Virus record (IMG/VR): IMGVR_UViG_3300037258_000590 | Span: 124,001 to 188,000 of that record | Length of the DNA: 64,000 nucleotides | Strand: one strand, 5' to 3' | In this document: positions 1 to 64,000 of the stretch, one piece after another | How the letters are laid out: each line of letters opens with the position of its first letter | Position numbering within the stretch: position 1 is the stretch's first letter | Notes under the pieces: model-generated | What the model saw: the letters and a program-made list of their open reading frames with translations, nothing else | What the model was told of the DNA's origin: nothing | Database searches by the model: none | Made by a program: the position numbers and the translations under genes

Positions 1-2
1 AG

Positions 3-437
3 CACGGTAATCAGCCGCGGGCTGACCTCGGTGATTGAATGGGCCTGCGTGTGCCGGAGCCGGTGCACGCCGAACCGCTGGTGCCGGACGTGCCGCTTGA
101 CGGTCAGGTCAGCCGGGTCGTCATAGACGTCTTCCGCGTACCAGCCGAATTTCCAGCTCCAGAATGTCCGGGAATGGTCGTGCGGGTACTTCCGCTGGTC
201 GTCAGCCCTCCCGATCCGGGTGACATCGACTGAAGCCAGCGGAGTCCGGAAGACGATAAAGCGGGTCAGGAACCGCTCACCGTTGATATCAGAGGTATAC
301 GGCCAGTACAGCCGCAGACTGCCTTCGGCATCGATGCCTGCACCAAGGAGGGCCCAGCCGGGCATGCCACCGTGCTTGCGTACGGTCTTCGCAGTGACGC
401 TGGTATTCGCGGCCCTGCTGGATTCGGTTATCTTCAC
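3..437 (-). CDS. Conserved phage-type hypothetical protein, cupin-like (runs off the left edge)
   Basis: Translated by hand, absent from the ORF track. GTG at 437 follows RBS AGGAAAGGA; contains FLTRFIVFRTP...DDQRKYPHDHSRTFWSWKFGWYAE...HRLRHTQAHSITEV, an HDH metal-type motif I recall from phage cupin-like proteins. Confidence 0.6.
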   Translation of the reverse strand, partial: MKITESSRAANTSVTAKTVRKHGGMPGWALLGAGIDAEGSLRLYWPYTSDINGERFLTRFIVFRTPLASVDVTRIGRADDQRKYPHDHSRTFWSWKFGWYAEDVYDDPADLTVKRHVRHQRFGVHRLRHTQAHSITEVSPRLITV

Positions 438-479
438 GGAGTCCTTTCCTGATCGTCTCGTGTGATACTCAGCGATTGC

Positions 480-749
480 CTACTCACGCCAGGCGGCGGT
501 CTCATCCTGGTAGGCCAGGAACGCTTCGGCGGCGGCTTCCTTCGCAGCACCAGCGTTCACGGCCATGTCGGTGATGTGCGTGCCCGCCTGCTCCAAGCCC
601 TGGCCGCCAGCCCACTCAGCCAGCTCGTCCAGCTTGCGGGCCAGGGTCTCGCAGAACCCCGGCAGGCCTTCGATAGTGGCATGCAGCTCCGCGGGGTCCT
701 CCGGGATGAACCCGGCGGCGACAGTCTCGGTCAGGTCATCGATCTTCAC
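480..749 (-). CDS. TraA-like ~90 aa helical protein of actinomycete plasmids
   Basis: GFIPEDPAELHATIEGLPGFCETLARKLDELAEW pattern; similar to both halves of 746-1354 and the C-terminus of 9512-11401. Confidence 0.55.
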   Translation of the reverse strand: MKIDDLTETVAAGFIPEDPAELHATIEGLPGFCETLARKLDELAEWAGGQGLEQAGTHITDMAVNAGAAKEAAAEAFLAYQDETAAWRE

Positions 750-1354
750 CGCAAGTGACTCCTTGCATCCAGCCAGAATGCGTTGGCGCTGTGATACGTT
801 CCGCGGGCCTCATCAGCGGCCTGGCCCATTGCGGTCATCATCCCGGCTAGGGCGCCGAGCTGGTCACCGGTAACCGGCCTGTCCAGCTCCTGTTCAGCCC
901 ACACAGCCATGCGGCGTAGTTCTTCAGCTAGCAGCCCGGCCAGCTGGGAGATGGAGCCGAGCGTATCGGCCAGGGCGAAGCCAGCCGGGAAAGTGCCGTC
1001 CGGGATGAAGCCTTCAGCGACGTCCTCGGCCAGCGTTTCCGCGGGCGCGTACGAGCAGTCTTCACCTTCGAGCCAGTGCGTATTATCCGCCCGGAACCTG
1101 GCGCTGCAGGTTTCAGCAGCCGTGGCGGCTTGCTGCGGATACGGGATAAGGGCCTGAATCAGGTCACCGGGCCTGCCGCCGACGCCCCGCAACGCGGCAG
1201 CCCATTCGGCCAGCTCCGGCAGTCCGGCTGCCATGGCGCGGAACACATCCGGCAGCACGGCCAGCGCGCCGGCCAGTTCACGCGCGGTACCTGGCTGCAG
1301 GCCCGCTGACGCGCTGTCGATCATTGCTTCGATGTTGTCGCTAGGGGCTAGCAC
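746..1354 (-). CDS. Protein with two tandem TraA-like helical modules
   Basis: GTG after GGAGG; internal duplication (LPELAEWA / LRRMAVWA); VAEGFIPDG matches VAAGFIPED of the neighbouring gene. Confidence 0.6.
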   Translation of the reverse strand: MLAPSDNIEAMIDSASAGLQPGTARELAGALAVLPDVFRAMAAGLPELAEWAAALRGVGGRPGDLIQALIPYPQQAATAAETCSARFRADNTHWLEGEDCSYAPAETLAEDVAEGFIPDGTFPAGFALADTLGSISQLAGLLAEELRRMAVWAEQELDRPVTGDQLGALAGMMTAMGQAADEARGTYHSANAFWLDARSHLR

Positions 1355-1551
1355 CGGGCGCCTCCGGTTTCAGGTGCGATCTCCGCGATGTCCCAGTCGT
1401 CTCCCCGGATGTAGCGTACGGAGTACCCGCTGGAATAGCGGTGGACCTCGGCGAAGTGCAGGCAGACGACTACCTCGTCATTAGCCATGATCTCCGGGCA
1501 CCAGCCACACTGCACGAGTCCTCCGAGGATGTGCGGCTGTGACAGCACCAT
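1348..1551 (-). CDS. Small hypothetical protein with CxxC
   Basis: Tightly packed in the operon; CGWC motif. Confidence 0.5.
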   Translation of the reverse strand: MVLSQPHILGGLVQCGWCPEIMANDEVVVCLHFAEVHRYSSGYSVRYIRGDDWDIAEIAPETGGARC

Positions 1552-1554
1552 CGG

Positions 1555-2205
1555 TCAGGCTCCCAGCGCCCAGGCGGCGCGCAGCAGGCGGAGCGGGTTC
1601 CACTGGCTGCGCCGCTCAGCAGCCAGGATTACCTCAGCTTGCTTCTCATTCGCCCAGCCGTCCCACGGGACGTAGACGGCGCGACCTGACCGGCGGTACC
1701 GCCAGTAGTTGCTCTTGGTCAGGTTACATGGCTTGCATAGCGCCCGGCAGTTGAACAAGGTAGTAAGCCCGCCGAGTGACCACGGCATCGTGTGATCAAC
1801 TTCCAGGTGGTCGGCGTGTACCATCAGCCGGGCCCGGCAGCTGACGCACCGGTTCCGGTCGGCAGCGAGGACGACACGGCGCAAGCCGGCGCTGATCCGC
1901 GCGGATCGCTGTTCTTCTCGCGGGCGCCGCTTACGGTACCGCTTGCGCCAGTCTCGGGGGACGCACCCGGCTCGCAGCAGTGCAGGCAGGAAGTACAAGC
2001 CTGCCAGCAGGAGCGCAGGGATCACGAACAGCCCGGCGGCGGCCATGGCGCCCAGCCCGGCCCAGCGGAACGGCTCGTGCAGGTCGTGCCAGCCCCACAG
2101 CGGCAGAGCGAGTGCCGGGCCGAACGTGACGACGTGGCTGACGTGATAACTGCGGTACCGGCGGTACTGGCGTGAGGCTGTGCTCCGGCGGCGGACGGCG
2201 GTCAT
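1555..2205 (-). CDS. HNH endonuclease with N-terminal membrane segments
   Basis: DRNRCVSC...LEVDHTMPWSLGGLTTLFNCRALCKPCNLTKSN; two hydrophobic stretches upstream; ATG 2205 after GGAG overlaps the previous stop. Confidence 0.85.
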   Translation of the reverse strand: MTAVRRRSTASRQYRRYRSYHVSHVVTFGPALALPLWGWHDLHEPFRWAGLGAMAAAGLFVIPALLLAGLYFLPALLRAGCVPRDWRKRYRKRRPREEQRSARISAGLRRVVLAADRNRCVSCRARLMVHADHLEVDHTMPWSLGGLTTLFNCRALCKPCNLTKSNYWRYRRSGRAVYVPWDGWANEKQAEVILAAERRSQWNPLRLLRAAWALGA

Positions 2206-2504
2206 GCAGGCTCCTGACCGCGCCGGGTGGCGCTGCGGGCGATCGACCGGCACTGGTCTAGCAGGTTCCGGCCGAATTCGTTCATCTTCACGTACCGGAG
2301 CAGTTCGCGCAGCAGGTGGTCGTCCGGGTCAGGGAACACAGACCCTTCGCCTAGCGCAGCTTCCTGCACGGCGTACCGGATACAAGTCAGGGCGTGCGGG
2401 TTCAGGCGGCGCCACCAGGGGACCTGAGCGAGCTGCGCGTCGAACAGGTTCCCGGCTTCGATCCACCGCGGGTCGGTAATCCGCTGCGCGTAGGCCATGG
2501 CCAT
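2202..2504 (-). CDS. Hypothetical protein
   Basis: Stop overlaps the HNH start (ATGA); start uncertain; overlaps the tail of the DUF4326 ORF by about 100 nt. Confidence 0.45.
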   Translation of the reverse strand: MAMAYAQRITDPRWIEAGNLFDAQLAQVPWWRRLNPHALTCIRYAVQEAALGEGSVFPDPDDHLLRELLRYVKMNEFGRNLLDQCRSIARSATRRGQEPA

Positions 2505-3046
2505 AACCTGGTAACCGCCTGAACGGTGTCTTCCGGGCTGCCGTAGTCGCCGTGCTCGGCGGCGTGCTGCGCTATCGTGTCCGCGGCGATGCACCAGGCC
2601 CATTCCGGCAGTGCGGTAACCGCCCGCAGGATTTCAGGCGCCCAGCCCGGCGCGACGTCAGCGTGGCCGGCCACCGCGATGGCGTGCCCGGTGAGGGCAG
2701 CCAGGAATCCGGCGTCGCCGCCCCCGCACAGCAGGCCGGCCCGCAGCGCATACCACCAGGCGGTGCAAGCAGTACCCGGGAGCAGGAACCTGGTGGCGTC
2801 GGCCAGCCGGGCCAGGACGTCACCGTGGCAGGGCAGCGGCGCGCAATGGCAGCCGAGGCGCAAGCCGCGCAGGGCCGGCAGCATGGCCATCAGGTCCTGG
2901 CGGTGCACGATGTAACGCCAGTACCGGGCGGTCACCTGTTCCCGGTTTCCGTGCTGCCCGATGACAAACGAGTTACCGAGCGGAGTAGTCCGGTCAATCA
3001 GGACGTCATACGGCTCGCGACAGCAGTTGACGACCCGGGTGGTCAT
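2402..3046 (-). CDS. DUF4326 domain protein
   Basis: RVVNCCREPYDVLIDRTTPLGNSFVIG..GNREQV..RY...LRGLRLGCHCAPLPCHGDVLARLAD. Confidence 0.85.
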   Translation of the reverse strand: MTTRVVNCCREPYDVLIDRTTPLGNSFVIGQHGNREQVTARYWRYIVHRQDLMAMLPALRGLRLGCHCAPLPCHGDVLARLADATRFLLPGTACTAWWYALRAGLLCGGGDAGFLAALTGHAIAVAGHADVAPGWAPEILRAVTALPEWAWCIAADTIAQHAAEHGDYGSPEDTVQAVTRLWPWPTRSGLPTRGGSKPGTCSTRSSLRSPGGAA

Positions 3047-3098
3047 GATCCCGGCTCCGCGGCGTCGAGCAGGGCGACCAGGAACTTGTCCCGCAGCC

Positions 3099-3437
3099 TC
3101 ATGACGCGTGGTCTCCGTTCCCGGTGAGCGCCGCGTAATACTGACCGGCGGCAGCTACGAAACCGGCCGGGCCGGGCCAGGCGAACGCGCTGCCAGCCCA
3201 CGCCGCCCGGCTGGCGGCATCAGTCAGGTTCGCCAGGTGCCGCCCGGCCGCGCGACGGCGATTATGGCGATCTTCGCTGTTATCCGGGCCGCCCAGCAGC
3301 CAGTCCAGGACGGGCCCGGTACTGGCGAGAACAGCTGCCGGGTCGGCTTGGCATGCTGCCGCGGTCAGCGCGGACCCGATCTTGAGGGCCAGGTACCGGC
3401 TGTCGCACCGGTCCTGCTCCGCTATCTCCTGCCTCAT
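3099..3437 (-). CDS. Hypothetical protein
   Basis: ATG after ACGGAAGGAA; in operon orientation. Confidence 0.55.
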   Translation of the reverse strand: MRQEIAEQDRCDSRYLALKIGSALTAAACQADPAAVLASTGPVLDWLLGGPDNSEDRHNRRRAAGRHLANLTDAASRAAWAGSAFAWPGPAGFVAAAGQYYAALTGNGDHAS

Positions 3438-3452
3438 CTGCCATTCCTTCCG

Positions 3453-4034
3453 TCAGGGCCTGGTGATCCCCCGGGCCTGCGCGCAGCACAAGGCGGCCAG
3501 CGTGAAGCCGTCCGTTATGTCTCCGGAGGCCACGTGCATCATCAGCTCGGGGACCGGCACCCAGGTGATCGCGCTGACCTCGCCAGCGTCGGCGGTGGCG
3601 AGCTGCTTCTCGTCGTACCCGGCGGCGAACATGTGCACGACGCTGGACAGCAGCCCGGAATCCGGGGTCATCTGGCCGAGCGGCGTGAGCCACTGCGGCG
3701 CGGCGCCGAGTTCTTCCAGCAGTTCTTCCCGGGCCGTGGCCTCCGGGTCAGGCCCGTGAGCGATCCCGCGCGGCAGCCCCCATTCCCACCTCCCGGCCGG
3801 GTAGCGGTAAACCCGGACCAGGCCGGCGTCTCCTCCCGACAGCGGCAGGACCACGACTCCAGGCAGGCCCCCCGGCCGGTCGACGCGCACGTACACCCCC
3901 GGGCGGCCTGCATCGCGGAAGTACACGTCATCGGCGAACACCATGATGAACGCGTTCTCGTACACCAGGCGCTCGCGCAGGCAGATAACCGGGCTTGCCG
4001 GGTCGAGCCGCTGATTACCGGGAAAACCGCTCAT
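3453..4034 (-). CDS. NUDIX hydrolase, ADP-ribose pyrophosphatase (NudF)-like
   Basis: Nudix box LPRGIAHGPDPEATAREELLEELG; LVRVYRYPAGRWEWGLP; terminal ITDGFTLAAL. Confidence 0.9.
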   Translation of the reverse strand: MSGFPGNQRLDPASPVICLRERLVYENAFIMVFADDVYFRDAGRPGVYVRVDRPGGLPGVVVLPLSGGDAGLVRVYRYPAGRWEWGLPRGIAHGPDPEATAREELLEELGAAPQWLTPLGQMTPDSGLLSSVVHMFAAGYDEKQLATADAGEVSAITWVPVPELMMHVASGDITDGFTLAALCCAQARGITRP

Positions 4035-4354
4035 CCGTAATTCCTTCCGCTTCTGCCGGACCGGACGGCCTGGTACTGCGCCGGCGCCAGGATGCGCGAG
4101 GCGAACCGCGGGTGAGCCTTACTGCCCTTGCAGCACCAGCAGTTGCCGAACGGGCGCTGGCTTTCGCTGCGGCCGAGCCGGGAGTAATTAGCCCCGGTAC
4201 CCCTGCAGGTCCGGCACGGCACGTACGGGCGCCGCCAGATGTCAAACCGGTAGTACACGCCGGCGACAGCAGCGCCGATCGCGACAGCGAACCAGCCGAG
4301 CCCGTGCGCCAGCCCGAAGGCCGTTACCCCCGCGAAAACGGCGAGCAGGATCAT
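4031..4354 (-). CDS. Membrane protein with CxxCxGxG zinc finger
   Basis: Hydrophobic N-terminus, then CRTCRGTG...CWCCKGSK. Confidence 0.65.
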   Translation of the reverse strand: MILLAVFAGVTAFGLAHGLGWFAVAIGAAVAGVYYRFDIWRRPYVPCRTCRGTGANYSRLGRSESQRPFGNCWCCKGSKAHPRFASRILAPAQYQAVRSGRSGRNYG

Positions 4355-4361
4355 GGCGTGC

Positions 4362-4487
4362 TCACCCCGCCGAGCCGAAGAACGCGTGCCAGACGCGGTG
4401 GACATCTGCCGAGGCCGTATCCGGGTGGTTGATGGTCCAGATGACGATCCAGGTAAAAACAATCCAGCCGGTTATCTTCCAGAGCAT
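4362..4487 (-). CDS. 41 aa membrane peptide
   Basis: MLWKITGWIVFTWIVIWTINHPDTASADVHRVWHAFFGSAG; RBS GAGG; start overlaps the previous stop. Confidence 0.6.
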   Translation of the reverse strand: MLWKITGWIVFTWIVIWTINHPDTASADVHRVWHAFFGSAG

Positions 4488-4885
4488 TACTCGTCCCTCT
4501 TCACCTGGTCCGGATTGATACTGCGATGGACCCGGCCGGTCATGGCCCGGGAAAGCAGCACGACGACTCCGGCGGCCCCGGCCAGGATAACCAGGCTGCC
4601 GGTGACCAGGGGCGCCAGTTCCCAGGCCAGGGCAGCGAGCACTGCGGCGCCGGCCAGCATGAGCTGCACCAGCAGCCGCCTCGGATGGTTCATCTTGTGC
4701 CACCGGCTGTCGTGGTCAGCTTCCGGGACCACGGTCGCCGGGCGGATCACGTGCAGCAGGATCAGGTGGCCACGGTGATCCTTGATGACGTGATACAGCC
4801 ACGCACCGGCCAGCACGACAGCGACGGCGGTGACCACCGGAGTGCTGACGCCGGTAGCCGTACCGCGCAGGGCAGCCGCATTCAT
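4487..4885 (-). CDS. Small multi-pass membrane protein (Spd-like, inferred)
   Basis: Three hydrophobic segments; transfer-operon context. Confidence 0.55.
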   Translation of the reverse strand: MNAAALRGTATGVSTPVVTAVAVVLAGAWLYHVIKDHRGHLILLHVIRPATVVPEADHDSRWHKMNHPRRLLVQLMLAGAAVLAALAWELAPLVTGSLVILAGAAGVVVLLSRAMTGRVHRSINPDQVKRDE

Positions 4886-4967
4886 GCCCAGGCTTCCTCG
4901 CCGGCCGCGGTCCGCTGCAGGGTGGTCATGCCAGCCCGGGAACCGGAGTACCCGATCGTGATCCAGG

Positions 4968-5231
4968 TCATGCGCCCGGCCCCGCATCGTCAGACCGGTC
5001 ATCATAAACGGGATCTTCGGGAGAATCCCGGTCCTCAGCCCAGAGCCAGGACGCGTAAGCCCGCATAGCAGCTTCATCGCTGTCATGCCCGGCCAGCTTC
5101 CGGACGGGGCCAGGCGAGCTGGCCGCAAGATCAAGAGCAAACCCGGCTCCGAACCTGCAACGCAGCTCGGCCTGCCCAGGCGTCTCGCTGGCCTTCTGCC
5201 CCTCAGCCCACTCGCTGAATTTCGTGCCCAT
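4968..5231 (-). CDS. Hypothetical protein
   Basis: ATG after GGAGAGG. Confidence 0.5.
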   Translation of the reverse strand: MGTKFSEWAEGQKASETPGQAELRCRFGAGFALDLAASSPGPVRKLAGHDSDEAAMRAYASWLWAEDRDSPEDPVYDDRSDDAGPGA

Positions 5232-5706
5232 GATCCTCTCCCTTCAAGCGCTGCTCAGCCGCATCAGCCAAGATGCCTGCCGGGATCTCCGGCGCCTGAT
5301 CATTCTCGCTGGCCATCTCAGGGGCAGGCTCAGCAGGAATCCTCGCCGGCGGTGACGCCAGCACCTCTTCGCACGCCCAGGCTGGCAGGTAATCGCCTCG
5401 CGCGGCCAGGATGACCGGGCTCTCGTACTCAGGTTCAGCCGGAGGTGCGGGTAGCGGCGTGCGGGCGACGATGCGCAGGGCCAGCCAGGCCAGCAGCCCC
5501 GCGGCGGCGCAGGCAACAGCAGCGATGGCGGCGCGCGCAGCCTGGGCTAGCCCCGCGGAGTGCGCGTGCGCCTCGTAACGCGTGCCGCCGGCGAGGATGA
5601 CGGCGATAACCAGCCCGGTCGCGATCCCGGTCCCGGTCATGCTGCACTGCGCGGTCCGGGCCTGGCGGCGGCACCAGGCGCTGTAGCGACCCCGCAGAGT
5701 CCGCAT
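5203..5706 (-). CDS. Membrane protein with Pro-rich tail
   Basis: Two hydrophobic segments; start overlaps the previous stop. Confidence 0.6.
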   Translation of the reverse strand: MRTLRGRYSAWCRRQARTAQCSMTGTGIATGLVIAVILAGGTRYEAHAHSAGLAQAARAAIAAVACAAAGLLAWLALRIVARTPLPAPPAEPEYESPVILAARGDYLPAWACEEVLASPPARIPAEPAPEMASENDQAPEIPAGILADAAEQRLKGEDHGHEIQRVG

Positions 5707-6350
5707 TACGGCCGCCCCTCGATCAGCCCGGCCCAGATCCGGAACAGGCTGCTGTTCAAGCCCGGCCGGTACAGCGGGTCGCCACCGCAGATCTTGCCGC
5801 TGTGGTAGAGGACTTCCAGGAACGTGCGCGACGGCAGGCGGATGGCCCAGCTTCCAGGGTGCCGGAGGCCTGTGCCTGCATGGCCGGTGATGTCGAAGCT
5901 GCCGGCAGCCAGCTGGCGGATCACTTCCAGGGTGGCCTGGTCGGTGACCGCGTGCACGGCGCTGACGTCCTGGTTCTCATCCAGGTCAATCCGGGTGACC
6001 CGGAAGATGCCTGCTGCCACCGCAGTCTCCTGATCGCCGGTCTTATGTACGTCCTTTGCTGTAGTATAGCCGGTGCCCCCGAATCCGGGGATGCTGAACT
6101 CCTGCCCTTCGGGAAACTGCCAGATCCACCGGTCCTTGCCCTCCCGCCGCCTTGCGCGCAAGACGTATCCGTGCTGCTCCGCCCGGTTCAGCCAGGCGTG
6201 CACGGCCTGCCGGCCTGCAGTCAGGCCCTCGTTGTACAGCGCAGCCAGCAGCCAGGGCGCGGTACAGCCCGCAGAGCGGTGCTCGATCAGGAGCTGGTAC
6301 AGCCGCCTGCATGCCGGATGCAGCACCGGGATCTCCTCGTGGTCAGGCAT
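5706..6350 (-). CDS. Winged-helix protein whose N-terminus duplicates the TraB C-terminal domain
   Basis: ATG 6350 lies 2 nt after the TraB stop. RRLYQLLIE...RQAVHAWLNRAEQHGYV...RWIWQFPEGQEFSIPGF vs TraB KRMYTLLIE...RQTVHSWLSQARQQGYV...RWIWQLPEGQEFDIPGF. Confidence 0.75.
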   Translation of the reverse strand: MPDHEEIPVLHPACRRLYQLLIEHRSAGCTAPWLLAALYNEGLTAGRQAVHAWLNRAEQHGYVLRARRREGKDRWIWQFPEGQEFSIPGFGGTGYTTAKDVHKTGDQETAVAAGIFRVTRIDLDENQDVSAVHAVTDQATLEVIRQLAAGSFDITGHAGTGLRHPGSWAIRLPSRTFLEVLYHSGKICGGDPLYRPGLNSSLFRIWAGLIEGRP

Positions 6351-6352
6351 CG

Positions 6353-8998
6353 TCAGCTGAATCCGGGAATGTCGAACTCCTGGCCTTCGGGAAGCTGCCA
6401 GATCCACCGGGCCTTGCCGGACTGCGGCTTGCCGGTGGTGTATACGTAGCCCTGCTGGCGGGCCTGACTCAGCCAGGAGTGCACCGTCTGCCGGGTCACG
6501 CTCAGGTGCTCGTTTTCCAGCCTGGTCCACAGCATCCCGGCGGTGTAGCCCCGGCCGCCCGCCTCGATCAGCAGGGTATACATCCGCTTGCGGACCGGGT
6601 TCAGCTTGTGCCCAGGCTCGTCATCGTCCAGCAGGCCGCCGTCCAGGCCTGCCATGCCGCTCAGCAGCGGGTCGTTCTGCCAGATGGAGTCGAAGTCTTC
6701 CCCGGCCGGGCCGTCCGCCGGGTTACGGTCCGCGGCGCCACCGCCAGCGAGAACGGGGGCGGGGCGGTCCGCGATGCCTGCCTCAGTCTTCCACTGCGCC
6801 AGCAGGCCGGCGATATGCGGCTGCTCCCAGCGCTTGGCGTACGCGTCACCCATCGCGTCCGCAAGCAGTTTCTCCGGTGCCGGGCGCCGTTCCGCGGTGC
6901 TCAGCACGACCGGCGTGATCCGGTCCTCAGTCGGGTGCCCGTCATCATCGGGGCTGCCATCGGTGATGTTGTAGAAGTGGACCGGCGGGTACAGCTCGGA
7001 ACCGACCTTCGGGATGCCCGAGCCTTTGTCCTTCAGCTGGGCCAGCTGCCTGGCCGCGGGGTAGTCGTCGGGGAAAATCGCCTGGCCCTCGCCGATGGTG
7101 GCCACCTTCATCCCGATCCGGACTTCAGCCATGGCCTTGAGGCCGGAGTTACCGGTGACGTCGACTACCGCGCGGACCGCGGCGACCACCGGGTCAATGG
7201 CCACCGACCGGAATGTCTCGGCGATCTGCAGCAGCCGGGTGGCCAGCTGGGTGTTGGAGATGCTGTCCTCGCGGATGAAGTGCCCGGTCATGACCGCGGT
7301 CTCGTCGCAGATCACGATGACGGCCGGAGCCATCTGGCCGTCGTGCTGGATGCCGGGCCGCAGTTTCCGGGCGTACTTTCCCGATTCGGCTCGCGCGGTG
7401 CCGCCCGCCCACAGCGCATCGAGCATGATCTTAGCTTCCTCGCGGTTGGTGGCCAGCCAGTCAATCGGCGGCCGGTCCACATGCCCCTGCAGCCACGGCA
7501 TGAGCCACGCCCTGGCCTCCTGGCCGCCCTTGAGGTCGATCATGAAGATCAGCGCGTCAGGCATCCGGCACAGCTGCGCGATGAAGATATTCAGCAGGGT
7601 GGAGTTGTGCGTCGGTACGCACGCCTGCCCGGCCAGGTACAGGCTGCTCGGGCTGTCCACCTCGATGCATCGCACGGGAACGCTGGGCACGAGCCGGATG
7701 GCGCTGATGCACTGGTAATCCCCGTCTCGTGACCGGAACGGCGCTGCTGTCCTGATGCTGTACGGCACAGCAGTCAGCACTAGCTGTTCCGTCGTAAGAA
7801 CCCTGGGACAGCCGGCCGGGTGCTGCTCCTGCGGAGACCAGACCTGCCACTGATGAGCTGCATCGGCTGTGATCCGCTGGCCGCCGCTGAACTCAATCTC
7901 ATAGCAGCGCCTGCCGTGCAGGACGGCCGTCGTCGCGAGCACCCGGCAGGGCTGCCCGGCCTCATCGAACACCTGGTCTCCGGCCGTAATCTCGCCCATG
8001 GTGGTCCAGCCGGACGGCGTGGCGATCTTCGTATCCAGGGCCAGGGCCTTGCCGGACCCGCGGACCCCGCATATGAACACCACGACTTCGCGCAGTTTCA
8101 GGGCGAACTCGCGCCCGGTATCCAGCACGCCGATCCCGAACGGCCGGTTGACGGACAGCAGGCCGTTCCCCGCAGGCAGCCACCTGGCCACCCGCGGGCC
8201 GCGCAGCTCCCGGACGTGGATGATGAAATCCGCCGCCGAACCGCCAGCCGGCTCCTCCTCGATGTAGACGGCGCCCTTGGGCAGCCGCTTGTGGACGGCC
8301 AGCCGCATAGCCAGGTCCCGGATCGCGTCGTGGGTGAGGACCGCGTGGCCGTCGACCGCTTTGCCGTGCCTGCAGTGCACCTGGTAGCCGCCGTCGACCC
8401 GCAGGATGTCCCGGCAGATGACCCGCGGCACGTTGAGGCGGCCGAGCAGCGCTTCCCAGTACCGGCACTCACGGGTGTTCGTGCTGTCCCGGCCGGTCTC
8501 GGCGACCCGGTTCACCCGGTCCCGGAACCGGCGGATAACGGTAACCCCGGCCGGGGCCAGCATGACAACCGGAAGCAGCAACGCGAAAATCACGGTGCCG
8601 TTCCACGGGCCGGCCAGCCGCGCGGCAGTGAGCCACCCGGTCAGGCACATGCCCCAGATCCCCAGGTACCCGGCCATCGGCGCCGAATTGGTGAGCTGGT
8701 AAGAGGTGTACCAGATCACGGCGGTCATGACGCCCGCGAGGACGGAAAGCATCCACGTCGGAACGCTGTGCGGGACAGCGATCGCCGCGATCCAGGTGAG
8801 CACGGCCGCGGCGAAGCTGGTCTCCAGGACATGCAGCCACAGGCCGTCATCGGCGTGCTTGCCGGGCAGCGGCACATGTCCCGGCCGGTCCCGGCGCCGT
8901 GCCGGGCGCGAGTACGCATCCTCGGCCTGCTCGTCCACCCAGGCTGGCCGCTGCCCCTTCTCGTCCTGCTGTTCGCGGCCACCGTCGATGTCCTTCAC
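6353..8998 (-). CDS. traB: TraB-type FtsK/SpoIIIE conjugative DNA translocase containing an intein
   Basis: N-terminal TM segments; Walker A GVRGSGK|S split by an intein; MIDLKGG motif; Walker B VIVICDE; C-terminal winged helix. Confidence 0.8.
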   Translation of the reverse strand: MKDIDGGREQQDEKGQRPAWVDEQAEDAYSRPARRRDRPGHVPLPGKHADDGLWLHVLETSFAAAVLTWIAAIAVPHSVPTWMLSVLAGVMTAVIWYTSYQLTNSAPMAGYLGIWGMCLTGWLTAARLAGPWNGTVIFALLLPVVMLAPAGVTVIRRFRDRVNRVAETGRDSTNTRECRYWEALLGRLNVPRVICRDILRVDGGYQVHCRHGKAVDGHAVLTHDAIRDLAMRLAVHKRLPKGAVYIEEEPAGGSAADFIIHVRELRGPRVARWLPAGNGLLSVNRPFGIGVLDTGREFALKLREVVVFICGVRGSGKALALDTKIATPSGWTTMGEITAGDQVFDEAGQPCRVLATTAVLHGRRCYEIEFSGGQRITADAAHQWQVWSPQEQHPAGCPRVLTTEQLVLTAVPYSIRTAAPFRSRDGDYQCISAIRLVPSVPVRCIEVDSPSSLYLAGQACVPTHNSTLLNIFIAQLCRMPDALIFMIDLKGGQEARAWLMPWLQGHVDRPPIDWLATNREEAKIMLDALWAGGTARAESGKYARKLRPGIQHDGQMAPAVIVICDETAVMTGHFIREDSISNTQLATRLLQIAETFRSVAIDPVVAAVRAVVDVTGNSGLKAMAEVRIGMKVATIGEGQAIFPDDYPAARQLAQLKDKGSGIPKVGSELYPPVHFYNITDGSPDDDGHPTEDRITPVVLSTAERRPAPEKLLADAMGDAYAKRWEQPHIAGLLAQWKTEAGIADRPAPVLAGGGAADRNPADGPAGEDFDSIWQNDPLLSGMAGLDGGLLDDDEPGHKLNPVRKRMYTLLIEAGGRGYTAGMLWTRLENEHLSVTRQTVHSWLSQARQQGYVYTTGKPQSGKARWIWQLPEGQEFDIPGFS
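7604..8047 (-). mobile_element. Class 3 mini-intein (148 aa, no homing endonuclease) in TraB Walker A
   Basis: Starts ALALDT, ends VPTHN, +1 Ser; WCT triplet: ADAAHQW (block B), VRCIEV (block F), PTHN (block G). Confidence 0.9.
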
Positions 8999-9000
8999 GG

Positions 9001-9297
9001 TCAGCCTCCTCCCGGCGGCTCGGTTGCCGCGCGTACCAGCAACGCGAACTCGTTAGCAGCGTCTGCCGGGCCTGTGCTGCTGGCCTTCAGCGACTCGGCG
9101 GGCGGGTAACCCTGCGCCAGGTCCTCGACCAGGTACTCCGGTGTCTGCCTGCACCCGGCGCACATCGCATCGAGCCCGCTGGTCAGGGCGAGATCTCCGT
9201 CACGGGCGATGCAGGGGGTCATGTCAGACCTGGCCCACGGGCAGCCGACGTACTCAGGATCGTCGTCGTACCGCCCGTAACCCGCAGGTCCCTTCAT
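9001..9297 (-). CDS. Cys-containing hypothetical protein
   Basis: RBS AGGATTGAGG; CPW...CIARDG...CAGC. Confidence 0.6.
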   Translation of the reverse strand: MKGPAGYGRYDDDPEYVGCPWARSDMTPCIARDGDLALTSGLDAMCAGCRQTPEYLVEDLAQGYPPAESLKASSTGPADAANEFALLVRAATEPPGGG

Positions 9298-9314
9298 CGC
9301 CTCAATCCTTCCTG

Positions 9315-9512
9315 TCAGCCGGGTCCGTGCCGGAATTCTCGTAGCCGGCCGCGGAGCCGGGACGCCGGCCGGGCCTTCGGCGTGACAGCGACTCGCATCA
9401 GCTCATGATGCGGCGCGACAGCCAGCCTCCTGGCATCAAGTTCAGCATCTTCGGCATACACGCCGGCCGCGGAACCGGGCTCAGTGCGGACAACGATCCA
9501 TACGCTGGCCAT
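9315..9512 (-). CDS. Small hypothetical protein
   Basis: Start overlaps the previous stop. Confidence 0.5.
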   Translation of the reverse strand: MASVWIVVRTEPGSAAGVYAEDAELDARRLAVAPHHELMRVAVTPKARPASRLRGRLREFRHGPG

Positions 9513-11401
9513 CAGCCGCCTGGCCCGCGCATCACGCCGCCGGCGGTGACCTGTTCCAGGCTGTCGGCGATCCCGGCCATGCCGCCGGCTGCCTCCCGGG
9601 CCGCCTCACCGTACCGCGGGTGCACCCCGGTCTCATCGAATCGCTCGCCGTAGCCGTGCAGCACATCCTGAAGTGCCCCGACCAGTTCGTGCAGTCCGGT
9701 CAGGCTGTCGTGCACGTCTTGCGGATCGTGGAACTCCCGGCCGCCCAGCTCCCTGATCTGCTCGGCCATCGCTCCTGTATCCATGTTTCCTCCTGACAGC
9801 GGCCACAACGGGCCGGATCTTCCTGGCATCCCCGCCGCGGAAGGCGCGGATGCGGTCTGCGGAACCGGGACGCCAGCCGGGCGGCGCTGGCGGGCCAGCC
9901 ACCGGTCCTGCCGGCGCCGGTCCAGGTTCCGCAGCCTGCTGGTGAGCCAGCTGTTGCGGTGCCGGCCGCCGTGCGCCCACGCCCTCGGAGGCCGCCGGTT
10001 GCGGCGGATCCGGCGGAACCAGGCCCGCACGGGCCGGCCGTGCCGGCTGAGGCCTGCCCGGGTGACGTGCCCGCCCAGGCCCGCCAGCCGGATCCGCAAC
10101 GGCACGTGCCGTCTGGTGCCGAGCCCGAGCCCGCGGTACTTCCGCCGCCGCAGCCAGAAACCGTGCCACCGGGTCGCTACCCTGGCCCGCCACGGCAGGC
10201 GCGTCCCGGCACGGCGGCGTTTCGCGATTGCGCGCCTGGCCTGCCGGCGGCGCATCGTAGCCCGCAAGCCGCCGCCGCGGGTCCAGATCCGCCACGGCGC
10301 CCACAACGGCACACGACGCCGGTACGGATTCCGCGCGGCTCGTTTACGCGCGGCCCGCAGCCTGACCCGGTGAGCCTTGCGCCTGCTCCGGAGATAGGCG
10401 CGCCGTTCCGGGCGGCCGATCACCTTCCAGGCCTGGCGGCGGAAAAACCCGGCCCGCTTCAGTCCGGCCGGACGGCGGAACCAGGTCCGCGGGCGGGCCA
10501 GGCGGCGGGCCCAGGTCCGCGGGCGGAACCAGGTCCGCGGGCGGAACCAGGTCCGCGGGCGGAACAGGCGGCGCAGGCGAGCTGTCCCGCCCGCGGCGCC
10601 AGCGGTACGCGGCCGTCGCCCGATGCGGAAGCGGCGCCTGCGCGCTGTCCCTCCCGCCGCCCCGCCGCCAGGACGACGGCCGCGCGGTCCGGTACCGGTG
10701 CGCGGCCGTCGCCAGGTGGACGGGCGGAGCAGGCGGCGGCGGGGAACGCGGGGAGCGGTGCCGCCTGCTCCAGTCCTTCGCCGGGTCCGGGGAGAACCCC
10801 CCGGAAGCCGGCGGATCCTGCGAAAAGCCGGCGAAGACCGCCTGGCAGTGCCGGGATTCCGCCTGGGGCCGCGGAACAGCGCTGCCCGGCGGCCGGCTCC
10901 GCTGCCGGAACGGCCGCCAGGCCCGCGCCGCGCCGCAGAACGCCTGTGCGCGCCACCGGAAGCCCCCGCACCTGTCCCGCGCCGGCGGGGGCCAGCCCCC
11001 AGCGAGCGCAGCGCACTGCGGCCCCGACCGCGGGCCCTGCTGAACATGGCACCGCCACCGCGATGCCCGGCCAGCTGGCGGAAACCCCTGCCGCGCTGGC
11101 CGGGCCAGTTGAGACTGCCGCTGGTCCGCGTCCGGGTCACCCGGGTCGAGGTCCTGGCCTGACGTTCCCGGCGGCCGAACGGATGGAAGTGCCGCTGCAA
11201 GTGCGGGTAACGGAACAAGCCGAGCAGCAGCAGCGCGCCACCCCCGGTGCCGGCCAGGACCCACATCGACAGCCGGCCGCCCATGGCATGCTCAGCGATC
11301 AGCAGGGCTCCGGCGGCGAGCAGGATAACGAGAATGACACGACGCCATCCGATCCTGCCCGCGGGGGGGTCCGGTGCGCTAGTCTCAGGACCTGTTGTCA
11401 T
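9512..11401 (-). CDS. TraA-like protein: two TM segments, long Arg-rich region, C-terminal helical module
   Basis: Continuous ORF; RPRTWF repeats near 10480-10570; in-frame internal ATG 9784 with AGGAGG RBS. Confidence 0.6.
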   Translation of the reverse strand: MTTGPETSAPDPPAGRIGWRRVILVILLAAGALLIAEHAMGGRLSMWVLAGTGGGALLLLGLFRYPHLQRHFHPFGRRERQARTSTRVTRTRTSGSLNWPGQRGRGFRQLAGHRGGGAMFSRARGRGRSALRSLGAGPRRRGTGAGASGGAHRRSAARRGPGGRSGSGAGRRAALFRGPRRNPGTARRSSPAFRRIRRLPGGSPRTRRRTGAGGTAPRVPRRRLLRPSTWRRPRTGTGPRGRRPGGGAAGGTARRRRFRIGRRPRTAGAAGGTARLRRLFRPRTWFRPRTWFRPRTWARRLARPRTWFRRPAGLKRAGFFRRQAWKVIGRPERRAYLRSRRKAHRVRLRAARKRAARNPYRRRVPLWAPWRIWTRGGGLRATMRRRQARRAIAKRRRAGTRLPWRARVATRWHGFWLRRRKYRGLGLGTRRHVPLRIRLAGLGGHVTRAGLSRHGRPVRAWFRRIRRNRRPPRAWAHGGRHRNSWLTSRLRNLDRRRQDRWLARQRRPAGVPVPQTASAPSAAGMPGRSGPLWPLSGGNMDTGAMAEQIRELGGREFHDPQDVHDSLTGLHELVGALQDVLHGYGERFDETGVHPRYGEAAREAAGGMAGIADSLEQVTAGGVMRGPGG

Positions 11402-12422
11402 GGCCAGCTCCGTTCCGCTTAGCGCGGACTTCCTGCAGGACGCCTGCCGCGGTGCGGACACTGCCGTTCAGGCGGGCGTCATCCCTGGCCAGATGCCTGA
11501 CACTGGGCAGGGACTGCACGCCGAGGAGGTCCAGGACGACCTGCGCCCGGACTTCCGAAGCCACCGCCAGCCCCGCGGTACGGGCCGCGCGGCCGGGTAC
11601 CAGCCCGGCGCGGCTCCCGGTCCGTTGAGGACGGGGCTGACGGTGACGTCTCCGCGTGGCGGCCGGACCCGCTGCCTGCCCGGCGCCACGACTATCCAGG
11701 TGCTCCCTGGCAGTCTGAGTCTGGTTACCTGCGGGATGCCGCGTCAACTCACGCATGTCCCACTTCGGCGGGGCAACCAGCTTGATGGCCTCGGCGGGCC
11801 GGTTCTCGCCAGCCCACGCGGCCCGCCTGCGCACCTTCCAAGACAAGAACGGGTAGAAGAACGACCGCGTGAAACCGAGCCGGACGGCGTGGTCCTCGAT
11901 CTGGTCACAGGCCTTGAGGTCGTCACGGGACTCGCGGTTAGAGTGAATCCCCCACAGCACCGGGCTGAACACCGAGGCCACGCCGACCGCGATGGCAAAG
12001 GTATCGGGCCGCCAGCCCGGCTCACAGAAGTGGCTGTAATTCAAAGCGCCGATGCCGAGGCCGGTCAGGTAAGCCCCCAGCCGCAGCCGGAGCGCGGAGT
12101 CTCCCTTGAGCCGGGCGACGTGAGCCTGCCAGGCCAGGTAGACAGCGATGGATTCCAGCGCCGTAGCGACCACCGCGCTGACCGCGGACGGGATAGTGAC
12201 ACCCGGGACGGGATGCCGGTGCGACTGGAAGTACAAGAACTGCCCGTAGAACGCGACGAAGTTGACCAGGACGATCGGCACGGCTGCCAGCCACGCCCGG
12301 TGACTGCCGTGCTCCCGGGCGCGGCGGTTCTCAGCTCGCGTGCCAAGCACGAGAAGACCCGCGGTAACAACATCGCTCAGGCCTCGTGACCTGGGCCGGG
12401 AGTCCCGGTTAGGCTGTCCCAT
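11385..12422 (-). CDS. DUF2637/SpdB-like membrane protein with C-terminal HTH-like segment
   Basis: ATG after GGAGG; four TM segments (AVPIVLVNFVAFYGQ, ALESIAVYLAWQAH, LGIGALNYSH, SPVLWGIHS); IEDHAVRLGFTRSFFYP motif. Confidence 0.6.
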   Translation of the reverse strand: MGQPNRDSRPRSRGLSDVVTAGLLVLGTRAENRRAREHGSHRAWLAAVPIVLVNFVAFYGQFLYFQSHRHPVPGVTIPSAVSAVVATALESIAVYLAWQAHVARLKGDSALRLRLGAYLTGLGIGALNYSHFCEPGWRPDTFAIAVGVASVFSPVLWGIHSNRESRDDLKACDQIEDHAVRLGFTRSFFYPFLSWKVRRRAAWAGENRPAEAIKLVAPPKWDMRELTRHPAGNQTQTAREHLDSRGAGQAAGPAATRRRHRQPRPQRTGSRAGLVPGRAARTAGLAVASEVRAQVVLDLLGVQSLPSVRHLARDDARLNGSVRTAAGVLQEVRAKRNGAGHDNRS

Positions 12423-12608
12423 GTCCGGTGCACCTCCAACCAGGTGGTCCGGGTCAGGGGGCGTGGACCCGGTAGGTCGGGACCACGCCCCCGTGTTGAC
12501 TTCAGGTGACGGTAAGGGTATCACGCAGGACCCTTACCGTCGTTAACTACTTACCCTGCCGCCGTGTTCCCCCTGGGCGTGACAGCCCTGGGAAACGCCT
12601 GTGCTGTT

Positions 12609-12734
12609 TCAGGAACGGCGTTCCATGCCGCTAGCTGACAGCAGCCTGGCGACAAGCCCTGTCGCGGACTGGGCCACTTCCGCGGCCTGATGCAGGGCTG
12701 CTGCGCCGTTGCTGGCCCCATTCGGGTTGTACAT
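12609..12734 (-). CDS. 41 aa peptide
   Basis: ATG after CAGGAG. Confidence 0.4.
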   Translation of the reverse strand: MYNPNGASNGAAALHQAAEVAQSATGLVARLLSASGMERRS

Positions 12735-12862
12735 GATGATCTCCTGCCACGTCCCGGGCGGCCAGGCGGTTCCTGGCCGTTCTGCCGGATAATGCAACGA
12801 ACGCCTGCACGTGCACGAAACATTCCGCGCGTCAGCTGACGCAATCAGGTCACACGATCCGC

Positions 12863-13198
12863 TCAGGCAGCGCTCACCTTGTCGAACGTGTAGTACAGCT
12901 GAATAGGGGCGCTCACATCAGGCGGCACAGCCTCCATGTCGATCTGGCCACCCTGGAACACGCTGGCGTCGTCGGTCCCGAACACCGTGACCGGCTCGCC
13001 GTGAACGGCCGGATCGGGCCCGCGGCGGACACCAGTTATCTCCAGCTTGCCTCTCGTGAACCGCATTGTCGTAACCGGGTACGAGCGGCCGGCTACGACA
13101 ATGCGGCCCAGCGGCTGCCGCCCGCCCGGCAACTGCGGTACCTGCCCCGGCTTGCCTGCGCGGATCCGGCACCACTTACGCCAGGCCACCCGCTTCAC
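12863..13198 (-). CDS. Hypothetical protein
   Basis: RBS GGAGGT; GTG start overlaps the previous stop. Confidence 0.6.
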   Translation of the reverse strand: MKRVAWRKWCRIRAGKPGQVPQLPGGRQPLGRIVVAGRSYPVTTMRFTRGKLEITGVRRGPDPAVHGEPVTVFGTDDASVFQGGQIDMEAVPPDVSAPIQLYYTFDKVSAA

Positions 13199-13751
13199 TG
13201 TGCACCTCCGGCGTACGCAGTAATCAGCACGGCAATCTTATCCGCGGCTTCGTACGCCCCCGGCGGCCACTCGATCTCGAATACGGCCGGGCTCATCCCG
13301 CAATCGGTACTGACAATAAGCCGCCAGCCGCCCAGGCCGTCATGACAGCCAGCCAGGAAATGCGCCAGCTGCGGCAACGCGGCCAGGTCATCGGCAGCCA
13401 GCCAGATCCGGAACGGCCGCTCGCCGTGACCGCAGCAAGATTCAGCGGTCGCCAGGCCCGGCACAGCGCGATCACCTCAGGATCGATGTCCGCGGGAGGC
13501 GTCCGCGCAGCGGTCTCCGCATCGTCGTCTTCGGGCAGCCTCGCTGAGGCATGGCGTTCCGGATCGGCGAGCCACGCCCGGAATGCCCGCCACCGCGCGG
13601 CATGGACCTCCGGTACCGGGTTCCCGGTCGCAGGCCCGTGCCGGGCGCTGTCACGATACGAGCGGCACGATTCGCCAGGCGCCGCACCGCAGCTGTCACA
13701 CCCGGCGACGGAACGAACCCGCGTGCGACGGCCGTAACTACGTGACATCAC
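13195..13751 (-). pseudogene. Frameshifted gene: phage-type Zn finger followed by a PGxxTxESCCGHG domain
   Basis: Frame 1 gives CDSCGAAPGESC...HAARW...IDPEVIALC; a second frame continues PGLATAESCCGHGERPFRIW; junction near 13455-13465. Confidence 0.5.
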
Positions 13752-14098
13752 GCCTCCGGTCCTGCGTTACGCGACACGGTGTCTCACATGACGCAGCCGG
13801 CCTGAATGCGAGCACCGGCACAGCAGTGTTCCGCCGGACATGGCGTGCCAGCGCCCGGCGGGCCGCAAGCGGCTGTCCCAGCCAAGCCACGTCCGGCGCT
13901 CCGGTGCTGTCACGGCTGAGGTCTTCCGCAACGCTGGCACAACCCGGACCAGCCTCCGTCAACCCGCGACTGCGGACTGGCAGGCGGCCGGAAACGATGG
14001 GGCACGATACGCCAGAAGCGCCGCCGCCAGGATTTACCGGGAACCGGAAGGAAGTGCGGGCGTCTCCTGGTCATGCCACCCCGCCGGGCCTCAGGCCG

Positions 14099-14698
14099 TC
14101 AGGCGGCTTCAGCATCAATGGTCATTCCTACGACGACACTGACCAGTACCCGGTCCTGATCCCGGGCAGCTGGCGTCAGGTCGTCCCAGTCCACCAGGTC
14201 AGGATGGGTCTTGGCCACCGGGTCCCGCGGGCCGCGCTGCCAGCCGCGACCCTCCAGGAACTCTCTCCACTCCTGGTGGTGGGTTCGCGCGGACAGCGGC
14301 CGGGACCCCACCCGGCGGATGCCCCGGACACCCGCGACCGCAGCATCCCACAAGTCCGGGTGCAGTTCCCGCTTGACGGCCAGGGCCTCGGCCGCCGCGA
14401 TGGTCAGGTCAGGATCCTGCAGGCGCATCAGCTGATGGACCCTCTGCAAGCTCATGATGGTGTCGTGGCCGACCAGAGCCACGAGCACGTCACTGTAACC
14501 GCCCCCGCGGTGATGATTCACGCCATTCCTCGTTTCAGCTCTCCCGCCGGACAGCTTACGCCGTGCCCGGCCGATCCTGAGGCCGCTCTGCGCCGTAAGC
14601 GCGACGCATCCCGGATACGCCCCGGCGCACCCGCAGCACGTGCATCCTGCCCAGCACGCAACGCGGCGAAGGCCGCAAAACATCCCGCGCCCGGGCAC
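14099..14698 (-). CDS. RyR-domain protein (true start probably downstream of 14698)
   Basis: HQEWREFLEGRGWQRGPRDPVAKTHPDLVDWDDLTPAARDQDR matches the RyR repeat pattern. Confidence 0.75.
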   Translation of the reverse strand: MPGRGMFCGLRRVACWAGCTCCGCAGAYPGCVALTAQSGLRIGRARRKLSGGRAETRNGVNHHRGGGYSDVLVALVGHDTIMSLQRVHQLMRLQDPDLTIAAAEALAVKRELHPDLWDAAVAGVRGIRRVGSRPLSARTHHQEWREFLEGRGWQRGPRDPVAKTHPDLVDWDDLTPAARDQDRVLVSVVVGMTIDAEAA

Positions 14699-14789
14699 TG
14701 ACTGATCGCCGCGGCCAGCCGCGCCTGTTGCGAGGAACGGCAGCTGAGCACAGCATGCGCAAAACCCGTATCGCGCAGCAGGCAGCCCC

Positions 14790-15125
14790 TCACCGGAAGT
14801 TCCTGGCCCCTGCAGGCGACGGCGGCCGGAGCTGAACAGCCAGCAGCTGGAGCTGATCGGCCAGCGCAGCCAGTTCCTCCCGGGCGAACCGCTCGCCAGC
14901 CCCGGTCAGCCGGTAATACACCCGCAGCGGGCGCCGCAGCGCGACCGGATCAGCCTGCTCGCGTTCTGAAATGAGCAGGCCTGCGGCTTCCAGGCGATTC
15001 AGGATCGGGAACAGCGTCCCGGAGCGCATGTCAAGATCGGCGCACAAGCCGGTTCCGTATCGCGGGAGCGCTGGGTCGTTCAGGAACGCCCGCAGTGGCT
15101 TCGCCGAACTGACGGTTAGCTTCAC
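14790..15125 (-). CDS. PadR-family transcriptional regulator
   Basis: RYGTGLCADLDMRSGTLFPILNRLEAAGLL...RRPLRVYYRLTGAG. Confidence 0.85.
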   Translation of the reverse strand: MKLTVSSAKPLRAFLNDPALPRYGTGLCADLDMRSGTLFPILNRLEAAGLLISEREQADPVALRRPLRVYYRLTGAGERFAREELAALADQLQLLAVQLRPPSPAGARNFR

Positions 15126-15172
15126 ACCCCCATTGTAGCCATCCGTAAAAGCCTCCAGCTGGAACATCACGG

Positions 15173-15230
15173 TGTCGGCCGCACTGTCGGGCAGGCTGTC
15201 GGCCGCACTGTCGGCCGCACTGTCGGGCAA
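15173..15230. repeat. Five tandem 12-bp units TGTCGG(C/G)C(G/A)(C/G)(A/G)C
   Basis: Direct reading; immediately upstream of the PadR gene. Confidence 0.85.
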
Positions 15231-15454
15231 GTACCGGGCAGCGCCCTGTCGGGTGTCGTGCGCCCAGCTCGGATGGCAGCGCGACCCCGCATACCCGGGC
15301 CGGCGGCGGGCCCATCCGACAGGCGACAGCACGACGCTCCTGCCAGGCATTACCCGACGTCAAGAGCGGCTCAGGAATGCCCGGAAGTAGTTAGCACAGC
15401 TAAACACCGCGCTGAGTAGCCAGACGACCACAAAATACCCCTGACCTGGAGCTT

Positions 15455-15692
15455 TAGAACACCTGTACGAAAAACTCGGCACCGTTCACATAACAGCCAG
15501 GTAACGCCCTGGAAGGCCTAGCTCGGGCGGCGTGTCGCCTTACACATAGCTTTACCATGACAGACTTTTTCTAACACGTATTCGAACGTTCCGCACGCGG
15601 TAATTTTCCGCGGGGGCAGAAACGCGTGAGGCAGGCATCCCCGCAGGCGCGCACCAAAAAATCGAACATTTGTACACGAAACATACATTCGA
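15455..15692. promoter_or_regulatory. Four LexA(SOS)-box-like sites
   Basis: TAGAAC-ACCT-GTACGA 15455, TCTAAC-ACGT-ATTCGA 15570, TCGAAC-ATTT-GTACAC 15662, CGAAAC-ATAC-ATTCGA 15677 vs actinobacterial TCGAAC-N4-GTTCGA; 2-3 mismatches each. Confidence 0.45.
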
Positions 15693-15706
15693 TTTCTACA
15701 CGGCTG

Positions 15707-15834
15707 CCATTAGCCTCGCTAACTAAGCCATTAGCTAGGCTAACTACATGGGGGGTCCCGCTCCATTAGCGCGGCTAACTAAGCCATTAGCGAGGCTAAC
15801 TACATGGGGGTCCCGCTCCATTAGCGCGGCTAAC
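15707..15834. promoter_or_regulatory. Array of five palindromes CCATTAGC-N3-GCTAAC
   Basis: TTAGC cores at 15710, 15731, 15766, 15787, 15821 (spacing 21, 35, 21, 34 bp); spacers CTC, TAG, GCG, GAG, GCG. Confidence 0.7.
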
Positions 15835-15977
15835 AGTTGCCCGTAGGCACGTACAGCTACCTGGTCGCAAGATCGCCAGACGCACCCCCATGACAACCGC
15901 ACCGTGACAACCATCCATACCGGCGGCAATCGTGACGGTAACCACACAACGCCCGACGCTGGCAGGAGAGCATGCGT

Positions 15978-16028
15978 GTCACCAGCCACCGTCAACCAGC
16001 CACCGTCACCAGCCACCGTCACCAGCCA
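15978..16028. repeat. Four tandem 13-14 bp units GTCACCAGCCACC
   Basis: Direct reading. Confidence 0.85.
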
Positions 16029-16184
16029 GCTCATCGGCAATACCGACATACCGGACATGCCTCTATACGGCTCTGAGTTGGCCGCTAACGGCTTGCACCC
16101 CCCGGTTGGCCGTATCACCCCACCTCTATGCTCTTATGCGTTTTGGCTGGTCAGGAGGCATGTTTAGCGAGCAACCAGGGCAGT

Positions 16185-16352
16185 GTGGCCGCGATGCCGC
16201 GCGACCAGGCCAAGCAGCCGTGGCCGCGATGCCGCGCGACCAGGCCAAGCAGCCGTGGCCGCGATGCCGCGCGACCAGGCCAAGCAGCCGTGGCCGCGAT
16301 GCCGCGCGACCAGGCCAAGCAGCCGTGGCCGCGATGCCGCGCGACCAGGCCA
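16185..16352. repeat. 4.8 identical tandem 35-bp units GTGGCCGCGATGCCGCGCGACCAGGCCAAGCAGCC
   Basis: Units start at 16185, 16220, 16255, 16290, 16325; no spacers; length not a multiple of 3. Confidence 0.95.
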
Positions 16353-16854
16353 GACACGTACCCTGCCCGATATCGGGCAAGGTGTGACGGAGATCACAAA
16401 AGTCACATAACAGCAGGTCAAAGCCATGTTGATCATGAGATTCCCACTAGTCGGAGCATTGTCACTTGATACCGCATAGGACGGTGTGCGACATTGGGGA
16501 CTCAATCAAATTTCATACCGAGACGGCGCGCGGTGCGAAGATCGGACGCGCTTAGCTCGCCGGCCGGAAAATTCAATAGTGAGGAGTAGGCCGGCAAACG
16601 CGCGGTTGAGCATGGTTCTCAGATTGCCACGATGCCGCACATGCGAACTACCGGCCGTAATCACGGGTGACTCTGCCCACGTACCTAGACGCGTAGCGAT
16701 TAGGTACGGCACGGGGCGCGGATGGCTAGCAACCATCGCGCGCACCAATGAAATTTCCAGGCCAGCTCTTGGCGTGTCCCGTTCTACCGCGCACCTCGCG
16801 CCCACGGTGACCAGATGATCTATCCGCCGGCCGGCCTGGCTTGCACGACATGCA

Positions 16855-16974
16855 CCGTCTGTTGGTGGCGGACCATGGCACGCACAGTGACGATTCCGCA
16901 AGGGCCGGCCTTCAGTGGTCCGTTGCACTTGCTTACCCGCACGCCGCGCACCATGGCCGGCCACGGCCAGATGG
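16855..16974 (+). repeat. Hairpin motif B copy 1
   Basis: CCGTCTG-TTG-GTGGCGGACCATGG...CCATGGCCGGCCAC-GGC-CAGATGG. Confidence 0.6.
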
Positions 16975-17021
16975 ATTGAGCCGGCCGCCAGCACCCAACC
17001 GCAAGATCAGGAGTCCGCATT

Positions 17022-17126
17022 ATGTCCACCCCCATGTTCTGGGAAATTACCGCCGCGATTGTCCTGACCGTATTCACCGGAATGTTTGTCTTGCCCGTAC
17101 TCAGCGCGTACCGCAAGCAGCGTTAG
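17022..17126 (+). CDS. 34 aa membrane peptide
   Basis: CAGGAG RBS; MSTPMFWEITAAIVLTVFTGMFVLPVLSAYRKQR. Confidence 0.55.
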   Translation: MSTPMFWEITAAIVLTVFTGMFVLPVLSAYRKQR

Positions 17127-17173
17127 ACCCCGTGCATCAACCCGTTCACCAACCCAGATCAGGAGAAACCGTC

Positions 17174-18058
17174 ATGACCAGCAAGCCCAACACCAGCAAG
17201 CCCAACACCAGCAAGCCCAACACCAGCAAGCCCAACACCCCTGCCAAGCCGAACACCAGCAAGCCCAACACCAGCAAGCCCAACACCCCTGCCAAGCCGA
17301 ACACCAGCAAGCCCAACACCCCTGCCAAGCCGAAGATCGACCTGACCGCGTACAACAGCGCCGTCCGCACCGCTCGGGCCGCTGTTAAGCGCGCCGGTAT
17401 CGCCAACTGGGTTATCGGTGACGCCGCGCTTACCGTGGGCACCAAATACTCAGAGAACAAGCTCGGACAGTTTGCCGATGACATCGGAGTTGAGCTGCCA
17501 AGCGTGCGGAACATGCGCACCGTGAGCGCGGCGTACCAGGCCGACGCCATCGCTCGTGATCTCCAGTCATGGACGGTCTACGGGGTGTTCGCCTCTCAGG
17601 ATGACCGGTACGCGCTTATCGCGGCCGGCAATGACGGTAAGCCCTGGTCTGTGTCGGCCGCGCGTGCGCTGGTCAAGGGCCGGAATGAGTCGGCCGAGTC
17701 GCCGGCGGAAATGCCGGGCGGATCCGAGTCGGACGAGTCGCCGGCGGAAGTGTCGGATCTGGAGAAGGCCAGGGCCGAAGTTCAGCGGCTCGAAGGTGAA
17801 TTGCTGAAGGCACGCGCCAAGCTGGCCAAGCTGGAAGCTGGCATCAAGCAGCAACTTCCGATGCTGGCCGCTGACGGTACCGACTCGCTTGCGGCCACGG
17901 TTCCGGCGCCGATCCAGCACAGTGAACGCAGTGTGCCCGCACACGTGGCCGGCGACTTTCACGCCGCGTGCAAGCAGTGCCAGGCCGCTAAGGCATCTGC
18001 CACGGTGACCGAAATCAGCACGCCGCGCCGCGCGCGCAGTCGTAAGACTGCCGCATAA
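17174..18058 (+). CDS. Putative DNA-binding protein (LmbU-like HTH) with N-terminal (S/A)KPNT repeats
   Basis: About 10 KPNT repeats, then NWVIGDAA...YSENKLGQFADDIG...VRNMRTVSAAY...SWTVY; coiled coil and terminal CxxC. Confidence 0.55.
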   Translation: MTSKPNTSKPNTSKPNTSKPNTPAKPNTSKPNTSKPNTPAKPNTSKPNTPAKPKIDLTAYNSAVRTARAAVKRAGIANWVIGDAALTVGTKYSENKLGQFADDIGVELPSVRNMRTVSAAYQADAIARDLQSWTVYGVFASQDDRYALIAAGNDGKPWSVSAARALVKGRNESAESPAEMPGGSESDESPAEVSDLEKARAEVQRLEGELLKARAKLAKLEAGIKQQLPMLAADGTDSLAATVPAPIQHSERSVPAHVAGDFHAACKQCQAAKASATVTEISTPRRARSRKTAA

Positions 18059-18073
18059 CCCAGTCAGAACCTC

Positions 18074-18137
18074 CCGTCTGATGGTGGCCGGTCACAGTGC
18101 AGCGCTGCCTGTACCGTGACCGGCCACGGCCAGACGG
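18074..18137 (+). repeat. Hairpin motif B copy 2
   Basis: CCGTCTG-ATG-GTGGCCGGTCAC...GTGACCGGCCAC-GGC-CAGACGG. Confidence 0.7.
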
Positions 18138-18165
18138 CCGGAACCAAGATCAGGAGAAGGCACCC

Positions 18166-18420
18166 GTGAGTTTGCTAGACAGATCCGACGCACCACGCAC
18201 GCGGCGAGACGTGTCTGACTACGCCGTTGACATGCCGGTCATGGACGGGCCGTACGGCAACACTGCCGATCATGCGGCCGGCCACCGGCCAGATGCCCGG
18301 GATTTTGAACTTTTCGCGGAAGCATCCCTTACTCACAGTAAAACCCTAGCGGACACGCTCCCGTTGCTACGGCCAACAACGGCCACCTGTACCCGTTGCG
18401 GCCCGACATGCGATCACTGA
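18166..18420 (+). CDS. Hypothetical protein
   Basis: CAGGAG RBS, GTG start. Confidence 0.5.
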   Translation: MSLLDRSDAPRTRRDVSDYAVDMPVMDGPYGNTADHAAGHRPDARDFELFAEASLTHSKTLADTLPLLRPTTATCTRCGPTCDH

Positions 18421-18581
18421 TGAACTACACAATTCTGCGCACATGGTCGGACGGCCGGACACGATGGTTCACGGTCGCATGGTCGGACGGGCGGCGTACC
18501 ACGCATTCCCTGCCCGCTTAACGCCCCGCAACATTCTGACCAGTCAGCAATTCGGGCAGCTCTCAAGCAGGAGGCTTATCC

Positions 18582-19034
18582 ATGCGCACCAATGGCCGGC
18601 ACGTACGCGGCGTTATCCCGCCCGTGAACGGTAAGACGTTCGCAGCATTGCCGTTTATCGCCGGCGTCATACTGGGAGCAATCGCGGCGTTCACGCTAGC
18701 CGTAATGCCGGCGAACGCTGTAGCGCGCACCTCGCTGGCCACGGCCACGATAAGGTGCACCTTGGACGGCGGAGGATCCATAGCAGCCGGCGAGGTAGCG
18801 CACACTGATACCGGAACGTGGGCTTGCACCGAAGACAGAACACTCGTCCGCGCGCTCACGTGGCACCACCTCACGCACCTTTGCCACGCGCGTACCGTCC
18901 CGTGTACACGGGTTCCGGTTGCGGTACGCCGCGAGCTAGCCCTAGGCGGCCGGCCGGCGTTGCTGGTCATCGGTGCCACATCGTGGATTTATGTCCGCGC
19001 AGGCACGTGGGGTCTGGCGCTGTATGAGAGCTGA
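18582..19034 (+). CDS. Membrane/secreted hypothetical protein
   Basis: CAGGAGG RBS; hydrophobic segments. Confidence 0.6.
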   Translation: MRTNGRHVRGVIPPVNGKTFAALPFIAGVILGAIAAFTLAVMPANAVARTSLATATIRCTLDGGGSIAAGEVAHTDTGTWACTEDRTLVRALTWHHLTHLCHARTVPCTRVPVAVRRELALGGRPALLVIGATSWIYVRAGTWGLALYES

Positions 19035-19082
19035 CCCCGGTAGCGAACGAGTACAACCCTCCGACTAGTCGGAGCATCTCCC

Positions 19083-19146
19083 CCGTCTGATGGTGGCCGG
19101 CCACGGTGTGACACGCGCTCGCATCGTGGCCGGCCACGGCCAGACG
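19083..19146 (+). repeat. Hairpin motif B copy 3
   Basis: CGTCTG-ATG-GTGGCCGGCCAC...GTGGCCGGCCAC-GGC-CAGACG. Confidence 0.7.
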
Positions 19147-19173
19147 ACCAGTAGCTAACGGCAGGAAACAATC

Positions 19174-19530
19174 ATGACTGGACACCTCCTCATTACCCGC
19201 GACACCCACGTAACCGTACGCACGGAGAAGATACGGACCTGGAACCCGGCCGCCGGTGAATGGGTGCTGACTACGGTACCTGTACCAGAGCCAGCGCCCC
19301 GACGCAGGCCAGCTGCACGTCGCGCGCCACGCGTAGGCGCACCGCGTAACCTGGCCGGCCTGTCTGATGGCGCACCAATCCCGTCGTGGTGGCGCTATAC
19401 CGCGTTCGCTCCTGGCACGCCGCTAGCCGACATGCGCAGCTATCTCCCGGCGCCGGCCATGCGTACGCACCGCGCGGCGGCGGTAGTACCAGCATCGCCA
19501 GAGGTGTACGCCCCGCCGCTCGCGCGCTGA
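19174..19530 (+). CDS. Hypothetical protein
   Basis: CAGGAA RBS; array orientation. Confidence 0.6.
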   Translation: MTGHLLITRDTHVTVRTEKIRTWNPAAGEWVLTTVPVPEPAPRRRPAARRAPRVGAPRNLAGLSDGAPIPSWWRYTAFAPGTPLADMRSYLPAPAMRTHRAAAVVPASPEVYAPPLAR

Positions 19531-19581
19531 AACGCTCCCGAAGCTCCGACCAGTCAGAACATCCAAGACAGGAGTCCGTAA

Positions 19582-19764
19582 ATGGTTTTCCGCATCGTCA
19601 TGGCCGCGATGGCCGCGCTCATCGCAGGTCTCGCCATCAGCAGCGCCATCATGTTGGTCGTCGTGGGCGGCGACAAACCGCTGCACCACACGTACGCCTG
19701 TGACTTCTCCCGTGATTACCGGCAGGAAGTGCACTTGCCTCCGGCCGCTTGCAACACGCCTTAA
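19582..19764 (+). CDS. Small membrane protein
   Basis: GACAGGAG RBS; one TM segment. Confidence 0.6.
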   Translation: MVFRIVMAAMAALIAGLAISSAIMLVVVGGDKPLHHTYACDFSRDYRQEVHLPPAACNTP

Positions 19765-19843
19765 CCGGGCTGTGCCAGTCGCACATTGCGTTAAGCCAGA
19801 AGCTCCAACCAGTCAGAACATCACCAGTTAGGGGATAACGATC

Positions 19844-20302
19844 ATGACTGCTGTGCCAAGCGTCATCGAGTACAGCATCGACGGGGGCCGGGCCTGGTTC
19901 CACGGCCGGACCATCGAAGCATGGGTGACCGCGCATAAGGCCACGCTTAGCAACCAGCGGGCCATCGTGCGCGGCTTTGCGCGGCAGGAGCTAGGCGCCG
20001 TCGAAGCGATCACTACCCGCGTGCTGGCGGCGGATGACCCGCGCGGCGTGCTGAACCAGCCGCCCGCGGCCAGGACCTGGACCCACGGCCAGGTTCTCCG
20101 CGCCGTCAGTGACGGTACCAGCCTGGTCACCGATGACCCGCAGCTTGGCGCTTGCGAACGTGAAACCGATCTAGTCAGCATGGCCGGCCGGGCGATCATG
20201 GCCATCCTGGCAGACCCGTCCGTCACGCTAGACACCGTGATGGACACCGATTACGCGGGCGGCGCGGCACACGTGCGCACGTGGTGGGACGGCTGGCGCT
20301 AA
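19844..20302 (+). CDS. Hypothetical protein
   Basis: AGGGGA RBS. Confidence 0.6.
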   Translation: MTAVPSVIEYSIDGGRAWFHGRTIEAWVTAHKATLSNQRAIVRGFARQELGAVEAITTRVLAADDPRGVLNQPPAARTWTHGQVLRAVSDGTSLVTDDPQLGACERETDLVSMAGRAIMAILADPSVTLDTVMDTDYAGGAAHVRTWWDGWR

Positions 20303-20433
20303 GCCGAACCCTCCCACCAGTGGGAGCTTACCGTCAGTAATCCACCAGACAGGAGCAATCGAGATGCCCGCTTACAACGACAACCCGGCTGTGACCGGCT
20401 CAGGTCACCTACCCATGGTCGAGAGATAAGCCC

Positions 20434-20718
20434 ATGTTTTTCAATGAAATACCGGACTCCGAAATTACCGGCTTCGCCAGCAAATCCGGGCTTTTCTACG
20501 AGTTCAGCGATTTCGTCGTCCTGTTGCATGGCGGCACCTACTACTGGTCCTCGGACAGTGGATGCTCGTGCCCTAGTCCGTTCGAGTCCCACCAATTCCC
20601 CGATGACTTCGGATCAGGGAACGCCGTCCAGGCGCTCAATGCCCTGGATGAATGGAGCCAGGGCACTCCGGTCGATGACGACGGCTTGCGTACCCGGCTA
20701 ATAAGCGCGCGGGCCTAG
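20434..20718 (+). CDS. Actinophage-type conserved protein
   Basis: YYWSSDSGCSCPSPFE motif recalled from actinophage hypothetical proteins. Confidence 0.6.
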   Translation: MFFNEIPDSEITGFASKSGLFYEFSDFVVLLHGGTYYWSSDSGCSCPSPFESHQFPDDFGSGNAVQALNALDEWSQGTPVDDDGLRTRLISARA

Positions 20719-20762
20719 ACCACCCACCCGTCACAGGCAGCCCGGCGACCAGCCAGCAATTA

Positions 20763-20849
20763 GGCGAAACGTTCCCACTGGTCGGAGCTTTCCGGCCACG
20801 CGGGACGTCCACGGGAGGCTGACCACCCCGTGCCGAAGATGCCAGGTCA
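20763..20849 (+). ncRNA. Type II hammerhead ribozyme HH1 (core CCGAAGA)
   Basis: GGC-GAAA; stem III ACGTTCC/GGGACGT; GUC site after 20809; stem I CACGGG/CCCGTG; CCGAAGA-T-GCC; pseudoknot TGACC/GGTCA. Confidence 0.75.
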
Positions 20850-20868
20850 CCAGACAGGAGCGAATGCA

Positions 20869-20982
20869 ATGGACGATAACCGCACAGACAGCCCCGGCCA
20901 AGGTTCCCGCCGGCCCGCGCTGGACACGTACGCCGACAGGGTGGCCGCCGCGGAAACCGTCATAGCCAATAACGGCTGGTAA
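20869..20982 (+). CDS. 37 aa peptide
   Basis: GACAGGAG RBS after HH1. Confidence 0.45.
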   Translation: MDDNRTDSPGQGSRRPALDTYADRVAAAETVIANNGW

Positions 20983-21024
20983 TCGCCGGAAGATGCCGGA
21001 TAACACAGAGCAGGAGCTGTACCA

Positions 21025-21426
21025 ATGATCACCCGCGATGACGCGCTGACCGCCGGGGAATTCCACGAGGAGCACGAGCCGGCCGGCAAGGTCTACGCCT
21101 GGCGGCGTAACGGCCAGACGCAGATCACGATGACCCGCCCGGACGATTTCCGCGTACCGGTCACGTACGGCCTGCGATCTCACCACCAGATCACGCCGGA
21201 CAACGCGCACCGCTTCCACCGCGCGGACCAGTGCCTGACGCTACGCGTCCGCGTAGCCATCCCGGACGGCGGCGGCGAATGGTACGGGATCGTGATCGAA
21301 GAATTGCTGGCAGACAACGCCGGCTACGGCGTCACGCGCGTGCACGTAACCACACGCGGAGCATCGCGCTACCGCGTCGGCTCACAGGTCGACGTCCCGA
21401 CCAAGCGACTGACCTACCTGCAGTAA
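21025..21426 (+). CDS. Phage-type conserved protein
   Basis: WRRNGQTQ...RPDDFRVPVTYGL...ITPDNAHRFH motif; stop TAA abuts HH2. Confidence 0.7.
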   Translation: MITRDDALTAGEFHEEHEPAGKVYAWRRNGQTQITMTRPDDFRVPVTYGLRSHHQITPDNAHRFHRADQCLTLRVRVAIPDGGGEWYGIVIEELLADNAGYGVTRVHVTTRGASRYRVGSQVDVPTKRLTYLQ

Positions 21427-21514
21427 GGCGAAACGTTCCCACTGGTCGGAGGTTGCTCCGGCCGGAGGGGGCGTCCACGGGCGCTGACCTTCCCGTGCCG
21501 ATGATGCCAGGTCA
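21427..21514 (+). ncRNA. Type II hammerhead ribozyme HH2 (core CCGAUGA)
   Basis: Stem III ACGTTCCC/GGGGGCGT; GUC after 21475; stem I CACGGG/CCCGTG; pseudoknot TGACC/GGTCA. Confidence 0.78.
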
Positions 21515-21536
21515 ACCAGATGAGGAGACACCAGCC

Positions 21537-21773
21537 ATGCGCGGATTCATGTTCCCGGCCACGGCCGCCATCCTGCTGCGCGAGCGGACGTGGATGCCCG
21601 ACGTGGCGATCGCCAGCTGGCTCCGCAACTACGGCAAGTCGGGAGAGCGGTTCTTCATCCAGACCACGCGGCCCGGCAACGATCACTACCTGGTCCAGCC
21701 GGCTCCAGGCGGGTTCTGCATCGTGCCGTGCCGGATGGCCCCGGGCACGCCGGCCGGGTACGTCCTGGCCTGA
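21537..21773 (+). CDS. Hypothetical protein
   Basis: GAGGAG RBS; between HH2 and HH3. Confidence 0.6.
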   Translation: MRGFMFPATAAILLRERTWMPDVAIASWLRNYGKSGERFFIQTTRPGNDHYLVQPAPGGFCIVPCRMAPGTPAGYVLA

Positions 21774-21783
21774 CTGTCCGCCA

Positions 21784-21868
21784 GGCGAAACGTTCCGACC
21801 AGTGGGAGATTCCGGCCGGCCGGAACATCCGCGGGCAATGACCTCCCCGCGCTGACGATGCCAGGTCA
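21784..21868 (+). ncRNA. Type II hammerhead ribozyme HH3 (core CUGACGA, AUC site)
   Basis: Stem III GTTCCG/CGGAAC; site after 21829; stem I CGCGGG/CCCGCG; pseudoknot intact; C15.2:A16.2 mismatch. Confidence 0.75.
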
Positions 21869-21888
21869 CGAAAGCTCAGGAGACAGAC

Positions 21889-22410
21889 ATGCCCGCATAC
21901 GACGACAACCCGGCCGTGACCGGGGATTACGTCTGGATCACGGCTGACGGCACGGCCGGGCGGCGTTCCCGCGCGGCGCAGGTCAACGCCGCCAAGCGCG
22001 CCTACGAACGCAGCCACGGCGTGACGCTGACGCTGCTTGCCAGGAGCTACAGCGAAACGTACGGCTTCTTGCACCGGTCAGCGTTCCGGTACGAGATCGG
22101 CCGGCCCGGCCAGTCTTTCACGATCACGTACATGTCCGTGCGATGCGAGGTATGGGACACCGAGCCGGGCACGTACCCGACCATGGCCGCAGCGCAAGCG
22201 CACGTACGGTCAGCGTTCCGAACCCTGTCATCATACTGCCGGGTACGGATCCACGCGCCGGCCGGCCGGCAGAGCCAGGTCGGCTCGCGTACCGGTCTCG
22301 GCCCCTGGTACTTCGAGCCGTGCCCGGCGGGCGGGCGCGTGACCCTGCGCTTCCCGGGATTCCCGCCCGTTACCTGCGCCGGCCCCTCCATCACCGCTAT
22401 CGACGCGTAA
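21889..22410 (+). CDS. Hypothetical protein
   Basis: CAGGAG RBS; stop abuts HH4. Confidence 0.65.
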   Translation: MPAYDDNPAVTGDYVWITADGTAGRRSRAAQVNAAKRAYERSHGVTLTLLARSYSETYGFLHRSAFRYEIGRPGQSFTITYMSVRCEVWDTEPGTYPTMAAAQAHVRSAFRTLSSYCRVRIHAPAGRQSQVGSRTGLGPWYFEPCPAGGRVTLRFPGFPPVTCAGPSITAIDA

Positions 22411-22495
22411 GGCGAAACGTTCCGGCCTGCCGGTTCTTCCCGCCGGCCGGAACGTCTGTGAGAGCTGACCTCCTCACACTGACGATGCCAGGTCA
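22411..22495 (+). ncRNA. Type II hammerhead ribozyme HH4 (core CUGACGA)
   Basis: Stem III ACGTTCCGGCC/GGCCGGAACGT; GUC after 22456; covaried stem I TGTGAG/CTCACA; pseudoknot intact. Confidence 0.88.
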
Positions 22496-22514
22496 CCAGA
22501 GATCAGGAGACACC

Positions 22515-22685
22515 ATGCCGAACGCCACCAGTGACCCGCGCGCCGTCGCCCGGTTCGCGACCATGCGCCGCATCCAGGCGGCTGACGCGCCGGCCCGGTA
22601 CACGCGCAGCCGTCGCCTGGCGGCCATGGGGAAGGGTTACCACGGACCGCTGACCCGCGCGGAGCTAGCCCGTCGAACGGCGTAA
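22515..22685 (+). CDS. 56 aa basic peptide
   Basis: CAGGAG RBS. Confidence 0.55.
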   Translation: MPNATSDPRAVARFATMRRIQAADAPARYTRSRRLAAMGKGYHGPLTRAELARRTA

Positions 22686-22687
22686 CA

Positions 22688-22777
22688 GGCGAAACGTCCC
22701 ACTGATCGGAGGTTACTCCGGCCAGCCGGGACGTCCGCGGGCGCTGAGCACCCCGTACCGAAGAAGATGCCGGATCA
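22688..22777 (+). ncRNA. Hammerhead HH5, degenerate
   Basis: Stem III and GUC (22735) intact; core CCGAAGA followed by extra AGA; weakened stem I and pseudoknot. Confidence 0.5.
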
Positions 22778-22789
22778 CCGGAGGTACAC

Positions 22790-23035
22790 GTGAAAATCCA
22801 GCAAGCCCACTACGACCACATGGTCACGGAGATAAATACAGCTGTAACCAGGATCGGGCCAGATAGGGTGGCCAGCTTCAAGACGCATGTATCGCCGAAA
22901 CGATACCGGTGGGACCTGCTGCGCGCCGCCAACCTCATCCCGTACGTGTGCAGCACGCTCTACCCGTACATGAAGGACGAGCACATAGACACCGCGCTGC
23001 GCCACATCGTAGCCGACCCGTCAAACAAGCTTTAG
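22790..23035 (+). CDS. Phage-type hypothetical protein
   Basis: GGAGG RBS; RYRWDLL...LYPYMKDEHIDTALRHIV. Confidence 0.65.
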   Translation: MKIQQAHYDHMVTEINTAVTRIGPDRVASFKTHVSPKRYRWDLLRAANLIPYVCSTLYPYMKDEHIDTALRHIVADPSNKL

Positions 23036-23058
23036 GCGAAACGTCCGTTCCGCGCCTA

Positions 23059-23134
23059 GGCGAAACGTTCCGATCCTCCCACCGGTCGGAACGTCTACGG
23101 GAGCTGACCTACCCGCACTGAAGATGCCAGGTCA
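23059..23134 (+). ncRNA. Type II hammerhead ribozyme HH6 (core CUGAAGA)
   Basis: Stem III ACGTTCCGA/TCGGAACGT; GUC after 23095; stem I TACGGG/CCCGCA (1 mismatch); pseudoknot intact; a duplicated GGCGAAACGT stub lies at 23035. Confidence 0.82.
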
Positions 23135-23152
23135 CCAGATGAGGAGACGGCT

Positions 23153-23737
23153 ATGAGTGATCGTGAATGGATACCGGCGGCAGACGTCCAGGTCGGCGAC
23201 CAGCTGGCCCACAAGCTGTCGAACACACCGTGGACCTACACGCCGGTTACAGGCTGGTCGGACAAGGTTCTCCACCTCGGGGGCAGCCTCGGGAACGTCA
23301 CGCAGCGCCGGTTCACCGTATCCGGGGCGCCGTGGTGGGTCACCTCAGATGCGGCCAGTCTCTGGCATTCGCTGGACGGGCAAGCACTGGTCCTGAACCT
23401 GGGCAAATACCCCGAGCCTGAACCAATGCCCGAGCCCGAGCCCGAGCCCGAGCCTGTCACGCGCATCGTCCTGGGCGATGACTACTACGGGTTCCGCATG
23501 CCGGTACCGTCCGGCTTCACCGATTACCTGCTGGCCAGCACCGACGATAAATGGGCAGTCCTGGAGTCCATCGGCATCACGCGGCGCGATGACGTCTCCC
23601 CGCTGGCCGCGTGGCGCGACGCGGTAGCCGATGAGACCGGGATTCCCCGCGCGCAGCTAGACCCGGCCCAGGGCGGCGTATTCGACATCGGGTTTACGCC
23701 CGCGTACGTCCGCAAATTCGTGTTCTTCCTGGCCTGA
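23153..23737 (+). CDS. Hypothetical protein with PE-repeat linker
   Basis: GAGGAG RBS; PEPEPMPEPEPEPEP. Confidence 0.65.
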   Translation: MSDREWIPAADVQVGDQLAHKLSNTPWTYTPVTGWSDKVLHLGGSLGNVTQRRFTVSGAPWWVTSDAASLWHSLDGQALVLNLGKYPEPEPMPEPEPEPEPVTRIVLGDDYYGFRMPVPSGFTDYLLASTDDKWAVLESIGITRRDDVSPLAAWRDAVADETGIPRAQLDPAQGGVFDIGFTPAYVRKFVFFLA

Positions 23738-23844
23738 CCCGCAAAGACGTTTCCCGGCCCTTGATCCCCCGAAGCCGGCCGGGACGGCAACCCAGGGGGG
23801 CTAACACCACCCCGCTCAGGATCATGAGACAGGAGACAGCAACC

Positions 23845-24417
23845 ATGATCAAGGTGCTAGTTCAGTCCGTCCCGGACGAAATTCCGGACGGCACGCGCTA
23901 CGAAGTCGCGGCCGGCCTGCCGGGAGACATGACCGGCTGGTTCCAGATCTCACACGCGGGCCTGGTGCTGGCCACGGGCGAGCACAACTACCACGATGAC
24001 AGCGACTTCTACGCAACCGTATGGGACGGCCAGGGGCCGCGCGAGATCACCTACGCCAGCACGCGCGGGTGGACCTATGCCAACAGTGCCACGGCAGACG
24101 CCACGCCGGAGGTACAGGCCGCCTACGGCGCGTGGCGCCAGGCCCGCGCGGGCGAGCGTCAGGCCGCAGCCACGGCAGCGGAGGCGGCCACGCCACGCGC
24201 CGGCAAGACAGTCCGGGTGGTCAGAGGCCGCAAGGTGCCCGTGGGCACTGTGGCGGAAGTCGTCTGGTACGGCGAGGGTAAGCGGTTCAGCCGCCATGCG
24301 CCAGTCCCGATGCGCGTTGGCCTGCTGACCGGCGACGAGCGCGTGTTTACTGATGCGGCCAACGTCGAAGTCGTGACGGCCGATGAGCCAGGCCACCCGA
24401 TGAGGAGACACCTGTGA
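23845..24417 (+). CDS. Phage-type conserved protein
   Basis: GACAGGAG RBS; HNYHDDSDFYATVWD and GKTVRVVRGRKVPVGT motifs. Confidence 0.7.
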   Translation: MIKVLVQSVPDEIPDGTRYEVAAGLPGDMTGWFQISHAGLVLATGEHNYHDDSDFYATVWDGQGPREITYASTRGWTYANSATADATPEVQAAYGAWRQARAGERQAAATAAEAATPRAGKTVRVVRGRKVPVGTVAEVVWYGEGKRFSRHAPVPMRVGLLTGDERVFTDAANVEVVTADEPGHPMRRHL

Positions 24418-24755
24418 AAGTCATCAAAGAGATTGACCACGATCCCCGCACTGTTCGCGAGGTCCGTGTGTTCGTCCGTCAGTACATTTTCGTTGACGGT
24501 GTATCCAGCTACGACGTCCACCTGTCCGAGCTGCGGTACCGCAGCTCAGACGGTGAGCTGACCGACTGCCTGACACTGGACGACAGCTTTAGCCACGTGC
24601 CCGGAGACGCTGAAATAGAAGCCCTGCCGTACATCGCTCCCAGCGTACGGCGCGAGGCCCCCGGGGTGTTCTACATCCTGACCGGGCCTTACCGGAAAGG
24701 CCCGTACGCAAACCGCAGGGAGGCTAACGCGGACATCAGGGCTGGCCGCTGGTAA
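24414..24755 (+). CDS. Hypothetical protein
   Basis: GAGGAG RBS; GTGA overlap. Confidence 0.6.
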   Translation: MKVIKEIDHDPRTVREVRVFVRQYIFVDGVSSYDVHLSELRYRSSDGELTDCLTLDDSFSHVPGDAEIEALPYIAPSVRREAPGVFYILTGPYRKGPYANRREANADIRAGRW

Positions 24756-24779
24756 CCCCCTGCGCACTACCACTAGCCA

Positions 24780-24855
24780 GGCGAAACATTTCGATTCTCC
24801 CACTGGTCGGAACGTCCGCGAGAGCTAACCTGCCCGCGCCGATGATGCCAGGTCA
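24780..24855 (+). ncRNA. Type II hammerhead ribozyme HH7 (core CCGAUGA)
   Basis: Stem III ACATTTCGA/TCGGAACGT (1 mismatch); GUC after 24816; stem I CGCGAG/CCCGCG; loop TAACC vs tail GGTCA. Confidence 0.68.
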
Positions 24856-24876
24856 CGAGATAAGGAGACAGGTTCT

Positions 24877-25169
24877 GTGATCTACCAGGTCGGCCGGTTC
24901 ACCCGCGACCAGTTCACATCGGACGCCGCTTTCCACGCGGCGATCAGGTGCCAGATGATCAGTTGCCCCGAGCTGTACCCCGAGCTGGCAGAGGCCGCCG
25001 CCGAGACCGAGCGGCTGGCACCCAAGATCCGCAAGACCGGAAAGAAGACATCATGAACCCCTACCTGGTCCGCGACGAGAACGGCGAGCCGGTCATGCGG
25101 TTGGTCGAACGTGACCGCTACGGCCGGTTCTGCCGACCTTACTACGCCTACATCTGGAAGACATCATGA
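24877..25169 (+). CDS. Two coupled small ORFs (24877-25056 and 25053-25169)
   Basis: AAGGAG RBS; ATGA overlaps; both end KTS. Confidence 0.5.
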
Positions 25170-26473
25170 GCGTCAGCCTTAGCGCGGCAGCATCGGTCCG
25201 GCAGCACGCGGAGCGCCTGGAGAAGGATATCCGCAACCAGGCCAAAACCGTAGCCTACGACCTGACCATGTGCGCCCAAGCCGTGTTACGCGTGCGATCA
25301 GCCGGTCAAGTAACCCAGGAAGAAGAGAAGGCTATGGAAGCTAGCAAACTGAGCGCCGCCTACACCAGCGGCCCGCCGCACCCGCTCGCCGCCCGGCCGC
25401 GCGAGTACACCGGCCCGATGGCCCCGGACCACAAGCTGGGCGGCATCTACGCCATCATGGACCGGCACGGCATGCTGCCGGACGGACCGGGCGGGATCGC
25501 CTGCCTGCGGTGCGCGAAGCCGCTCAACGCTGACGGCGGCCACCCCGCTGAGCTGTACGCCGGGACATACAACGGCCTGTGCTACCCGTGCACCTCGGCG
25601 CCGGCATTCGTGGCCCGCACGGCCGTCCTGGACGGCGCCCGGGAGGTGTCCTGGCCGCCGCACTGCCCGTCGTGGCGCCGGGACCGCGAGAAGCACATTG
25701 CCTATGAAGGCTGCCCGGCCTGCGACGGCCTAGGCATCACCCTGGGCACCCGGACCTACAGCAGCGGCGGCCGGTCATGCGAGCCGTGCCGGACCCGGTT
25801 CTGCGGCCACCCGGTACGCGCGGCGGCCAGCCGGTGGAACGAGCAGGCCATGCGGTCTTGCCAGGCCGCCTTCGACCAGGCCATCGACCAGGCCGCGGGC
25901 GTGCCAGCACGATGCACCAGGAAACGTCGCACCGAGCTGCGTGAGGCGTTCATCGGCCTCGCCGGGAACGGCCGCTCGCCGGAATGCGAAGCGCTGCGCC
26001 TGGCTCACCTGGCTGGCTACTGGCGCATCCGCGCGCTTATCCGCGCGCACTTCGAGGCGCGAGGCTGGAACCAGTGGTCAGATACCAGCAACGATGAGGC
26101 GTGGGCCAGGGCGTACTGCACCTGGCGCGGACTGGATTATGACGCGCTGGCCGCCGGCGAGCCCCAGCCCGGACCGCCTGAGCCCCAGCCCGAACCGCCT
26201 GGGCCGGAAAACCCGCAAGCCGGGCGGATCGCCGTGCTACGGGCCCTGACCTTCGAGCGGGCCGAGGAGTGGTGGCGTACCGGCCGGATCAGTACCGACG
26301 AGTGGGAGGCGTTCGGTTACGCCTGGCGGCGCGGCGCCGTCCGCTTCTCCGGCGTCGGCGCCGGTTTCGAGCACCCCGTCTCGCAAAAGGTGCGCGAGCT
26401 GGGCAACGCCATCATGGGCGGCAATGCACCAGGCACCTGCCCGTGCCCGGCGGGCGAGAACTGCACCCTGTGA
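25166..26473 (+). CDS. Multi-CxxC hypothetical protein
   Basis: CLRC, CYPC, CPAC, CEPC motifs; ATGA overlap. Confidence 0.65.
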   Translation: MSVSLSAAASVRQHAERLEKDIRNQAKTVAYDLTMCAQAVLRVRSAGQVTQEEEKAMEASKLSAAYTSGPPHPLAARPREYTGPMAPDHKLGGIYAIMDRHGMLPDGPGGIACLRCAKPLNADGGHPAELYAGTYNGLCYPCTSAPAFVARTAVLDGAREVSWPPHCPSWRRDREKHIAYEGCPACDGLGITLGTRTYSSGGRSCEPCRTRFCGHPVRAAASRWNEQAMRSCQAAFDQAIDQAAGVPARCTRKRRTELREAFIGLAGNGRSPECEALRLAHLAGYWRIRALIRAHFEARGWNQWSDTSNDEAWARAYCTWRGLDYDALAAGEPQPGPPEPQPEPPGPENPQAGRIAVLRALTFERAEEWWRTGRISTDEWEAFGYAWRRGAVRFSGVGAGFEHPVSQKVRELGNAIMGGNAPGTCPCPAGENCTL

Positions 26474-26514
26474 AGCGACCCAGCATCACCCCGTAACTAC
26501 CGAAAGGCCCTGAA

Positions 26515-26763
26515 ATGTCTGACCGGTCTGAGCTGGCTACTCCATCCGGGTACGCCGGCGTTGAATACACGGACGGTAAGGTGCACGCCATCGACCTGGA
26601 CACGCTGCACGGTGAGACGCCGGCGTACCCGCGCGGGATGCCGTTGTGGCGCGAACCCGTGGTGTGCGGGGCCGCTAGTGGCGTGTCCAGCGATGAGGGC
26701 GGTCCTGCCGCGTTGCACCGCAAGACGCTCACCTGCTGGATGTGCGTCTCCATCCTGGCCTGA
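26515..26763 (+). CDS. Hypothetical protein
   Basis: Array orientation; LTCWMC. Confidence 0.55.
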   Translation: MSDRSELATPSGYAGVEYTDGKVHAIDLDTLHGETPAYPRGMPLWREPVVCGAASGVSSDEGGPAALHRKTLTCWMCVSILA

Positions 26764-26817
26764 GATCTTCCCACTGGTCGGAGCTTCCGGCCGGGCTGCT
26801 TACGACAGGAAAACCAC

Positions 26818-27060
26818 ATGACTGAATTCATCAGCGGCTACCGGGACCGCGCGGGCATTGACTCACGCGCCAATTCCGCGCTACTGCGCATTGCCGCGAT
26901 CAGCGCGGACGTGTACGTGCCGGCCGCCGTGCGTCTCGCGCAGGTCGCGCAGGTCATGGCGGGCGAGCCGATCCTCACGGACCCGTGCCCGGCCGCACGC
27001 ACCGTACGCGCGGAGCTTGCCGGCCGCACCGCTCTGCAAGACAGAGGGCTGACCTCATGA
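26818..27060 (+). CDS. Hypothetical protein
   Basis: GACAGGAA RBS. Confidence 0.55.
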   Translation: MTEFISGYRDRAGIDSRANSALLRIAAISADVYVPAAVRLAQVAQVMAGEPILTDPCPAARTVRAELAGRTALQDRGLTS

Positions 27061-27109
27061 AACTACACGCGGTAATCGAGCAGCCGTCACTGACCGTGGA
27101 ACAGCAACA

Positions 27110-27589
27110 ATGACAGGAGATCCCGTGAACCAGCCCGTACCTCCGCGCAAGCGGACCCTTTCCGACCTGGAGATCAACCGGTACGCCATGTTCCTGCCGT
27201 ACCTGCCAGCCGAGGAAAACAACGACGCGGAAGCGATGCCGTGCATCGTGCTGGGCAGCGACGAGGACGGCAACGGCGGCGTGCAGGTGTACGCCTACTC
27301 CGAGAACGGCGTAGTCCGGATCAGCGTGCACACCTACTCAGCCGGACCAGACGAGAACGGGGACGGCCCGTGGGCTTACTACGACCAGGGGCATGAGCGC
27401 GTGATCCCGGTCGTCATCGACGTCTACGACGCAGTGCCTGTAGGGCAGGCGACAGCTGAGGTGAACCCGCTCGGGCAGCCGCTCTGGGTGCCGTCAGCCG
27501 GGCTGGCCTACGCGGGCGTGCCACTGGACCAGATCCCGGACGACGGCCAGCGTGCCGCCGTGGCGCGTCACCGCGAGGCGGACCTGTGA
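27110..27589 (+). CDS. Hypothetical protein with C-terminal LAYAGVPLDQIPDDGQRAAV module
   Basis: Module shared with 51384-51731. Confidence 0.6.
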   Translation: MTGDPVNQPVPPRKRTLSDLEINRYAMFLPYLPAEENNDAEAMPCIVLGSDEDGNGGVQVYAYSENGVVRISVHTYSAGPDENGDGPWAYYDQGHERVIPVVIDVYDAVPVGQATAEVNPLGQPLWVPSAGLAYAGVPLDQIPDDGQRAAVARHREADL

Positions 27590-27780
27590 GCGGCAGGGAC
27601 AAGCTCAACGCCCAACCGGACGAGGACCCGGCACTGAACACGCGTATCGCAGAGCTGGAAGCCGAACAGCAGGCCGCGATCACGGCTGGCACGATCAGCG
27701 CATGGGAGCGGACGCCGGCATGCGCAGAACTGGACCGGCTGCGCGACGAGCGCGGCTACCGGCCGGGTACTGCCGGATAG
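27586..27780 (+). CDS. Small hypothetical protein
   Basis: GTGA overlap; stop overlaps HH8. Confidence 0.55.
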   Translation: MSGRDKLNAQPDEDPALNTRIAELEAEQQAAITAGTISAWERTPACAELDRLRDERGYRPGTAG

Positions 27781-27864
27781 GCGAAACGTCCAGCCGGCAG
27801 GAAACTTCCGGCTCGCAGGAACATCCATGAGAGCTGACCGTCTCACGGAGATGATGCCAGGTCA
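27780..27864 (+). ncRNA. Hammerhead HH8 with mutated core (GAGAUGA), probably inactive
   Basis: Stem II, pseudoknot and stem I CATGAG/CTCACG retained; C3 and U4 substituted. Confidence 0.55.
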
Positions 27865-27881
27865 CCACGACAGGAGCTGAC

Positions 27882-28436
27882 ATGAGACTGCACACGAACC
27901 TGACCGCAGACAATATCCGGACATGCCTGGACCAGGCCAAGGCAGGCGACATACCCAGTGACATCGTGTTCGACGTATTCGGTGAAACCGGTTCCAGGTC
28001 GCATCCGCACGGCTTCGAGGTCCACCTGGCCAGCACGCAGAAGAACACGCGCGATGATGGCGTGACCCGTAGGACCAACCCCATGGCCAGGCACGACGGC
28101 CCGCGCTACGCCGCGAGCTACGACGAATGGGGCTGGTTCCTAGCCGAGCTGTTCGCGGCAGACCGGGCCGCCAAAGCAGGCCCGTACAAGAACGAAGACG
28201 ATTTCCACGTCAAGACCAGGCACGCCTATACGCCCATGGGCAGGGCCCAGCTGCCGCCGGACCACGCGGGCGACCTGGAGCCGGCCCGCGCCGAGCCGGA
28301 CACCGAGCCGGTCAGCGACGCGAGGCTGCCCGTCATCGAGCGGATCGATGCCGTACTGGCCGATTACCCGCCTGACCCGGTTGTGTTCGGATCCAGCCCA
28401 GCACACCTCTCGTTGCGTCCGCGGATGCCGGTATGA
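27882..28436 (+). CDS. Phage-type hypothetical protein
   Basis: GACAGGAG RBS; GSRSHPHGFEVHL, AASYDEWGWFLAELF. Confidence 0.7.
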   Translation: MRLHTNLTADNIRTCLDQAKAGDIPSDIVFDVFGETGSRSHPHGFEVHLASTQKNTRDDGVTRRTNPMARHDGPRYAASYDEWGWFLAELFAADRAAKAGPYKNEDDFHVKTRHAYTPMGRAQLPPDHAGDLEPARAEPDTEPVSDARLPVIERIDAVLADYPPDPVVFGSSPAHLSLRPRMPV

Positions 28437-28489
28437 GATTACGGTCAGCCCGCGACAAAAGCACAGCAGTGAAAAAGGAAGAGACGATC

Positions 28490-28894
28490 ATGGTGATGAA
28501 CATCCAGGAAGAGGCAGCCAGTCTCAACGATGAACAGCTCGGGCGAGAGGTTGGCGCTATGGCGCTAGCTCGCGCCCTGGATACGCGAAAGGGATCGCGC
28601 GAGCGGGCGTTCCTTGACGAGATCCACCAGCGGCATCCCGAGCTGTGCCGGTGTCCGGCCCGGGAGCGGTCTCACTGGCTACACCAGCGGGTTAACGACC
28701 CGTACGGCACCAGCAACCGTCACCCGTTCTGGGAGACGGTCAGCTTCGAGCAGGTAGGCCCGTGGCGCATCTTCAAGCGGGATGCCGCCTGGTACGGCTA
28801 CGAGACCCGGCAGAACGCGTGGACGACCGCCCGGCCATCCCGCGATGACATCATCAAGCATGCCGCCGGGCCGCACGTTGATATCTGGGCCTGA
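28490..28894 (+). CDS. Hypothetical protein
   Basis: AAGGAAGAG RBS. Confidence 0.6.
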   Translation: MVMNIQEEAASLNDEQLGREVGAMALARALDTRKGSRERAFLDEIHQRHPELCRCPARERSHWLHQRVNDPYGTSNRHPFWETVSFEQVGPWRIFKRDAAWYGYETRQNAWTTARPSRDDIIKHAAGPHVDIWA

Positions 28895-28991
28895 CCGCTG
28901 ACCGACAGGCCGCGCAAGCGCGCCGCGGCGCTAGCGCAACGTTCTAACCGGTCGGAGCTTTTCCGGCCGCTCAACGACAGGAGACTGATGC

Positions 28992-29561
28992 GTGATGAAG
29001 ACCGTGCAGACCGTACCTGATGCGCTGGCCAGCGTGAACGCAGCTCAAAGCGCACCCGTGCAATTCGAGCCAGGGCCTCTCCATACACTGGTCGCACTGC
29101 GTCACATAGCCCGTGAGCTGACCGCGCTGCGTGACCTGGCCGCAGCGGTGCGAGCCGCGCTGGCCGTACCGTCTGACGCAGATGAGCTGGCCGACGCGGC
29201 GGACCGGGAAGCACGCAGCATGGCCCCGCCCGTACCCGGTGTTACCCGCGTGGGCGGCTACGTGGTCCGGGCACTCATCACGACCCCCGGCCGGAACACC
29301 GCATGGTTCGTCGCGGCCGAAGGTGACAGCGAGCACAGCACCGGACGCTGGTCCACCTGGCGGGCCGAGCAGGATTCCACCGGGCACCTGCTGTTCAGCT
29401 GCGCCCGGTTCTTTAACGTCCGGGCGGGGCTGACCGCGGCGGATATCCAGGCTGACTTGCACAATGAGCCTGAAACCTGGCGCCCCGACAGGCCGCACAA
29501 CCGCACCGCGGCGCTAGCCAGCCTGGCCGGACGAGCGGGCATCACGCCGGCCGCGGAATAG
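28992..29561 (+). CDS. Hypothetical protein, paralogue of the C-terminal domain of 35117-36286
   Basis: ARSMAPPVPGVTRVGGYVVRA...WFVAAE...WSTW. Confidence 0.65.
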   Translation: MMKTVQTVPDALASVNAAQSAPVQFEPGPLHTLVALRHIARELTALRDLAAAVRAALAVPSDADELADAADREARSMAPPVPGVTRVGGYVVRALITTPGRNTAWFVAAEGDSEHSTGRWSTWRAEQDSTGHLLFSCARFFNVRAGLTAADIQADLHNEPETWRPDRPHNRTAALASLAGRAGITPAAE

Positions 29562-29622
29562 GCGAAACGCCCCCGCCAGCCGGGGTTTTTCCGGCCGCGC
29601 TATGACAGGAGAACAGCACACC

Positions 29623-30009
29623 ATGGACGAAACCCCTGGCCGAACCGAGGTGTTCCGCGTCCCGGACAACACGCCGGCTCCAGACCAGGCGTTCTACACA
29701 ATCACCCCCGAAGATGCCGGCCAGCACGAAATCCGCACCACCGCCGGGGTTATCGAAGTCCCCGATGGCATCTCTCCCGCCCGGACGGGACCTTTCCAGC
29801 TCGCAGACGCCGGAACGCGCCTGTACGGCATGGCGAGCCAAGCCTGGCCCGGCACGGGCTGGTACTGGACGACCACGCCTCATGAAACCTGCGCAGTATG
29901 CGGAAGCCAGCTAGACCATACCGGCATCCGCGGACGCAACGATGAGTTCGTGCACCTGGATGACGACCACGAGGATCACGCCCCGGTCCGGCTCCGTTCT
30001 GAGCAGTAG
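29623..30009 (+). CDS. Hypothetical protein
   Basis: GACAGGAG RBS; CAVC motif. Confidence 0.6.
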   Translation: MDETPGRTEVFRVPDNTPAPDQAFYTITPEDAGQHEIRTTAGVIEVPDGISPARTGPFQLADAGTRLYGMASQAWPGTGWYWTTTPHETCAVCGSQLDHTGIRGRNDEFVHLDDDHEDHAPVRLRSEQ

Positions 30010-30064
30010 TCACAGTAACCGCTGAATACTGCGGCCGGATACGGACGTAGACGACCAGACGATA

Positions 30065-30150
30065 GGCGAAACGTTCTGGCCAGCCGGAAATTTCCGCGTG
30101 GCCAGAACGTCCGCGGGGGCTGACCTCCTCGCGCTGATGATGTCAGGTCA
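30065..30150 (+). ncRNA. Type II hammerhead ribozyme HH9 (canonical CUGAUGA)
   Basis: 12-bp stem III ACGTTCTGGCCA/TGGCCAGAACGT; GUC after 30111; stem I CGCGGGGG/TCCTCGCG; stem II GTC/GGC; pseudoknot TGACC/GGTCA. Confidence 0.9.
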
Positions 30151-30167
30151 TAGAACAGGAGCTGATC

Positions 30168-30356
30168 ATGTCGACTAAGCACAACACCCGGCATCCGGAC
30201 CGGAACGCCAGCCGGTATCCGGCGCGACTGCACCAGCGCGGCCTTTCCAAGACTCCGCCGATGGCGTCAGCTGAGAGCCTGCGTACCGTGCAGGAGCGCC
30301 GGGCCAGGGAGACGGGCTCGCCGTGGGCACCGGCTCAGGCGGCCGAAGCCAGCTGA
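30168..30356 (+). CDS. 62 aa basic protein between HH9 and HH10
   Basis: ACAGGAG RBS. Confidence 0.55.
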   Translation: MSTKHNTRHPDRNASRYPARLHQRGLSKTPPMASAESLRTVQERRARETGSPWAPAQAAEAS

Positions 30357-30366
30357 CAGTCCATCA

Positions 30367-30453
30367 GGCGAAACGTTCTGACCAGCCGGAGATTTTCCGC
30401 GTGGCCAGGACGTCCGCGGAGGCTGACCGCCTCGCGCTGATGATGCCAGGTCA
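30367..30453 (+). ncRNA. Type II hammerhead ribozyme HH10 (canonical CUGAUGA)
   Basis: Stem III ACGTTCTG/CAGGACGT; GUC after 30414; stem I CGCG..AGG/CCTCGCG; pseudoknot intact. Confidence 0.88.
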
Positions 30454-30471
30454 CGAACAGGAGCGCAGATC

Positions 30472-30687
30472 ATGCTGAAGGCATTCCGCCAGGACGGCAC
30501 CGAAGTCCGGCCGGGCGACATCATAACCGATTTTCGCAGTGAGACGGCGACCTTCGAGCGTGCTACCCGCGCGCCGCACGGCCACCGGACGGGCAGAATC
30601 CAGGTGGATGGCCCGCACGGGAGCGAGTTCTACATGACGGTGTTCAACCTAGACGTCCGCGAGGTGCCGGACGCAAACCCCGCCTGA
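30472..30687 (+). CDS. Hypothetical protein
   Basis: ACAGGAG RBS. Confidence 0.65.
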   Translation: MLKAFRQDGTEVRPGDIITDFRSETATFERATRAPHGHRTGRIQVDGPHGSEFYMTVFNLDVREVPDANPA

Positions 30688-30840
30688 CGTCGTGGCGCAG
30701 CAGCAACAGGTGAGCAAGCGCGCCGCCGCACGGCAGGCTACATCGCGGCGCCGTGACAATACGGCTGAGCCGGAGCCGGCTGACTGGCGCCCGCCCTGGT
30801 ACATACCGCCCGCCCGGCGGGCAGCACGGAGGAAACGATC

Positions 30841-31068
30841 ATGACAGACGCCGCTAACCAGCGCACTCGCTACGCGCTGATCGCCATTGAGGTACGCGTG
30901 CCTGTGGACCTGCGCCACGACCCGCACGTAGCCAGCGAGATCGCGCTGGCCGCGCAGGAGTACGCCAACGAGACTTACGGCCGTGACTATGACGGCAGCG
31001 AACCTGAGCCGGTCAGCGCTCCAGCAGGCCGGGCCGACGAACAACACAGAGGAAACGCCCGTGACTGA
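30841..31068 (+). CDS. Hypothetical protein
   Basis: GGAGG RBS. Confidence 0.55.
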   Translation: MTDAANQRTRYALIAIEVRVPVDLRHDPHVASEIALAAQEYANETYGRDYDGSEPEPVSAPAGRADEQHRGNARD

Positions 31069-31516
31069 CAAGAATACCGCTGGCACGCCTAAGCTTCCTG
31101 GCGGCCTGGACGCCCGCGTGCGCCTGGTCAGCCAGCAGCGTGCCGGCATGGGCGGTTACGCCACGCTGAGCCTGTACGGCACGGCTGCCGCACCGCAGCT
31201 GTACGCGGACACCCCGGATACGTTCAGCGGAGTCAGCGTGGCGCCGGATCCGGCTGACCTGATCCGGTTCGCCCGCGGACTGCTGGCTTTCCTGGGCGAG
31301 AACTACGGTGTGCAGCTGCCGCCGTGGCGCCCGGCCAGCAACGGCGCAGGCAAGCGGCACTGGTTCCTGACCCGGTACAGCGGTCACGATGATCAGAGCG
31401 TGCCGCTGGCTGACCGCTACCACTTCGGAGGCGGCGGCCAGCTGGTGCGCTATGCCACCTGCGAGTCGGCGCAACGCGCGGCCAGCAAGCTAAACGCCGC
31501 CGAGGTGACGCCATGA
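31061..31516 (+). CDS. Hypothetical protein
   Basis: AGAGG RBS, GTG start. Confidence 0.6.
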   Translation: MTDKNTAGTPKLPGGLDARVRLVSQQRAGMGGYATLSLYGTAAAPQLYADTPDTFSGVSVAPDPADLIRFARGLLAFLGENYGVQLPPWRPASNGAGKRHWFLTRYSGHDDQSVPLADRYHFGGGGQLVRYATCESAQRAASKLNAAEVTP

Positions 31517-31851
31517 GCTGGACACCAGAGCAGCTGCGTGCGCTAAACGACGAGCGCGCACGCAAGCAGGCCATGCGGGACACCGGGGTTGACCCGGCTG
31601 AACGCGAAGCGGAGGACGTGCCCCCCGGTTCGCTTGAATGGCACCCGAGCACGGCGTTTCCCGAGCACCAGCAGCGCGATCTGCACGATTCCCCGTACTG
31701 GGCTGAGGTAAGCCCAGACGGGTCGTGGGGCATCTTGTCTCCAGACCAGGACGGCGACGTTACTTCTGGCCGCGCAGCCGATATGACCACAGCTAAGCAC
31801 GCTGTGGCGAACTGGGAAACCGCTCACCAGCAGGCCGCCGGATCCAGCTGA
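31513..31851 (+). CDS. Hypothetical protein
   Basis: ATGA overlap. Confidence 0.6.
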   Translation: MSWTPEQLRALNDERARKQAMRDTGVDPAEREAEDVPPGSLEWHPSTAFPEHQQRDLHDSPYWAEVSPDGSWGILSPDQDGDVTSGRAADMTTAKHAVANWETAHQQAAGSS

Positions 31852-31885
31852 CCGCACTATCCACCCCTTACGGCAGGAGCCGATT

Positions 31886-32590
31886 ATGAATTACAGCGAG
31901 ATCCTGGATACGCAGGGCCGGTACCGGGCCCGGCTGGTGCTGGACGAGGACGCAGGCGAGCGGTATGACGACGGCGCTTCGCCACTACTGCGCATTGACA
32001 GCGGCGCCAGGGCTACGCATGTTATGGCTACCGGCCGGCCGCTGGACGCAGACGAAACAGTGGAGCAGGCCATCTCGTACTGGCATACCACGCCCGGCGA
32101 CAGTAACTGGCGGCTGATTGAACGCTACCTGCGGGCCTTTCACGGCGTGACCCAGATCGAGACGTGGCACAGCGGATCGTACTGGTACGTGACGTACGAC
32201 AGCGCGGCCTGGCGCGAGTACGCCGGCGCGCCGCCGGGCAGCGCGGACATGTCCGAGTACCGCGCCTGGTGCGAGGGCGACGTGTGGGGCTGGGTCGTGG
32301 AGAAACTCGTGCTCTGGACCACTGCGGACGCGGCGGTCTCCCCCGCGTTCAAGGACGAATGGGAGCACGTCAACTCGTGCTGGGGCTACTACGGCAACGG
32401 CGAGTACCTGAAGCAATGCGCTCGCGAGGCCCTGGCGTATGAAGCCGAACACGGCGATGACCTGCCGCACGAGCCTGCCGCGCCCGGCACAGGCGATGAC
32501 ACGCTCACGCCAGAGCGAATCGCCGCAGCAGTAGCGGACATGCAACGCGTACAGCGCAACCTGGACGCCGACCGCAACAAGGAGGGCTGA
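31886..32590 (+). CDS. Conserved mobile-element protein (SCWGYYG motif)
   Basis: EYRAWCEGDVWGWVVE...NSCWGYYG, a pattern I recall from phage/ICE hypotheticals. Confidence 0.7.
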   Translation: MNYSEILDTQGRYRARLVLDEDAGERYDDGASPLLRIDSGARATHVMATGRPLDADETVEQAISYWHTTPGDSNWRLIERYLRAFHGVTQIETWHSGSYWYVTYDSAAWREYAGAPPGSADMSEYRAWCEGDVWGWVVEKLVLWTTADAAVSPAFKDEWEHVNSCWGYYGNGEYLKQCAREALAYEAEHGDDLPHEPAAPGTGDDTLTPERIAAAVADMQRVQRNLDADRNKEG

Positions 32591-32594
32591 ACTC

Positions 32595-32945
32595 ATGAGA
32601 ATCACCCAGAAAACTGTCGGGCACCTGGCCGCCGAGGTGGAACGACTATCCGGCCGGGCGCCCGTAACCGTCATCAGCCGGCCTGGTGACGGCCGCACCC
32701 GTTACGTAATGTCCGAGTCGCTGACGAGCGTCTATTGCGGTGCCCGGCAGGCATGTGCGTACCTGCTCGGCATCCTGGCGGGGCTGGATCCGGACGGGCC
32801 GGTGCACCACGTGGACGCCCGGCAGCAATGGGTCGCGGACGTCGATGCGGCATACGCGTACGGCCGGATCCCGGTTGCGGAGCGCACGGCTCGTGCGAAC
32901 GGCAGACGGTACGGCGAGTACCTGCGCACGTACGTCATGCGCTAA
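32595..32945 (+). CDS. Hypothetical protein
   Basis: AAGGAGG RBS. Confidence 0.65.
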   Translation: MRITQKTVGHLAAEVERLSGRAPVTVISRPGDGRTRYVMSESLTSVYCGARQACAYLLGILAGLDPDGPVHHVDARQQWVADVDAAYAYGRIPVAERTARANGRRYGEYLRTYVMR

Positions 32946-32946
32946 A

Positions 32947-33022
32947 GGAACGTCCGACCAGTCGGAACTTCCGGCTGGCCGGCACACCCCGCAGGCACTA
33001 ACCGGCCTGTGATGCCGGGTCA
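32947..33022 (+). repeat. Decayed hammerhead HH11
   Basis: GGAACGTCCG...hairpin...CCTGTGATGCCGGGTCA; GAAA and CUGA core segments damaged. Confidence 0.55.
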
Positions 33023-33041
33023 GCTAAGACAGGAGCAGGTT

Positions 33042-33620
33042 ATGCCAGTAAGCAAGCCGGATATCCGGTTCGCGGTCGCGATCACTGAATCCGCATACGG
33101 CGGCGGGTCGCGATACGTGCATTTCACGGCACAGGCGATGATCGCCGCCATCGGCCGGTTCGGCAGCGATGAGGGCAAACCGGGCCTGTTCAGCCCGGCC
33201 AGCTACGAGCTGCCGTTCGATCCGGACGTCAAGGCGCTAGCGGGCCTGGAGATTTCCGCGCAGGCAGATGAGAACACCATGCGCAAGACCGGTCAGGAAT
33301 TCTACGGCTGGTCGGTGGCTTACCAGCGCCGGTCGGTAGAACTGGCCGACGCGGAAGCCATGGTCAGGGTCCTGCGCAAGATCGGCCGGGGGATGACCCG
33401 GCTGTCTGGCGAGCTGGGCAGGCCGGTGACGCTCGCGCAGTTCGCGACGCACGCCGTCCGGGCGCTCACCGCTGAACGCGCGCCGTTCACCCGACACGTC
33501 GAAGACAACCACGACTTCGGGGGGACCGGGTACCGGTCGATGGACCCGGCCGCGCTGGATCACTACATCTGGTCCGAGTGCGCCGCGTGGCGCGAGCGCT
33601 ACGGCGTCCAGGTCACGTAA
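33042..33620 (+). CDS. Hypothetical protein
   Basis: GACAGGAG RBS. Confidence 0.65.
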   Translation: MPVSKPDIRFAVAITESAYGGGSRYVHFTAQAMIAAIGRFGSDEGKPGLFSPASYELPFDPDVKALAGLEISAQADENTMRKTGQEFYGWSVAYQRRSVELADAEAMVRVLRKIGRGMTRLSGELGRPVTLAQFATHAVRALTAERAPFTRHVEDNHDFGGTGYRSMDPAALDHYIWSECAAWRERYGVQVT

Positions 33621-33660
33621 GACAACACCCGCACCGCAAACAAGACAGGAGCCCGTCAGC

Positions 33661-34722
33661 ATGTCAGGAATTTCCCTGCACGTATCTGTCCGGTCAATAC
33701 AAGATCTGCTCGCAGATGTGCCGCGGCTGACTGGTTTCACGCCAGCCAACAGCCTGGTCATCATCGGAGCAAAGCCCCCGCATGACCGCGTGTGCGTCAC
33801 GCTCCGGTACGACATGCCCGCCGGCGCCGAGACGATAGCCGGGACGCTTGCGCACGCCAGCGACGTCCTGGCCGGCGCGGATGCCACCAGCGTGGCCGCG
33901 GTGATCTACGGAACGCAGGAGCAGGCGGCGCCGATCGTGGCCGGACTGGCCAGCCTGACGGAACTCCAGGCAGAACTCCAGGTCACCGAGGTCATCAGGG
34001 TAGACGCAGGCCGGTACTGGTCGTATACCTGCGATGACCCTGATTGCTGCCCGCCAGAAGGCACCAAGTTCACTGTTGGCGACGTTGCCGGCCTGGCAGT
34101 CCCGGTACTGGCTGACCGGGAAACGCTGGCGGCCACGCTGGCGCCGGTCACGGGAGCGAGTGCGGAATCGATGCGGGCAGCAACGCAAAAGGCCGAGCAG
34201 CCTGTCAGCTTGCCGTCAACCGTACACGCCGGGGCAGCCCGTGCATGGCAGCGTGCTACCGCAACTAGCGGGCTGCGTAACAGCCAGGATCTTCTCCGGC
34301 GCTACCGCGCAGGCAATTACGTCATGTCCGACGACGAGGCAGCGCGGATCACGGTGGCGCTGAGCAGCCTGCGGGTTCGCGATGACTTGTGGGCAAGGAT
34401 GGACCCCGCCCACGCCAAAGCTCACCTCGTGCTGCTCACCGACCTGACCCGGCGCGCTCAGCCAGGATACGTAGCAGCCCCGGCAGGCGTACTCGCATTC
34501 GTCGCCTGGCAGTCCGGGAACGGTGCGCTAGCCAATATCGCACTAGACCGGGCGCTGGCCGACCAGCCCAGGTATTCAATGGCGCAGCTGCTGCGCCAGG
34601 TCATCACCGCCGGGGCACCGCCTTCGATGGCCCGGCTGCCGATGACACCAGAGGAGGTTGCCCTCACCTTCGATGAGATGGATGACGAAGCCGACCTAGA
34701 GGACGAGGCCAGCGAAGAGTAA
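33661..34722 (+). CDS. DUF4192 domain protein
   Basis: DLLADVPRLTGFTPANSLVIIG...RVRD...LAFVAWQSGNGALANIALDRALADQPRYSMAQLL. Confidence 0.85.
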   Translation: MSGISLHVSVRSIQDLLADVPRLTGFTPANSLVIIGAKPPHDRVCVTLRYDMPAGAETIAGTLAHASDVLAGADATSVAAVIYGTQEQAAPIVAGLASLTELQAELQVTEVIRVDAGRYWSYTCDDPDCCPPEGTKFTVGDVAGLAVPVLADRETLAATLAPVTGASAESMRAATQKAEQPVSLPSTVHAGAARAWQRATATSGLRNSQDLLRRYRAGNYVMSDDEAARITVALSSLRVRDDLWARMDPAHAKAHLVLLTDLTRRAQPGYVAAPAGVLAFVAWQSGNGALANIALDRALADQPRYSMAQLLRQVITAGAPPSMARLPMTPEEVALTFDEMDDEADLEDEASEE

Positions 34723-34723
34723 A

Positions 34724-34813
34724 GGTGAAACGTCCCGCTGGCCGGAGCTTCCGGCCGGCGGGGCGTCCGCGAGAGCCAGCCGCCTCGCCGACCTGAACCG
34801 CTCGGAGGATGCC
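34724..34813 (+). ncRNA. Hammerhead-like HH12 with an insertion in the core
   Basis: GGT-GAAA; stem III ACGTCCCGC/GCGGGGCGT; GUC after 34767; CCGA-[16 nt]-GA-T-GCC. Confidence 0.45.
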
Positions 34814-34832
34814 GCAAAGGAAGGACTGACCT

Positions 34833-35102
34833 GTGAGCACAGACCACGAATTCAGCCCGTGGAAGTTCAACACCGAGTACGCCCCCGTCCGGTGGGCGCG
34901 ACGATGCAGGACCTGCCACCTCGGCCTGGGTCACGCCGAGGTCAGCCCGTCGCCTCTGCCGCCAGCGTCGGCGCTCGCCGAGATGCCGGAGTGGGAGCGC
35001 GCAGCGGTAGAGGGCCTTTCAGCGGCGTACTGGGTGACCGCCGCCGCAAGCAGCAGCGGGATCCGGGAACGGTCCGGCTTCCCGGACTGGCTCAACAAGT
35101 AA
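34833..35102 (+). CDS. Hypothetical protein with CxxC
   Basis: AAGGAAGG RBS. Confidence 0.55.
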   Translation: MSTDHEFSPWKFNTEYAPVRWARRCRTCHLGLGHAEVSPSPLPPASALAEMPEWERAAVEGLSAAYWVTAAASSSGIRERSGFPDWLNK

Positions 35103-35116
35103 AGGAGCACCCGACC

Positions 35117-36286
35117 ATGCACAACACCGGACTAGAAAGCGCAGAGATCCCTGACCCGATAGAGGAAGCGCGCAGGCTGGACGGGCGCGCCTCCCGCCAG
35201 GAAGCGCTGGCGCTAGAGCAGGCCCTGCGCCGCGAAGGCTGGCAGCACACGTTCGCTGCCTACCGCGGCGAAAATTACGACCGGATGTCCGGCCCGCTCT
35301 CAACATCGGTGTCCGGAGCCGGGTACTGGGACCACCCGGACCACCCCGGCGTCGTGATCAGGGCCGGGGAGGGCATCAACTACCGGGCGGGGACCTCGTG
35401 GGGGGAAGTCTGCATCCTGGCCGGCGAGCGGCTGGCCTCGGTGCAGGCCGAGATCGCGACGGAGCGGGAACGCCGCGCCGCCCTGGCCGCCGAAGACGCG
35501 CGCCTCGCCGCCCTTCCCTCCGTCGCCATCCCCGGTGCCAGCGACACCGATATAGCCGCCCTGTACCGTGCCGTCGGCGAAACGCTCGCCGGCCTCAATG
35601 ACGCGTGCTCAGAGGCGGGCCGCGCGGACCAGCTGTACGGCAACCGGGAAGTATCCCTGCAATGGGATGCCACCAAGGAAGCCGTCTACGCCGCCCGGCA
35701 AGCGGCGGACACGCTCCATCAGCGGCTCATGGTGGCGCAGATCCACCGCGAATCCCTCGCCCGGTCCGAACTCCAGTCCCTGGCTCCTTACATAGAGGCT
35801 GGTGACACCGAGCTGCTGGAAGCGAGCGGCGTGCCCGAAGGCTACGCGGATGAGCTGGCCGCCGAGGCCGAGCACGCCGCCCGCACGATGGCCCCGCCCG
35901 TGCCGGACGTGACGCGAAACGCGGGCTACACCGTGCGCGCGGTCATGCCTGGCCACCCGGCCGGGAACGACCTGCTGGCCAGCTGGTGGGTAGCAGCCGA
36001 AGACATAGCGGACGGCGGATGGGTGACCTGGGAAGCCTACGCACTGAACGGCGAGCAGGCAGGACAGCTGAGTTACAACGCCGGCCACTACTTCGACGGC
36101 ACGGATCAGGCCGTGAACCGGCGCGGCGCGCTGGCGAACCTGGCTGTCCGGGCCGGCACGATGCCGGAAATGGCCCACCTCATCGCGGCTGAGGTCATGC
36201 GGTACGCCGGGAACATACTCCCGCCGTCCGTTAAAGCCGAGGACCAGCGGATGGCGTCCCGCCTGCGCAAGTGGGCTTCGCGCTGA
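35117..36286 (+). CDS. Mosaic multi-domain hypothetical protein
   Basis: AAGGAG RBS; C-terminus paralogous to 28992-29561. Confidence 0.7.
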   Translation: MHNTGLESAEIPDPIEEARRLDGRASRQEALALEQALRREGWQHTFAAYRGENYDRMSGPLSTSVSGAGYWDHPDHPGVVIRAGEGINYRAGTSWGEVCILAGERLASVQAEIATERERRAALAAEDARLAALPSVAIPGASDTDIAALYRAVGETLAGLNDACSEAGRADQLYGNREVSLQWDATKEAVYAARQAADTLHQRLMVAQIHRESLARSELQSLAPYIEAGDTELLEASGVPEGYADELAAEAEHAARTMAPPVPDVTRNAGYTVRAVMPGHPAGNDLLASWWVAAEDIADGGWVTWEAYALNGEQAGQLSYNAGHYFDGTDQAVNRRGALANLAVRAGTMPEMAHLIAAEVMRYAGNILPPSVKAEDQRMASRLRKWASR

Positions 36287-36318
36287 GCGCCGGAACTACT
36301 GACAGACAGGAGACGGTC

Positions 36319-37056
36319 ATGACCGATAACACGATCACCCAGCCCGCGCCCGCACCGCGCGATGGAGACGCAGCTGAAATCCGCGAGCTGCTAGCTGAAC
36401 TGTCCGGCGCCCTGGATGGCGACTTCGGTGACTGGCCGCAAGGTCGCAGCCTGGTGCGCCAGGTGACCGCGTACCTGGACGGCGAGGCGAGCCGCCTGCC
36501 TGCGCGGGCTGGTTCCCCGGCCCTGCGGGTGATCGCGGCCATCCCGCAGGGCACGGGCCGGGAGATCATCGCGGTGGTGGAGCAGCCGGGCCCGTATCCG
36601 GGCGGCCAGCGTTACGGGACGGTCCGCGGGTACCGGAACGACCTGGATGACGGGACGGTGCGGTGGTCGGCGGAGGCCGGGCATTACGACTACCTGGACC
36701 TAACCCGGGCGCTGCGCGGCATGTGCAGCCGGGCGGGAATAAAGGTGGTGTGGCCGGATCCGGCAGCACTGACGCCGGACATGGTGCTGGCCCAGCGGAT
36801 GGCGGAAACGATGTGGGCGATCGCGACCAGCACGAACCACGCCATCGCGGTGTACAGCACGCCGGTCTACCTGCACATGGAACAGGCGTTCCTGAGCGCG
36901 GTACAGGTGGCCTACAGCTGCTCGCGACTAACCGCGCGGCGGGTGCGGGATCTGCTGGCCGAGTACGGGCCGGATGAGTCTCTGCAGGGCACGTCCGGTA
37001 GCGGCGTGTGGAGCTACGTCCGGTTCGCGCAGGACCGGGCCAACCGGCGCTACTGA
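36319..37056 (+). CDS. Hypothetical protein
   Basis: GACAGGAG RBS. Confidence 0.65.
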   Translation: MTDNTITQPAPAPRDGDAAEIRELLAELSGALDGDFGDWPQGRSLVRQVTAYLDGEASRLPARAGSPALRVIAAIPQGTGREIIAVVEQPGPYPGGQRYGTVRGYRNDLDDGTVRWSAEAGHYDYLDLTRALRGMCSRAGIKVVWPDPAALTPDMVLAQRMAETMWAIATSTNHAIAVYSTPVYLHMEQAFLSAVQVAYSCSRLTARRVRDLLAEYGPDESLQGTSGSGVWSYVRFAQDRANRRY

Positions 37057-37087
37057 CAACAGAACATCACCGGAGAGCAGGCTAGCA

Positions 37088-37621
37088 GTGAAATCAGTCC
37101 CGATGAAAACCAGTGAGCTAGGCCATTTCATATGCGCAGCGCATGGCGGCTGCCTACACCAGGATCGCACCATCTACTCCAGCGGAGTCTGGGTGCAGTA
37201 CACCCTCGGGGGGATAACGCGCCACGGCAGTAGCGCCCATCAAGACTGTTTCGAGGCATGGGCACTCCGGGAAGCCGCACCAGTTGATCAGATGCCGCAG
37301 AGCGCGCCCGCAGAACCCGGCGTCAAGAACGAGCCGTGGCCGATAGCTAACGCCATCGCCTGCCTAGAAGAGGTGCGCGACCGCGAGAGCGGCAGCAACG
37401 CTGATCCCGCGCGTGCCGAGACAGTACGGCTGACCATCGATTACGCCATCGAGGTGGTCAAGGCCCTCAACACGATGCGCGAGCCGCAGCCGCCGGACCC
37501 GGCCGAGGAGGCACGCAAGGCAGTCCGCAAGTTCGCAGGCGAGCTGGGCCAGGCGATCGAGAACCTGGGGCTGGCCATGCAGGACATCGCTGACGGGAAC
37601 ATCCCGGAACGCGACGGCTAA
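37088..37621 (+). CDS. Hypothetical protein
   Basis: GGAGAG RBS; start uncertain. Confidence 0.5.
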   Translation: MKSVPMKTSELGHFICAAHGGCLHQDRTIYSSGVWVQYTLGGITRHGSSAHQDCFEAWALREAAPVDQMPQSAPAEPGVKNEPWPIANAIACLEEVRDRESGSNADPARAETVRLTIDYAIEVVKALNTMREPQPPDPAEEARKAVRKFAGELGQAIENLGLAMQDIADGNIPERDG

Positions 37622-37640
37622 CCGGAGACAGGAGACCCAG

Positions 37641-38015
37641 TTGAGCAACGCCGACGTCGGCGCGATCACCCCGCAAGACGTAGAAGCCTTTACCTCCGGC
37701 GCCTGCGGGCTGCTGGCTGAGGCGATCCATGAGACAACCGGCTGGGAACCGGCGTGTTTCTGGAACGGGTTCAGCGCATGCGGGCATGCGTTCGTGCGAA
37801 TGCCGGATGGTTTGTACCTGGATATCCGCGGAGTGCATACGCACCGGGAGATGCTGGACAGCCACTGGGGGCAGCCAGGAAAACGGCACGGCCGCCGCGG
37901 GGTCACCACGGCACACTACGCCAGCCCGCTTGCGCTTGGTGACCAGGCGGCCCTGACAGCGCGCGCCCGGCAGCTCGTGCCCGCCGTACTAGCCCTGGCA
38001 GCGCAGCCCGGCTGA
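37641..38015 (+). CDS. Putative Cys-His-Asp (papain/transglutaminase-like) small protein
   Basis: FTSGACGLLAEAIHETTGW...GHAFVRMPDGLYLDIRG. Confidence 0.45.
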   Translation: MSNADVGAITPQDVEAFTSGACGLLAEAIHETTGWEPACFWNGFSACGHAFVRMPDGLYLDIRGVHTHREMLDSHWGQPGKRHGRRGVTTAHYASPLALGDQAALTARARQLVPAVLALAAQPG

Positions 38016-38023
38016 CCAGTTTC

Positions 38024-38102
38024 CGGCGAAACGTCCCGCCGGCCGGAACTTCCGGATAGCGGGGCGTCCGCGGGGGATAGCCGCCTCGCGCTGATGATGC
38101 CG
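38024..38102 (+). ncRNA. Type II hammerhead ribozyme HH13 (CUGAUGA, 4-bp stem II, no pseudoknot)
   Basis: CGGC/GCCG stem II; stem III ACGTCCCGC/GCGGGGCGT; GUC after 38068; stem I CGCGGGG/CCTCGCG. Confidence 0.78.
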
Positions 38103-38347
38103 AACCGTTTTTTATGACAGGAGTGCTGATCGTGATCGGTATTTGCATCGGGTTTACGCGAATCGGTGAGGCGGCGACATGGCGGGAGGCCATGGCCGCT
38201 TGCACGACCTGGGCGAGTTCATGAAGTCGGCGGCCGGTTTCGAACAGCGGGGCTGGCACGGGTTCGCCGCGGACTCGGCGGTCAGCGGGGTTCTGGTCCG
38301 GCTGATCGATGACGAGACGGTGCAGACCGGTTTCGCGGTGAGCTGAG

Positions 38348-38659
38348 ATGACCACCGCGAAGACAAGCATGGTGCACTGCGGCGTGCCCCGGTGGGATGC
38401 CCGCGTGACAGACGCTGCCGGGAAGCCGGTGCCCGCATGGTACCCGCCATGGTCGCGCAGGTGGTTCATCATCCGCCGGGCGGCCGGAGAAGCCGGGGTG
38501 ACACTGGAAACCAGGATCCCGGGATGGCCCAGCGGAATAGCAAAGCACGATAACCAGGCTGCGGCCGAGATGGCGGCACGCGAAACCTGGCGCGGATACG
38601 CGGCAGAGGTGACCAGGATCACCGGCCGGGAACAGGAGAGCGAACCATGGACGAGCTGA
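38348..38659 (+). CDS. Hypothetical protein
   Basis: Array orientation. Confidence 0.55.
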   Translation: MTTAKTSMVHCGVPRWDARVTDAAGKPVPAWYPPWSRRWFIIRRAAGEAGVTLETRIPGWPSGIAKHDNQAAAEMAARETWRGYAAEVTRITGREQESEPWTS

Positions 38660-38841
38660 TGGCCCCGGATGATGTCGTGACCCGGATAACCGAAGCAGCC
38701 GCTGATGCGGACGCGCTGGCGATCATGCGCGGCGTTCCGCACGCAATGCTGCTGGCCGTGGCGGACCTGCTGCACATCGACCCGTACGGCCACCACGACC
38801 CGTGGCTGCGCAAGGCCATCGTGACCGAAGCCAGGACCTGA
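38647..38841 (+). CDS. Hypothetical protein
   Basis: ACAGGAG RBS. Confidence 0.6.
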   Translation: MDELMAPDDVVTRITEAAADADALAIMRGVPHAMLLAVADLLHIDPYGHHDPWLRKAIVTEART

Positions 38842-38848
38842 TGAGGAG

Positions 38849-39523
38849 ATGAACATTCCCGTGACCAGCGAGAAAACCGCTCTCGGCAGCTACACCGTAT
38901 GCGACCCCCCGTTCGACACGTATGGCAGCACCACCGTACCGCTGCGCACGCCGCACGGACCGGTAACGCTGCACGTCACCGACGACAGCCATGTATACGC
39001 CGACTCCAGCTACCGGGCGCGCGAGTATGACAGCAGCCCGAGCCTGAACGCGACAGTGGAGTGCTTTACCTGGAAAGGCGCCGATGTGATCGGCTCTGCG
39101 AACTTCTACGCTGACACCGGCTGGATGCCTAAATGCGACGAGCACTTCTCCGGGCGCGGACGAAATATCACCGCGAAGATGACCGCGGAAATCATCGCGC
39201 ACTGGTCAGCGGTGATAACGCGGTACATGACAGAGAACCCGCTGATCCCGGTGCACGCCGGATTCCGGGCTCAAGTGCTGGCCATGGGCAAGAAAAGCGC
39301 GGAGATCCGCAAGACCACGGAGGTACTGGCCGCATTGCGGGCCGATCACGCCAGGCTGCGCCGCGCGGTACGCCAGGCGCTTGCCGCCGAGCGCACTCTG
39401 CGCGAACCAGGCGGGATGAACGAGCCGCGCCCGTACGCCGATTACCAGAGCCACTACGCCAGCGGTTACGTCGTAGAGCTGGAGCAAGATGCAGCTCGCA
39501 AGGAGCACGACGCGAAATCGTGA
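38849..39523 (+). CDS. Hypothetical protein
   Basis: GAGGAG RBS. Confidence 0.65.
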   Translation: MNIPVTSEKTALGSYTVCDPPFDTYGSTTVPLRTPHGPVTLHVTDDSHVYADSSYRAREYDSSPSLNATVECFTWKGADVIGSANFYADTGWMPKCDEHFSGRGRNITAKMTAEIIAHWSAVITRYMTENPLIPVHAGFRAQVLAMGKKSAEIRKTTEVLAALRADHARLRRAVRQALAAERTLREPGGMNEPRPYADYQSHYASGYVVELEQDAARKEHDAKS

Positions 39524-39563
39524 CCGGAGCCAAGACCCGCCGTACTGAGAACAGGAGACAGGC

Positions 39564-40178
39564 ATGCCCGGAATGACCCCCGCCGAACAACGTGACAAGC
39601 AGTACCGGGAGCTGGCGGCGACCATCGCGAGCCAGGCCCAGGCCATCGCGGACGGCACGCTGACCGGACCGTGTTACGCCCATGCGCGATTGATCCTGCG
39701 CAACGCTGAGCAGCTTGCAGCCGAGACGCCGGATGACCGGAGCGGCATGCCCGCCGCGGAACCCGGACCGGGTACCGGCACGCTAACCGAACGACGCAAG
39801 GCCGACCGCGCGCTGATGGCCGGCAGCGTAGCCGAGCTGGCCCGCCAGTACGGACTGCGCGCCGTGGTAACAGGCGAGCAGCACGGATCGCGGGAAACGT
39901 CTGTCAACCTGTCCGGCCCGCACGAACTGAAACTAACTGTGCACTTCCGCGGCGATTCTGTGCAACCAGATACCCACGTACTGATCTGGTACAGGGTGGA
40001 CCACCCGGTACCAGGCTCAGGTATCCAGTTGAACCCGGCGGTTTTCCGCAACGTCGATGCGCATCACGGCGCGGATGCCGCCGATGTCGTGCACGGATTC
40101 CAGGCGCTGTGCGAACTGCTGAAGCAGCGGTTCGCGGCCATCGCGGACGGGCGTGCGTTCATCATCCCTGACCGCTGA
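39564..40178 (+). CDS. Mosaic hypothetical protein
   Basis: ACAGGAG RBS. Confidence 0.65.
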   Translation: MPGMTPAEQRDKQYRELAATIASQAQAIADGTLTGPCYAHARLILRNAEQLAAETPDDRSGMPAAEPGPGTGTLTERRKADRALMAGSVAELARQYGLRAVVTGEQHGSRETSVNLSGPHELKLTVHFRGDSVQPDTHVLIWYRVDHPVPGSGIQLNPAVFRNVDAHHGADAADVVHGFQALCELLKQRFAAIADGRAFIIPDR

Positions 40179-40184
40179 CGGATG

Positions 40185-40240
40185 CGGCGAAACGTCCCGC
40201 CGGCCGGAACTTCCGGATAACGGGGCGTCCCTGAGGGCCG
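40185..40240 (+). repeat. 5' half of a hammerhead (HH14), truncated
   Basis: Nearly identical to the first 46 nt of HH13; no CUGANGA downstream. Confidence 0.65.
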
Positions 40241-40346
40241 GCCGCCTGCCGGACGGCAGCCTGTACGTCGTGATCCTGAGCACCCTGGACCAGCGCACCA
40301 GCACGTAAGTCAGCACCAGCAGCAGCACAAGACAGGAGAACCCGTA

Positions 40347-40823
40347 ATGATCGGGCTTGAACCGGAAGACGAGATCACCAGCGATGAAGACCTGATCCTC
40401 CTCGCAGAGGTCCGGGCGCGGATCGCGGCCCTGAAGCCGTACCACGTGGAAGACACGCGGATTCTGCGCCGGTTTGCCGAAGAGGCATTCGGCACGCGGG
40501 AAACCGCGGATAGCTGGCTGGCCGGGCAGGAAGCTGACCTCCGGCCGCACCTGGAAGTGGTGACGTGGAGCGCCGAGGAAGAGGAGCTGCTGGCGCTAAA
40601 GGCGCTGGAAGCGGCGATGGCAGCACTGGGCGAAAACACGACCGCGATCAACGAGGGCTACGTGCGCACGGTTGTCGAAGACGACACCGAGGACATCACC
40701 GGTGCCGTTGCCATCGAGATCCTGGGCGAGTACGTGGACTGGGAGCGGATGACCGAAGACCGCAAAGCGGTGCTGACCCAGGTCATGTACCGCGGCACCG
40801 GCTTCTACCTGGAAGGACGCTGA
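40347..40823 (+). CDS. ArdA-like acidic putative antirestriction protein
   Basis: Very acidic; C-terminal GEYVDWERMTEDRKAVLTQVMYRGTGFY resembles the ArdA-type YIDWExxARD...dGvtYY ending. Confidence 0.5.
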   Translation: MIGLEPEDEITSDEDLILLAEVRARIAALKPYHVEDTRILRRFAEEAFGTRETADSWLAGQEADLRPHLEVVTWSAEEEELLALKALEAAMAALGENTTAINEGYVRTVVEDDTEDITGAVAIEILGEYVDWERMTEDRKAVLTQVMYRGTGFYLEGR

Positions 40824-40825
40824 TC

Positions 40826-41248
40826 ATGCTTGTCACAATTGTCCAGAATTCAGACGAGTACGCGCTCGTGCACCGAGCGGGGTGCACGGATATCAAGCGC
40901 CGGGAAATGCGGCAGCGAGCGTACCTGAGCCAGTGGGATGCCGACGTGGCAACTCAGCAGGAAGCAGCGAATGACGCCTGGTCGGATTTCATCGCTGAAG
41001 ACATGACCGAGGAGGCCGCCCTGGGCTACACCACATTCCTGCCCTGCTGCGCTGAACTGCCCGCAGCAGCGATTACCGTGCCGTGGGACCAAGCGCAGAC
41101 GAACATCGCAGCGCTAGCCCTGCACCGGATGGCGTTCTCGGCGCCGGATTCCGAAGTATCGGCGGAGATGCGCGAGACCGCGCGGGCAGCACACCAGACA
41201 CTGCGAACGGTCCTGGACGCGACCAGGCCCGGAGCCGGCGCGTCATGA
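40826..41248 (+). CDS. Phage-type hypothetical protein
   Basis: VHRAGCTDIKR...FLPCC motif. Confidence 0.6.
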   Translation: MLVTIVQNSDEYALVHRAGCTDIKRREMRQRAYLSQWDADVATQQEAANDAWSDFIAEDMTEEAALGYTTFLPCCAELPAAAITVPWDQAQTNIAALALHRMAFSAPDSEVSAEMRETARAAHQTLRTVLDATRPGAGAS

Positions 41249-41322
41249 CAGCGGAGCAGCTGCTCGTCAAAAACGCCTGATCAGCTCTTACCAAGAACCA
41301 TTTCCAGACAGGAGACACCACG

Positions 41323-41697
41323 ATGCAGCAGCACGTCACGATCAGCAAGCGCCGGGAAAGCCGAGAGGGCATTGAACGGGCGCTGACTCATCACGCAGAA
41401 CATGGCCGGATCGGTGTCTGGAGCCGCGGAGCGCACGACAGTGGCCACACGATATGCCTGATCGGCGGTCGCTGGCTGGAAACGCGCTCGCTGCGGGAGA
41501 CGGCGCTGGTCGTGCTCGCGCTGGCCAGTGCGGAGCAGGGCAGCCGTCCGCGGAAGCTGAGTGACATGGACCCCGCTGAGCAGCACCAGGTGGCAAAACG
41601 GGCGATGGCGCAAATCGGGGCTGAACTGCAGGCTGCCGCGCCGCAGATCAGCGCGATCATGACCGGCCAGGCCGTGCCGGAGACCAGGACCCTATGA
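41323..41697 (+). CDS. Hypothetical protein
   Basis: GACAGGAG RBS. Confidence 0.6.
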   Translation: MQQHVTISKRRESREGIERALTHHAEHGRIGVWSRGAHDSGHTICLIGGRWLETRSLRETALVVLALASAEQGSRPRKLSDMDPAEQHQVAKRAMAQIGAELQAAAPQISAIMTGQAVPETRTL

Positions 41698-41814
41698 GGA
41701 GAAAGACAATGGATGATGAGGGCGCTGGGGAAGCTCTGACGGCCCGGAACCGGGCAACTGGCCGGTTCCGGACGGGGAAGCTTCCCCAGCCATCACGACG
41801 GGAGACTGAGCACC

Positions 41815-42045
41815 ATGCGTATCCACCCGCGCTACCTGCAACTCCGTGACCTCGCGGACCGGGCTGGCATCCACCCGTCACGCTGCTGGCGATGCAAGAA
41901 CGACAACAGCGGCTGGAAGATCGGTGAGGATGACGGCCGCGATCCGGACTACGTGGGCTGGCAATGCCAGCGCTGCGGCGCCGCGAACGGCCTGAGCCGG
42001 GGCGCCATCCGCGCTCGCATCCGCAGGGCTGCGGACAAGCAATGA
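41815..42045 (+). CDS. Zn-ribbon protein
   Basis: CWRC...CQRC. Confidence 0.6.
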   Translation: MRIHPRYLQLRDLADRAGIHPSRCWRCKNDNSGWKIGEDDGRDPDYVGWQCQRCGAANGLSRGAIRARIRRAADKQ

Positions 42046-42232
42046 CCACCGGGACGGCAAGGAGGACGCGCGTGCCAGACGACCCGTACGGCGATCCTGA
42101 CGGCCTTACCTCCCGGTGGGTGTCCGCGGGCGAGCCTGATCACCCCTTCAAGGGCGACGGCAAACGGCGCGGCGAATGCGGGTGCACTCGCCGCGCCAGT
42201 CAGCACGACTAACCAGAACAGGAGGCCCGGCC

Positions 42233-42523
42233 ATGCCGAGGTCGCAAATCACCGTCAACACGAATTGCGTAGCGGGTCAGCACGCCAGCGAGAAGAACAT
42301 CGAATTCAGCTCGCCGGTCGGCGGGGGGCTGATCAACTTCGAGATCACTCCTGATGACCAGCTGAAAGTGCACATCTGCCGGCAGGACCTCACGGTGCAG
42401 GTCTCGGCGGGCGAGCCAGGCCGGCCGGTTCGCTACGGCAATCTGCGCCTGGACCGGGCGCTGTACCGCGCCGCTAAGGCGTTCGTCACCGACTACGAGG
42501 CAAGACAGGAGAACGCGACGTGA
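42233..42523 (+). CDS. Hypothetical protein
   Basis: ACAGGAGG RBS. Confidence 0.6.
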   Translation: MPRSQITVNTNCVAGQHASEKNIEFSSPVGGGLINFEITPDDQLKVHICRQDLTVQVSAGEPGRPVRYGNLRLDRALYRAAKAFVTDYEARQENAT

Positions 42524-43126
42524 TCTCAGACCTGACCGCTACCGACCGCGCCGTCAATGCGGCCCGCATCCTTGAGGTGCAGCAGCCTATCCGCGAAGGC
42601 AAGGACCCTGATGAGTCCGCGAGGCTCACCGAGCCCGAGCCTATGTGGAACACGAAGGTCGCCGTCGTGATGAACCTGCGAGCCAAGGATGCCAGCGCTG
42701 CGGGGCGGCGAACGGCCTGAGCCGGTCCGCTATCCGCGCTCGCATCCGCAGGACAAGGAGCGCAGAACGATAAGCATCCCCTACGAGCCCGGAGACCAGG
42801 ACCCTATGAGGAGAAAGACAATGGATGATGAGATAGCGGCGGAACTGACAGCCCCAGAACGCGATGCCCTCTGGGGCATCCTGAACAGCCGCAGATACGT
42901 ACCCGCGTATGACCTTTGGGTCAGCCTAGAGGATCGCGGGCTGATCGGCCCGGGTCCCCGCCCTGACCTCGTGGACCCGACTCCGCTGGGCCGCGCGGTC
43001 TGGCACCGGCTGTTCGTCCCCGCAGGAGTGCGGGAGGCCAACGCCCGATTCGCCCGGCACTATGCCGAGTGGCAGGCATGAGCCCTGCCAGGGTAGCGGC
43101 CCCATGCCTAAGAGAGGGAGTACGAG

Positions 43127-43399
43127 ATGAGCGAGACCGCAGCCGCACTCGCGGCAGCGAAAGACATCCTCGAAAAAAGCAAGTGGCCCGCTGCCGCGCT
43201 GGACAGGGGGAACTTCGCCCCCGGCTGGGGCGTCGTGGACGGCCGGGGCAACTGGCTCGGCTGGTTCAGGATCAGAACCCCGGGCGGAGACGCCACGTGG
43301 ACCTACAGCGACCCCGGCGGGATCGCGGAGAAGATGGCCAGCAAGTGGGAGATAGCCCCCGGCGCGGTCCCTTACCTCGCTGGGACCTCGCCGACCTGA
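43127..43399 (+). CDS. Hypothetical protein
   Basis: GGGAG RBS. Confidence 0.6.
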   Translation: MSETAAALAAAKDILEKSKWPAAALDRGNFAPGWGVVDGRGNWLGWFRIRTPGGDATWTYSDPGGIAEKMASKWEIAPGAVPYLAGTSPT

Positions 43400-43570
43400 A
43401 CCGCTCGGGCGCTCCCCGGCCAGGATGCAGACCTCTCCCCCAGGAGGCTCGCGCAAGTACAAGCCGAGATCACGGGGGAACGGGAGCGCCGGGCCGGCCT
43501 TGGACGCCGAGGACGCGCGTCTTTGCCGCCAGCGGGATATCAGCCAGCCCGAGACAGGAGAAATGTGATA

Positions 43571-43870
43571 ATGCAAACCATTCTTACCGTCATCGTCACC
43601 ACGCCCGACGACACTCCGGCGAACGTGGCCGACGCCATCGCCTACGCACTGGACAACCCCGCGAACTACCCGGATGACGCGGAGGACGTAAGCGGGTGGG
43701 ATGTCTATGTCGGTCCCGCAAGCTCCGGCTCTCCCCTCTACCTCTGGGAAGAGATCAAGCCGATCATCCACTCGGACGGGGCTTGGCCCGGCGACGACCT
43801 GGTTCCCGTAGTCGACCTGTGGCTGCAAAAGGCCGGGATCGACACCGGGTGGACACCGGACCCCGAGTAA
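43571..43870 (+). CDS. Acidic hypothetical protein
   Basis: GACAGGAG RBS. Confidence 0.65.
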   Translation: MQTILTVIVTTPDDTPANVADAIAYALDNPANYPDDAEDVSGWDVYVGPASSGSPLYLWEEIKPIIHSDGAWPGDDLVPVVDLWLQKAGIDTGWTPDPE

Positions 43871-43961
43871 ACCTCTAGTGCCTCCCGGCCGCTGGCTGCG
43901 GCGTCTGCCGCCCTGGCGGACGCTGCGGAACGACCAGGACCCGAGAAAAGGAAATCACCTG

Positions 43962-44246
43962 ATGGCTACATTCGCAGTGACCTACTGGCAGTCACATCAG
44001 TACAGCCTCACCGTGGACACGGCTGAGGTCATCCCGGCCGTACGCGACTGGGCCGGAAAAGCTAGCGACCCGGACGGGCGTATCGCGCGCACGCTCGCTG
44101 ACCTTGAGGCCGGGTGCATCCCGTCTGACCTTTACATCGTGGCCGAAGCGCTCGAAGAGGACGGCCAGCTGGTGGCCGCCGATGACGCGGAGCCGGACAG
44201 CTCGGACGAGCCCAGCGACTACAACGTGGAAGTTGTGGCGAAATGA
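43962..44246 (+). CDS. Acidic hypothetical protein
   Basis: AAAGGA RBS. Confidence 0.6.
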   Translation: MATFAVTYWQSHQYSLTVDTAEVIPAVRDWAGKASDPDGRIARTLADLEAGCIPSDLYIVAEALEEDGQLVAADDAEPDSSDEPSDYNVEVVAK

Positions 44247-44584
44247 ATCCCGCCGAGCGGCACCAGGCCCAGGCGCGGGCCGCGGAGCCGCTGATGGAAA
44301 ACTTGCTGGCCCGCCTGCGCAACCTCGCGGGCGAGCTGGAATCCCGGGGCTGGCAGTGCGAGGTCATTGACGGTTCATGGGTCTTCACGCTGCCGCAGAA
44401 GGGCCACGCAATGGCCCCGGGTGACACCGTAATCCGGGCAGACGACAGTGGCCTGGTCCCGCTCACCGGTGAAGTAACCGGCTGGGCCACGCGGGATCAC
44501 GAGAAGGTTTACGTGCTGTGGGGCACCGCAGACACGGCAACCGCCGAATACGCCAGCAAGCTGCGCGTAGTAACCCCCGGCTGA
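44243..44584 (+). CDS. Hypothetical protein
   Basis: ATGA overlap. Confidence 0.6.
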   Translation: MNPAERHQAQARAAEPLMENLLARLRNLAGELESRGWQCEVIDGSWVFTLPQKGHAMAPGDTVIRADDSGLVPLTGEVTGWATRDHEKVYVLWGTADTATAEYASKLRVVTPG

Positions 44585-44599
44585 AACACAGACAGGAGC

Positions 44600-45568
44600 A
44601 TGACCATGAGAACTGACTCGCTAGCCGTCGCAGAGCACGAAGCACGAGCCTATGCAGCGTGGCTGATCGCGCACGGCTACCACGAGGCCACCACATGGCG
44701 GTTCAGCACAGCGCTAAACAACTACGGGCTAGGCCACAGCCGCGCGATCTGTGCAACGGGCTACGCGGTCCGGTACGCGGGCACGCTGGTCCGGGACAAC
44801 GGCAGCACAGCGGAATACCCGACCGCGGGGGTCACGGTGTTCTGCCAGGATGATCAGCTGCCCATCAGCGAGCTGATCCAGGACGGCCGTGCGCTGGCCG
44901 CGTTCAGCAGCGATTCGGGTGCCACAGACGCGTTCCTGAGCTACACACCGTACTACGTAGCCAGCTGGAACCCGCGCGAGACGGATCTCCAGCGGAATCC
45001 AGCGGTCAACCCGGGCACCCTCCCGCTGGTGATCCTGCATGAACTGACCCCTGGGATCGCCGGAGACGGGCCGATGCGGTTCTTCGACCTGCGGCTGGTC
45101 CCAGCCGGTGACCTGGCCACAGGTGACCGGGTGCGCGTCGTGTCGGGCACGCACGGCGGCCTGCAAGGCGTCATCACGCACCCTGACGCACGACGACCGA
45201 TGGTGGAACTGGACCCGGTGTACGACCCGGCTGCGAACACCACCCGGCCATGGGGATCGCTGCACCAGGTCTCCCGGGCTGACCTGGAGCCGGGTGATAC
45301 GTGCGCGGACGGGCATGCGTTGCGGTGGGACGCGGAAAGCTACGCCACCCCGCGCTGGGTGCACGTCAGCGGTGCGGACCTGATGACGTGCACCACGGTC
45401 ATGGCCGATCCAGGCAGCCTGGCCCGCACGATGCCCGACTACGGCGACAACTGGCCAGCGAACCAGCCCGCCGCCTGCCGTCAGCACCCGGATTACTGCG
45501 TGAACTACCCGGACAACGATCACGGCCAGACCACCGCAATACCCTCGGCAGACGACATAGACGGCTAG
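44600..45568 (+). CDS. Mosaic protein with KOW-like motif
   Basis: GACAGGAG RBS; TGDRVRVVSGTHGGLQGVI. Confidence 0.65.
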   Translation: MTMRTDSLAVAEHEARAYAAWLIAHGYHEATTWRFSTALNNYGLGHSRAICATGYAVRYAGTLVRDNGSTAEYPTAGVTVFCQDDQLPISELIQDGRALAAFSSDSGATDAFLSYTPYYVASWNPRETDLQRNPAVNPGTLPLVILHELTPGIAGDGPMRFFDLRLVPAGDLATGDRVRVVSGTHGGLQGVITHPDARRPMVELDPVYDPAANTTRPWGSLHQVSRADLEPGDTCADGHALRWDAESYATPRWVHVSGADLMTCTTVMADPGSLARTMPDYGDNWPANQPAACRQHPDYCVNYPDNDHGQTTAIPSADDIDG

Positions 45569-45678
45569 GCGTCGCATCCCGCGTAAGCGGGTTCGCAGGC
45601 CGGGCCTGGCCAGGCCCCCGTATCTCCTGCGCCTGCGCTGCGGCGCTGAGCAGAATATACGGGCTGAAAACGCAGCAG

Positions 45679-45721
45679 CCAGCGAAACTTCCAGCCAGTC
45701 AGGCAATCAGCACGACAGGAG
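45679..45721 (+). repeat. 43-bp intergenic motif C (also 47882-47924; variant 48494-48537)
   Basis: CCAGCGAAACTTCC(A/G)GCCAGTCAGGCAATCAGCACGACAGGAG. Confidence 0.85.
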
Positions 45722-45730
45722 ACAGGCATC

Positions 45731-46240
45731 ATGCCAGCTGAGACATTCGATGAGTTCATGGCCCGGTACAACCCAGGCGGCACGCACCCGGTCACCGAGA
45801 TCACTGCGCCGCTCAGCGCGGAGCGGAACACGAGCCCGTTCGTCATCGTGCGGGCGGGCCGGTACACGGCAATCGTCAACCCGCTGCCATTCGAGGAATA
45901 CCTGGATATCGACGTGCACTCGTTCGCAGACGGCCGGAAAGCAGCAGCCGGAGTGCTGGGCATGACGCAGGGACGCCGGGTCGCACTGCAGCCGACCGGG
46001 CTGACCAGCGCTGGAGCGCCAGCGGCCGGACTGGTCATCGTGCTGATCGGGGAGCAGGGCACCGAGCCGGTCGCGCAGACGCTGAACGTGAGCATCCCGC
46101 TCACCAGCACGATGCGCACGCCGGACGATCTGGCTGACGCGCTGCGGCAAATCGCCTCTGCGGTCCAGTCAGGAACCGGCACCGGCCAGATCCGCGGGAA
46201 GACGGGCAGCAGCGCGGGCAGCTTCGACATCACCGGCTGA
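45731..46240 (+). CDS. Hypothetical protein
   Basis: Follows motif C. Confidence 0.65.
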   Translation: MPAETFDEFMARYNPGGTHPVTEITAPLSAERNTSPFVIVRAGRYTAIVNPLPFEEYLDIDVHSFADGRKAAAGVLGMTQGRRVALQPTGLTSAGAPAAGLVIVLIGEQGTEPVAQTLNVSIPLTSTMRTPDDLADALRQIASAVQSGTGTGQIRGKTGSSAGSFDITG

Positions 46241-46265
46241 CACATCAGCAAGACAGGAGATCACC

Positions 46266-47408
46266 GTGGACAACACCCTCACCCTGGCTGACGCTGGCTC
46301 GCTGGCCGCGATCCTGCACGCAGCGCAGCGCAAGTCGGTCGTCGGGCGGCTAGCCCCAGACGGACAACCAGCATTGATCGGCACGGCCCGGTACATCGGC
46401 TGTGTCTGGTCCCTGGCAGGGGGACGACCCGATTACGCGGCAGAGGCCGGCACGGACGTACTAGACATGAACCTGTACGTCCAGTCAGGCAGCGGTACCA
46501 CCTGGATCTGGCCAGTGCGCCAGCTGATCGCGGAATCGCGCACCGACGCGTTCATCCCGGACTTCGACGTGGCGGCGTTCGAGGCGGCAGGCGGCCAGGC
46601 AGCAGTCCCGGCGTCGGTGGCCGCGTGGAAAACTAGCCAGCCCGTCCGGCCACCCTGCCAGCCGGATAACGCTGACCTGCGCAACTGGCCGGCTGAAGAC
46701 CTGCTCCGGCTCGCGCGGGCGGCCGGGCAGCTGTGGCACAGCACCGGGGGCAGTGATCCGCACGACGTGCTGAACGACAGGCAGCGCACGCTGTTCGATC
46801 GCGCAGCTGCCAGCTACCTGACGGCAGGGACGCCGGATGGCCGATCCGGGCTGAGCCCGGCGCACCCTGATCCTCATGCCGGAAAGCCGCTATTCGCGGC
46901 GGAATTGGCCACTGCGGCAGCAACCAGGCACCCGGACAGCACCGCAACTGCGCCGCTCGGCAGCCAGCCGTTCAAACGAGGCGATGTCGTGGAATACGAC
47001 CTGGCTACTGATAGCCAGCAGGTCACCGCGATCTTCGCCAGCTACCCGGATAACAATCCGGAAGCGGTGTACGCCCACGTCGTGCCTCTCGGCACGCGTG
47101 TCCGCGTGCAAATACGGCAGAGCTGTCTCCGGCACGCCGGCCCGGCGCTGATCAGCGCGGCGCGGTCCTGGGCGGCGGACTGCCAGTGGGAGGACATCAA
47201 TTACGAGGAGGACACCGCGGGCCTATCTGACGGTCAGGTAGTACACGGCGTGAACGAGCACTATGCCGGCGGCTGGGAACAGTTCGTTCGCGACGGCAGT
47301 GAAACCCGTTCAGGCTGGTTATTCCCACTGGTCGGAACATCACCTGCGCCAGGTGAGATGCCCTTACCCGGCGCAGGCAGTACCAGGTCACGAGACAGGA
47401 GCCAGTGA
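46266..47408 (+). CDS. Mosaic hypothetical protein
   Basis: GACAGGAG RBS; the 3' end overlaps a decayed hammerhead remnant. Confidence 0.65.
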   Translation: MDNTLTLADAGSLAAILHAAQRKSVVGRLAPDGQPALIGTARYIGCVWSLAGGRPDYAAEAGTDVLDMNLYVQSGSGTTWIWPVRQLIAESRTDAFIPDFDVAAFEAAGGQAAVPASVAAWKTSQPVRPPCQPDNADLRNWPAEDLLRLARAAGQLWHSTGGSDPHDVLNDRQRTLFDRAAASYLTAGTPDGRSGLSPAHPDPHAGKPLFAAELATAAATRHPDSTATAPLGSQPFKRGDVVEYDLATDSQQVTAIFASYPDNNPEAVYAHVVPLGTRVRVQIRQSCLRHAGPALISAARSWAADCQWEDINYEEDTAGLSDGQVVHGVNEHYAGGWEQFVRDGSETRSGWLFPLVGTSPAPGEMPLPGAGSTRSRDRSQ

Positions 47409-47415
47409 TCATGAC

Positions 47416-47880
47416 ATGACCGGACGACGGAAAAAGCGCGGGGCGGTCTATCTGCTGTGCTGGGCCAAGACGCCGTACAAGCACGCCGGGCACTATCTGG
47501 GTTTCGCCTACCCGGATGACCCGGCTCATGCCGATGAGAGCATCCTGGCTGAAGTCCGGGCAGCTCTGCACACCCGGGTCAGCTGCCGCTACCTGACAGC
47601 GGAACAGGCCGCCGGGGTGGCTGCCCGGATCGCCCAGCACCGTGCCGGGCACGGCGCCAGGCTGACGGCGGTCATCAGCACAGCAGGGATCGAATTCACG
47701 ATCGTCCGGGTATGGGCCAGCGGGACCGAGGGAACCGAGAAGGCCCTGAAAGACCTGAACGACAGGCGCAGGCTATGCCCGCTGTGCACACCAGGCAGCC
47801 AGGCGGGCACGGTCATCACGCCGAAACGGTACCGGCGTGCTCGCTCGCGCAAGCCGGCACCGCAGGCTCTGGCCGCCTGA
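47416..47880 (+). CDS. GIY-YIG-type endonuclease
   Basis: VYLLCWAKTPYKHAGHYLGFA...RIAQHRAGHGARLTAVISTAGIEFTIVRVW...EKALK...RLCPLC. Confidence 0.75.
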   Translation: MTGRRKKRGAVYLLCWAKTPYKHAGHYLGFAYPDDPAHADESILAEVRAALHTRVSCRYLTAEQAAGVAARIAQHRAGHGARLTAVISTAGIEFTIVRVWASGTEGTEKALKDLNDRRRLCPLCTPGSQAGTVITPKRYRRARSRKPAPQALAA

Positions 47881-47932
47881 ACCAGCGAAACTTCCGGCCA
47901 GTCAGGCAATCAGCACGACAGGAGAACCCGTC

Positions 47933-48493
47933 ATGGCCACATGGTTCGTGATCAAGTTCGAAGGCAAACCCACTGAAGCCGACTTTGCCCGGGTCGCTGA
48001 GCTAGCCGCCCAGGGTTACACCAGCGGCAAGCTGACCAATGAACCCGGCGCCGAGCGTGCTGAAAACGCAGCCTCCAGCTACTTCGCCGAGCCGCTTATG
48101 CACGGTGCGGCAAGGACTGCCATGGACGCGCAGCAGCGGCGTTTCCGTCACTTCACCCAAGATCAGCTCACGACGTGGCTGCGCCGGCGCGGCCTGGATG
48201 TCAGGTGCACCGACCCGGCCACGCTGCGGGCGGCGGCTGGCATCGCGGTCGAGGCGCTGCGGCGCTGTCAGGCCACGGCCGGCAGTGAGAACCCGCCTGC
48301 CTGGCAGGCCGAGGTGCTGTTTACCGGAGATGCCCGGAGAACGACGTTCTACTACCACGAACCAGCCGAACTGGCCAAAGGGATTACCGCGCTGCGCAAT
48401 GACCTGGCCGCTGGCGTGATAGCCGAGCTGAGGGTAAGCAGCCCTGACAGCAAGGTCATCTTCGACAGCACAACCAGCAGCGGCAAGCAGTAG
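47933..48493 (+). CDS. Hypothetical protein
   Basis: Follows motif C. Confidence 0.65.
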   Translation: MATWFVIKFEGKPTEADFARVAELAAQGYTSGKLTNEPGAERAENAASSYFAEPLMHGAARTAMDAQQRRFRHFTQDQLTTWLRRRGLDVRCTDPATLRAAAGIAVEALRRCQATAGSENPPAWQAEVLFTGDARRTTFYYHEPAELAKGITALRNDLAAGVIAELRVSSPDSKVIFDSTTSSGKQ

Positions 48494-48545
48494 CCGGCAA
48501 AACTTCCCGCCAGCCGGGCAATTCAATGCGACAGGAGCACTGCCC

Positions 48546-49439
48546 ATGACTGCATACAGCTCGTACATCTTCCGGATGCCGGAAGGCTGCCCGTACCTGG
48601 ATTTCACCAGCCTGAAAGCGTACATCCGCGCCGCGTACAACAGCGAGGGCCTGCATTTCACCGACCATGCGGAGATCGGCACGACCGTCCGTGTCGTCTG
48701 GCACGGCAGCCGGCGCCCCCGCCTGGAACTGCCGCCATCTATAGCGTTCGAGCTGTACGGCTTCACCGCGGCGGAGATCTACCCGGACCGGGTGGGGTTC
48801 GCGGCGGCCGATGACCCGCACATGGCGACGACCGCGTGGCTGAGCAGGATCGTCTACGACAACGCGATCGGTCATGGTGTCAGCCGGGTCCGGCGCCGGA
48901 AGGCGGACGGCGAAGGGCCGCCGATTGCGCGCGGCCACGCTGGCCTGCTGGTGATCGACGGGAACCGGGATAAGCTGGTTACCGGCCAGTCCTACCCGGT
49001 GGGCGACATCGAGAGCCAGCGGCGCAAGGATGCTGAACAGCAGACCGCGCGGGCTGCTGCGCGCGAACGCTACGCTGAGGAGTCCCGGCAGCGGGAAGCG
49101 CTGAAAACCTGGCGGCACCCGCAGTACGGCTGGCTCTACGCGGTCGAGGAACACCACCTGGATCACGGCTACCACTGGCGTGTCATGGACAGTACGTTCT
49201 GCGACACGATCGGCTATATCCGGGACTGCAGGGTCGGCCCTGGGCAGCCAGCGCATCAGGCGTCTCCGTACCCGGGCAGCAAGATCCCGCTGCTCACGAC
49301 TCTCGCAGGCGGGGATGCCGCGTGGCTCCCGGTGTTCACTGCCTTCGCGGGCGGCGCAGATCACCGCCAGGACGCGCTAGGCACCTTCTGCACGATAGCC
49401 GAAGCACTGGCCGCCATAGCCGGTGCGCAGCCAGCCTGA
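48546..49439 (+). CDS. Hypothetical protein
   Basis: Follows motif C variant. Confidence 0.7.
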   Translation: MTAYSSYIFRMPEGCPYLDFTSLKAYIRAAYNSEGLHFTDHAEIGTTVRVVWHGSRRPRLELPPSIAFELYGFTAAEIYPDRVGFAAADDPHMATTAWLSRIVYDNAIGHGVSRVRRRKADGEGPPIARGHAGLLVIDGNRDKLVTGQSYPVGDIESQRRKDAEQQTARAAARERYAEESRQREALKTWRHPQYGWLYAVEEHHLDHGYHWRVMDSTFCDTIGYIRDCRVGPGQPAHQASPYPGSKIPLLTTLAGGDAAWLPVFTAFAGGADHRQDALGTFCTIAEALAAIAGAQPA

Positions 49440-49490
49440 TGCCCGCGGCGGTCGCCGTGGCTAGTACCGAGGGAACACGAAAGGCAGCGC

Positions 49491-49667
49491 ATGAACGAGG
49501 CAAGAACCTACGGAACCGTCACCGACTACACGACCGGCGCGGCCCTTCGCCCGGCCACGGCCAGCGAACTGGCGCGCACCGAGGCCAAGATGGCCTCCGG
49601 CGACTCCGACGCCTGCACAGGTGCGTGGCGCGACGCTGACGGGCGCATCGTCTTTGTCGATGCCTGA
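49491..49667 (+). CDS. 58 aa protein
   Basis: Translated by hand; GAAAGG RBS. Confidence 0.55.
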   Translation: MNEARTYGTVTDYTTGAALRPATASELARTEAKMASGDSDACTGAWRDADGRIVFVDA

Positions 49668-49692
49668 ACACCTGGCCGGAAGAGGCAAACCC

Positions 49693-50022
49693 GTGACTGA
49701 CGTCCCCGGCACCCCGTCGCTAGCGGCATGGGATGAGCAGCTGATCGCGCGTGCGGAGGAGCTGGCGGCGTGCGAAGATGCGGCGCAGATCCTGGCCTTC
49801 TACCGCCGGGCATACGGTGACGAGCACGCGGAGCTGCTAAGCCGCACGCCGTATCCAGCCGCGTTCGGACGGCTGGCCGGGATGACGCAGACGCTGACCG
49901 GGATCATCCGCGGGTTTCAGCGTGAGCGAGCTGCCGGAGAACACTACGGGCCGGCCGCGGATGCCGCCACGGCCGGCCCGGCTGCGAACGCCCTGCCGCA
50001 TCCAGGTCACGGACAGGAGTAA
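49693..50022 (+). CDS. Hypothetical protein
   Basis: AGAGG RBS, GTG start. Confidence 0.55.
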   Translation: MTDVPGTPSLAAWDEQLIARAEELAACEDAAQILAFYRRAYGDEHAELLSRTPYPAAFGRLAGMTQTLTGIIRGFQRERAAGEHYGPAADAATAGPAANALPHPGHGQE

Positions 50023-50379
50023 GCGACCCGGGCGCCTGGCAGGCGCATCCCACGATAACAGCAGCCGTACGGCTGGCATGCCCGTAACAGAGGAGAACAT
50101 CATGGACAAGCTGATCGCCCGCGTAGCAGAGCTGACGTCGGAAGGCATCTACGAGCCCGGCCAGTACACGAGACAAGGCGGCCTGTCGGCAAGCGCGCTG
50201 ACAACGCACACCGATGGCAGCATGAGTTTCTCGGTGTTTACAACGTTCCCGAACATGGACCGGGAAACCGTCAAGGTCACTATCAGCCGTCCGTGACCTG
50301 AGCGGCCCGAACGTTACTTTCAGCCCGGCGTGCGGGCGTCAGCCGCATCGTCTTCCGAGCCAAGAACTAGGAGGTCCAA

Positions 50380-50745
50380 ATGAGCGGATGCTACGAAGCG
50401 CGGGACGGTTCTGTCTGGCGTGACGGGGAAATCATCCTGACCCTGGCCGGGGCAGGCTGGGAGGCCGCGGATGCGGTTGCCTCAGCCCTGCGCAACGAGC
50501 GCGTGAAGACGGCTGAGGCAATCGCGGACATGATCCGGCACGAGCGCAACGGCCTTGACAACGAGGATCAGGCGTCTGTCACGCCCGGCTGGATGAGCCA
50601 CGCACGGGCCAGGAAATGGCGTGACCAGGACCGGGCCAAGATCAGCGGTTACCGGATTGCGCTGAGCTACGCGCTCGGATACCCAATGGACTTCAGCAAG
50701 ACCGACGCGTTCATCGACAAGAAAGACTACTGGGAGGCGCTGTGA
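50380..50745 (+). CDS. Hypothetical protein
   Basis: AGGAGG RBS. Confidence 0.7.
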   Translation: MSGCYEARDGSVWRDGEIILTLAGAGWEAADAVASALRNERVKTAEAIADMIRHERNGLDNEDQASVTPGWMSHARARKWRDQDRAKISGYRIALSYALGYPMDFSKTDAFIDKKDYWEAL

Positions 50746-50963
50746 GCAAGGACAGCGGGCCGGTCATGCCCCTAGAGCAAAGGTGCGTCAGGCCGGGTCG
50801 CTGGGTCATCGAAGGCTGGGATGTGCGCAAGGAGGCGAAGCACCCGCATTACGGCTACTGGGTGGCCCGCCGGTTCGGCGAAGTTTTCGAGCAGCGCACC
50901 CTGGCCGGCGTGCGAGAAGAAGTCCGGGAGCGGAGGGACGATCATGACCCTGCTGGATACTGA
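50742..50963 (+). CDS. Small protein, paralogue of 59202-59411
   Basis: VMPLEQRCVRPGRWVIEG vs VMPLEQRCLYPGRWIIEG. Confidence 0.65.
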   Translation: MSKDSGPVMPLEQRCVRPGRWVIEGWDVRKEAKHPHYGYWVARRFGEVFEQRTLAGVREEVRERRDDHDPAGY

Positions 50964-51249
50964 ACAGGCAGCGGCCGGCCTGCGTACCGGGTTCACGGCC
51001 ACGTTTCCGTGCCACGCCTACGCTGTCCAGTTCCTGGAAGCCATGGCGGGAAACACGCAGGTCACGAGCACCCGGCTCAACCGGCGGAATGGCCGCGTGG
51101 TGTCTTTCGAAGCGCCAGCGGGCAGCCGGGGTGACCTGGCCAGGATTATCGGCGACATCGGGTCCACGCCTGGCGATGCTGACGGCTCGCACACGGCATA
51201 CCTGGACGAGGAGGCGTGTGCGCCGCCAGATGGCTGCCTCCGAAGGTGA
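50944..51249 (+). CDS. Hypothetical protein
   Basis: GGAGGG RBS. Confidence 0.55.
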   Translation: MTLLDTEQAAAGLRTGFTATFPCHAYAVQFLEAMAGNTQVTSTRLNRRNGRVVSFEAPAGSRGDLARIIGDIGSTPGDADGSHTAYLDEEACAPPDGCLRR

Positions 51250-51383
51250 CGTATCCCCGGCCCCAGGCCGCCACGCAAGTTTCCTAGCGCTGACCTGGCG
51301 TTAAACGCGTGCGGCCTAGGCCGGAGTTGCGCGATATGTATACGCCATGAGACAATACTCATACGAGACAGGAGACCGCCAGC

Positions 51384-51731
51384 ATGACTACGACGACTCC
51401 GGCTGAGATCAGGGAAAAGATCGATCGCGCATTGCGTGACCGTGCCATCGGCATACGGCACGAAGCCGCACTGCGCGGCAATTCCGGCGAGCACAACGCG
51501 GCGTACCGCGCTAGCCTGCGTGCCGAGGCGCAGCTCTGCGAAGACCTCGCGCACGTTGTAGCGCACACGGACCCGCAGCGGCTGGCGCAGGCACTGGATA
51601 CGGGCAAGCCAGACCAGATTCCTGCGTGGCTGGCCTACGCGGGCGTGCCGCTGGACCAGATCCCGGACGACGGCCAGCGTGCCGCCGTGCGGGCGCATCG
51701 TGCAATCGCAGCAGACTCCGGGCCGTCATGA
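51384..51731 (+). CDS. Hypothetical protein with LAYAGVPLDQIPDDGQRAAV module
   Basis: GACAGGAG RBS; shared 62-bp patch. Confidence 0.65.
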   Translation: MTTTTPAEIREKIDRALRDRAIGIRHEAALRGNSGEHNAAYRASLRAEAQLCEDLAHVVAHTDPQRLAQALDTGKPDQIPAWLAYAGVPLDQIPDDGQRAAVRAHRAIAADSGPS

Positions 51732-51789
51732 GGAAATCGCCGTACATCACGCGTGCCTTCCGGTCAGACGAACCAGGAGCCCCACGGCC

Positions 51790-52212
51790 ATGACTCAGGC
51801 AATTTCACCTAGCGCCATTACTCCTGGCCTGCCGTGCCGTACCTGCCAGGGAGCGTCGTTCTTCGATCGTGAGATAGGCAGCGCATGCCCGGCGTGCGGT
51901 GGCCGCGGCCAGGGTTCGGCGGTGCTGCTGCCATTCAGCTGCCTGGCTGAGATCACGCCCGGACTGGCGGGCTGGGCCTGGACGATCCTGTGCGAGGGAA
52001 CCCCAGTCGACGGCGGCGTCCGGGCCACTGAGGAAGCCGCCTTGGCGGCCGTAGCCGGATGGGCCGCAGCGGATAAGGCCCGGAAGGCAGACGCGATAAC
52101 AGCGGAGATCCTGTCCGACGCTATCAGCGCACTCGGATTCACCGAGCAGGCGTTCGCTGCCGCGTTCGCGGCGGTGGCGTTGTCGAGTGCATTTCAAGAG
52201 GAGGAAAGCTGA
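51790..52212 (+). CDS. CxxCxG zinc-finger protein
   Basis: CRTCQG...CPACGGRG. Confidence 0.6.
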   Translation: MTQAISPSAITPGLPCRTCQGASFFDREIGSACPACGGRGQGSAVLLPFSCLAEITPGLAGWAWTILCEGTPVDGGVRATEEAALAAVAGWAAADKARKADAITAEILSDAISALGFTEQAFAAAFAAVALSSAFQEEES

Positions 52213-52213
52213 C

Positions 52214-52462
52214 ATGACGGTCGAGCACCGTGAACACCGCGAGCTGAAGGTTAATCCTGAAGGGGTGGAGGATGTGCTGCCGCGTACGTTCCGGCTGGAC
52301 GCATTCACGGCCGCGCAGCGCCGGGACGGCCGCCAGAGAACATGGCTGGACGAGACCCCGCGCCAGCGGACCACACTGGCTGAAGGGATCACCCGTCCGG
52401 AAGCCGTAGACCTGATCAGCCAGCTGGCGGACTGGCTGGCCTGGGACGGGAAAAACGGCTGA
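52214..52462 (+). CDS. Hypothetical protein
   Basis: GAGGAGG RBS. Confidence 0.6.
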   Translation: MTVEHREHRELKVNPEGVEDVLPRTFRLDAFTAAQRRDGRQRTWLDETPRQRTTLAEGITRPEAVDLISQLADWLAWDGKNG

Positions 52463-52526
52463 CCCGCCGCTGGCAATGCCGGGCCAGCACGAGAACACGC
52501 AAGACACGCAGACAGGAGAAGCATTC

Positions 52527-53867
52527 ATGACGCTCGTTCACGCCAGCCGGCTAGACACCAGCCCGCCGGAATACACGGTAGAAGCCATGCTCCCGGATAT
52601 GGGGGTGGGCTTCGGCTACGGCAATTCGTATACGGGCAAGACGATGGTGCTCGGGATCGAGCTGTGCCTGGCCATCGCCAACGGCGTGCCGTTTTTCGGC
52701 CGCGAAAGCGTATACGGGAGCGCCGCGTGGTGCCTCGGCGAGGGGCTGCCGGACGCGGGCGTGCGGATCAAGGCGCGGCTGATCCGCGAAGCCCACGACC
52801 GGCAGCTCCAGGCGGCGCAGATCGCCAGGAAGGACGGTGACGCCGCGGCACAGGAGTGGCTGGCGGCGTTGCCGACGTACAGCGATGACCGGATGTTCGT
52901 CAAGACAACGGCATTCCAGGTCCCGTTCATCGCGGCTAACGAACCGCCGGAAGACCTGCAGCAGGCGGCCCGCGAACTGGGCCTGATCGAAGACCTTCGG
53001 CTGGTCGTGCTGGACACCGCACGCCGGTTCTCCAGCCTGTCGCTGTCGAACGGCACGACGAGCAACCGGTTCATGCTGGGCATGAGCTGGCTGGCCGCGC
53101 AGCTGCAGTGCACGGTACTGGCCATCGCGCACCCGGTCAGCAAAGGCCGCGGCGAAGTAGGCCTGCCCGGTGACACCCTGTTCGGGGCATCGGACTTCGT
53201 ATGGCGGTTCCAGTCGGCCGACGACAGCACGCCGGACGCGCCGGCCGCCATGATCATCGCGGAGAAGGTCAAGAGCGGGCCGCTATTCGACCCGATTCCG
53301 TATGAACTAGAGCGGATCAAGTGGCGTCAGCCGCCCACCGACCCGGAGACCGGCGAGGACATCCAAGGTGCCGAGCTGCTTGAGGTCAAGTCCGCTACAG
53401 TCCGGCAGCGTGAGAGCCGGCAGGCGCCTGTGAGTGCGATGCTGCTGCCGGGGATGACGCCCCGGAGGACAATGCGGCTGCCGCAGGCCGAACCGGTACC
53501 GCCGTCCAGGCCCCGGCGCCGGACCGGCATTCTCCCGGACACGTCGTTCCGCGCGGTGGTCGCGCCTGCCGAGACCGCGGTCCCGGACCCGGCCGCGGGC
53601 GCACTGGTCGCGGCCCTGATCTCGGGCGCGTGCCCGGAGAGCGCCTGCGCCGCGCTGCCTGGCGCGAGCTGCAACCCGGGCGTCCGGGGCAGCGGCGTCG
53701 TCATGCTGGACCGCGAGCCGCTGATAGCCGCGCACGTCGCGCGGATGGACGAGCGCATCACGGCCGGGACGGCCTCCCTGGACGCGGTGCTGGCCCAGTT
53801 CCCCGAAGGCACGGCTCCGGCGCTGCTGGCCCAGCGTGCGGACGAGCTGACCGGAGTGCAGGCGTGA
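52527..53867 (+). CDS. AAA_25 / RSF1010 RepA-like SF4 helicase homologue with C-terminal Zn finger
   Basis: Walker A GNSYTGKT; WCLGEG; LVVLDTARRF; AIAHPVSKG; tail CPESAC...SC...HVARM. Confidence 0.75.
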   Translation: MTLVHASRLDTSPPEYTVEAMLPDMGVGFGYGNSYTGKTMVLGIELCLAIANGVPFFGRESVYGSAAWCLGEGLPDAGVRIKARLIREAHDRQLQAAQIARKDGDAAAQEWLAALPTYSDDRMFVKTTAFQVPFIAANEPPEDLQQAARELGLIEDLRLVVLDTARRFSSLSLSNGTTSNRFMLGMSWLAAQLQCTVLAIAHPVSKGRGEVGLPGDTLFGASDFVWRFQSADDSTPDAPAAMIIAEKVKSGPLFDPIPYELERIKWRQPPTDPETGEDIQGAELLEVKSATVRQRESRQAPVSAMLLPGMTPRRTMRLPQAEPVPPSRPRRRTGILPDTSFRAVVAPAETAVPDPAAGALVAALISGACPESACAALPGASCNPGVRGSGVVMLDREPLIAAHVARMDERITAGTASLDAVLAQFPEGTAPALLAQRADELTGVQA

Positions 53868-54102
53868 CCGTGATGGCGGCTGTCACGCAGCAGCCCGCCG
53901 CGCCAGGTTTCTGGCTGGCGCGACGGGACAGCAGAGAGCCGGTCGCTGAGTGGGCGCTCCGGATGGCCGCGGGTTACGCCGCGGAGAACCCGGCCGCACT
54001 GGCCCGCCTGGCGCTGGCCGACGTCATAGACGACCAGGCGCAATCCCCCTGCCGGCCGGAACATCCCGGTCATCACAGCAACAGCAGTAACGGAGGTACC
54101 CG

Positions 54103-54651
54103 ATGACACGCAGCCCAGCCACGCTGGACATCAACCTCGGCAGCAGTAACTGCCGGCTAGAAGCCCTGGACGACGCGGTGGACCTGGCCCGTTTCCAGCA
54201 CGCGCGTACCGTGATTACATCATTCAGCACGGCCATCGCCGCAGTCGTCACTGCCGAGGACCTGGCGCAGCTGCAAGACCTGGACGCTCAGGCTGCGGCA
54301 GGCGCGGGCCCGGAAACCGGGGAATCCGGGCCGGCCGGGATAAATCCGGTCAGCGCGAAGACGGCTGGCGCGGAGCCACCGCCAGAGCGAACCTGGCTCG
54401 CTGAGCAGATCCTGTCCGCGCTGACCGGCCGGATCTTCCCCGCGCCCGTAGCTACCCCGGAAAGCTGCCGCACCGTAGACGTCATGCGGGCGCACGCGCC
54501 TGAACCTGACGCCATCAGCCGGATCGCCTCGCTGTTCAGCGCGCTAGCTGATACCGCGACGCCATTCGGCGTGAGCCTGCGCGACGCCATCGGCGACACC
54601 AGCCGCGCCTTCTCAGCCGAGGGCATCGAACAGTGGCTGCGTAATGGGTAA
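54103..54651 (+). CDS. Hypothetical protein carrying the GESGPA...PERTW repeat module
   Basis: GGAGG RBS; patch 54319-54433 recurs near 62110 and 63248. Confidence 0.6.
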   Translation: MTRSPATLDINLGSSNCRLEALDDAVDLARFQHARTVITSFSTAIAAVVTAEDLAQLQDLDAQAAAGAGPETGESGPAGINPVSAKTAGAEPPPERTWLAEQILSALTGRIFPAPVATPESCRTVDVMRAHAPEPDAISRIASLFSALADTATPFGVSLRDAIGDTSRAFSAEGIEQWLRNG

Positions 54652-54827
54652 CTTCACGCCGACCCCGGACGAGCGCCGGTTCCTGCGCGGGATCACCACG
54701 GTAAGCCCGGATCGCAGACCGGGTGCAGCAGGCTAACGGTCTCCGGGCGGCCGGGACATCCCGGCAGCCAGGACCTCTGCCTGCGCTCCGGCGCGGACAA
54801 GAACAACGTCTACCAGGAGGAACTCCG

Positions 54828-55199
54828 ATGACACGAATTCAGATCGGCACGGTACAGGTCATCCGGACCCGGAGTTACTGCCTAGACCCGTACGCAGGTG
54901 ACATCCCGGGATTCATCCCGTCCGAGGTCCTGGTAGAGCCAGGTGAGTACCCGCTCTACCAGGACGGCCTGAGCCGGTACTGGCGGATGACCGGCGTCCT
55001 GAACCGCAATATCAACCGGATGGGCGACGGCCTGTTCAGCTTTCCTGCGAACGGCAGTGACATGCGCAGCGACGACGACGTGGTGTTCTACTCGCGCCGG
55101 TACGGGCCCGACGACTGGGCCCTCCTGGTCAGCGGCTTCCAGTCCGAGAAGGATCCTGCGCTGGTGTTCAGCATCATTGAAGCGGTATCCGGTGCCTGA
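54828..55199 (+). CDS. Hypothetical protein
   Basis: AGGAGG RBS. Confidence 0.65.
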   Translation: MTRIQIGTVQVIRTRSYCLDPYAGDIPGFIPSEVLVEPGEYPLYQDGLSRYWRMTGVLNRNINRMGDGLFSFPANGSDMRSDDDVVFYSRRYGPDDWALLVSGFQSEKDPALVFSIIEAVSGA

Positions 55200-55599
55200 C
55201 CTGAACCTGGACGCACGGGTAACGATAGAGCGGCTGACCAGCCTGGTCTCGGCCATCGCGCTGGGGATCCAGCTCCCGGCAGCGGAAACAATTCCAGCGC
55301 ACTCACTGCCGGGCTACCTCCCTGCCGGAACAGGGGCGGTAACCCGCGCACGCGCAGCACTGACGCGTGCGTTCAGCGTGACCTGGCCGCACCCTGACTG
55401 GGGAACGATCATCCCGGCCCTGGCCGAAGCCGAACAGTACCTGCGTGACGCCGGGCTGATGCGCAAGCCGGAGCTTATGCAGTTCGTGCACCTGGCTGCG
55501 CGAGCTGCCAGCCAGCGCCGGGGCGACGACACCCGGGCGTACATCGATAACATCCGCGGCTACCTGCCAGCTGAAGACAACGAAAAAGAGGGCCCATGA
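55192..55599 (+). CDS. Hypothetical protein
   Basis: Overlaps flanking stop and start codons. Confidence 0.55.
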   Translation: MPDLNLDARVTIERLTSLVSAIALGIQLPAAETIPAHSLPGYLPAGTGAVTRARAALTRAFSVTWPHPDWGTIIPALAEAEQYLRDAGLMRKPELMQFVHLAARAASQRRGDDTRAYIDNIRGYLPAEDNEKEGP

Positions 55600-57668
55600 G
55601 CAAGGTCTGCTACGAACAGCAGCGGTTCACCGATGCCGCCGGGGACGTCATCACCCAGGCTGAGGCGTTCTGCGCGCAATACGCAGCCCAGGGCTGGGAG
55701 CTAACGCTGCGCCAGCTGTACTACCGGTTCATCGCCACCAACACTTTCCCGGACAGCCGGACCGATCCGGTGTCGGGCACTAAGAACACCGAGCGGAATT
55801 ACAAGTGGCTGGGCGACCTGGTATCCAAGGCACGGGTGGGCGGCCTGATCGACTGGCGGCATATCACCGACAGGGGACGGGGGACAGCAGGCGGAGACAG
55901 CGGCTGGCAAAGCCCGGAGTCGATGCTGCGCAGCGCAGCGCGCGGCTACGGGATCACCCACTGGGACGGCCAGCCAGAGTACATCGAGTGCCTGCCACCT
56001 GATCAGGTGATCATCACCAGCGAGGGCGTAAAACCAGTCATCAAAGTGGAAGCCGGCGATCTCGTCCTGACCGGCAAAGGCCGGTTCCGCCCGGTGACCC
56101 GGGTCCTGGCACACGAATACGACGGACCGATGATGACGATCCGCGCAACCGGGCTGCTTCCGTTCCAGGTAACCGCCAACCACCCGGTCTGGACAGCTCA
56201 CTACGACACCTCCAAGCCGGGCTGCAAAGGCGCGACCCGGAAATTCAGCGCAGAGGGATTCGACCGGGCCGACAGCTTGCGCCCGTTTGACCTGCTAGCC
56301 GTCCCGGCACTATCCGAAACCCGCGCAGTCGGACCGGTCACCATGCGGACCAGCGGTAGCCGGGCACGGGTACTCACCATGCCGTGGAACACCAGCTTGC
56401 AAGCACTCATCGGCCTGTACCTGGCCGAAGGCTGCATCCGCAAGGACGGCCGCACCGTCCAGTTCACCATCGGCATGCACGAGCCTGAGCACTGGACCGC
56501 ACTGACAAGCTGGGCCGAGTCCGCCGGTGTCAGCACAAGCACTGCGGTGGACGGCGGCGCGCGACAGGTCTACCTGTATTCAGCCAGCCTGGCTGAATGG
56601 CTGCGCGAGCAATTCGACTGCGGCGCGCGGAACAAGCGCATCCCGCGCTGGCTGCTGGAAGCCCCCAGCGAGGAGCAGATGGAGGTCCTGCGCTGGTACT
56701 ACCGGGGCGACGGGACCGTGGACTACAGCACCAGCAACAGCCTGGTCGCCACCACCCGCAGCCTGCACCTAGCCCACCAGGTCGCGCTGATCCTGATCCG
56801 CAACGGCTACCTGCCCCGCGTGCAGAGCACCCAAGACCACGGCGATCCCCGGTACAGCATGGCGGTAAGCGGCCAGTCCGGTGCGGACCTGATGCGGCGC
56901 TGGGGTCACGAACCCCGCTCGCGAACCTACTCGTACAACCACATGCGAGCCGGAGACGGCCACATGGCCGCGCCCGTCCGGTCAGTCACGACCGAGCATT
57001 ACTCCGGGCTGGTCTACAACCTGGAAGTAGCGGACGACCACACTTACTGTGTGTCAGCGACCGTACACAATTGTTGGGTGGAGAAGGACGCACTATCCCA
57101 GATTATCGACCGGGCAGCCACGCGGTGGGACGTCACCTCATTCGCGTGCAAGGGCTCGCCGTCTACTTCAGCGATGCACGACGCGGCCTTGCGCCTGCGC
57201 GAGCAGGAACGTAACGGCAAGAAAACCACGGTCATCTACCTGGGTGACCATGACCCGACCGGGATCGACATCAGCCGTGACGTACAGGCCCGGCTAACCC
57301 TGTTCCGTTCGAGTGCGTACGTGGACCGGATCGCGCTGAACATGGATCAGGTACTGGAGCTGAACCCGCCGCCGAGCCCGGTCAAGGTCACCGACAGCCG
57401 GACTAACGGCTATGTCGAGACTTTCGGCACAGAGGAGTGCTGGGAGCTGGACGCGATCGAGCCGGCTGACCTGGACACCCTGATCGAAACAGCCATCTTG
57501 TCCCACCTGGACCTGGACCTGCGCCAGGCCCGGCTGGACCGCGAGGAGCAGGAGCGGGCCATCCTGACCGCCATTTACGAGAACTTCAGCCTTGTCCGCG
57601 GGTACCTGCGCGATGAAGGCCTGGCAGGCGATGAAGACGGCAACTACGACGATGACGAGGACAGCTGA
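55596..57668 (+). CDS. Spo11/Top6A-like protein (winged helix plus Toprim) interrupted by an intein
   Basis: LTLRQLYYRF candidate catalytic Tyr; extein YIE|CWVEKDAL; Toprim IYLGDHDPTG; WELDA. Confidence 0.75.
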   Translation: MSKVCYEQQRFTDAAGDVITQAEAFCAQYAAQGWELTLRQLYYRFIATNTFPDSRTDPVSGTKNTERNYKWLGDLVSKARVGGLIDWRHITDRGRGTAGGDSGWQSPESMLRSAARGYGITHWDGQPEYIECLPPDQVIITSEGVKPVIKVEAGDLVLTGKGRFRPVTRVLAHEYDGPMMTIRATGLLPFQVTANHPVWTAHYDTSKPGCKGATRKFSAEGFDRADSLRPFDLLAVPALSETRAVGPVTMRTSGSRARVLTMPWNTSLQALIGLYLAEGCIRKDGRTVQFTIGMHEPEHWTALTSWAESAGVSTSTAVDGGARQVYLYSASLAEWLREQFDCGARNKRIPRWLLEAPSEEQMEVLRWYYRGDGTVDYSTSNSLVATTRSLHLAHQVALILIRNGYLPRVQSTQDHGDPRYSMAVSGQSGADLMRRWGHEPRSRTYSYNHMRAGDGHMAAPVRSVTTEHYSGLVYNLEVADDHTYCVSATVHNCWVEKDALSQIIDRAATRWDVTSFACKGSPSTSAMHDAALRLREQERNGKKTTVIYLGDHDPTGIDISRDVQARLTLFRSSAYVDRIALNMDQVLELNPPPSPVKVTDSRTNGYVETFGTEECWELDAIEPADLDTLIETAILSHLDLDLRQARLDREEQERAILTAIYENFSLVRGYLRDEGLAGDEDGNYDDDEDS
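55989..57071 (+). mobile_element. Class 1 intein (361 aa) with LAGLIDADG homing endonuclease
   Basis: CLPPDQ start; VTANHP block B; LIGLYLAEG and LRWYYRGDG; VYNLEV...TVHN end; +1 Cys. Confidence 0.9.
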
Positions 57669-57670
57669 CC

Positions 57671-58180
57671 ATGACCATCCGTGAGCACATCACGCACGCC
57701 GAGACCGACCTGACCAGGCAGCGCCAGTTCAGCGTCGGTTCACAGGCATACCAGGCTGTGACCCTATCGGCGATCGCGCACGTCCTGACCGCGATTTCCC
57801 TGCAGCTGGCGGAAGCCGAGCGCCCGGCTATCCCGGGCCTGCCGCCAGGCTACAGACTGGACACCGGCCAGGACCCGGCGGGCGAGCATCGGTGGGCGTA
57901 CACGGTGACCACGCCGGACGGACGGACCATGACCACGCGGCATCTGTGGACGGCGTACGCGGGCGCCCTGGGTGCTGGCCTGGATGTGGCCCGGGAACAC
58001 GCTGCGGGCATGGCACGAGAGCACGCCGCAGCAAAGGCCGCCGCGGCGTCCGCGAACAGCTGCGAGCACGGACCAGGAGCCTGTCCGCAGGGCTGCGGCT
58101 GCCGGTGCGCTACCTGCATGCGCCAGATGAAACTGAGCCCGGCGTACCCGGGCGGCGCAACGGACGCGCGGTCATCATGA
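57671..58180 (+). CDS. Hypothetical protein with Cys-rich tail
   Basis: GAGGA RBS; CEHG..CPQGCGCRCATC. Confidence 0.6.
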   Translation: MTIREHITHAETDLTRQRQFSVGSQAYQAVTLSAIAHVLTAISLQLAEAERPAIPGLPPGYRLDTGQDPAGEHRWAYTVTTPDGRTMTTRHLWTAYAGALGAGLDVAREHAAGMAREHAAAKAAAASANSCEHGPGACPQGCGCRCATCMRQMKLSPAYPGGATDARSS

Positions 58181-58527
58181 CGGCCAGCCACGACATGCCG
58201 CTATCCAGCGAGCAGTGGCCCGCGGGGCACCGGAGCCACACGGGCACCTGGCACACCGGCCAGACTGGCAGGGGCCAGATTTTCTGCAGCACCCGGGAAA
58301 GTGCGCTGGGCCGGGCGGTGCAGCTGGCTTCGATCGGCGGGCCGCTGCGGCTCAAGCACGAGATCATCAGTTACGAGGAGGTGCTGGCTCATGTGCAGCG
58401 CCCTTGAAAGCGAACTCGCAGTCTGCATAGTCCTCCTGTTCGCCATCTACATAGCCATCCTCTACAAAAAGCCCTGAAAAGGCAGACCTGACATAAAAAG
58501 CAATACAAAAAGAAAGGCAGGCCTGCC

Positions 58528-59205
58528 GTGAAAAGCACAGAAAATCCTGTTACCGGCGAAGACGGATCCGAGCACCACCCGGCCTTCGGGATGGCTCGCG
58601 TCGGCCGGATCATGTCTACCCCGGGACAGGTGCTGTTCCAGTCGGATATCCGGCACGGCGAATACATAGAAATAACCGTGAGCGAGGCATCGCGCCGCCG
58701 CGATCTCAAACACGATTGGGTACATCCTGAGCAGGTACTCATCAAGTTCTGCCTGTCGATAGCACAATTCGCCTCGTTCATCGCCAGCAGCAGTACCGAA
58801 GGTGTTCCTGTCACGATCGGTTACGATCACGGCGACCGCCCGGGACTGCCTGCCGGATCCCGGCTTGCCCTGACCAGCACGGAAGTACACGCAGCAGCTC
58901 ATGAGGCGTTCCGGCACATCCAGGAAGCTGAAGCAGCCTACGAGGAAGCGCTGACAGGAAAAGCACCGGCAGCAGAACGCAAACGCCTCCTGGCAAACCT
59001 GCGCGCTGCGATCAGGGGTGCGGTGCCTAACGTGGATTACGCGGCTGACCAGCTGACCAGGCACGCAGAAGAAGTCGTGGAGAAATCCCGCGCGGACATC
59101 GAGGCAATGGCTGCTGCCGCCAGGAACCGGCCGCAGCTGCCCGCGCAGGAGACACCGCAGCTGCTGCACGCAGAAGCATCCCCGGCAGAATGCCAGCCGC
59201 GATGA
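58528..59205 (+). CDS. Conserved phage-type protein
   Basis: HPAFGMARVGR...LFQSDIRH...RDLKHDW...SIAQFASFI...GVPVTI. Confidence 0.75.
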   Translation: MKSTENPVTGEDGSEHHPAFGMARVGRIMSTPGQVLFQSDIRHGEYIEITVSEASRRRDLKHDWVHPEQVLIKFCLSIAQFASFIASSSTEGVPVTIGYDHGDRPGLPAGSRLALTSTEVHAAAHEAFRHIQEAEAAYEEALTGKAPAAERKRLLANLRAAIRGAVPNVDYAADQLTRHAEEVVEKSRADIEAMAAAARNRPQLPAQETPQLLHAEASPAECQPR

Positions 59206-59411
59206 ACAGACGCGAGCAAGGCAAAGTAATGCCGCTGGAACAACGATGCCTGTACCCCGGACGATGGATAATCGAAGGTTACGGTGTATACCAGCGCAAA
59301 GGCCGCAGAGCAGTGAACTGGCAATCCGAATGGCACGTCATCGGACACCCAGGCGTGATCCGGCGAACCCTGCCAGAAATCAGGGACTGGATCCGGGAGC
59401 AGGCGCAATGA
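59202..59411 (+). CDS. Small protein, paralogue of 50742-50963
   Basis: ATGA overlap; shared motif. Confidence 0.6.
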   Translation: MNRREQGKVMPLEQRCLYPGRWIIEGYGVYQRKGRRAVNWQSEWHVIGHPGVIRRTLPEIRDWIREQAQ

Positions 59412-59794
59412 CCAGGCAGCTAGGCAGTTATTACACGGTCACCCCTGGCCAGGGCGAGCCGGAGTTCTTCGATCGCGCGAACGGCCTGAAGGGCCTGGGG
59501 CTGGCCATGGGCCGCGCCGCGCACCTGTCGATGGCCGGGATCGCACAGCAGGTGACGGTGACCGCGAACGGTACCGCCAAAGTAATTTTCGAGTACCGGG
59601 AAGGCAGGGAAACATTGCGCTCGTGCACGGGATTTGTCCCGGCCGGGAAAACGATACCAGCTCCGCCGGTAACGGCTGAAACCGTGATCACAGACCTGGC
59701 GGCCCGTCGCCGGTCCCGGCCGCGCAGGCGCCCGGCCAAGGCAACGTGGCCCGGCCTGGACCTGGCCGACCCGCCATGCAACCGCACAGGCTGA
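59408..59794 (+). CDS. Hypothetical protein
   Basis: ATGA overlap. Confidence 0.6.
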   Translation: MTRQLGSYYTVTPGQGEPEFFDRANGLKGLGLAMGRAAHLSMAGIAQQVTVTANGTAKVIFEYREGRETLRSCTGFVPAGKTIPAPPVTAETVITDLAARRRSRPRRRPAKATWPGLDLADPPCNRTG

Positions 59795-60098
59795 TCATGC
59801 GCACCAGCGAGAGGCTGCTAGCCCGGCTGCAGGAAGCTGGCGCGGACTTGCCGCCGTGCACCGAACTGCGGCGCACGTACCGGAACCGGCAGACCGGGAT
59901 CGGTGCCTGGTCGTGGTTCGCGTACTGCCCGCTGTCCCTGGCTGACCCGGAGCACGGACGGCACGTGGACTTGCACGTGGGCTCGCACTGGCCGATGGCC
60001 GCCCTGCTGGCCAGCGAAGGATTCACCTTCCAGGAACTGGACTGCGGCGGCATCTGCGTAGACCCTGCACTGACAGCGAACGACAGGAGAACAACCCC

Positions 60099-60503
60099 GT
60101 GACCACCGCACCGCAGCCCAGCTGGATACCGGAGATTGCCGCGTCCGAACCGTACCGCGTACCGGTAATGGCCTGTGACATGCTCGCGTGGCGCCTGCGC
60201 CAGATCGGGGTCAGCGCTGCCCTGATCAGCCAGGTAGCCGCGCTGAGCCAGGCGATCCGCACTGAGCTGGGCAACTCCGGCTCAGTGCCCGCAGAACTTC
60301 CCCGGTACGCCATCGGCACGATGATCGAGCACCGCCTGGTGCCCGCGTTCGCGATACGCGTGGAAGCGGTTCGCGAGTGCGAGATCAGCCCGAGCCGCCC
60401 CGGACCGCACCTGGCCTACCGGGTCACTGACCTGGCGGGAAACCCGAACTGGCTATGCGCGTACGACGTGCAGCTGCCGGGCCAGAACCTGCCCTGGGCG
60501 TGA
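60099..60503 (+). CDS. Hypothetical protein
   Basis: GACAGGAG RBS. Confidence 0.6.
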   Translation: MTTAPQPSWIPEIAASEPYRVPVMACDMLAWRLRQIGVSAALISQVAALSQAIRTELGNSGSVPAELPRYAIGTMIEHRLVPAFAIRVEAVRECEISPSRPGPHLAYRVTDLAGNPNWLCAYDVQLPGQNLPWA

Positions 60504-60507
60504 TCTC

Positions 60508-60765
60508 ATGACCGAACCGTTCCCGTCCGCCGTAGTCGCTGAGCTGAACCAGCGGCTAGCCGGGTGGAACGAAAGCCTGGACCGGTGGATAACCGTATTC
60601 CGGGAACAGGCGGCTAAAACCGGCGAGCAGCAGGCCCGTGCCAACGCCGGGCTTACGTTGTCCTATTTCGACGCCGATACGAAAGACTCGCTGCTGCTAA
60701 CCGCCCTCATCCGGCTAGCCGAGATGGAGCGCGGCGGAACGCGGCAAGAAAACCGGGAAACGTGA
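60508..60765 (+). CDS. Hypothetical protein
   Basis: Packed in the operon. Confidence 0.6.
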   Translation: MTEPFPSAVVAELNQRLAGWNESLDRWITVFREQAAKTGEQQARANAGLTLSYFDADTKDSLLLTALIRLAEMERGGTRQENRET

Positions 60766-61184
60766 CCTACGACGACGCGTGGCGCCCGGCCGTGCCGGAC
60801 TGGAACCCGCCCGGCCCGGGTACCTACGTGTATTACCTGGAGGTCCGTTACCCACCTGGCTCATTCGAGCCGGGCTGGCGGCCAGACTTCTGGTCTGACC
60901 CGGCGTTCCTGGCCAGCTTGTCCCGCAAAGGACGCAAAGCGCTGGCGAAGCAGACGTTCAGGTGGCCGCGGGAGCACCTGTACCTGTCGGCTTCTGGCGC
61001 GGCCAAGCGGGCCGGGACGCTGCGCTGGTTCGGCGCCGAGGTGGCGGTGCGCCGGTCAGTGCCGGTCAGGTGGCCGGTACCTGGCCCGGAGACCTGGATC
61101 ATCGACCTGAAAGTGCCCGGCACGGAATGGCCCGGGAACCCTTACCCGGAAGAATTCGACGCGTCCGGGTTGCCGAAGACCTGA
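60762..61184 (+). CDS. Trp/Pro-rich hypothetical protein
   Basis: GTGA overlap; tail duplicated at 62185-62291. Confidence 0.65.
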   Translation: MTYDDAWRPAVPDWNPPGPGTYVYYLEVRYPPGSFEPGWRPDFWSDPAFLASLSRKGRKALAKQTFRWPREHLYLSASGAAKRAGTLRWFGAEVAVRRSVPVRWPVPGPETWIIDLKVPGTEWPGNPYPEEFDASGLPKT

Positions 61185-61202
61185 CGACAGGAAGAAACGA
61201 CC

Positions 61203-61964
61203 ATGCCGGAGACGGAAGTTATCCTCGATATCTGCATGCCGGAAGGGAAGACCTGGCTGGCGCGCATTACCGGGCCAGACGAGCGCTGGGGTGTAGTGCG
61301 TGCATTCATCAACCCGGTCAGTACAAGCACGTCGAAATCAGGCCGGACCGGCCAGGCCACCTACCTGATCGGTCCCGGCATCTACGAGCGGCACGAAGGC
61401 CGCCGGAACCTGGCCGGGTTCAACGGGTTCTTCCAGGTAACCGGTGCCGGCCAGGTCGTGCCACTGAACTCAGCGGCGGAAAGCCTGAACGTCCTGGCAG
61501 CGCCAGCAGCCTGGCCAGCGAGCGATCCTGCGTTCAGGGGGGAATCCGGCCTGGACGGCCATCACGCTATCACGCCGGACGGCGCATTCACCGAGCCGGC
61601 TGCGGCAACGGAAGATCAGCTGCTAGCCGAGATAGCCAGCCTGGAGGACCAGCTGGACCGGGCGCATGCAGCACTCCAGGCCGAGCGCTTCAAAGACGTC
61701 CCGCGGTATAGCAAGGGCGACATCATACTGGTACCGCGCAAGCTGTTCGGCAAAATAACGCCGTGGGCAGCCCAGATCGCTACCGTGCACCTGGACTATA
61801 GCGCAGGTGCGGTACGCGGCGGAAAACGCTGGGAGACCCGCCTCGTCTCCTACAGTGTCTTTCTCCGGCGGCCAGACGGCACATTCGGCGGCGCCAGCGA
61901 AGGCTACCGGCACGACGAGGTGCGCCTGGCACCACAGGAACCCGCTGAGGAGCACCATGATTAG
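61203..61964 (+). CDS. Mosaic hypothetical protein
   Basis: GACAGGAAG RBS; KTWLARITGPDERWGVVRAF. Confidence 0.7.
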   Translation: MPETEVILDICMPEGKTWLARITGPDERWGVVRAFINPVSTSTSKSGRTGQATYLIGPGIYERHEGRRNLAGFNGFFQVTGAGQVVPLNSAAESLNVLAAPAAWPASDPAFRGESGLDGHHAITPDGAFTEPAAATEDQLLAEIASLEDQLDRAHAALQAERFKDVPRYSKGDIILVPRKLFGKITPWAAQIATVHLDYSAGAVRGGKRWETRLVSYSVFLRRPDGTFGGASEGYRHDEVRLAPQEPAEEHHD

Positions 61965-62223
61965 CCCGGATCAGCGCGCTGGTGAACTAGCCCGGCAGTA
62001 CGAGGAAGGCGGCATCACCGCCAGGGCGGCCCGCGGCGGCGGCATCATCTACGCCAGGGACACCGAAACTGAGGCCGTACTGCGGCAGCTATCCAGGAAT
62101 CGCGCACCCAGGGGGGAATCCGGGCCGGCCGCGATAGATCCGGTCAGCGCGAAGATGGCTGGCGCAGAGCCACCGCCGAAGCGAACCTGGGTCATTGACC
62201 TGAAGGTGCCCGGCGCGGAATGA
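61957..62223 (+). pseudogene. Chimeric ORF truncated by TGG>TGA
   Basis: Fuses the 54319-type and 61092-type patches; the Trp codon of the 61092 copy is TGA here. Confidence 0.5.
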
Positions 62224-62502
62224 CCTGGCAACCCGTATCCGGAAGAATTCGACGCCTCCGGGATACCGAGAACCTGACGACAGGAGAAACGCTCATGCCA
62301 CCCGCGGAAAACGAAAAAAGAAAGAACGCGCTGCCTGCCATTCAGCTGATTGTGTACATCAACGACGCCCTGGCCGCGATAGCTGCTCAGCTAGAGGCAG
62401 CAGGCGTAAGCTCCGCAACCGTAAGAAAACTGCGGAACGCGGGCTTCACCTGAGCAGCGGCGTATAACAGGACGACAACGTACACGAGGAACAGGAGACA
62501 CA

Positions 62503-62892
62503 GTGGAAGACATCACATGCCTGGGCGGCGCGCCCCGGTACATCAACATGGACGCCGGGCCAGCCGAAGATATCACCCGCGACATCGCCGGGGCCATCGG
62601 CGCGGCCCGCGACGGCAGCCGTACCCTGATCCGCTGGGAGGGAAAGACGCTCGCCGTGATCAGCCCGGTGGCGGGCAGCCCCGGCGCGGAGACCGTCACC
62701 GTCACGGTCAGGTTCGCCGACCGGGCCGAGGCCATCCCGCTGGCCGTGAGCCGGGCCCGCGAGCTGTACGGCGACGACGCTCCCCTTACCGTGGTCAGTG
62801 TCGGGAAGATCTGGTCCGGGAACGGGCCGTCCAGGTTCCTGGCCGACGTCACCCTGCGCTGCGATGAGCTGCCCGCGGAGCTGGCCCCGTGA
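62503..62892 (+). CDS. Hypothetical protein, possible Phd/YefM-like N-terminus
   Basis: ACAGGAG RBS; TLIRWEGKTLAVISPV. Confidence 0.45.
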   Translation: MEDITCLGGAPRYINMDAGPAEDITRDIAGAIGAARDGSRTLIRWEGKTLAVISPVAGSPGAETVTVTVRFADRAEAIPLAVSRARELYGDDAPLTVVSVGKIWSGNGPSRFLADVTLRCDELPAELAP

Positions 62893-63272
62893 GGCCGCGG
62901 GTCCCCGCGCGGCGCGCCGGGAGCATCGTCACCCCGCACGAGGTCAAGGTGCGCCGGTACCTGGAAGGCCAGGGGTACAGTGCCGACGAGGCACACATGG
63001 CCGTCGCGCGGGCCATCACCAGCGAGACCGGCAGCTACCCGCTGCGCGACCACTACGTCTACTTCAACGGCATCCAGTACGCGTCCGGCCCGGCGGCGGT
63101 GCTGACGGCCGCTGACATCGCCGCTGCCGAGGCCCGCAGCCTGGACGCCGCGGTCAGCCGTGCGGTCAGCGGCCGGTACCCGACCGCCAGTTCCTCCTAC
63201 AGGAAGCTGGGCGAGGAGTTCGGCGAGCTGGGAACTCCGCACCCAGGGGGGAATCCGGGCCGGCCGCGATAA
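62889..63272 (+). CDS. Hypothetical protein
   Basis: GTGA overlap. Confidence 0.55.
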   Translation: MRPRVPARRAGSIVTPHEVKVRRYLEGQGYSADEAHMAVARAITSETGSYPLRDHYVYFNGIQYASGPAAVLTAADIAAAEARSLDAAVSRAVSGRYPTASSSYRKLGEEFGELGTPHPGGNPGRPR

Positions 63273-63487
63273 GTCCGGTCAGCGCGAAGACGGCTGGCGC
63301 GGAGCCACCGCCGGAGCGAACCTGGCTCGCTGAGCAGATCCTGTCCGCACTGGCCGGCCGGAACCGTACGCGGGCCTGCTGCTGGCAGAAATGGCCGCTA
63401 GGCACCTGGTATACGCGCGTCCTGAGCGAAACCGCATTACCTGGTTCCTGGCAGGCACGGCAGTGCCCGCGAGAAGGAGAAGCGATA

Positions 63488-64000
63488 ATGATACTGAAAC
63501 GTAAGATCACCGGCCCGGACGGAGACCGGGTACTCACGGTCATCCGCGCGGCGGGCGGGCGGCCGGTGCTGGCCGGCGGCTGCGTGCGGGATGCGATCCT
63601 GCACCCGGGGCGGCCTGCGAAAGACATCGACATCGAGGTTTTCGGCCCCGCGGACTTCGAGCGGCTGGCGTACGCGCTCACTGAGGCCGGATTCGCGCCG
63701 GGCCTGACCGGAGTCAGCTTCAGCGTCATCAAGATCCGCAGCAGCGGCACTGAGTTCGATATTGCTCTCGCGCGCCAGGATTCCAAGACCGGGCCGGGCC
63801 ACCGCGGGTTCGACGTCATTCCCGATGGGCTTCTCGGGTTCGCAGCGGCGAGTGCGCGCCGGGACTTCACGGTCAACGCGCTGATGGCCGACCCGGATAC
63901 CGGTGAGGTGACCGATTGCCACCACGGACTGGATGACCTGCGCGCGGGCGTCCTGCGGCATACCTCAGGCGCATTCACGGAAGACCCGCTGCGGGTGCTG
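63488..64000 (+). CDS. tRNA nucleotidyltransferase / CCA-adding (poly(A) polymerase family) enzyme, runs off the right edge
   Basis: Translated by hand: LAGGCVRDAILH...KDIDIEV...FDIALAR...RRDFTVNAL...GLDDLRAGVLRHTSGAFTEDPLRVL; AAGGAG RBS. Confidence 0.92.
   Translation, partial: MILKRKITGPDGDRVLTVIRAAGGRPVLAGGCVRDAILHPGRPAKDIDIEVFGPADFERLAYALTEAGFAPGLTGVSFSVIKIRSSGTEFDIALARQDSKTGPGHRGFDVIPDGLLGFAAASARRDFTVNALMADPDTGEVTDCHHGLDDLRAGVLRHTSGAFTEDPLRVL

What the first reader, a model, noticed from the sequence alone, without database searches (positions are those of the whole stretch)
7604..8047. Class 3 mini-intein splitting the Walker A motif of a conjugative TraB translocase
Seen: GVRGSGK|ALALDT...VPTHN|STLL with the WCT signature. 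Established: Ala-starting class 3 inteins are known mainly from mycobacterial DnaB and actinophage proteins, and inteins favour P-loops. Inference: DNA transfer needs splicing first, so conjugation could be gated by conditions acting on the block F Cys (redox, metals). With no endonuclease, persistence suggests domestication or homing in trans.
Basis: partly seen in the sequence, partly recalled or inferred. Interest (0 to 1): 0.68.

Follow-up and report, generated by a model that had tools for sequence, protein, structure and literature searches.

The report
Mini-intein in a phage DNA pump
A 148-residue self-splicing protein insert (a class 3 mini-intein of the mycobacterial DnaB type) splits the ATP-binding loop of a membrane-anchored FtsK/TraB-like DNA pump, but the gene lies in a 210-kb soil actinophage rather than a conjugative plasmid, and the insert looks like a worn-down mobile element, not a proven switch.

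Summary
Window 7604-8047 (minus strand) encodes a 148-aa insert, ALALDT...VPTHN. It lies between Lys317 and Ser466 of the Walker A motif of an 881-aa protein (window 6353-8998, minus strand). The insert aligns end to end with the solved class 3 DnaBi1 inteins (6BS8, E 2e-33) and keeps every catalytic residue. Thirty-six intein-less homologues read GxxGSGK-ST without interruption.

The host protein is an FtsK/SpoIIIE-type translocase with N-terminal membrane helices and a C-terminal winged helix, so it is TraB-like in architecture. It falls far below the curated plasmid TraB threshold.

The replicon is not a conjugative element. It is a complete 210,383-bp virus record with portal, HK97 capsid and terminase genes, and no integrase or Par genes were found.

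Four homologues carry LAGLIDADG-bearing inteins of the same lineage at the same site. Intein-bearing alleles are scattered among empty ones on the extein tree. This mini-intein is therefore best read as an endonuclease-loss derivative of a homing intein.

Splicing must precede ATPase function; that is an inference. Gating by redox or zinc is plausible because C48, C127 and Y137 are conserved, but it is untested.

The same intein family already sits in the P-loops of chromosomal FtsK, DnaB and terminases. This is a new member of a known kind.

The phage carries seven putative inteins.

The parts
6353..8998 (-). Precursor gene, 881 aa: a membrane-anchored FtsK/SpoIIIE (TraB-like) DNA translocase interrupted by an intein
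   Evidence: ORF and translation; GC3 0.88; homologues at 55-75% identity
8048..8998 (-). N-extein, residues 1-317: disordered N-terminus, four predicted membrane helices, a beta-rich domain, and the first half of the Walker A motif
   Evidence: AF2 models; hydropathy; alignment A1
8495..8842 (-). Membrane-helix region, about residues 53-168
   Evidence: Helices H53-74, H81-103, H106-129 and H134-168 in the precursor model; hydrophobic 19-mers
8048..8068 (-). Walker A, N-terminal part: GVRGSGK, residues 311-317
   Evidence: G311, G314, G316 and K317 are invariant in the 15-sequence alignment
7604..8047 (-). Class 3 mini-intein, 148 aa, protein residues 318-465
   Evidence: Full-length match to 6BS8, 6RIX and 6RIY at E ~1e-33; precise insertion relative to intein-less homologues; beta-rich domain in the precursor model
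7904..7906 (-). Intein Cys48. In Msm DnaBi1 this residue is the disulfide partner of the catalytic Cys
   Evidence: role in DnaBi1 from PMC6195587
7847..7864 (-). Intein block B: DAAHQW, containing Asp62, His65 and Trp67 (the W of the WCT triplet)
   Evidence: same numbering as Msm DnaBi1
7709..7840 (-). Linker between blocks B and F, intein residues 69-112. LAGLIDADG-bearing alleles carry their endonuclease at this place. It keeps the PRVLTTEQL segment that precedes the endonuclease in those alleles
   Evidence: Alignment A1, columns 425-780; pairwise alignment with P0056
7667..7669 (-). Block F:4 Cys127, the predicted initiating nucleophile (the C of WCT)
   Evidence: equivalent to Cys118 of DnaBi1
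7604..7612 (-). Block G end: Thr146-His147-Asn148 (the T of WCT, the penultimate His, and the terminal Asn)
7601..7603 (-). Ser466. It is both the +1 nucleophile and the Walker A Ser (the S of GKS)
   Evidence: invariant in alignment A1
6353..7603 (-). C-extein, residues 466-881, plus the stop codon: the rest of the motor domain, a linker and the C-terminal winged helix
   Evidence: PHROG phrog_31069 FtsK/SpoIIIE-like at E 5.3e-22; tblastn hits to Streptomyces plasmid genes annotated 'DNA translocase FtsK'
7301..7321 (-). Walker B-like motif VIVICDE, residues 560-566
   Evidence: E566 is invariant
6398..6598 (-). C-terminal winged-helix-like domain, about residues 801-867
   Evidence: Three helices followed by a beta hairpin at pLDDT >90 in the AF2 models; Pfam MCM_C winged-helix hit in 2 homologues
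9001..9297 (-). Conserved 98-aa gene immediately upstream, function unknown. It travels with the translocase gene
   Evidence: 64% identical to the gene directly upstream of the homologue on contig L002

Best explanation
Window 7604-8047 (minus strand) encodes a 148-aa class 3 mini-intein. It belongs to the large 'ALALDT...PTHN' intein family that targets the Lys|Ser/Thr bond of P-loops; the solved relatives are the mycobacterial DnaBi1 inteins.

The intein interrupts the Walker A motif of the only FtsK/SpoIIIE-type gene found in a complete 210-kb uncultured soil actinophage genome. The host protein has four membrane helices, an FtsK-like motor and a C-terminal winged helix. It therefore resembles Streptomyces TraB in architecture but is a phage protein of unknown role.

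The intein belongs to a lineage specific to this site in this gene family. Other members of that lineage carry a LAGLIDADG homing endonuclease exactly where this one has a 44-residue linker. I infer that it is an endonuclease-loss derivative, left behind by the usual cycle of homing, decay and loss.

Shown: the insert, its class, its site, its relatives, and the family and fold of the host protein.

Inferred: the precursor cannot bind or hydrolyse ATP because 148 residues separate the P-loop Lys from the Ser. After translation, Cys127 attacks the Lys317-Ala318 bond. The branch is passed to Ser466, Asn148 cyclises, and a contiguous GVRGSGKST loop is formed. Only the spliced protein can assemble into a working DNA pump.

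Splicing is probably largely constitutive. By analogy with DnaBi1 it could be slowed by oxidants (a C48-C127 disulfide) or by zinc (C127 and Y137).
For: Intein identity:
- Full-length phmmer matches to 6BS8/6OWN (E 2e-33) and 6RIX/6RIY.
- A1, C48, D62, H65, W67, C127, Y137, T146, H147, N148 and S+1 are all present. Their roles in DnaBi1 are described in PMC6195587 and PMC7360933.

Precise insertion:
- 36 intein-less homologues read G-x-x-G-S/A-G-K-S contiguously.

Host family:
- PHROG FtsK/SpoIIIE-like on the window's own C-extein, E 5e-22.
- Pfam FtsK_SpoIIIE in 9 of 15 family members.
- The AF2 model of orthologue P0004 (pLDDT 81) matches FtsK motor structures 6T8B, 2IUT and 2IUS at E ~1e-14 and TM 0.61-0.69, followed by EccC and TcpA.
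- No second FtsK_SpoIIIE match in the genome.

Phage context:
- Virus record rated 100% complete; portal at E 1e-35, HK97 capsid at E 6e-56, TerL PHROG at E 2e-53.
- A homologue's 92-kb contig carries a portal gene 9 kb away.

Endonuclease-loss origin:
- P0008, P0011, P0039 and P0042 carry 390-462-aa inteins with LAGLIDADG_3 at the same site.
- In the intein tree the six inteins from this site cluster together (SH-aLRT 90) and apart from chromosomal FtsK inteins.
- On the C-extein tree the six occupied alleles need six changes, the maximum. The window's nearest relatives, P0004 and P0005, have empty sites.

Not a one-off or an assembly error:
- The same 881-aa protein occurs on three further contigs.
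- A soil run from a different study has a contig that spans the whole intein and both junctions with 2 mismatches.
- A second diverged lineage, P0056 (a cluster of 22 members), has a 140-aa mini-intein at the same site.
Against: - No splicing has been observed; activity is inferred from conserved residues only.
- Pfam and NCBIfam do not recognise the intein or the interrupted host protein. Identification rests on the PDB sequence match, PHROGs, and intein-less homologues.
- The direction of change (endonuclease lost rather than gained) is inferred from the retained flanking linker and from general knowledge. It is not resolved by the tree, where the two mini-inteins sit in a polytomy.
- The role of the translocase in the phage is unknown.
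- A mini-intein kept in two diverged lineages could mean selection for retention.
Confidence: 0.8

Rival explanations
1. The gene is the TraB of a conjugative plasmid or integrative element of a mycelial actinomycete, and the intein gates conjugative DNA transfer.
For: - TraB-like architecture: membrane helices, FtsK motor and winged helix.
- The NCBIfam plasmid_TraB model hits 28 of 34 homologues, best E 8e-16.
- The C-extein matches Streptomyces plasmid 'DNA translocase FtsK' genes at 26-30% identity.
- Neighbouring genes include a NUDIX protein and a DUF2637 protein. A homologue's contig has a divergent GntR-family gene, which from memory recalls Streptomyces kil/kor transfer modules.
Against: - The replicon is a complete virus record with portal, HK97 capsid and terminase.
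- No integrase, ParA or ParB was found.
- There is no near-identical plasmid DNA in PLSDB.
- The plasmid_TraB score is tens of bits against a cut-off of 800.
- Close homologues lie on phage-like contigs.
- No clt-like repeat was found near the gene.
Confidence: 0.07
2. Domesticated switch. The mini-intein is kept by selection as a conditional (redox- or zinc-sensitive) post-translational regulator that times activation of the phage DNA pump.
For: - It has no endonuclease yet is retained intact. It recurs in several soil datasets and in a second diverged lineage of 22 members.
- C48, C127 and Y137 are conserved; these are the DnaBi1 residues involved in disulfide and zinc inhibition.
- There are four further cysteines: C34, C80, C113 and C143.
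- The splicing domain (59-73% identity across hosts) is better conserved than the exteins (41% overall between the window protein and P0056).
Against: - The nearest extein relatives have empty sites, and occupancy is scattered as expected for a selfish element.
- C48 is required for splicing itself in DnaBi1, so its conservation says nothing about regulation.
- An intein in an essential motif cannot be lost except by precise deletion, and that alone explains persistence.
- There are no experimental data.
Confidence: 0.1
3. Dead insert. The intein no longer splices, and the translocase gene is a decaying or neofunctionalised remnant.
For: - Splicing is untested.
- The intein has the lowest GC3 of the gene, 0.82 against 0.88-0.90.
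- The endonuclease has already been lost, so decay has started.
Against: - All catalytic residues are intact.
- The 881-codon frame is open with high GC3.
- The exteins keep every invariant family residue, including Walker A and Walker B.
- The allele recurs nearly unchanged in independent soil runs.
Confidence: 0.05

Closest known systems
Mycobacterial DnaBi1 class 3 mini-inteins (M. smegmatis, PDB 6BS8/6OWN; M. chimaera, 6RIX/6RIY)
   Same: - End-to-end alignment at E ~1e-33.
- Same size class, 139-148 aa, with no endonuclease.
- Same insertion point between the P-loop Lys and Ser.
- Same residues: A1, C48, D62-x-x-H65, W67, the block F Cys, the Tyr of block F, THN and Ser+1.
   Different: - The host protein is an FtsK/TraB-like translocase of a phage, not the cellular replicative helicase.
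- The linker differs and is slightly longer.
- There are four extra cysteines.
- Splicing and its sensitivity to oxidants or zinc have not been tested here.
LAGLIDADG-bearing inteins at the same site of the same translocase family (metagenomic proteins P0008, P0011, P0039, P0042)
   Same: - Same Lys|Ser site and same start and end motifs.
- Splicing-domain identity of 63-73%.
- Same intein clade.
   Different: They are 390-462 aa long and carry a LAGLIDADG_3 endonuclease, in some cases with flanking Cys-rich segments, where the window intein has a 44-residue linker.
Inteins in the P-loop of chromosomal FtsK of Micromonospora and Streptosporangiaceae (e.g. P0081, P0105, P0107, P0157)
   Same: - Same intein family, with 63-67% identity in the splicing domain.
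- Same Lys|Ser position in an FtsK-family Walker A motif.
   Different: - The hosts are cellular FtsK proteins with 4TM, alpha and gamma domains.
- All of these inteins carry LAGLIDADG endonucleases.
- They form a separate intein clade.
Class 3 inteins of actinobacteriophages (terminase large subunit, Cas4 exonuclease, helicase, minor capsid; PMC5050341 and bioRxiv 10.1101/2025.01.02.630785)
   Same: - Phage-borne class 3 inteins in P-loop and nuclease motifs, with sporadic distribution among intein-free alleles.
- This same phage has such inteins in its terminase and in an exonuclease.
   Different: - Neither survey mentions an FtsK-like or translocase extein.
- Phage class 3 inteins reported there are 225-359 aa; this one is 148 aa with no endonuclease.
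Streptomyces plasmid TraB (NCBIfam NF041214) and FtsK motor (PDB 6T8B, 2IUT)
   Same: - Membrane anchor, hexameric-type FtsK motor fold and C-terminal winged helix.
- Weak profile similarity to TraB.
- Strong structural match to the FtsK motor.
   Different: - It is encoded by a phage.
- It scores far below the TraB equivalog cut-off.
- No clt or TRS repeats were found.
- Function is unknown, as for other actinophage FtsK-like genes.

Membership tests
Class 3 intein | No Cys/Ser/Thr nucleophile at intein position 1 | tested here: met
   Position 1 is Ala
Class 3 intein | WCT triplet: Trp in block B (B:12), Cys in block F (F:4), Thr in block G (G:5) | tested here: met
   W67, C127 and T146 align with W67, C118 and T137 of Msm DnaBi1
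Class 3 intein | Block B His, C-terminal His-Asn, and a nucleophilic +1 residue | tested here: met
   D62-x-x-H65, H147-N148 and Ser466
Class 3 intein | Hint fold, or homology to a solved class 3 intein | tested here: met
   Full-length alignment to 6BS8, 6RIX and 6RIY at E ~1e-33. The precursor AF2 model has a beta-rich domain, mostly at pLDDT 80-90. The Pfam Hint models did not fire.
Class 3 intein | Splicing proceeds through a block F Cys branched thioester intermediate | not testable with these tools
   Needs expression plus mass spectrometry or mutagenesis (C127A)
Mini-intein | No homing endonuclease domain between blocks B and F | tested here: met
   The insert is 148 aa and has no LAGLIDADG or HNH hit. 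Endonuclease-bearing alleles are 242-314 aa longer at exactly this place.
Intein in general | Precise in-frame insertion whose removal restores a conserved host motif | tested here: met
   36 intein-less homologues have a contiguous GxxGxGK-S(T/N)L. I did not build the joined extein sequence.
FtsK/SpoIIIE translocase family | Profile match to the family's motor domain | tested here: met
   The window's C-extein hits phrog_31069 at E 5e-22. PF01580 hits 9 of 15 family members. PF01580 does not fire on the interrupted window protein itself.
FtsK/SpoIIIE translocase family | Walker A and Walker B motifs and an FtsK motor fold | tested here: met
   GVRGSGK|S and VIVICDE are present. The model of orthologue P0004 matches 6T8B, 2IUT and 2IUS at E ~1e-14 over about 420 columns. 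The fold was tested on the orthologue, not on a joined window sequence.
Streptomyces conjugative TraB | Score above the NCBIfam NF041214 equivalog cut-off (800 bits) | tested here: not met
   12-15 bits for the window pieces and for P0004. The best E among homologues is 8e-16, still far below the cut-off.
Streptomyces conjugative TraB | Carried on a conjugative plasmid or AICE (replication or integration functions, spd genes) | tested here: not met
   The replicon is a complete phage genome. No integrase, ParA or ParB was found. There is only a weak DUF2637 neighbour.
Streptomyces conjugative TraB | The winged helix binds repeated 8-bp TRS motifs in a clt locus | tested here: inconclusive
   A winged-helix-like domain is predicted. 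An 8-mer scan found no clear repeated or skewed motif. Binding cannot be tested here.
Streptomyces conjugative TraB | Membrane-associated N-terminal region | tested here: met
   Four long helices at residues 53-168 with pLDDT >90, plus the hydropathy profile

The most novel reading that the evidence does not exclude
A jumbo actinophage has captured a TraB-like, membrane-anchored dsDNA pump and its conserved small partner gene. It uses them to move phage DNA between hyphal compartments or cells, a conjugation-like spread without virions. The endonuclease-free class 3 intein has been kept as a redox- or zinc-sensitive fuse that holds the pump inactive until conditions are right.
Probability: 0.05. 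Interest if true: 0.85.

Novelty: new member of a known kind. Interest (0 to 1): 0.4.

Why it matters
It adds a phage FtsK/TraB-like translocase to the extein hosts of class 3 inteins. This host is not listed in the two actinophage intein surveys I could read.

Within one gene family it also shows all three states of the intein life cycle: empty sites, endonuclease-bearing inteins and two mini-inteins. That makes the family a convenient natural system for studying endonuclease loss and intein persistence.

Because the intein is about 55-60% identical to DnaBi1 and keeps the redox- and zinc-sensitive residues, it offers a ready comparison for testing whether conditional splicing is a general property of this intein family or specific to mycobacterial DnaB.

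The broader open question it touches is what FtsK-like pumps do in actinophages.

The phage itself carries seven putative inteins in 210 kb, which makes it a useful specimen for studying intein spread.

Tried and rejected
- Pfam and NCBIfam on the whole precursor and on each piece gave nothing usable except plasmid_TraB at E 0.03-0.05. The interruption and the divergence of the family hide it from those models. PHROGs, intein-less homologues and structure resolved it.
- Megablast of window 1-20000 against plasmids found no match.
- The scan of GTDB species genomes with the family alignment found only one locus, an uncultured Actinomycetota MAG at 35% identity. The family is essentially metagenomic.
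- I first took the element for a circular plasmid, because the contig's prefix and suffix are identical. I rejected that once portal, capsid and terminase genes were found. The 127-nt overlap, made of a 24-nt tandem repeat, may simply be an assembler overlap.
- Tyrosine integrase, ParB, ParA-type AAA_31 and a second FtsK_SpoIIIE gene were sought in the genome and not found.
- A search for clt-, TRS- or KOPS-like 8-mers, both near the gene and genome-wide, found nothing convincing.
- Contigs from four soil runs were laid on the gene. None shows a precise intein-less joint. Contigs drop rare variants, so this is not evidence of absence.
- The literature search found no paper describing an intein in FtsK or TraB. 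The library is incomplete, so this is weak evidence of novelty.
- The exteins were searched separately by reference, and a natural intein-less orthologue (P0004) was folded instead.
- The big representative-protein search was not needed and was not used.
Full report
**1. The observation**

The finding's coordinates lie inside one long minus-strand frame, window 6353-8998, which encodes 881 aa with GC3 of 0.88. Residues 318-465 map exactly to window 7604-8047.

The insert has Ala at position 1, Asp62-x-x-His65 and Trp67 in block B, Cys127 in block F, Thr146-His147-Asn148 at its end, and Ser as the next residue. A phmmer search of PDB chain sequences aligns all 148 residues with the crystallised class 3 inteins: M. 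smegmatis DnaBi1 (6BS8/6OWN, E 2.2e-33) and M. chimaera DnaBi1 (6RIX/6RIY, E 6e-33).

**2. Precise insertion in the Walker A motif**

A word search using the C-extein region found 41 relatives, and a 42nd, P0056, came from the intein search. Thirty-six of them, about 570-745 aa long, have an uninterrupted G-x-x-G-S/A-G-K-S-T/N-L motif. Removing residues 318-465 from the window protein would produce exactly this motif. Gly311, Gly314, Gly316, Lys317 and Ser466 are invariant in the alignment.

Each extein was searched by reference, and natural intein-less orthologues served as the spliced reference.

**3. The host protein**

Pfam and NCBIfam are blind to the interrupted protein. Other evidence identifies it:
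- The window's own C-extein matches PHROG phrog_31069, 'FtsK/SpoIIIE-like protein', at E 5.3e-22.
- Orthologue P0004 (72% identical to the window protein) matches the same PHROG at E 3e-27.
- Pfam FtsK_SpoIIIE hits 9 of 15 aligned family members.
- An AlphaFold2 model of P0004 (mean pLDDT 81) shows four long N-terminal helices, a beta-rich domain, a P-loop motor and a C-terminal winged-helix-like domain.
- Foldseek places that model on FtsK motor structures 6T8B, 6T8G, 2IUT and 2IUS (E ~1e-14, target TM 0.61-0.69, about 420 aligned columns). Next come EccC, the pCW3 coupling protein TcpA, EssC and HerA.
- A Walker B-like VIVICDE lies at residues 560-566.

The 'TraB' part is only an architectural resemblance. 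NCBIfam plasmid_TraB hits 28 of 34 homologues with best E 8e-16. Scores are tens of bits against an 800-bit equivalog cut-off.

**4. The replicon is a phage**

The window is bases 124001-188000 of a single 210,383-bp contig with 67.6% GC. The genome tool identifies it as a virus record with direct terminal repeats and a completeness estimate of 100%.

- It encodes a portal protein (PF04860, E 1e-35), an HK97-type capsid protein (PF05065, E 6e-56) and a terminase large subunit (phrog_9, E 2e-53).
- No tyrosine integrase, ParB, ParA-type ATPase or second FtsK_SpoIIIE gene was found.
- The capsid's best cultured relatives are Streptomyces phages, at only about 32% identity.
- The gene is held by soil metagenomes from five studies.
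- Close homologues lie on phage-like contigs, one with a portal gene 9 kb away.
- A distant clade, represented by P0043, sits in a chromosomal neighbourhood next to rho.

'Conjugative' is therefore not supported. FtsK-like genes are common in actinophages, and their role is unknown.

A 98-aa gene directly upstream (window 9001-9297) is conserved with the translocase on contig L002.

**5. Where the mini-intein came from**

Four homologues (P0008, P0011, P0039, P0042) carry 390-462-aa inteins at the same Lys|Ser site. These have the same end motifs and a LAGLIDADG_3 endonuclease placed exactly where the window intein has its linker. The segment just before the endonuclease (P-E/R-V/I-L-T-T-E-Q) is retained in the mini-intein.

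A second, diverged lineage (P0056, a cluster of 22 members, 41% overall identity) has a 140-aa mini-intein at the same site.

On a C-extein tree the six occupied alleles are each nested among empty-site relatives. They need six changes, the maximum possible, and the window's nearest relatives, P0004 and P0005, are empty. On an intein tree the six inteins from this site cluster together (SH-aLRT 90), apart from a clade of inteins in chromosomal FtsK (SH-aLRT 89) and from DnaB inteins.

This is the pattern of a site-specific homing intein that invades repeatedly and then decays. Endonuclease loss is a simpler account of an endonuclease-free intein than domestication. Such an intein persists because only a precise deletion could remove it from an essential motif.

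Mobilisation in trans by an endonuclease-bearing allele during co-infection is possible but untested.

The intein has the lowest GC3 in the gene, 0.82 against 0.88-0.90. The difference is modest.

**6. How widespread the intein family is**

The intein region finds 2,380 proteins at E <= 1e-5. Inspection of junctions shows the same ALALDT...PTHN element at the Lys|Ser/Thr bond of several P-loop proteins:
- chromosomal FtsK of Micromonospora and Streptosporangiaceae, with LAGLIDADG;
- DnaB, in both mini and full-length forms;
- a secretion-type ATPase;
- an AAA_25 primase-helicase;
- terminases.

Splicing-domain identity to the window intein is 59-73% across all of these. An intein of this family in an FtsK-family P-loop therefore already exists in public data. 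I found no paper describing it.

The two surveys of actinophage inteins list 19 extein hosts. Class 3 inteins occur in only four of them, at sizes of 225-359 aa, and no FtsK-like host is mentioned.

**7. Mechanism**

Shown: all residues used by DnaBi1 are present at equivalent positions.

Inferred from PMC6195587 and PMC7360933:
- Cys127 attacks the Lys317-Ala318 peptide bond.
- The N-extein is passed to Ser466.
- Asn148 cyclises, and the exteins are joined.
- Because the P-loop Lys and Ser are separated by 148 residues, the precursor should not bind ATP productively. In the precursor model the junction residues 312-316 and 462-466 are the least confident parts of the motor.

In DnaBi1, oxidants form a reversible C48-C118 disulfide, and zinc binds C118, the backbone of V119 and Y128. 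Here the equivalents C48, C127, I128 and Y137 are conserved. Sensitivity to these conditions is therefore plausible. However, C48 is needed for splicing itself in DnaBi1, so its conservation is not evidence of a regulatory role.

**8. Independent support for the allele**

The identical 881-aa protein occurs on three further contigs. In a soil run from a different study, one contig covers window 7516-8432, which includes the whole intein and both junctions, with two mismatches. No contig shows a precise intein-less version of this phage's gene, but contigs do not report rare variants.

**9. Verdict**

- The class 3 mini-intein in the Walker A motif is real.
- The host is an FtsK-family, TraB-like translocase, but of a jumbo soil actinophage rather than a conjugative element.
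- The intein is best explained as an endonuclease-loss derivative of a homing intein lineage.
- Conditional splicing is a reasonable but untested analogy.
- The finding is a new member of a known kind and of moderate interest.
- The side observation that this phage carries seven putative inteins may be at least as useful.

Noticed in passing
window 55596-57668 (+): This is a second intein in the window, in a 690-aa protein. The exteins match PHROG 'DNA topoisomerase' (phrog_6247, E 2e-76). The insert is a class 1 intein (..YIE|CLPP...VHN|CWVE..) with LAGLIDADG_3 and Hint_2 hits.
   Followed up: partly
G000:C1:107015-109855 (-), outside the window (locus L007): The terminase large subunit (phrog_9, E 2e-53) carries a class 3 intein with a LAGLIDADG endonuclease beside its P-loop (..RQNGKNQ|AISV...PTHN|C..). 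This intein is related to the one in the finding, at E 5e-19.
   Followed up: partly
G000:C1:572-3463 (-), outside the window (locus L006): An exonuclease-like protein (phrog_1674, E 3e-44) carries a class-3-like intein with LAGLIDADG. The intein is atypical: it starts IFVST, its block B has no obvious His or Trp, and it ends PVHN|C with Val instead of Thr at G:5.
   Followed up: partly
G000:C1:101548-104259 (-), 51041-53317 (-) and 79200-81404 (-), outside the window: There are three more putative class 1 inteins:
- In the portal protein, where the Pfam match is split by about 345 aa (..S|CVTED...FTGN|T..).
- In a 759-aa protein of unknown family (..W|CVDSS...SHN|S..).
- In a 735-aa frame (..K|CIDSS...YSHN|S..) with LAGLIDADG_3 at E 3e-16.

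Together with the others this makes seven putative inteins in one 210-kb phage genome. The intein in the finding is the only one short enough to exclude an endonuclease; the portal insert and the 759-aa protein's insert gave no confident endonuclease hit.
   Followed up: partly
G000:C1:1-127 and 210257-210383: The contig's first and last 127 bases are identical. They consist of about 5 copies of a 24-nt tandem repeat, which has 13 copies in the genome. The 'direct terminal repeat' may be an assembler overlap inside a repeat array rather than a true phage end.
   Followed up: partly
window 15173-17320: This stretch holds a dense cluster of tandem repeats: a perfect 35-nt unit x4.8 at 16185-16352, a 56-nt unit x2.3 at 15707-15834, a 13-nt unit x3.8 at 15978-16028, and a 15-nt unit x9 at 17177-17320. 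It lies at the boundary between the minus-strand gene block that contains the translocase and the long plus-strand block. It may be an origin or a regulatory region.
   Followed up: no
window about 12000-64000: AT skew is strongly positive (0.1-0.22) across 50 kb. This coincides with nearly all called genes lying on the plus strand and being mostly small ORFs of unknown function.
   Followed up: no
proteins P0008, P0011, P0039 (homologues; contig L002 for P0011): The endonuclease-bearing alleles contain one or two copies of a Cys-rich segment (C-x-L-A-x-x-x-C-x-P-S-x-x ... C-x-N-H-Y/W ... R-R-A-G-R-x-D-Q-W-P) flanking the LAGLIDADG core. This may be a small zinc-binding DNA-recognition module. 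It is absent from the mini-intein.
   Followed up: no
locus L011 (contig of P0043): A distant clade of the translocase family (33-39% identity) sits in an ordinary actinobacterial chromosomal neighbourhood, next to rho and near LytR_cpsA_psr, MptA and Ppx-GppA genes. One member of this clade, P0042, also carries an endonuclease-bearing intein at the same site. The intein lineage therefore spans this distant clade, one member of which is chromosomal, and the phage-like clade.
   Followed up: partly
window 7631-7675 and 7989-8012 (soil run X1, a 1,408-nt contig): In the probable source sample, another contig matches only two short stretches inside the intein. It has 1,201 nt between them where the window has 313 nt. 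This suggests a related, endonuclease-bearing intein in another genome of the same soil. The matches are short, 24-45 nt.
   Followed up: no
window 1555-4034 (-): On the same strand and downstream of the translocase are a NUDIX hydrolase gene (3453-4034), a DUF4326 gene (2402-3046) and a free-standing HNH endonuclease gene (1555-2253). A DUF2637-like membrane protein lies upstream (11385-12524). A homologue's contig also has an HNH gene just downstream of its translocase.
   Followed up: no

What the first reader, a model, noticed from the sequence alone, without database searches (positions are those of the whole stretch)
16855..19146. Second unnamed structured motif, three copies, at the head of the array
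Seen: CGTCTG-(A/T)TG-GTGGC(C)GG...CCGGCCAC-GGC-CAGA(C/T)G at 16855, 18074 and 19083. It is a long hairpin with a conserved 3x3 internal loop and a freely variable apical region, each copy lying in an intergenic gap shortly before an RBS. Conserved unpaired bases with a variable apex suggest a functional RNA or DNA element (processing site, protein-binding site or recombination site).
Basis: seen in the sequence. Interest (0 to 1): 0.6.

Follow-up and report, generated by a model that had tools for sequence, protein, structure and literature searches.

The report
Phage intercistronic hairpins in hammerhead slots
Three copies of a long RNA hairpin sit in the leader and first gene junctions of a giant soil actinophage's early operon, in the same slots where related phages and the rest of this operon carry self-cleaving hammerhead ribozymes, so they are most likely ordinary mRNA processing or stability hairpins and not a new kind of RNA.

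Summary
There are exactly three + strand copies in the 210-kb phage genome (window 16855-16974, 18074-18137, 19084-19146), plus a relic 3' arm at 18276-18295. Each has a 6-7 bp basal stem, a WUG/GGC 3x3 loop and a long upper stem, and lies between a stop codon or the leader and an RBS.

Covariance models built from one subset detect the other (38-43 bits). The leader copy has orthologues in two related phages, with 15 of 44 pairs changed compensatorily, so the structure is under selection. The loop sequence, however, is conserved only within this genome.

The downstream "array" consists of type II hammerhead ribozymes. In other relatives the same two slots hold hammerheads: the leader slot in L080, L081 and L083, and the slot after the 294-aa gene in L082/L083, where a 14-bp version of the same hairpin precedes the ribozyme.

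None of the three copies is followed by a U-tract. The phage encodes no RNase III, tyrosine recombinase or Y1 transposase, and the motif has no Rfam hit.

Best reading: these are cis-acting RNA hairpins that punctuate the early polycistronic mRNA, probably as host RNase III sites and/or end-protecting stems. No RNA data exist, so cleavage is inferred. This is a new member of a known kind, of moderate interest.

The parts
16855..16974 (+). Copy 1, the leader copy: a 120-nt irregular hairpin. Base CCGUCUG/CAGAUGG (one G.U pair), loop UUG/GGC, a long upper stem with a conserved internal loop (ACGAUUCCGC / CUUACCCGC) and apical loop CUUCAGUG.
   Evidence: R1 scores it 38.1 bits. Orthologues at L037 10397-10522(-) and L038 5839-5973(+) show 15 of 44 pairs with compensatory changes.
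18074..18137 (+). Copy 2: a 64-nt hairpin, 16 nt after the stop codon of the 294-aa gene and 10 nt before the extended RBS AGATCAGGAG.
   Evidence: 91.3 bits; 42.2 bits with the model built from orthologues only.
19084..19146 (+). Copy 3: a 63-nt hairpin, 50 nt after the stop codon of the 150-aa gene and 28 nt before ATG 19174. Its upper stem GGCCGGCCACGGUG../..CGUGGCCGGCC is the same as the post-gene hairpins of L083 and L086.
   Evidence: (96.1 bits). A strain variant in run X4 shows 0 differences over 19054-19294.
18276..18295 (+). Relic 3' arm (GGCCGGCCAC-C-GGCCAGAUG) without a matching 5' arm. It does not fold as a hairpin.
   Evidence: expected 0.24 per genome; no hairpin fold.
19059..19074 (+). 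Short palindrome CUCCGACUAGUCGGAG just upstream of copy 3. The same palindrome followed by GCAUCU precedes the homologous hairpin in L083.
17004..17013 (+). Extended RBS AGATCAGGAG downstream of copy 1. It recurs at 17156 and 18147, and with one mismatch before many genes of the hammerhead array.
   Evidence: 16 matches against 2.7 expected.
16380..16854 (+). Conserved non-coding leader upstream of copy 1, alignable in G001, G002, L080 and L081. It contains the palindrome TGTGA-N6-TCACA at 16383-16400 and the block GGUGA(C/G)UCUGCC.
18138..19083 (+). The segment bracketed by copies 2 and 3 (ORFs 18166-18420, 18420-18521, 18582-19034). G001 and G002 lack it at this position: there the homologue of gene 19174-19530 directly follows the 294-aa gene and one hairpin.

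Best explanation
The three copies are cis-acting RNA hairpins in the + strand early polycistronic transcript of an uncultured ~210-kb actinophage. They belong to a set of interchangeable 'junction modules' that this phage group places between a stop codon (or the 5' leader) and the next RBS. The set comprises short GC hairpins, long hairpins, type II hammerhead ribozymes and possibly tRNA-like pieces.

Proposed mechanism. The RNA folds into a ~28-29 rung helix interrupted 6-7 bp above its base by a small internal loop. This is long enough to be cut by the host's double-strand-specific RNase III. The 11-14 bp hairpins found at the same slot in relatives are too short for that enzyme. Cleavage, or failing that the stem itself, separates and end-protects the neighbouring cistrons. 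That is the same job the self-cleaving hammerheads do at the following junctions.

What is shown: the family is real, the structure is under selection, and it occupies the same slots as hammerheads. What is inferred: that it acts as + strand RNA, and that RNase III cleaves it.

Sub-estimates: RNA processing or stability element of some kind, about 0.6-0.65; specifically an RNase III site, about 0.35.
For: 1. The family is genuine, shown by reciprocal covariance-model detection.
2. Pairing is selected. Among the 3 orthologues of copy 1, 93.8% of cells are paired and 15 pairs changed on both sides, with 0 of 500 shuffles as high and 25-40% pairing when partners are slid. In copies 2 versus 3, pairs 21/49, 30/40 and 31/39 of alignment A3 changed on both sides. 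The T/A change in copy 2 keeps pairing between the arms but destroys the palindrome within each arm, which argues against two dsDNA operators.
3. Slot equivalence. The downstream array consists of type II hammerheads: RF02276 scores 39.6 bits at 38024-38108 and 19-35 bits for 8 more. At the copy 1 slot, L080 (28.9 bits), L081 (31.2) and L083 (30.2) carry a hammerhead. At the copy 2 slot, L082 and L083 carry a 14-bp hairpin with the same core GGCCGGCCACGGUG followed by a hammerhead at 31.1 bits. Hammerheads are strand-specific, so the + strand RNA crosses these slots.
4. The stem III insert of the L080/L081 leader hammerheads shares ACGAUUCCGC and flanking similarity with the leader hairpin.
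5. Helix length. Copies 2 and 3 have 28-29 rungs and no other cleavage module, with only 10-14 nt to the RBS region. The 14-bp L083 hairpin is accompanied by a ribozyme.
6. None of the three copies is followed by a U-tract, so they are not canonical intrinsic terminators.
7. Clustered hammerheads that cut phage-related polycistronic RNAs are documented (PMC3088659).
Against: No RNA data exist: all sequencing runs that hold this phage are soil DNA metagenomes, so neither transcription nor cleavage has been seen.

Thermodynamics do not settle the strand. The three leader hairpins fold 3-8 kcal/mol better on the - strand, with more G.U pairs there, while copy 3 and a second G001 hairpin fold better on the + strand.

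Several relatives (G001, G002, L080, L081, L084) have only a short perfect hairpin at the post-gene slot and no recognisable cleavage module, so cleavage may not be required there.

The phage encodes no RNase III and its host is unknown.

The 100% identity of the base and loop between copies 2 and 3, despite a diverged apex, suggests sequence-specific recognition or gene conversion. RNase III alone does not explain that.
Confidence: 0.5

Rival explanations
1. The hairpins are uncleaved structural elements: 3'-end or 5'-end protecting stems, or weak attenuators, which work only through their stability. The basal extension and internal loop have no specific role.
For: Every relative has a strong GC hairpin right after the 294-aa gene, with unrelated sequences. 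That is the pattern expected when only the structure matters. In L083 the hairpin sits just 5' of a hammerhead, where it would end up near the 3' end of the cleaved upstream RNA.
Against: There is no U-tract, so efficient intrinsic termination is unlikely. Copy 1 has no upstream cistron to protect. The basal extension and loop are kept identical in copies 2 and 3 while the apex diverged, which stability alone does not require.
Confidence: 0.2
2. The hairpins are a sequence-specific binding site for a phage or host protein that acts on RNA, for example a processive antiterminator (lambda nut or HK022 put type), a translational regulator or a dedicated endoribonuclease. The protein would recognise the conserved base and loop at the head of the early operon.
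For: The base and loop are identical among paralogues, while orthologues carry different, co-varying bases. The copies are restricted to the first 2.3 kb of the operon. The apical loop CUUCAGUG is conserved in leader orthologues.
Against: No candidate protein was identified: the neighbouring genes are orphans in Pfam and PHROGs. Relatives manage with hammerheads or plain hairpins in the same slots.
Confidence: 0.12
3. It is a DNA-level element: a recombination hotspot or module boundary, a cruciform, or the ends of a non-autonomous mobile element. Copies 2 and 3 would then be the duplicated ends of an inserted ~1-kb module.
For: The segment 18138-19083 is bracketed by two directly repeated hairpins and is absent from this position in G001 and G002. 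There is a relic arm inside it. The fold is equally good on both strands. The divergent intergenic region upstream has iteron-like tandem repeats.
Against: The phage has no tyrosine recombinase and no Y1 transposase. There is no GTTRRRY-type core. DNA contigs from four soil samples show no polymorphism for the insertion. The copies always lie between a stop codon and an RBS on the coding strand, and hammerheads occupy the same slots in relatives.
Confidence: 0.08
4. It is a decaying hammerhead relic (closing helix plus stem III left after loss of the core and stem I) with no remaining function, copied around by gene conversion.
For: The leader hairpin aligns with the leader hammerheads of L080 and L081, sharing ACGAUUCCGC, a 5' flank CCGYCURUUGG and a 3' tail GCCAGGCCAGGC versus GCCACGGCCAGAC. 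Its architecture is what a type II hammerhead would leave after that deletion.
Against: Strong compensatory evolution across three lineages shows continuing selection on pairing. Copy 3 is invariant in a strain variant. The protein tree does not polarise hairpin versus hammerhead.
Confidence: 0.06
5. It is a new small self-cleaving ribozyme whose active site is the 3x3 internal loop.
For: It lies in ribozyme slots, next to an array of hammerheads. That association is how twister-sister, pistol and hatchet were found (my recollection of Weinberg et al. 2015, not checked here).
Against: The loop sequence is not conserved in orthologues. The motif is a simple near-continuous helix (A.C, U.G, G.G) with no tertiary partners. 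It matches no ribozyme family in Rfam at E up to 10.
Confidence: 0.03

Closest known systems
RNase III processing hairpins between cistrons of phage early mRNAs (the T7 early R0.3-R1.3 sites; from my own knowledge of the literature, not retrieved here)
   Same: They are long, imperfect hairpins with an internal loop. They lie in the leader and between cistrons of a phage early polycistronic transcript, with no U-tract, in several copies at the head of the operon.
   Different: Cleavage is untested here. The host and its RNase III are unknown. The sequence is unrelated. Here the hairpins alternate with self-cleaving ribozymes in the same operon.
Type II hammerhead ribozymes clustered in phage-related operons (Rfam RF02276; Perreault et al. 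2011, PMC3088659)
   Same: They occupy the same intergenic slots, immediately upstream of an RBS, in this operon and in orthologous positions of relatives. There is partial sequence similarity with the stem III and closing helix of the L080/L081 leader hammerheads.
   Different: The hairpins have no GAAA or CUGANGA core, no three-way junction and no stem I. They are not detected by the Rfam model.
ESAS (extended start-associated sequences) of Cluster K mycobacteriophages (Pope et al. 2011, PMC3203893)
   Same: Both are actinophage intergenic elements made of imperfect inverted repeats with a variable spacer. They lie just upstream of a conserved RBS-associated motif, are present before a subset of genes, have a genome-specific consensus, and their function is still unknown.
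   Different: ESAS arms are 17 bp with 4-13 bp spacers and are tied to the SAS GGGATAGGAGCCC. Here the arms are about 26-28 nt with 6-70 nt between them, the RBS motif is AGATCAGGAG, and the phages are unrelated.
Intrinsic (Rho-independent) terminators and 3' stabiliser hairpins
   Same: A GC-rich stable hairpin directly after a stop codon (copies 2 and 3).
   Different: There is no U-tract. Copy 1 precedes the first gene. In a relative, a hammerhead lies downstream of the homologous hairpin, which implies read-through.

Membership tests
Hammerhead ribozyme type II (RF02276) | Conserved core CUGANGA ... GAAA and a cleavage triplet (GUC/UH) at a three-way junction | tested here: not met
   cmscan at E up to 10 over 16500-20800 gives no hammerhead hit. 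The sequence has no GAAA, and the fold is a two-way internal loop.
Hammerhead ribozyme type II (RF02276) | Position in an intergenic slot just upstream of an RBS in these phage operons | tested here: met
   Hammerheads occupy the same slots in L080, L081, L082 and L083 and further along in this window.
RNase III processing site | About 20 bp or more of double-stranded RNA (two helical turns), often with an internal loop | tested here: met
   Copies 2 and 3 have 28-29 stacked rungs including a 3x3 loop. Copy 1 is longer.
RNase III processing site | Cleavage by RNase III in vivo or in vitro, with 5'-phosphate and 3'-OH ends | not testable with these tools
   No RNA run holds this phage.
RNase III processing site | RNase III available in the infected cell | tested here: inconclusive
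   The phage has no PF14622 match. The host is unknown; the portal's best cultured relatives are Gordonia, Mycobacterium and Microbacterium phages at 30-38% identity.
Intrinsic terminator | GC-rich hairpin followed by a U-tract | tested here: not met
   The hairpin is present, but the 10 nt after each copy hold 0-3 scattered T. The terminator scan finds none on the + strand here.
ESAS of Cluster K mycobacteriophages | 17-bp imperfect inverted repeats, 4-13 bp spacer, immediately upstream of the SAS GGGATAGGAGCCC | tested here: not met
   The arms and spacers are longer, the RBS motif differs, and the definition is taken from PMC3203893. The resemblance is in layout only.
Integron attC site | R''/L''-L'/R' boxes with a GTTRRRY core, extrahelical bases, and a cognate tyrosine integrase | tested here: not met
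   The arms have no AAC/GTT core, and the genome has no PF00589 match.
IS200/IS605 or REP/RAYT subterminal hairpins | Imperfect palindromes recognised by a Y1 (HUH) transposase | tested here: not met
   The genome has no PF01797 match. The only TnpB-like gene lies about 45 kb away and has no similar hairpin.
Other self-cleaving ribozyme classes in Rfam (twister, twister-sister, pistol, hatchet, HDV-like, hairpin) | Match to the family covariance model | tested here: not met
   cmscan at the gathering threshold over the whole window and at E up to 10 over 16500-20800 gave only microRNA-type noise.

The most novel reading that the evidence does not exclude
The hairpin with its 3x3 loop is itself a minimal new RNA-cleaving or RNA-processing motif, either self-cleaving or guided by a dedicated phage factor. 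It would have replaced hammerheads in the first slots of the operon, making it a new ribozyme-like class found by 'ribozyme-slot' association.
Probability: 0.04. Interest if true: 0.85.

Novelty: new member of a known kind. Interest (0 to 1): 0.42.

Why it matters
The biological role of bacterial and phage hammerheads is still poorly understood. This phage group offers a natural experiment. Orthologous intercistronic slots are filled in different lineages by a hammerhead, by a hairpin plus a hammerhead, by a short hairpin, or (in this genome) by a long looped hairpin.

If the long hairpins are RNase III sites, that would show that self-cleaving ribozymes and protein-RNase sites are interchangeable punctuation marks of phage polycistronic mRNAs, and it would give a tractable construct set for testing this.

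On its own, the three-copy motif is a lineage-specific hairpin family without demonstrated activity.

Tried and rejected
- Exact and relaxed pattern scans. Viral contigs gave 0 hits. Genome contigs gave 0 strict hits and 32 loose hits scattered over many phyla, all 27 bits or less with R1, which is chance. A scan with the conserved 3' arm found only G001, G002 and one coding-region chance hit, L075.
- R1 found nothing in five portal-related phage records. R2 found nothing in L080-L083.
- Megablast against cultured phages gave no match.
- The search for related loci with single orphan proteins returned only low-complexity hits or nothing. With the alignment A5 it returned only G001 and G002.
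- Pfam and PHROGs on the neighbouring genes gave nothing except a PadR-like regulator upstream.
- Sequencing runs were DNA only. Laying contigs showed no insertion polymorphism and no variants in copy 3, while copies 1 and 2 were not covered in the divergent strain.
- Choosing the strand by MFE or G.U counts gave mixed results.
- A possible fourth full copy at 18209-18300 does not fold as a hairpin or align as one. Only its 3' arm is recognisable.
- The protein tree could not polarise hairpin versus hammerhead because it is poorly resolved.
- An N4-like hairpin-promoter reading was considered. No phage RNA polymerase turned up among the 10 proteins scanned. I did not search for one specifically, so this reading stays at low probability and untested.
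- ARAGORN calls no tRNA in the T-arm-like segments of L086 and G001.
Full report
**Source of the window**

The window is bases 124,001-188,000 of a 210,383-bp IMG/VR virus record with direct terminal repeats and about 66% G+C. The record has a portal gene whose best cultured relatives are Gordonia, Mycobacterium and Microbacterium phages at only 30-38% identity. It also has a DUF4192 gene, inteins, a primase-polymerase gene and other phage functions. It is therefore an uncultured large actinophage. It is found in soil metagenomes from four studies.

Genes left of about 15,350 run on the - strand and end with a PadR-like regulator at 14790-15350. From about 17,000 onward a long series of small genes runs on the + strand. 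Between the two lies about 1.6 kb of non-coding DNA. It contains tandem repeats and a conserved palindrome TGTGA-N6-TCACA.

**Observation**

The 5' arm occurs exactly three times in the window. The two-arm pattern occurs three times in the whole genome, always on the + strand. The copies are at 16855-16974, 18074-18137 and 19084-19146.

Z-scores are about -6.4 for copies 2 and 3.

Two covariance models confirm the family independently. A model built from copies 2+3 alone (R1) detects copy 1 at 38 bits, and nothing else in the genome exceeds 19 bits. A model built from copy 1 and its two orthologues (R2) detects copies 2 and 3 at 42-43 bits.

A solitary, slightly damaged 3' arm lies at 18276-18295.

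The gaps holding the copies are non-coding, and each ends in an RBS. AGATCAGGAG follows copies 1 and 2, and it is a statistically enriched extended RBS.

**Relatives of the phage**

Portal homology identified related phage records. Synteny and direct reading show that G001 (139.6 kb) and G002 (164 kb) carry an orthologue of copy 1. It lies at the same place, at the end of a conserved ~600-nt non-coding leader and just before the first RBS.

The three orthologues share a consensus fold of 44 pairs. Of these, 15 have changes on both sides, 93.8% of cells are paired, no shuffle in 500 reaches the observed values, and slid controls pair at 25-40%. The basal stem co-varies: CGUCUG/CAGAUG in the window, CGUUC/GAACG in G001 and CCGUAC/GUACGG in G002.

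All three keep a small helix defect 6-7 bp above the base, but its sequence differs.

Copies 2 and 3 are identical over the base and loop. Their apex has diverged with compensatory changes. One of those changes keeps pairing between the arms while destroying the palindrome within each arm. This argues for a hairpin and against two double-stranded operators.

**The array and the slots**

Rfam identifies the downstream 'array' as type II hammerhead ribozymes. One copy exceeds the gathering score (38024-38108, 39.6 bits). Eight more with a long stem III insert score 19-35 bits with intact cores. The finding's motif has no Rfam match.

Homologues of the 294-aa protein led to further relatives.

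At the slot of copy 1:
- L080, L081 and L083 carry a type II hammerhead, at 28.9, 31.2 and 30.2 bits.
- L085 carries a long hairpin with the same apical loop CUUCAGUG as the window and G001.

At the slot of copy 2, after the 294-aa gene:
- Every relative has a strong GC hairpin.
- In L083 and L086 it has the same core as the upper stem of copies 2 and 3 (GGCCGGCCACG(G/A)UG ... CCGUGGCCGGCC), but it lacks the basal extension and loop.
- In L082 and L083 this 14-bp hairpin is followed immediately by a hammerhead at 31.1 bits.
- In L086 it is followed by a segment resembling a tRNA T-arm.
- G001, G002, L080, L081 and L084 have only an 11-14 bp hairpin.

The leader hairpin also aligns with the leader hammerheads of L080 and L081: ACGAUUCCGC within stem III, a similar 5' flank and a similar 3' tail. 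The hairpin may therefore be what remains of a type II hammerhead after loss of the core and stem I. A tree of the 294-aa protein is too poorly resolved to polarise this. It shows hairpin-type and hammerhead-type leaders interspersed.

**Rearrangement between copies 2 and 3**

In G001 and G002 the homologue of gene 19174-19530 directly follows the 294-aa gene and a single hairpin. In the window, three ORFs lie between them (18166-18420, 18420-18521, 18582-19034), bracketed by copies 2 and 3. In G002, homologues of the last two ORFs lie downstream of that gene instead. So each new junction received its own hairpin, or the hairpin mediated the rearrangement.

DNA contigs from four soil samples show no polymorphism for this segment.

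**Mechanism**

The hairpins share slots with strand-specific, self-cleaving ribozymes. They always lie between a stop codon or the leader and an RBS on the coding strand, and their pairing is under selection. I therefore read them as RNA elements of the + strand early transcript that punctuate it.

None of the three copies is followed by a U-tract. In L083 a ribozyme downstream of the homologous hairpin implies read-through. Efficient intrinsic termination is therefore unlikely.

Copies 2 and 3 have 28-29 rungs, about two and a half helical turns, with an internal loop. That is the classic form of an RNase III site in phage early mRNAs, and they have no other cleavage module. The 14-bp L083 hairpin does have one. 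My preferred specific mechanism is therefore cleavage by host RNase III and/or end protection.

This step is an inference. The phage encodes no RNase III, the host is unknown and no RNA data exist.

Thermodynamics do not fix the strand. The leader hairpins fold somewhat better on the - strand, and copy 3 folds better on the + strand.

**Rivals**

- Uncleaved stabiliser or attenuator (0.2).
- Sequence-specific protein-binding RNA, such as an antitermination or regulatory site, suggested by the genome-specific identical base and loop (0.12).
- DNA-level recombination or module boundary (0.08). The phage has no tyrosine recombinase or Y1 transposase.
- Functionless hammerhead relic (0.06). The compensatory evolution argues against this.
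- New self-cleaving ribozyme (0.03). The loop is not conserved in orthologues and there is no tertiary complexity.

**Comparison with known systems**

The motif works most like T7-type RNase III intercistronic sites (this comparison rests on my own knowledge, not a paper retrieved here). In layout it resembles the ESAS elements of Cluster K mycobacteriophages, whose function is also unknown. It meets neither family's sequence definition.

It is not a hammerhead, terminator, attC site or IS200/REP hairpin by the tests listed in the membership table.

Clustered hammerheads that cut phage-related polycistronic RNAs are known (PMC3088659).

**Verdict**

This is a real, selected, lineage-specific hairpin family and a new member of the known kind 'intercistronic processing or stability hairpins'. 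Its main interest is the natural interchange with hammerhead ribozymes at orthologous slots.

The reads tool was given 4,001 letters. No alternative genetic code was used. No toxin, effector or animal-virus sequence was involved.

Noticed in passing
window 20747-40300 (e.g. 20762-20851, 21426-21516, 21783-21870, 22410-22497, 22687-22772, 23058-23136, 24782-24847, 30064-30152, 30366-30455, 34723-34800, 38024-38108, 40185-40260): The large intergenic repeat family (the 'array') consists of type II hammerhead ribozymes with a long stem III insert, each directly upstream of an RBS. RF02276 scores 39.6 bits at 38024-38108 and 19-35 bits for the others. At 10 or more copies in about 20 kb, this is an unusually dense ribozyme array. 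G002 has one copy and G001 has none in the parts searched.
   Followed up: partly
window 19537-19563, 19796-19822, 19059-19074, 18533-18548, about 16440-16460; many junctions in L037, L038, L080, L083: A short palindrome TCCGRCC(N2-4)GGYCGGA recurs at most gene junctions in all related phages. It also lies in the conserved promoter-like block and forms the hammerheads' stem III. It could be an operator (stoperator or CIR-like) or a small RNA hairpin.
   Followed up: no
window 15351-16400: The divergent non-coding region holds several tandem repeat sets: 56 nt x2.3 (15707-15834), 13 nt x3.8 (15978-16028), and 35 nt x4.8 at 100% identity (16185-16352). G002 has different tandem repeats at the same place, containing GGCCACGGCCAG. 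They could be iterons of an origin or regulatory binding sites.
   Followed up: no
window 16383-16400, next to the PadR-like gene 14790-15350 (-): A conserved palindrome (A)TGTGA-N6-TCACA(T) is shared with G001 and G002. It lies at the start of the conserved ~600-nt leader and is a likely operator or promoter region of the early operon.
   Followed up: no
genome 95,250-95,520 (L011 15250-15520, - strand), outside the window: Four direct repeats of about 34-36 nt (GGCAACGGAGCCTGAGCTGGGCATGAGGTGCGAC), separated by unique spacers of about 35 nt, lie immediately downstream of a 550-aa TnpB/Cas12f-like gene (PF07282). This is a CRISPR-like mini-array in a phage.
   Followed up: no
genome 75,850-77,577 (L010 15850-17577): A TROVE (Ro60-like) domain protein is encoded by the phage. 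I did not look for a partner Y-RNA-like RNA.
   Followed up: no
L086 960-1010; L037 about 7960-8015 (- strand): Segments with a tRNA T-arm-like sequence (GGTTCGATTCC) and an acceptor-like end lie at gene junctions of relatives. In L086 the segment lies directly after the homologous hairpin. ARAGORN calls no tRNA. They may be tRNA-like processing signals.
   Followed up: partly
window 17177-17320: The 294-aa gene starts with about nine copies of a 15-nt repeat encoding (T/P)SKPN-type units. The homologues have similar low-complexity N-termini of variable length.
   Followed up: no
window 18418-18422: The stop codon of the low-GC3 ORF 18166-18420 overlaps the start codon of the conserved 33-aa gene 18420-18521 (TGATG), and the ORF has a consensus AGATCAGGAG RBS. 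It is therefore probably translated despite its weak codon bias.
   Followed up: partly
window 54319-54433, 61092-61192, 61514-61557, 62088-62285, 63223-63362: Another family of intergenic direct repeats (families D7, D12 and D14, with the core CAGGGGGGAATCCGG) lies further downstream. I did not examine it.
   Followed up: no
genome-wide (L007 569-3451, L010 19197-, L012 1545-4136 and 7012-9819; window 55596-57668): Several large proteins carry LAGLIDADG or homing-endonuclease domains. This suggests multiple inteins, possibly including one in the portal protein.
   Followed up: no

What the first reader, a model, noticed from the sequence alone, without database searches (positions are those of the whole stretch)
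20763..40240. Operon punctuated by an array of type II hammerhead ribozymes
Seen: the intergenic repeat parses as stem IIb (GGC), GAAA, stem III hairpin, GUC/AUC, stem I hairpin, C(U/C)GANGA, U, stem IIa (GCC), tail GGUCA pairing with loop-I UGACC. Apparently intact copies start at 20763, 21427, 21784, 22411, 23059, 24780, 30065, 30367 and 38024; damaged ones at 22688, 27780, 29561, 32947, 34724 and 40185. Stem I covaries (CACGGG/CCCGTG, CGCGGG/CCCGCG, TGTGAG/CTCACA). Most copies start 0-25 nt after a stop codon and end about 12-20 nt before the next start. Established: this is the type II hammerhead topology with a loop I-tail pseudoknot, and phage hammerheads near start codons are known. Inference: one long transcript of accessory genes self-cleaves into gene-sized RNAs with 5'-OH and 2',3'-cyclic-phosphate ends. 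I am not aware of an array this dense in an actinomycete conjugative element.
Basis: partly seen in the sequence, partly recalled or inferred. Interest (0 to 1): 0.96.

Follow-up and report, generated by a model that had tools for sequence, protein, structure and literature searches.

The report
Hammerhead ribozymes punctuating a long operon
The intergenic repeats are genuine type II hammerhead self-cleaving ribozymes set between the genes of one long operon of a large actinobacterial phage or plasmid, an arrangement first described in 2011; here it is large but partly decayed, while sister elements from soil carry up to 36 intact copies in 25 kb.

Summary
Fourteen same-strand copies of an ~85-nt repeat lie between 20762 and 40269, and there are at least eight shorter relics out to about 48.5 kb. 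Each copy sits between a stop codon and the next Shine-Dalgarno sequence and start codon. The copies have the type II hammerhead order, catalytic core and loop I-tail pseudoknot.

By published criteria only six window copies are canonical, with cuts predicted after 21829, 22456, 23095, 30111, 30414 and 38068. Three carry a U4C core change and five are broken.

Across 91 copies (window plus related soil-metagenome contigs) the stems and the pseudoknot covary strongly. One 24.7-kb contig has 36 of 36 canonical copies, about one per 690 nt.

Most likely the ribozymes cut a long transcript into single-gene or few-gene mRNAs. Each piece would end in the stem III hairpin and begin with the stem I hairpin plus a standard leader. 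Cleavage itself is untested.

Clustered hammerheads flanking small phage genes were described in 2011, so this is a new, unusually large member of a known kind. The "conjugative element" label is unproven: the source is a 210-kb IMG/VR contig with mixed phage-like and plasmid-like genes.

The parts
16841..63272 (+). Co-directional array of mostly small genes of unknown function (the presumed long transcription unit that carries the ribozymes)
   Evidence: Codon-position GC analysis puts essentially all credible genes from 16.8 kb onward on the + strand. No sigma-70 consensus promoter and no + strand terminator-like site occur in 15-35 kb, apart from one inside the 29561 relic. The leader motif GACAGGAG occurs 28 times, all on the + strand, from 19.5 to 62.3 kb, against 2.4 expected. 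That this is a single transcript is inferred.
20762..20851 (+). Hammerhead II copy, U4C core variant (CCGAAGA); stems and pseudoknot intact; cut would fall after 20809
   Evidence: CM 93 bits; parse; the MFE fold gives the three-way junction. It fails the canonical-core criterion at U4.
20979..21003 (+). Relic: 3' end of a hammerhead (GAAGAUGCCGGAUAAC) followed by the SD of gene 21025-21426
   Evidence: Read directly from the sequence.
21426..21516 (+). Hammerhead II copy, U4C core variant (CCGAUGA); cut would fall after 21475
   Evidence: CM 93 bits, Rfam 25.7 bits; parse. The stop codon of the upstream gene supplies model position 1.
21783..21870 (+). Hammerhead II copy, canonical core, with one C15.2 x A16.2 mismatch in stem III; cut after 21829
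   Evidence: CM 99.9 bits, Rfam 23.4 bits; parse.
22410..22497 (+). Hammerhead II copy, fully canonical; cut after 22456
   Evidence: CM 102 bits, Rfam 28.2 bits; no mismatch in stems I or III or in the pseudoknot.
22687..22779 (+). Broken copy: core lost (AAGAAGA or CCGAAGA plus an AGA insertion), stem I disturbed, pseudoknot weakened
   Evidence: CM 67 bits; alignment; parse.
23035..23050 (+). Relic: duplicated 5' start (GGCGAAACGU) 24 nt upstream of the next copy
23058..23136 (+). Hammerhead II copy, canonical core, short stem III, one A1.2 x C2.2 mismatch in stem I; cut after 23095
   Evidence: CM 87.8 bits, Rfam 27.2 bits; parse; the MFE fold gives the three-way junction.
24779..24857 (+). 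Probably dead copy: U4C plus mismatches in stems I and III and in the pseudoknot; nominal cut after 24816
   Evidence: CM 81 bits; the MFE fold does not give the hammerhead structure.
26765..26795 (+). Relic of stem III in the 26763-26818 intergenic gap
   Evidence: nhmmer E 0.23, weak on its own; read in context.
27779..27866 (+). Broken copy: core GAGAUGA (C3 and U4 lost), two stem III mismatches; tail and pseudoknot kept
   Evidence: CM 71 bits.
28934..28969 (+). Relic: 5' half of a copy followed directly by the leader and SD
   Evidence: nhmmer E 0.014, CM 14 bits.
29561..29600 (+). Relic: 5' half (stem II strand, GAAA, part of stem III), then leader and SD
30064..30152 (+). Hammerhead II copy, canonical (stem II has one G-U pair); cut after 30111
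   Evidence: CM 99 bits, Rfam 34.6 bits; MFE three-way junction.
30366..30455 (+). Hammerhead II copy, canonical (one distal stem I mismatch); cut after 30414
   Evidence: CM 96.7 bits, Rfam 31.8 bits.
32946..33024 (+). Broken copy: GAAA and the CUGANGA core are lost
   Evidence: CM 33 bits; alignment.
34723..34801 (+). Broken copy (second subfamily): stem III intact, 3' core disrupted by an insertion
   Evidence: CM 46.5 bits.
38024..38109 (+). Hammerhead II copy, canonical core, 4-bp stem II, no obvious loop I-tail pseudoknot, followed by a U6 run; cut after 38068
   Evidence: The only copy above the Rfam gathering score (39.6 vs 37); CM 80 bits. It occupies the same junction as the intact copy L025:4595.
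40185..40269 (+). Broken copy: 5' half intact, 3' half replaced. It sits at the junction that holds an intact hammerhead (L025:5928) in a related contig
   Evidence: CM 38 bits.
45693..45720 (+). Relic: 5' half (AGCGAAAC...) plus leader and SD. The related contig has an intact hammerhead after the homologous gene (L025:3132)
47300..47392 (+). Full-length but heavily degenerate copy (core lost; tail CCAGGUCAC and leader kept)
   Evidence: nhmmer E 0.005, CM 14 bits.
48496..48526 (+). Relic: 5' half plus leader and SD
   Evidence: weak.
15400..16840 (.). Divergent intergenic region upstream of the + strand array, the presumed promoter and regulatory region. It holds four 21-nt inverted-repeat motifs (15706-15834) and a perfect 35-bp x 4.8 tandem repeat (16185-16352). 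A PadR-like gene (14790-15350) lies on the - strand
   Evidence: The promoter role is inferred and not shown.

Best explanation
The repeats are type II hammerhead ribozymes, each fused to a standard ribosome-binding leader and placed between the cistrons of one long + strand transcript of a large actinobacterial mobile element (phage or plasmid).

How it most likely works:
1. Each unit folds as it is transcribed. Stems I and III are hairpins. A 3-bp stem II closes the junction. A 5-bp pseudoknot between loop I (UGACC) and the 3' tail (GGUCA) aligns stems I and II.
2. The RNA then cuts itself after C17 of GUC.
3. Only the 3-bp stem II holds the two products together, so they separate at once.
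4. The upstream mRNA keeps its stop codon and ends in the long G+C-rich stem III hairpin with a 2',3'-cyclic phosphate.
5. The downstream mRNA starts exactly at the first base pair of stem I with a 5'-OH. It keeps the stem I/tail pseudoknot and carries AGGAG and the start codon about 60-65 nt from its new 5' end.

The result is a set of single-gene or few-gene mRNAs. They have uniform, hairpin-capped ends whose translation and decay no longer depend on the neighbouring genes, like a natural insulator.

In this window the system is partly decayed. About six sites are predicted to cut well (after 21829, 22456, 23095, 30111, 30414, 38068). Two U4C sites may cut slowly or not at all (20809, 21475). 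The remaining sites are dead copies or deletion relics.

Shown: identity, topology, covariation and placement. Inferred: the single transcript, cleavage in vivo, and the stabilising or insulating effect.
For: Identity:
- Rfam Hammerhead_II hits lie only at these repeats and only on the + strand.
- Ten copies in all pass Rfam's gathering score: one in the window and nine in relatives.

Structure (91 copies):
- 94.6% of cells are paired, against 29-40% when the 3' partners are slid.
- 133 cells have changes on both sides, against 32.9 +/- 4.5 in shuffles (0 of 500 shuffles reach the observed value).
- A15.1-U16.1 is invariant in 91 of 91 copies.
- The pseudoknot pair switches between A-U (67 copies) and G-C (21 copies).

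Selection: canonical core plus intact stems is found in 36 of 36 copies of contig Ga0210383_10001119, 7 of 7 and 4 of 4 in two others, and 72 of 78 relatives overall.

Placement:
- The upstream stop codon overlaps model positions 1-2 in 40 of 91 copies, and the start codon lies 14-23 nt after the model in 80 of 91.
- The flanked genes are unrelated to each other, so the repeats are not by-products of gene duplication.
- All copies are in the sense orientation of the genes.

Precedent:
- Clustered hammerheads flanking single phage genes cleave in vitro in about 2-kb native transcripts, and in E. coli.
- Type II hammerheads are active in vivo in Desulfovibrio vulgaris.
Against: - No cleavage data exist for any copy of this subfamily, and the element is uncultured.
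- In the window itself, more than half of the sites are broken or reduced to relics. The ribozymes are therefore dispensable in this lineage.
- More distant relatives with homologous genes have no hammerheads at all.
- All window copies carry an extra U between A9 and G10.1, and three carry U4C. By the strict published criteria any core change disqualifies a hit. From memory, an extra residue at this position is tolerated in some viroid and satellite hammerheads.
- From memory, 5'-OH ends can attract RNase J, as with the glmS ribozyme. Cleavage could therefore destabilise rather than stabilise the downstream mRNA.
- A single long transcript is inferred only from gene orientation and from consensus scans that are poorly suited to actinobacteria.
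Confidence: 0.72

Rival explanations
1. Mostly relics. The repeats are hammerheads by descent, but in this element the array is no longer functional. It is a decaying remnant of a ribozyme expansion that was neutral or selfish, and gene expression here does not depend on cleavage.
For: - Only 6 of 13 aligned window copies are canonical, against 72 of 78 in relatives.
- At least eight deletion relics keep only the leader and SD.
- At two junctions the window copy is dead or a relic where a sister contig has an intact copy: 40185 against L025:5928, and 45693 against L025:3132.
- More distant relatives lack hammerheads entirely.
Against: - Four copies are still flawless and two nearly so, which is unexpected if selection had been absent for long.
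- In sister contigs the 36 of 36 intact cores, together with compensatory changes, show purifying selection on the RNA structure.
- Intact copies would cleave whether or not they are needed.
Confidence: 0.15
2. Destabilising or regulated cleavage. The ribozymes act as built-in decay triggers or switches, by analogy with glmS. For example, a ribosome terminating on the stop codon that overlaps the 5' edge of the ribozyme would delay folding, so cleavage would report on translation of the upstream gene.
For: - The stop codon overlaps the first 1-2 nt of the ribozyme in 40 of 91 copies and lies within 1 nt in 47 of 91. A terminating ribosome would therefore cover stem II and the 5' strand of stem III (inference).
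- Perreault et al. raise regulated cleavage for phage hammerheads.
Against: - Both products carry terminal hairpins with no single-stranded overhang. From memory, such ends protect mRNAs from end-dependent RNases.
- No ligand-binding or variable sensor domain is present. The variable part of stem III is a plain hairpin of any sequence.
Confidence: 0.1
3. Circular or re-joined RNAs. Fragments excised between two hammerheads carry 5'-OH and 2',3'-cyclic-phosphate ends. An RtcB-type ligase, or the ribozyme's reverse reaction, could circularise them, as in retrozymes and viroid-like RNAs.
For: - Every excised piece would carry compatible ends and the two halves of a hammerhead (sequence logic).
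- Tandem hammerheads give circular RNAs in eukaryotic retrozymes.
- An RNA-end-processing enzyme, a CCA-adding or poly(A)-polymerase-type enzyme with an HD domain, is encoded just right of the window.
Against: - Perreault et al. looked for spliced or circular products of prophage clusters and found none.
- In the type II layout only a 3-bp stem II joins the two halves, which favours release over religation.
- No RtcB or other RNA ligase was found in the parts examined.
Confidence: 0.04
4. DNA-level role. The repeats are primarily recombination sites or cassette boundaries (integron-attC-like or MITE-like) that shuffle genes, and the hammerhead resemblance is secondary.
For: - Homologous genes occur in a different order in related contigs, and the aligned blocks begin and end at the repeats.
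- Copies at orthologous junctions are no more alike than random pairs, with ranks 3-76 of 78. This suggests exchange or conversion among copies.
Against: - The invariant positions are exactly the hammerhead catalytic nucleotides, and the variable positions change in a pair-preserving way, including the pseudoknot. That is selection on an RNA fold.
- Orientation is always sense to the genes.
- The repeat ends (AGGCGAAAC ... GCCAGGUCA) do not match the attC inverse-core pattern.
- No integrase was found among the proteins scanned.
- Recombination between 80-nt repeats is an expected side effect rather than a rival function.
Confidence: 0.04

Closest known systems
Clustered type II (and I/III) hammerheads flanking genes in prophages (Perreault et al. 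2011, PMC3088659; restated in de la Pena 2017, PMC6155905)
   Same: - Same ribozyme class and topology, with the same loop I-tail pseudoknot.
- Same placement, flanking single small genes or short gene blocks of unknown function in phage-like DNA.
- Same proposed role, processing long transcripts into gene-length mRNAs.
   Different: - Scale. The published text describes pairs and triples tested on about 2-kb fragments. Here there are 14 copies plus relics over more than 25 kb, and sister contigs carry 36 in 24.7 kb, 24 in 15.8 kb and 13 in 8.6 kb.
- Every unit is fused to one standard SD leader.
- The host is probably Actinomycetota, which that paper does not mention (0 occurrences).
- Most copies fall below Rfam's gathering score.
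Type II hammerheads of Desulfovibrio vulgaris shown active in vivo by cyPhyRNA-seq (PMC8782182)
   Same: Bacterial type II hammerheads that yield 5'-OH and 2',3'-cyclic-phosphate fragments in cells.
   Different: Three isolated copies at separate loci, not an operon-wide array.
Synthetic ribozyme insulators such as RiboJ (Lou et al. 2012, from memory) and Csy4-processed synthetic operons
   Same: A self-cleaving ribozyme followed by a hairpin and an RBS gives each gene a defined 5' end that does not depend on the upstream sequence. This is the function proposed here.
   Different: Those are engineered parts built from a type III satellite-RNA hammerhead. The array here is natural, is type II, and its effect on expression is untested.
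tRNA punctuation of mitochondrial polycistronic transcripts (from memory)
   Same: Structured RNAs between nearly all cistrons mark the sites where a long precursor is cut into single mRNAs.
   Different: There the cutting is done in trans by RNase P and RNase Z. Here the punctuation marks would cut themselves.
Integron gene-cassette arrays with attC sites
   Same: Co-oriented, unrelated small genes separated by 60-140-nt imperfect palindromic repeats, with gene order differing between relatives.
   Different: - The conserved nucleotides here are the hammerhead core, not the attC R/L boxes.
- No integrase was found.
- The covariation includes a pseudoknot, which has no role in attC.
Retrozymes and viroid-like circular RNAs with tandem hammerheads (PMC4918200, PMC7761336)
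   Same: Successive hammerheads excise a defined RNA segment.
   Different: - Those are type III or type I ribozymes on non-coding RNAs of 0.2-1 kb that circularise and replicate.
- Here the excised pieces are ordinary protein-coding mRNAs, and nothing indicates that they form circles.

Membership tests
Hammerhead ribozyme, type II (Rfam RF02276; criteria of Perreault et al. 2011) | Catalytic core C3 U4 G5 A6 N7 G8 A9 / G12 A13 A14 / A15.1-U16.1 / H17 | tested here: met
   - Met by 6 of 14 window copies: 21783, 22410, 23058, 30064, 30366 and 38024.
- U4C in 20762, 21426 and 24779.
- Core lost in 22687, 27779, 32946, 34723 and 40185.
- Met by 74 of 78 copies in relatives.
- All window copies, and 66 of 91 copies overall, have an extra U between A9 and G10.1.
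Hammerhead ribozyme, type II (Rfam RF02276; criteria of Perreault et al. 2011) | Three helices around the core, with stems I and III closed by loops and stem II open (type II order: II-3' strand, GAAA, III, H17, I, CUGANGA, II-5' strand) | tested here: met
   - The order can be read directly.
- Every helix shows compensatory changes: 15 of 22 pairs have changes on both sides, and 94.6% of cells are paired against 29-40% in slid controls.
- The MFE folds of six copies give the three-way junction.
Hammerhead ribozyme, type II (Rfam RF02276; criteria of Perreault et al. 2011) | No mispair next to the core (10.1-11.1, 1.1-2.1, 15.1-16.1) and no multiple mispairs in short stems | tested here: met
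   - Met by the six canonical copies and by the two cleaner U4C copies.
- Not met by 22687, 24779 and 27779.
Hammerhead ribozyme, type II (Rfam RF02276; criteria of Perreault et al. 2011) | Pseudoknot of four or more pairs between loop I and the tail 3' of stem II (typical, not obligatory) | tested here: met
   - UGACC with GGUCA in 59 of 91 copies.
- A second subfamily has UGGCC with GGCCR. The middle pair switches between A-U (67) and G-C (21).
- 10 of 13 window copies keep at least 4 pairs.
- Copy 38024 has no obvious pseudoknot but has a 4-bp stem II.
Hammerhead ribozyme, type II (Rfam RF02276; criteria of Perreault et al. 2011) | Score at or above the Rfam gathering threshold (37 bits) | tested here: inconclusive
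   - Window: one copy passes (38024, 39.6 bits). Six more score 23.4-34.6 bits.
- Relatives: nine copies pass. These are one each in L048, L061 and L027, and three each in L056 and L025.
- The long stem III insertions and the extra U cost score.
Hammerhead ribozyme, type II (Rfam RF02276; criteria of Perreault et al. 2011) | Mg2+-dependent site-specific self-cleavage giving 5'-OH and 2',3'-cyclic phosphate | not testable with these tools
   This needs transcription and cleavage assays or end-specific RNA-seq.
Clustered phage/prophage hammerhead arrangement (Perreault et al. 2011, Fig. 3) | Several hammerheads, sense to the genes, flanking single genes or short gene blocks whose identities are not conserved | tested here: met
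   Spacing is 277-4357 nt in the window, with a median of 594 nt in relatives.
Clustered phage/prophage hammerhead arrangement (Perreault et al. 2011, Fig. 3) | Phage or prophage context | tested here: inconclusive
   Phage-leaning:
- IMG/VR lists the 210-kb source contig as viral.
- Relatives of one array gene lie on contigs with an endolysin and tail-fibre-like genes, and its fold matches uncharacterised proteins of large phages.
- A tRNA nucleotidyltransferase lies next to the window.

Plasmid-leaning:
- The FtsK/TraB-like protein has its best hits on Streptomyces plasmids.
- The DUF4192 protein is found only on Actinomycetota plasmids.
- There is a weak DUF2637 match.

No capsid, tail or relaxase gene was seen in the parts examined.
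Integron cassette array | attC sites with inverse core sites (RYYYAAC ... GTTRRRY) and an IntI integrase nearby | tested here: not met
   - The repeat ends read AGGCGAAAC ... GCCAGGUCA.
- No integrase domain appears among the roughly 60 proteins scanned against Pfam, PHROGs or NCBIfam.
- Not every ORF was scanned.

The most novel reading that the evidence does not exclude
A lineage of large actinobacterial phages or plasmids in soil may use 'hammerhead punctuation' as its general way of expressing accessory genes. Virtually every cistron of a 25-35-kb operon would be released as its own mRNA by a ribozyme fused to a standard leader. The same ~85-nt ribozyme-plus-leader unit would also serve as the portable junction at which genes are swapped between elements. 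That would make each gene a plug-and-play cassette at both the RNA and the DNA level. The family also offers a natural experiment on what bacterial hammerheads are for: lineages with fully intact arrays, a decaying array (this window), and no hammerheads at all.
Probability: 0.35. Interest if true: 0.75.

Novelty: new member of a known kind. Interest (0 to 1): 0.55.

Why it matters
A 2019 review states that the biological role of bacterial hammerheads remains largely unknown. This family could help in three ways.

1. It gives the question an unusually strong handle. Dozens of ribozymes sit in one operon, always in the same stop-ribozyme-SD-start frame. Sister lineages differ in whether the array is intact (36 of 36), decaying (this window) or absent. 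Comparing mRNA boundaries, half-lives and protein output across these states would test directly whether the ribozymes insulate, stabilise or destabilise cistrons. Active and core-mutant constructs in a laboratory Streptomyces, Mycolicibacterium smegmatis or E. coli strain would give the same test.

2. It is a natural counterpart of engineered ribozyme insulators.

3. It exposes an annotation blind spot. Rfam's gathering threshold catches only about one copy in ten, so arrays like this are probably under-reported.

Tried and rejected
1. Close DNA relatives among deposited phages and plasmids: none by megablast with the 20-kb region.
2. The exact ribozyme pattern in 185,579 species-representative genomes. 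Of 19 hits, 18 are chance matches (negative with the CM). One is real, on a 1.1-kb contig binned to Deinococcus.
3. IMG/VR. Only the window's own contig carries the first subfamily, and none carries the GGCC-pseudoknot subfamily. A protein-based search found no second viral contig.
4. Gene duplication as the source of the repeats: rejected, because the flanked proteins are unrelated.
5. Other ribozyme or RNA families in the window: none. The remaining Rfam hits at E up to 10 are weak chance matches or palindromes.
6. Minus-strand CM hits are only the palindromic stem III.
7. Function of the array genes. Pfam, PHROGs and NCBIfam give almost nothing. One confident AlphaFold model (gene 23761-24417, pLDDT 89) matches only uncharacterised phage proteins and has no PDB fold match with E <= 0.001.
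8. Linkage of each ribozyme to its upstream or downstream gene: no signal.
9. Phage versus plasmid. Walking about 9 kb beyond the right edge and 3.6 kb beyond the left edge found no hallmark genes, so this was left unresolved.
10. tRNA genes: none in the window.
11. Sigma-70 promoter and terminator scans were uninformative.

Full report

Yes. All fifteen listed repeats are present on the + strand.

Rfam's Hammerhead_II model hits seven of them and nothing else of that class in the 64 kb. Copy 38024 scores 39.6 bits, above the gathering score of 37. Copies 30064, 30366, 22410, 23058, 21426 and 21783 score 23-35 bits.

I built a covariance model (R1) from the nine 'intact' copies, with the hammerhead II structure written explicitly, and ran it with filters off. 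It finds 14 significant copies (33-102 bits). All are on the + strand between 20762 and 40269, with none elsewhere. The minus-strand hits are only the palindromic stem III.

Within the window alone the proposed pairs already show 15 pairs with changes on both sides, against 6.5 +/- 1.6 in shuffles. Pairing is 87%, against 25-42% when the 3' partners are slid.

**2. Anatomy**

Each unit reads, 5' to 3':
- the stem II strand GGC, which often begins inside the upstream stop codon;
- G12 A13 A14;
- A15.1, a stem III hairpin, U16.1;
- C17, the cleavage site;
- a 6-7-bp stem I hairpin whose loop holds UGACC;
- C3 (U/C)4 G5 A6 N7 G8 A9;
- an extra U;
- GCC, which closes stem II;
- A, then GGUCA, which pairs with the loop.

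About 8-12 nt further on come AGGAG and the start codon.

Stem III is 7-9 bp in the short form and up to about 18 pairs in the long form.

In the window the upstream stop codon lies 0-25 nt before 13 of 15 copies. The next start lies 15-20 nt after the model end. The genes between copies are not paralogues; only one pair shares a domain. The repeats are therefore independent intergenic modules.

**3. How many copies are intact?**

The published criteria require an unchanged core, no mispair next to the core, and no multiple mispairs in short stems. Against these:
- Four copies are flawless or nearly so: 22410, 30064, 30366 and 38024.
- Two have a single internal stem mismatch: 21783 and 23058.
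- Two have C at U4 but are otherwise intact: 20762 and 21426.
- One has U4C plus three further defects: 24779.
- Five have lost the core: 22687, 27779, 32946, 34723 and 40185.

A profile search and direct reading reveal further relics in + strand intergenic gaps:
- a 3' end at about 20979;
- a duplicated 5' start at 23035;
- 5' halves at 28934, 29561, 45693 and 48496;
- a stem III fragment at 26765;
- a full-length but ruined copy at 47300;
- possibly others near 19040 and 54037.

The typical relic keeps the 5' half and jumps straight to the leader and SD. The ancestral array therefore extended well beyond the coordinates given, and it is decaying in this lineage.

The leader GACAGGAG occurs 28 times, all on the + strand, from 19.5 to 62.3 kb, against 2.4 expected.

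**4. Relatives**

The window is positions 124001-188000 of IMG/VR contig IMGVR_UViG_3300037258_000590, which is 210,383 bp long.

An exact-pattern scan of species-representative genomes gave only one real hit, on a 1.1-kb contig binned to Deinococcus.

The metagenome scan, followed by the covariance model, found the same subfamily in much denser same-strand arrays on soil contigs:

| Contig | Copies | Length |
|---|---|---|
| Ga0210383_10001119 | 36 | 24,717 bp |
| Ga0307478_10005789 | 13 | 8,637 bp |
| Ga0307478_10013583 | 10 | 5,642 bp |
| Ga0307478_10000967 | 7 | 13.3 kb read |
| Smaller contigs | 2-4 each | |

A sister contig from another sample has 24 copies in 15.8 kb. Median spacing in the relatives is 594 nt.

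Core and stems are canonical in 36 of 36, 7 of 7, 4 of 4, 10 of 13 and 7 of 10 copies of the larger contigs, and in 72 of 78 copies overall. The window has 6 of 13.

Over all 91 copies:
- 94.6% of cells pair, against 29-40% in slid controls.
- 133 cells carry changes on both sides, against 32.9 +/- 4.5 in shuffles.
- A15.1-U16.1 never varies.
- The middle pseudoknot pair switches between A-U (67 copies) and G-C (21 copies).

The alignment was fitted to the model, which favours the structure somewhat. Even so, whole-stem swaps in stem III and the two pseudoknot subfamilies are visible by eye.

The second subfamily (loop UGGCC with tail GGCCR) lacks the extra U after A9.

Placement is stereotyped across the family. 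The stop codon overlaps model positions 1-2 in 40 of 91 copies, and the start codon lies 14-23 nt after the model in 80 of 91.

Rfam at its gathering score recognises only ten of these copies: one in the window and nine in relatives. Routine annotation would therefore miss such arrays.

**5. Gene content and shuffling**

Many array genes of the window have homologues of 50-80% amino-acid identity in the relatives, but in a different order. For example, contig L057 has the order w21425, w23817, w22435, w19859, w31092. The aligned DNA blocks start and stop at the ribozyme units.

Copies at orthologous junctions are no more alike than random pairs, with ranks 3-76 of 78. This suggests exchange or conversion among copies.

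In a sister contig, intact hammerheads sit at the junctions where the window has the dead copy 40185 and the relic at 45693.

More distant relatives of one array protein (48-63% identity) lie in similar arrays of small genes without any hammerhead. The ribozyme expansion is therefore specific to one sub-lineage.

**6. What is the replicon?**

Unresolved.

Phage-leaning evidence:
- The IMG/VR label.
- A relative of array gene 23761-24417 lies on a 111-kb contig with an endolysin and tail-fibre-like genes. Another lies on a 518-kb contig of many small genes that also encodes PARP, radical SAM and a split NAD-dependent ligase.
- A confident model of that protein (pLDDT 89) matches only uncharacterised proteins of uncultured Caudovirales, Burkholderia phage BcepSauron, Caulobacter phage CcrBL9 and Mycobacterium phage FF47.
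- A tRNA nucleotidyltransferase with an HD domain lies just right of the window.

Plasmid-leaning evidence:
- An 881-aa FtsK/TraB-like protein has its translocase part closest to Streptomyces plasmid genes.
- There is a weak DUF2637 match.
- A DUF4192 protein has homologues only on Actinomycetota plasmids, in 20 records, and none in the phage collection.

Both sets of evidence point to an actinobacterial host. G+C content is 63-75%.

**7. Mechanism**

Shown: ribozyme identity, topology, covariation, sense orientation and the fixed stop-ribozyme-SD-start frame.

Inferred:
- One long + strand transcript starts in the divergent region at 15.4-16.8 kb.
- Each canonical unit cleaves after C17.
- The products part at once, because only the 3-bp stem II joins them.
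- The upstream mRNA ends in the stem III hairpin with a cyclic phosphate, about 45 nt after its stop codon.
- The downstream mRNA begins flush with stem I, keeps the stem I/tail pseudoknot, and presents a standard leader.

This is what a ribozyme insulator does in synthetic biology. It also fits the 2011 proposal that phage transcripts are processed into gene-length mRNAs, for which in vitro and E. coli cleavage were shown on other clusters.

In this window the predicted pieces are 21830-22456, 22457-23095, 23096-30111, 30112-30414 and 30415-38068, plus the two flanks. If U4C copies are active there would be further cuts at 20809 and 21475.

**8. Rivals**

- Neutral or selfish relics. This is partly true for the window.
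- Destabilising or translation-coupled cleavage.
- Circularisation of the excised pieces. An earlier study looked for this in other clusters and did not find it.
- A primarily DNA-level cassette role. Pair-preserving variation and the conserved catalytic nucleotides argue against it.

**9. Novelty and score**

[quoted passage not shown] This is not a new kind of system.

I found no paper in the searchable library that describes arrays of this size, this subfamily, or an actinobacterial case. That search covers only open-access papers and preprints.

The verdict is a new and unusually large member of a known kind. In this window it is caught in a state of decay. Its value is as a natural comparative system for a function that remains open.

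Noticed in passing
window 15706-15834, 15978-16028, 16185-16352: The divergent intergenic region upstream of the + strand gene array holds three repeat sets. There are four copies of a 21-nt motif containing an inverted repeat (TTAGC...GCTAA), a 13-nt x 3.8 repeat, and a perfect 35-bp x 4.8 tandem repeat. A PadR-like gene (14790-15350) lies next to it on the - strand. These look like operators and/or iterons.
   Followed up: partly
window 6353-8998 (- strand): This is an 881-aa FtsK/TraB-like protein. Residues ~450-760 resemble Streptomyces plasmid translocases. Residues ~267-468 match pieces of terminases and DnaB from unrelated phages and bacteria at 33-42% identity. That pattern is expected of an intein-like insertion, but Pfam reports no Hint domain.
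   Followed up: partly
window 55596-57668 (+): This 690-aa protein matches a phage 'DNA topoisomerase' family at both ends. It is interrupted by an intein with Hint and LAGLIDADG homing-endonuclease domains.
   Followed up: no
L066 10600-12024 (contig 187,489-188,913; starts ~510 nt inside the window's right end and runs ~910 nt beyond it): This 474-aa protein has a poly(A)-polymerase/CCA-adding head domain plus an HD domain and matches the phage tRNA nucleotidyltransferase family. From memory, the HD domain of the E. coli CCA-adding enzyme has 2',3'-cyclic phosphodiesterase activity. That could act on ribozyme-generated ends, but no link has been shown.
   Followed up: partly
window 19567-62286, + strand: The octamer GACAGGAG occurs 28 times, all on the + strand and mostly just upstream of start codons, against 2.4 expected on both strands. 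It is a shared translation-initiation leader used by genes with and without a hammerhead.
   Followed up: partly
window 38102-38125: The only copy above the Rfam threshold (38024) is followed by a run of six U before the SD. It lacks the loop I-tail pseudoknot and has a 4-bp stem II instead. Whether the U run causes any termination is unknown.
   Followed up: no
window 17177-17320, inside ORF 16841-18058: A 15/33/48-nt tandem repeat lies inside the first large gene of the + strand array. It would encode a repetitive, low-complexity segment. The protein has homologues at the head of related arrays (L040, L056, L029) but no family match.
   Followed up: no
window 24514-24561: A 47-nt near-perfect palindrome lies inside gene 24414-24755. 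Rfam picks it up on both strands as weak chance 'mir-143' matches.
   Followed up: no
L048, L061, L056, L025, L027 (related metagenome contigs): Rfam's Hammerhead_II model at its gathering score detects 1 of 14, 1 of 24, 3 of 4, 3 of 7 and 1 of 10 copies in these loci. Standard annotation would therefore badly under-count such arrays.
   Followed up: yes
L068 (JGI 3300045049, 111-kb contig) 5073-7562: A phage-like contig carrying a homologue of array gene 23761-24417 also encodes a TROVE (Ro60-like) protein next to a tRNA-like gene. Together with the CCA-adding enzyme near the window, this hints at an RNA-maintenance theme in these elements.
   Followed up: no
L057:226, L057:1077, L027:1124, L027:5535 and window 20762, 21426, 24779: The U4C core variant (CCGAUGA or CCGAAGA) recurs in seven copies on three contigs, with otherwise intact stems in most. 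It may be a tolerated or slow-cleaving natural variant rather than simple damage.
   Followed up: partly
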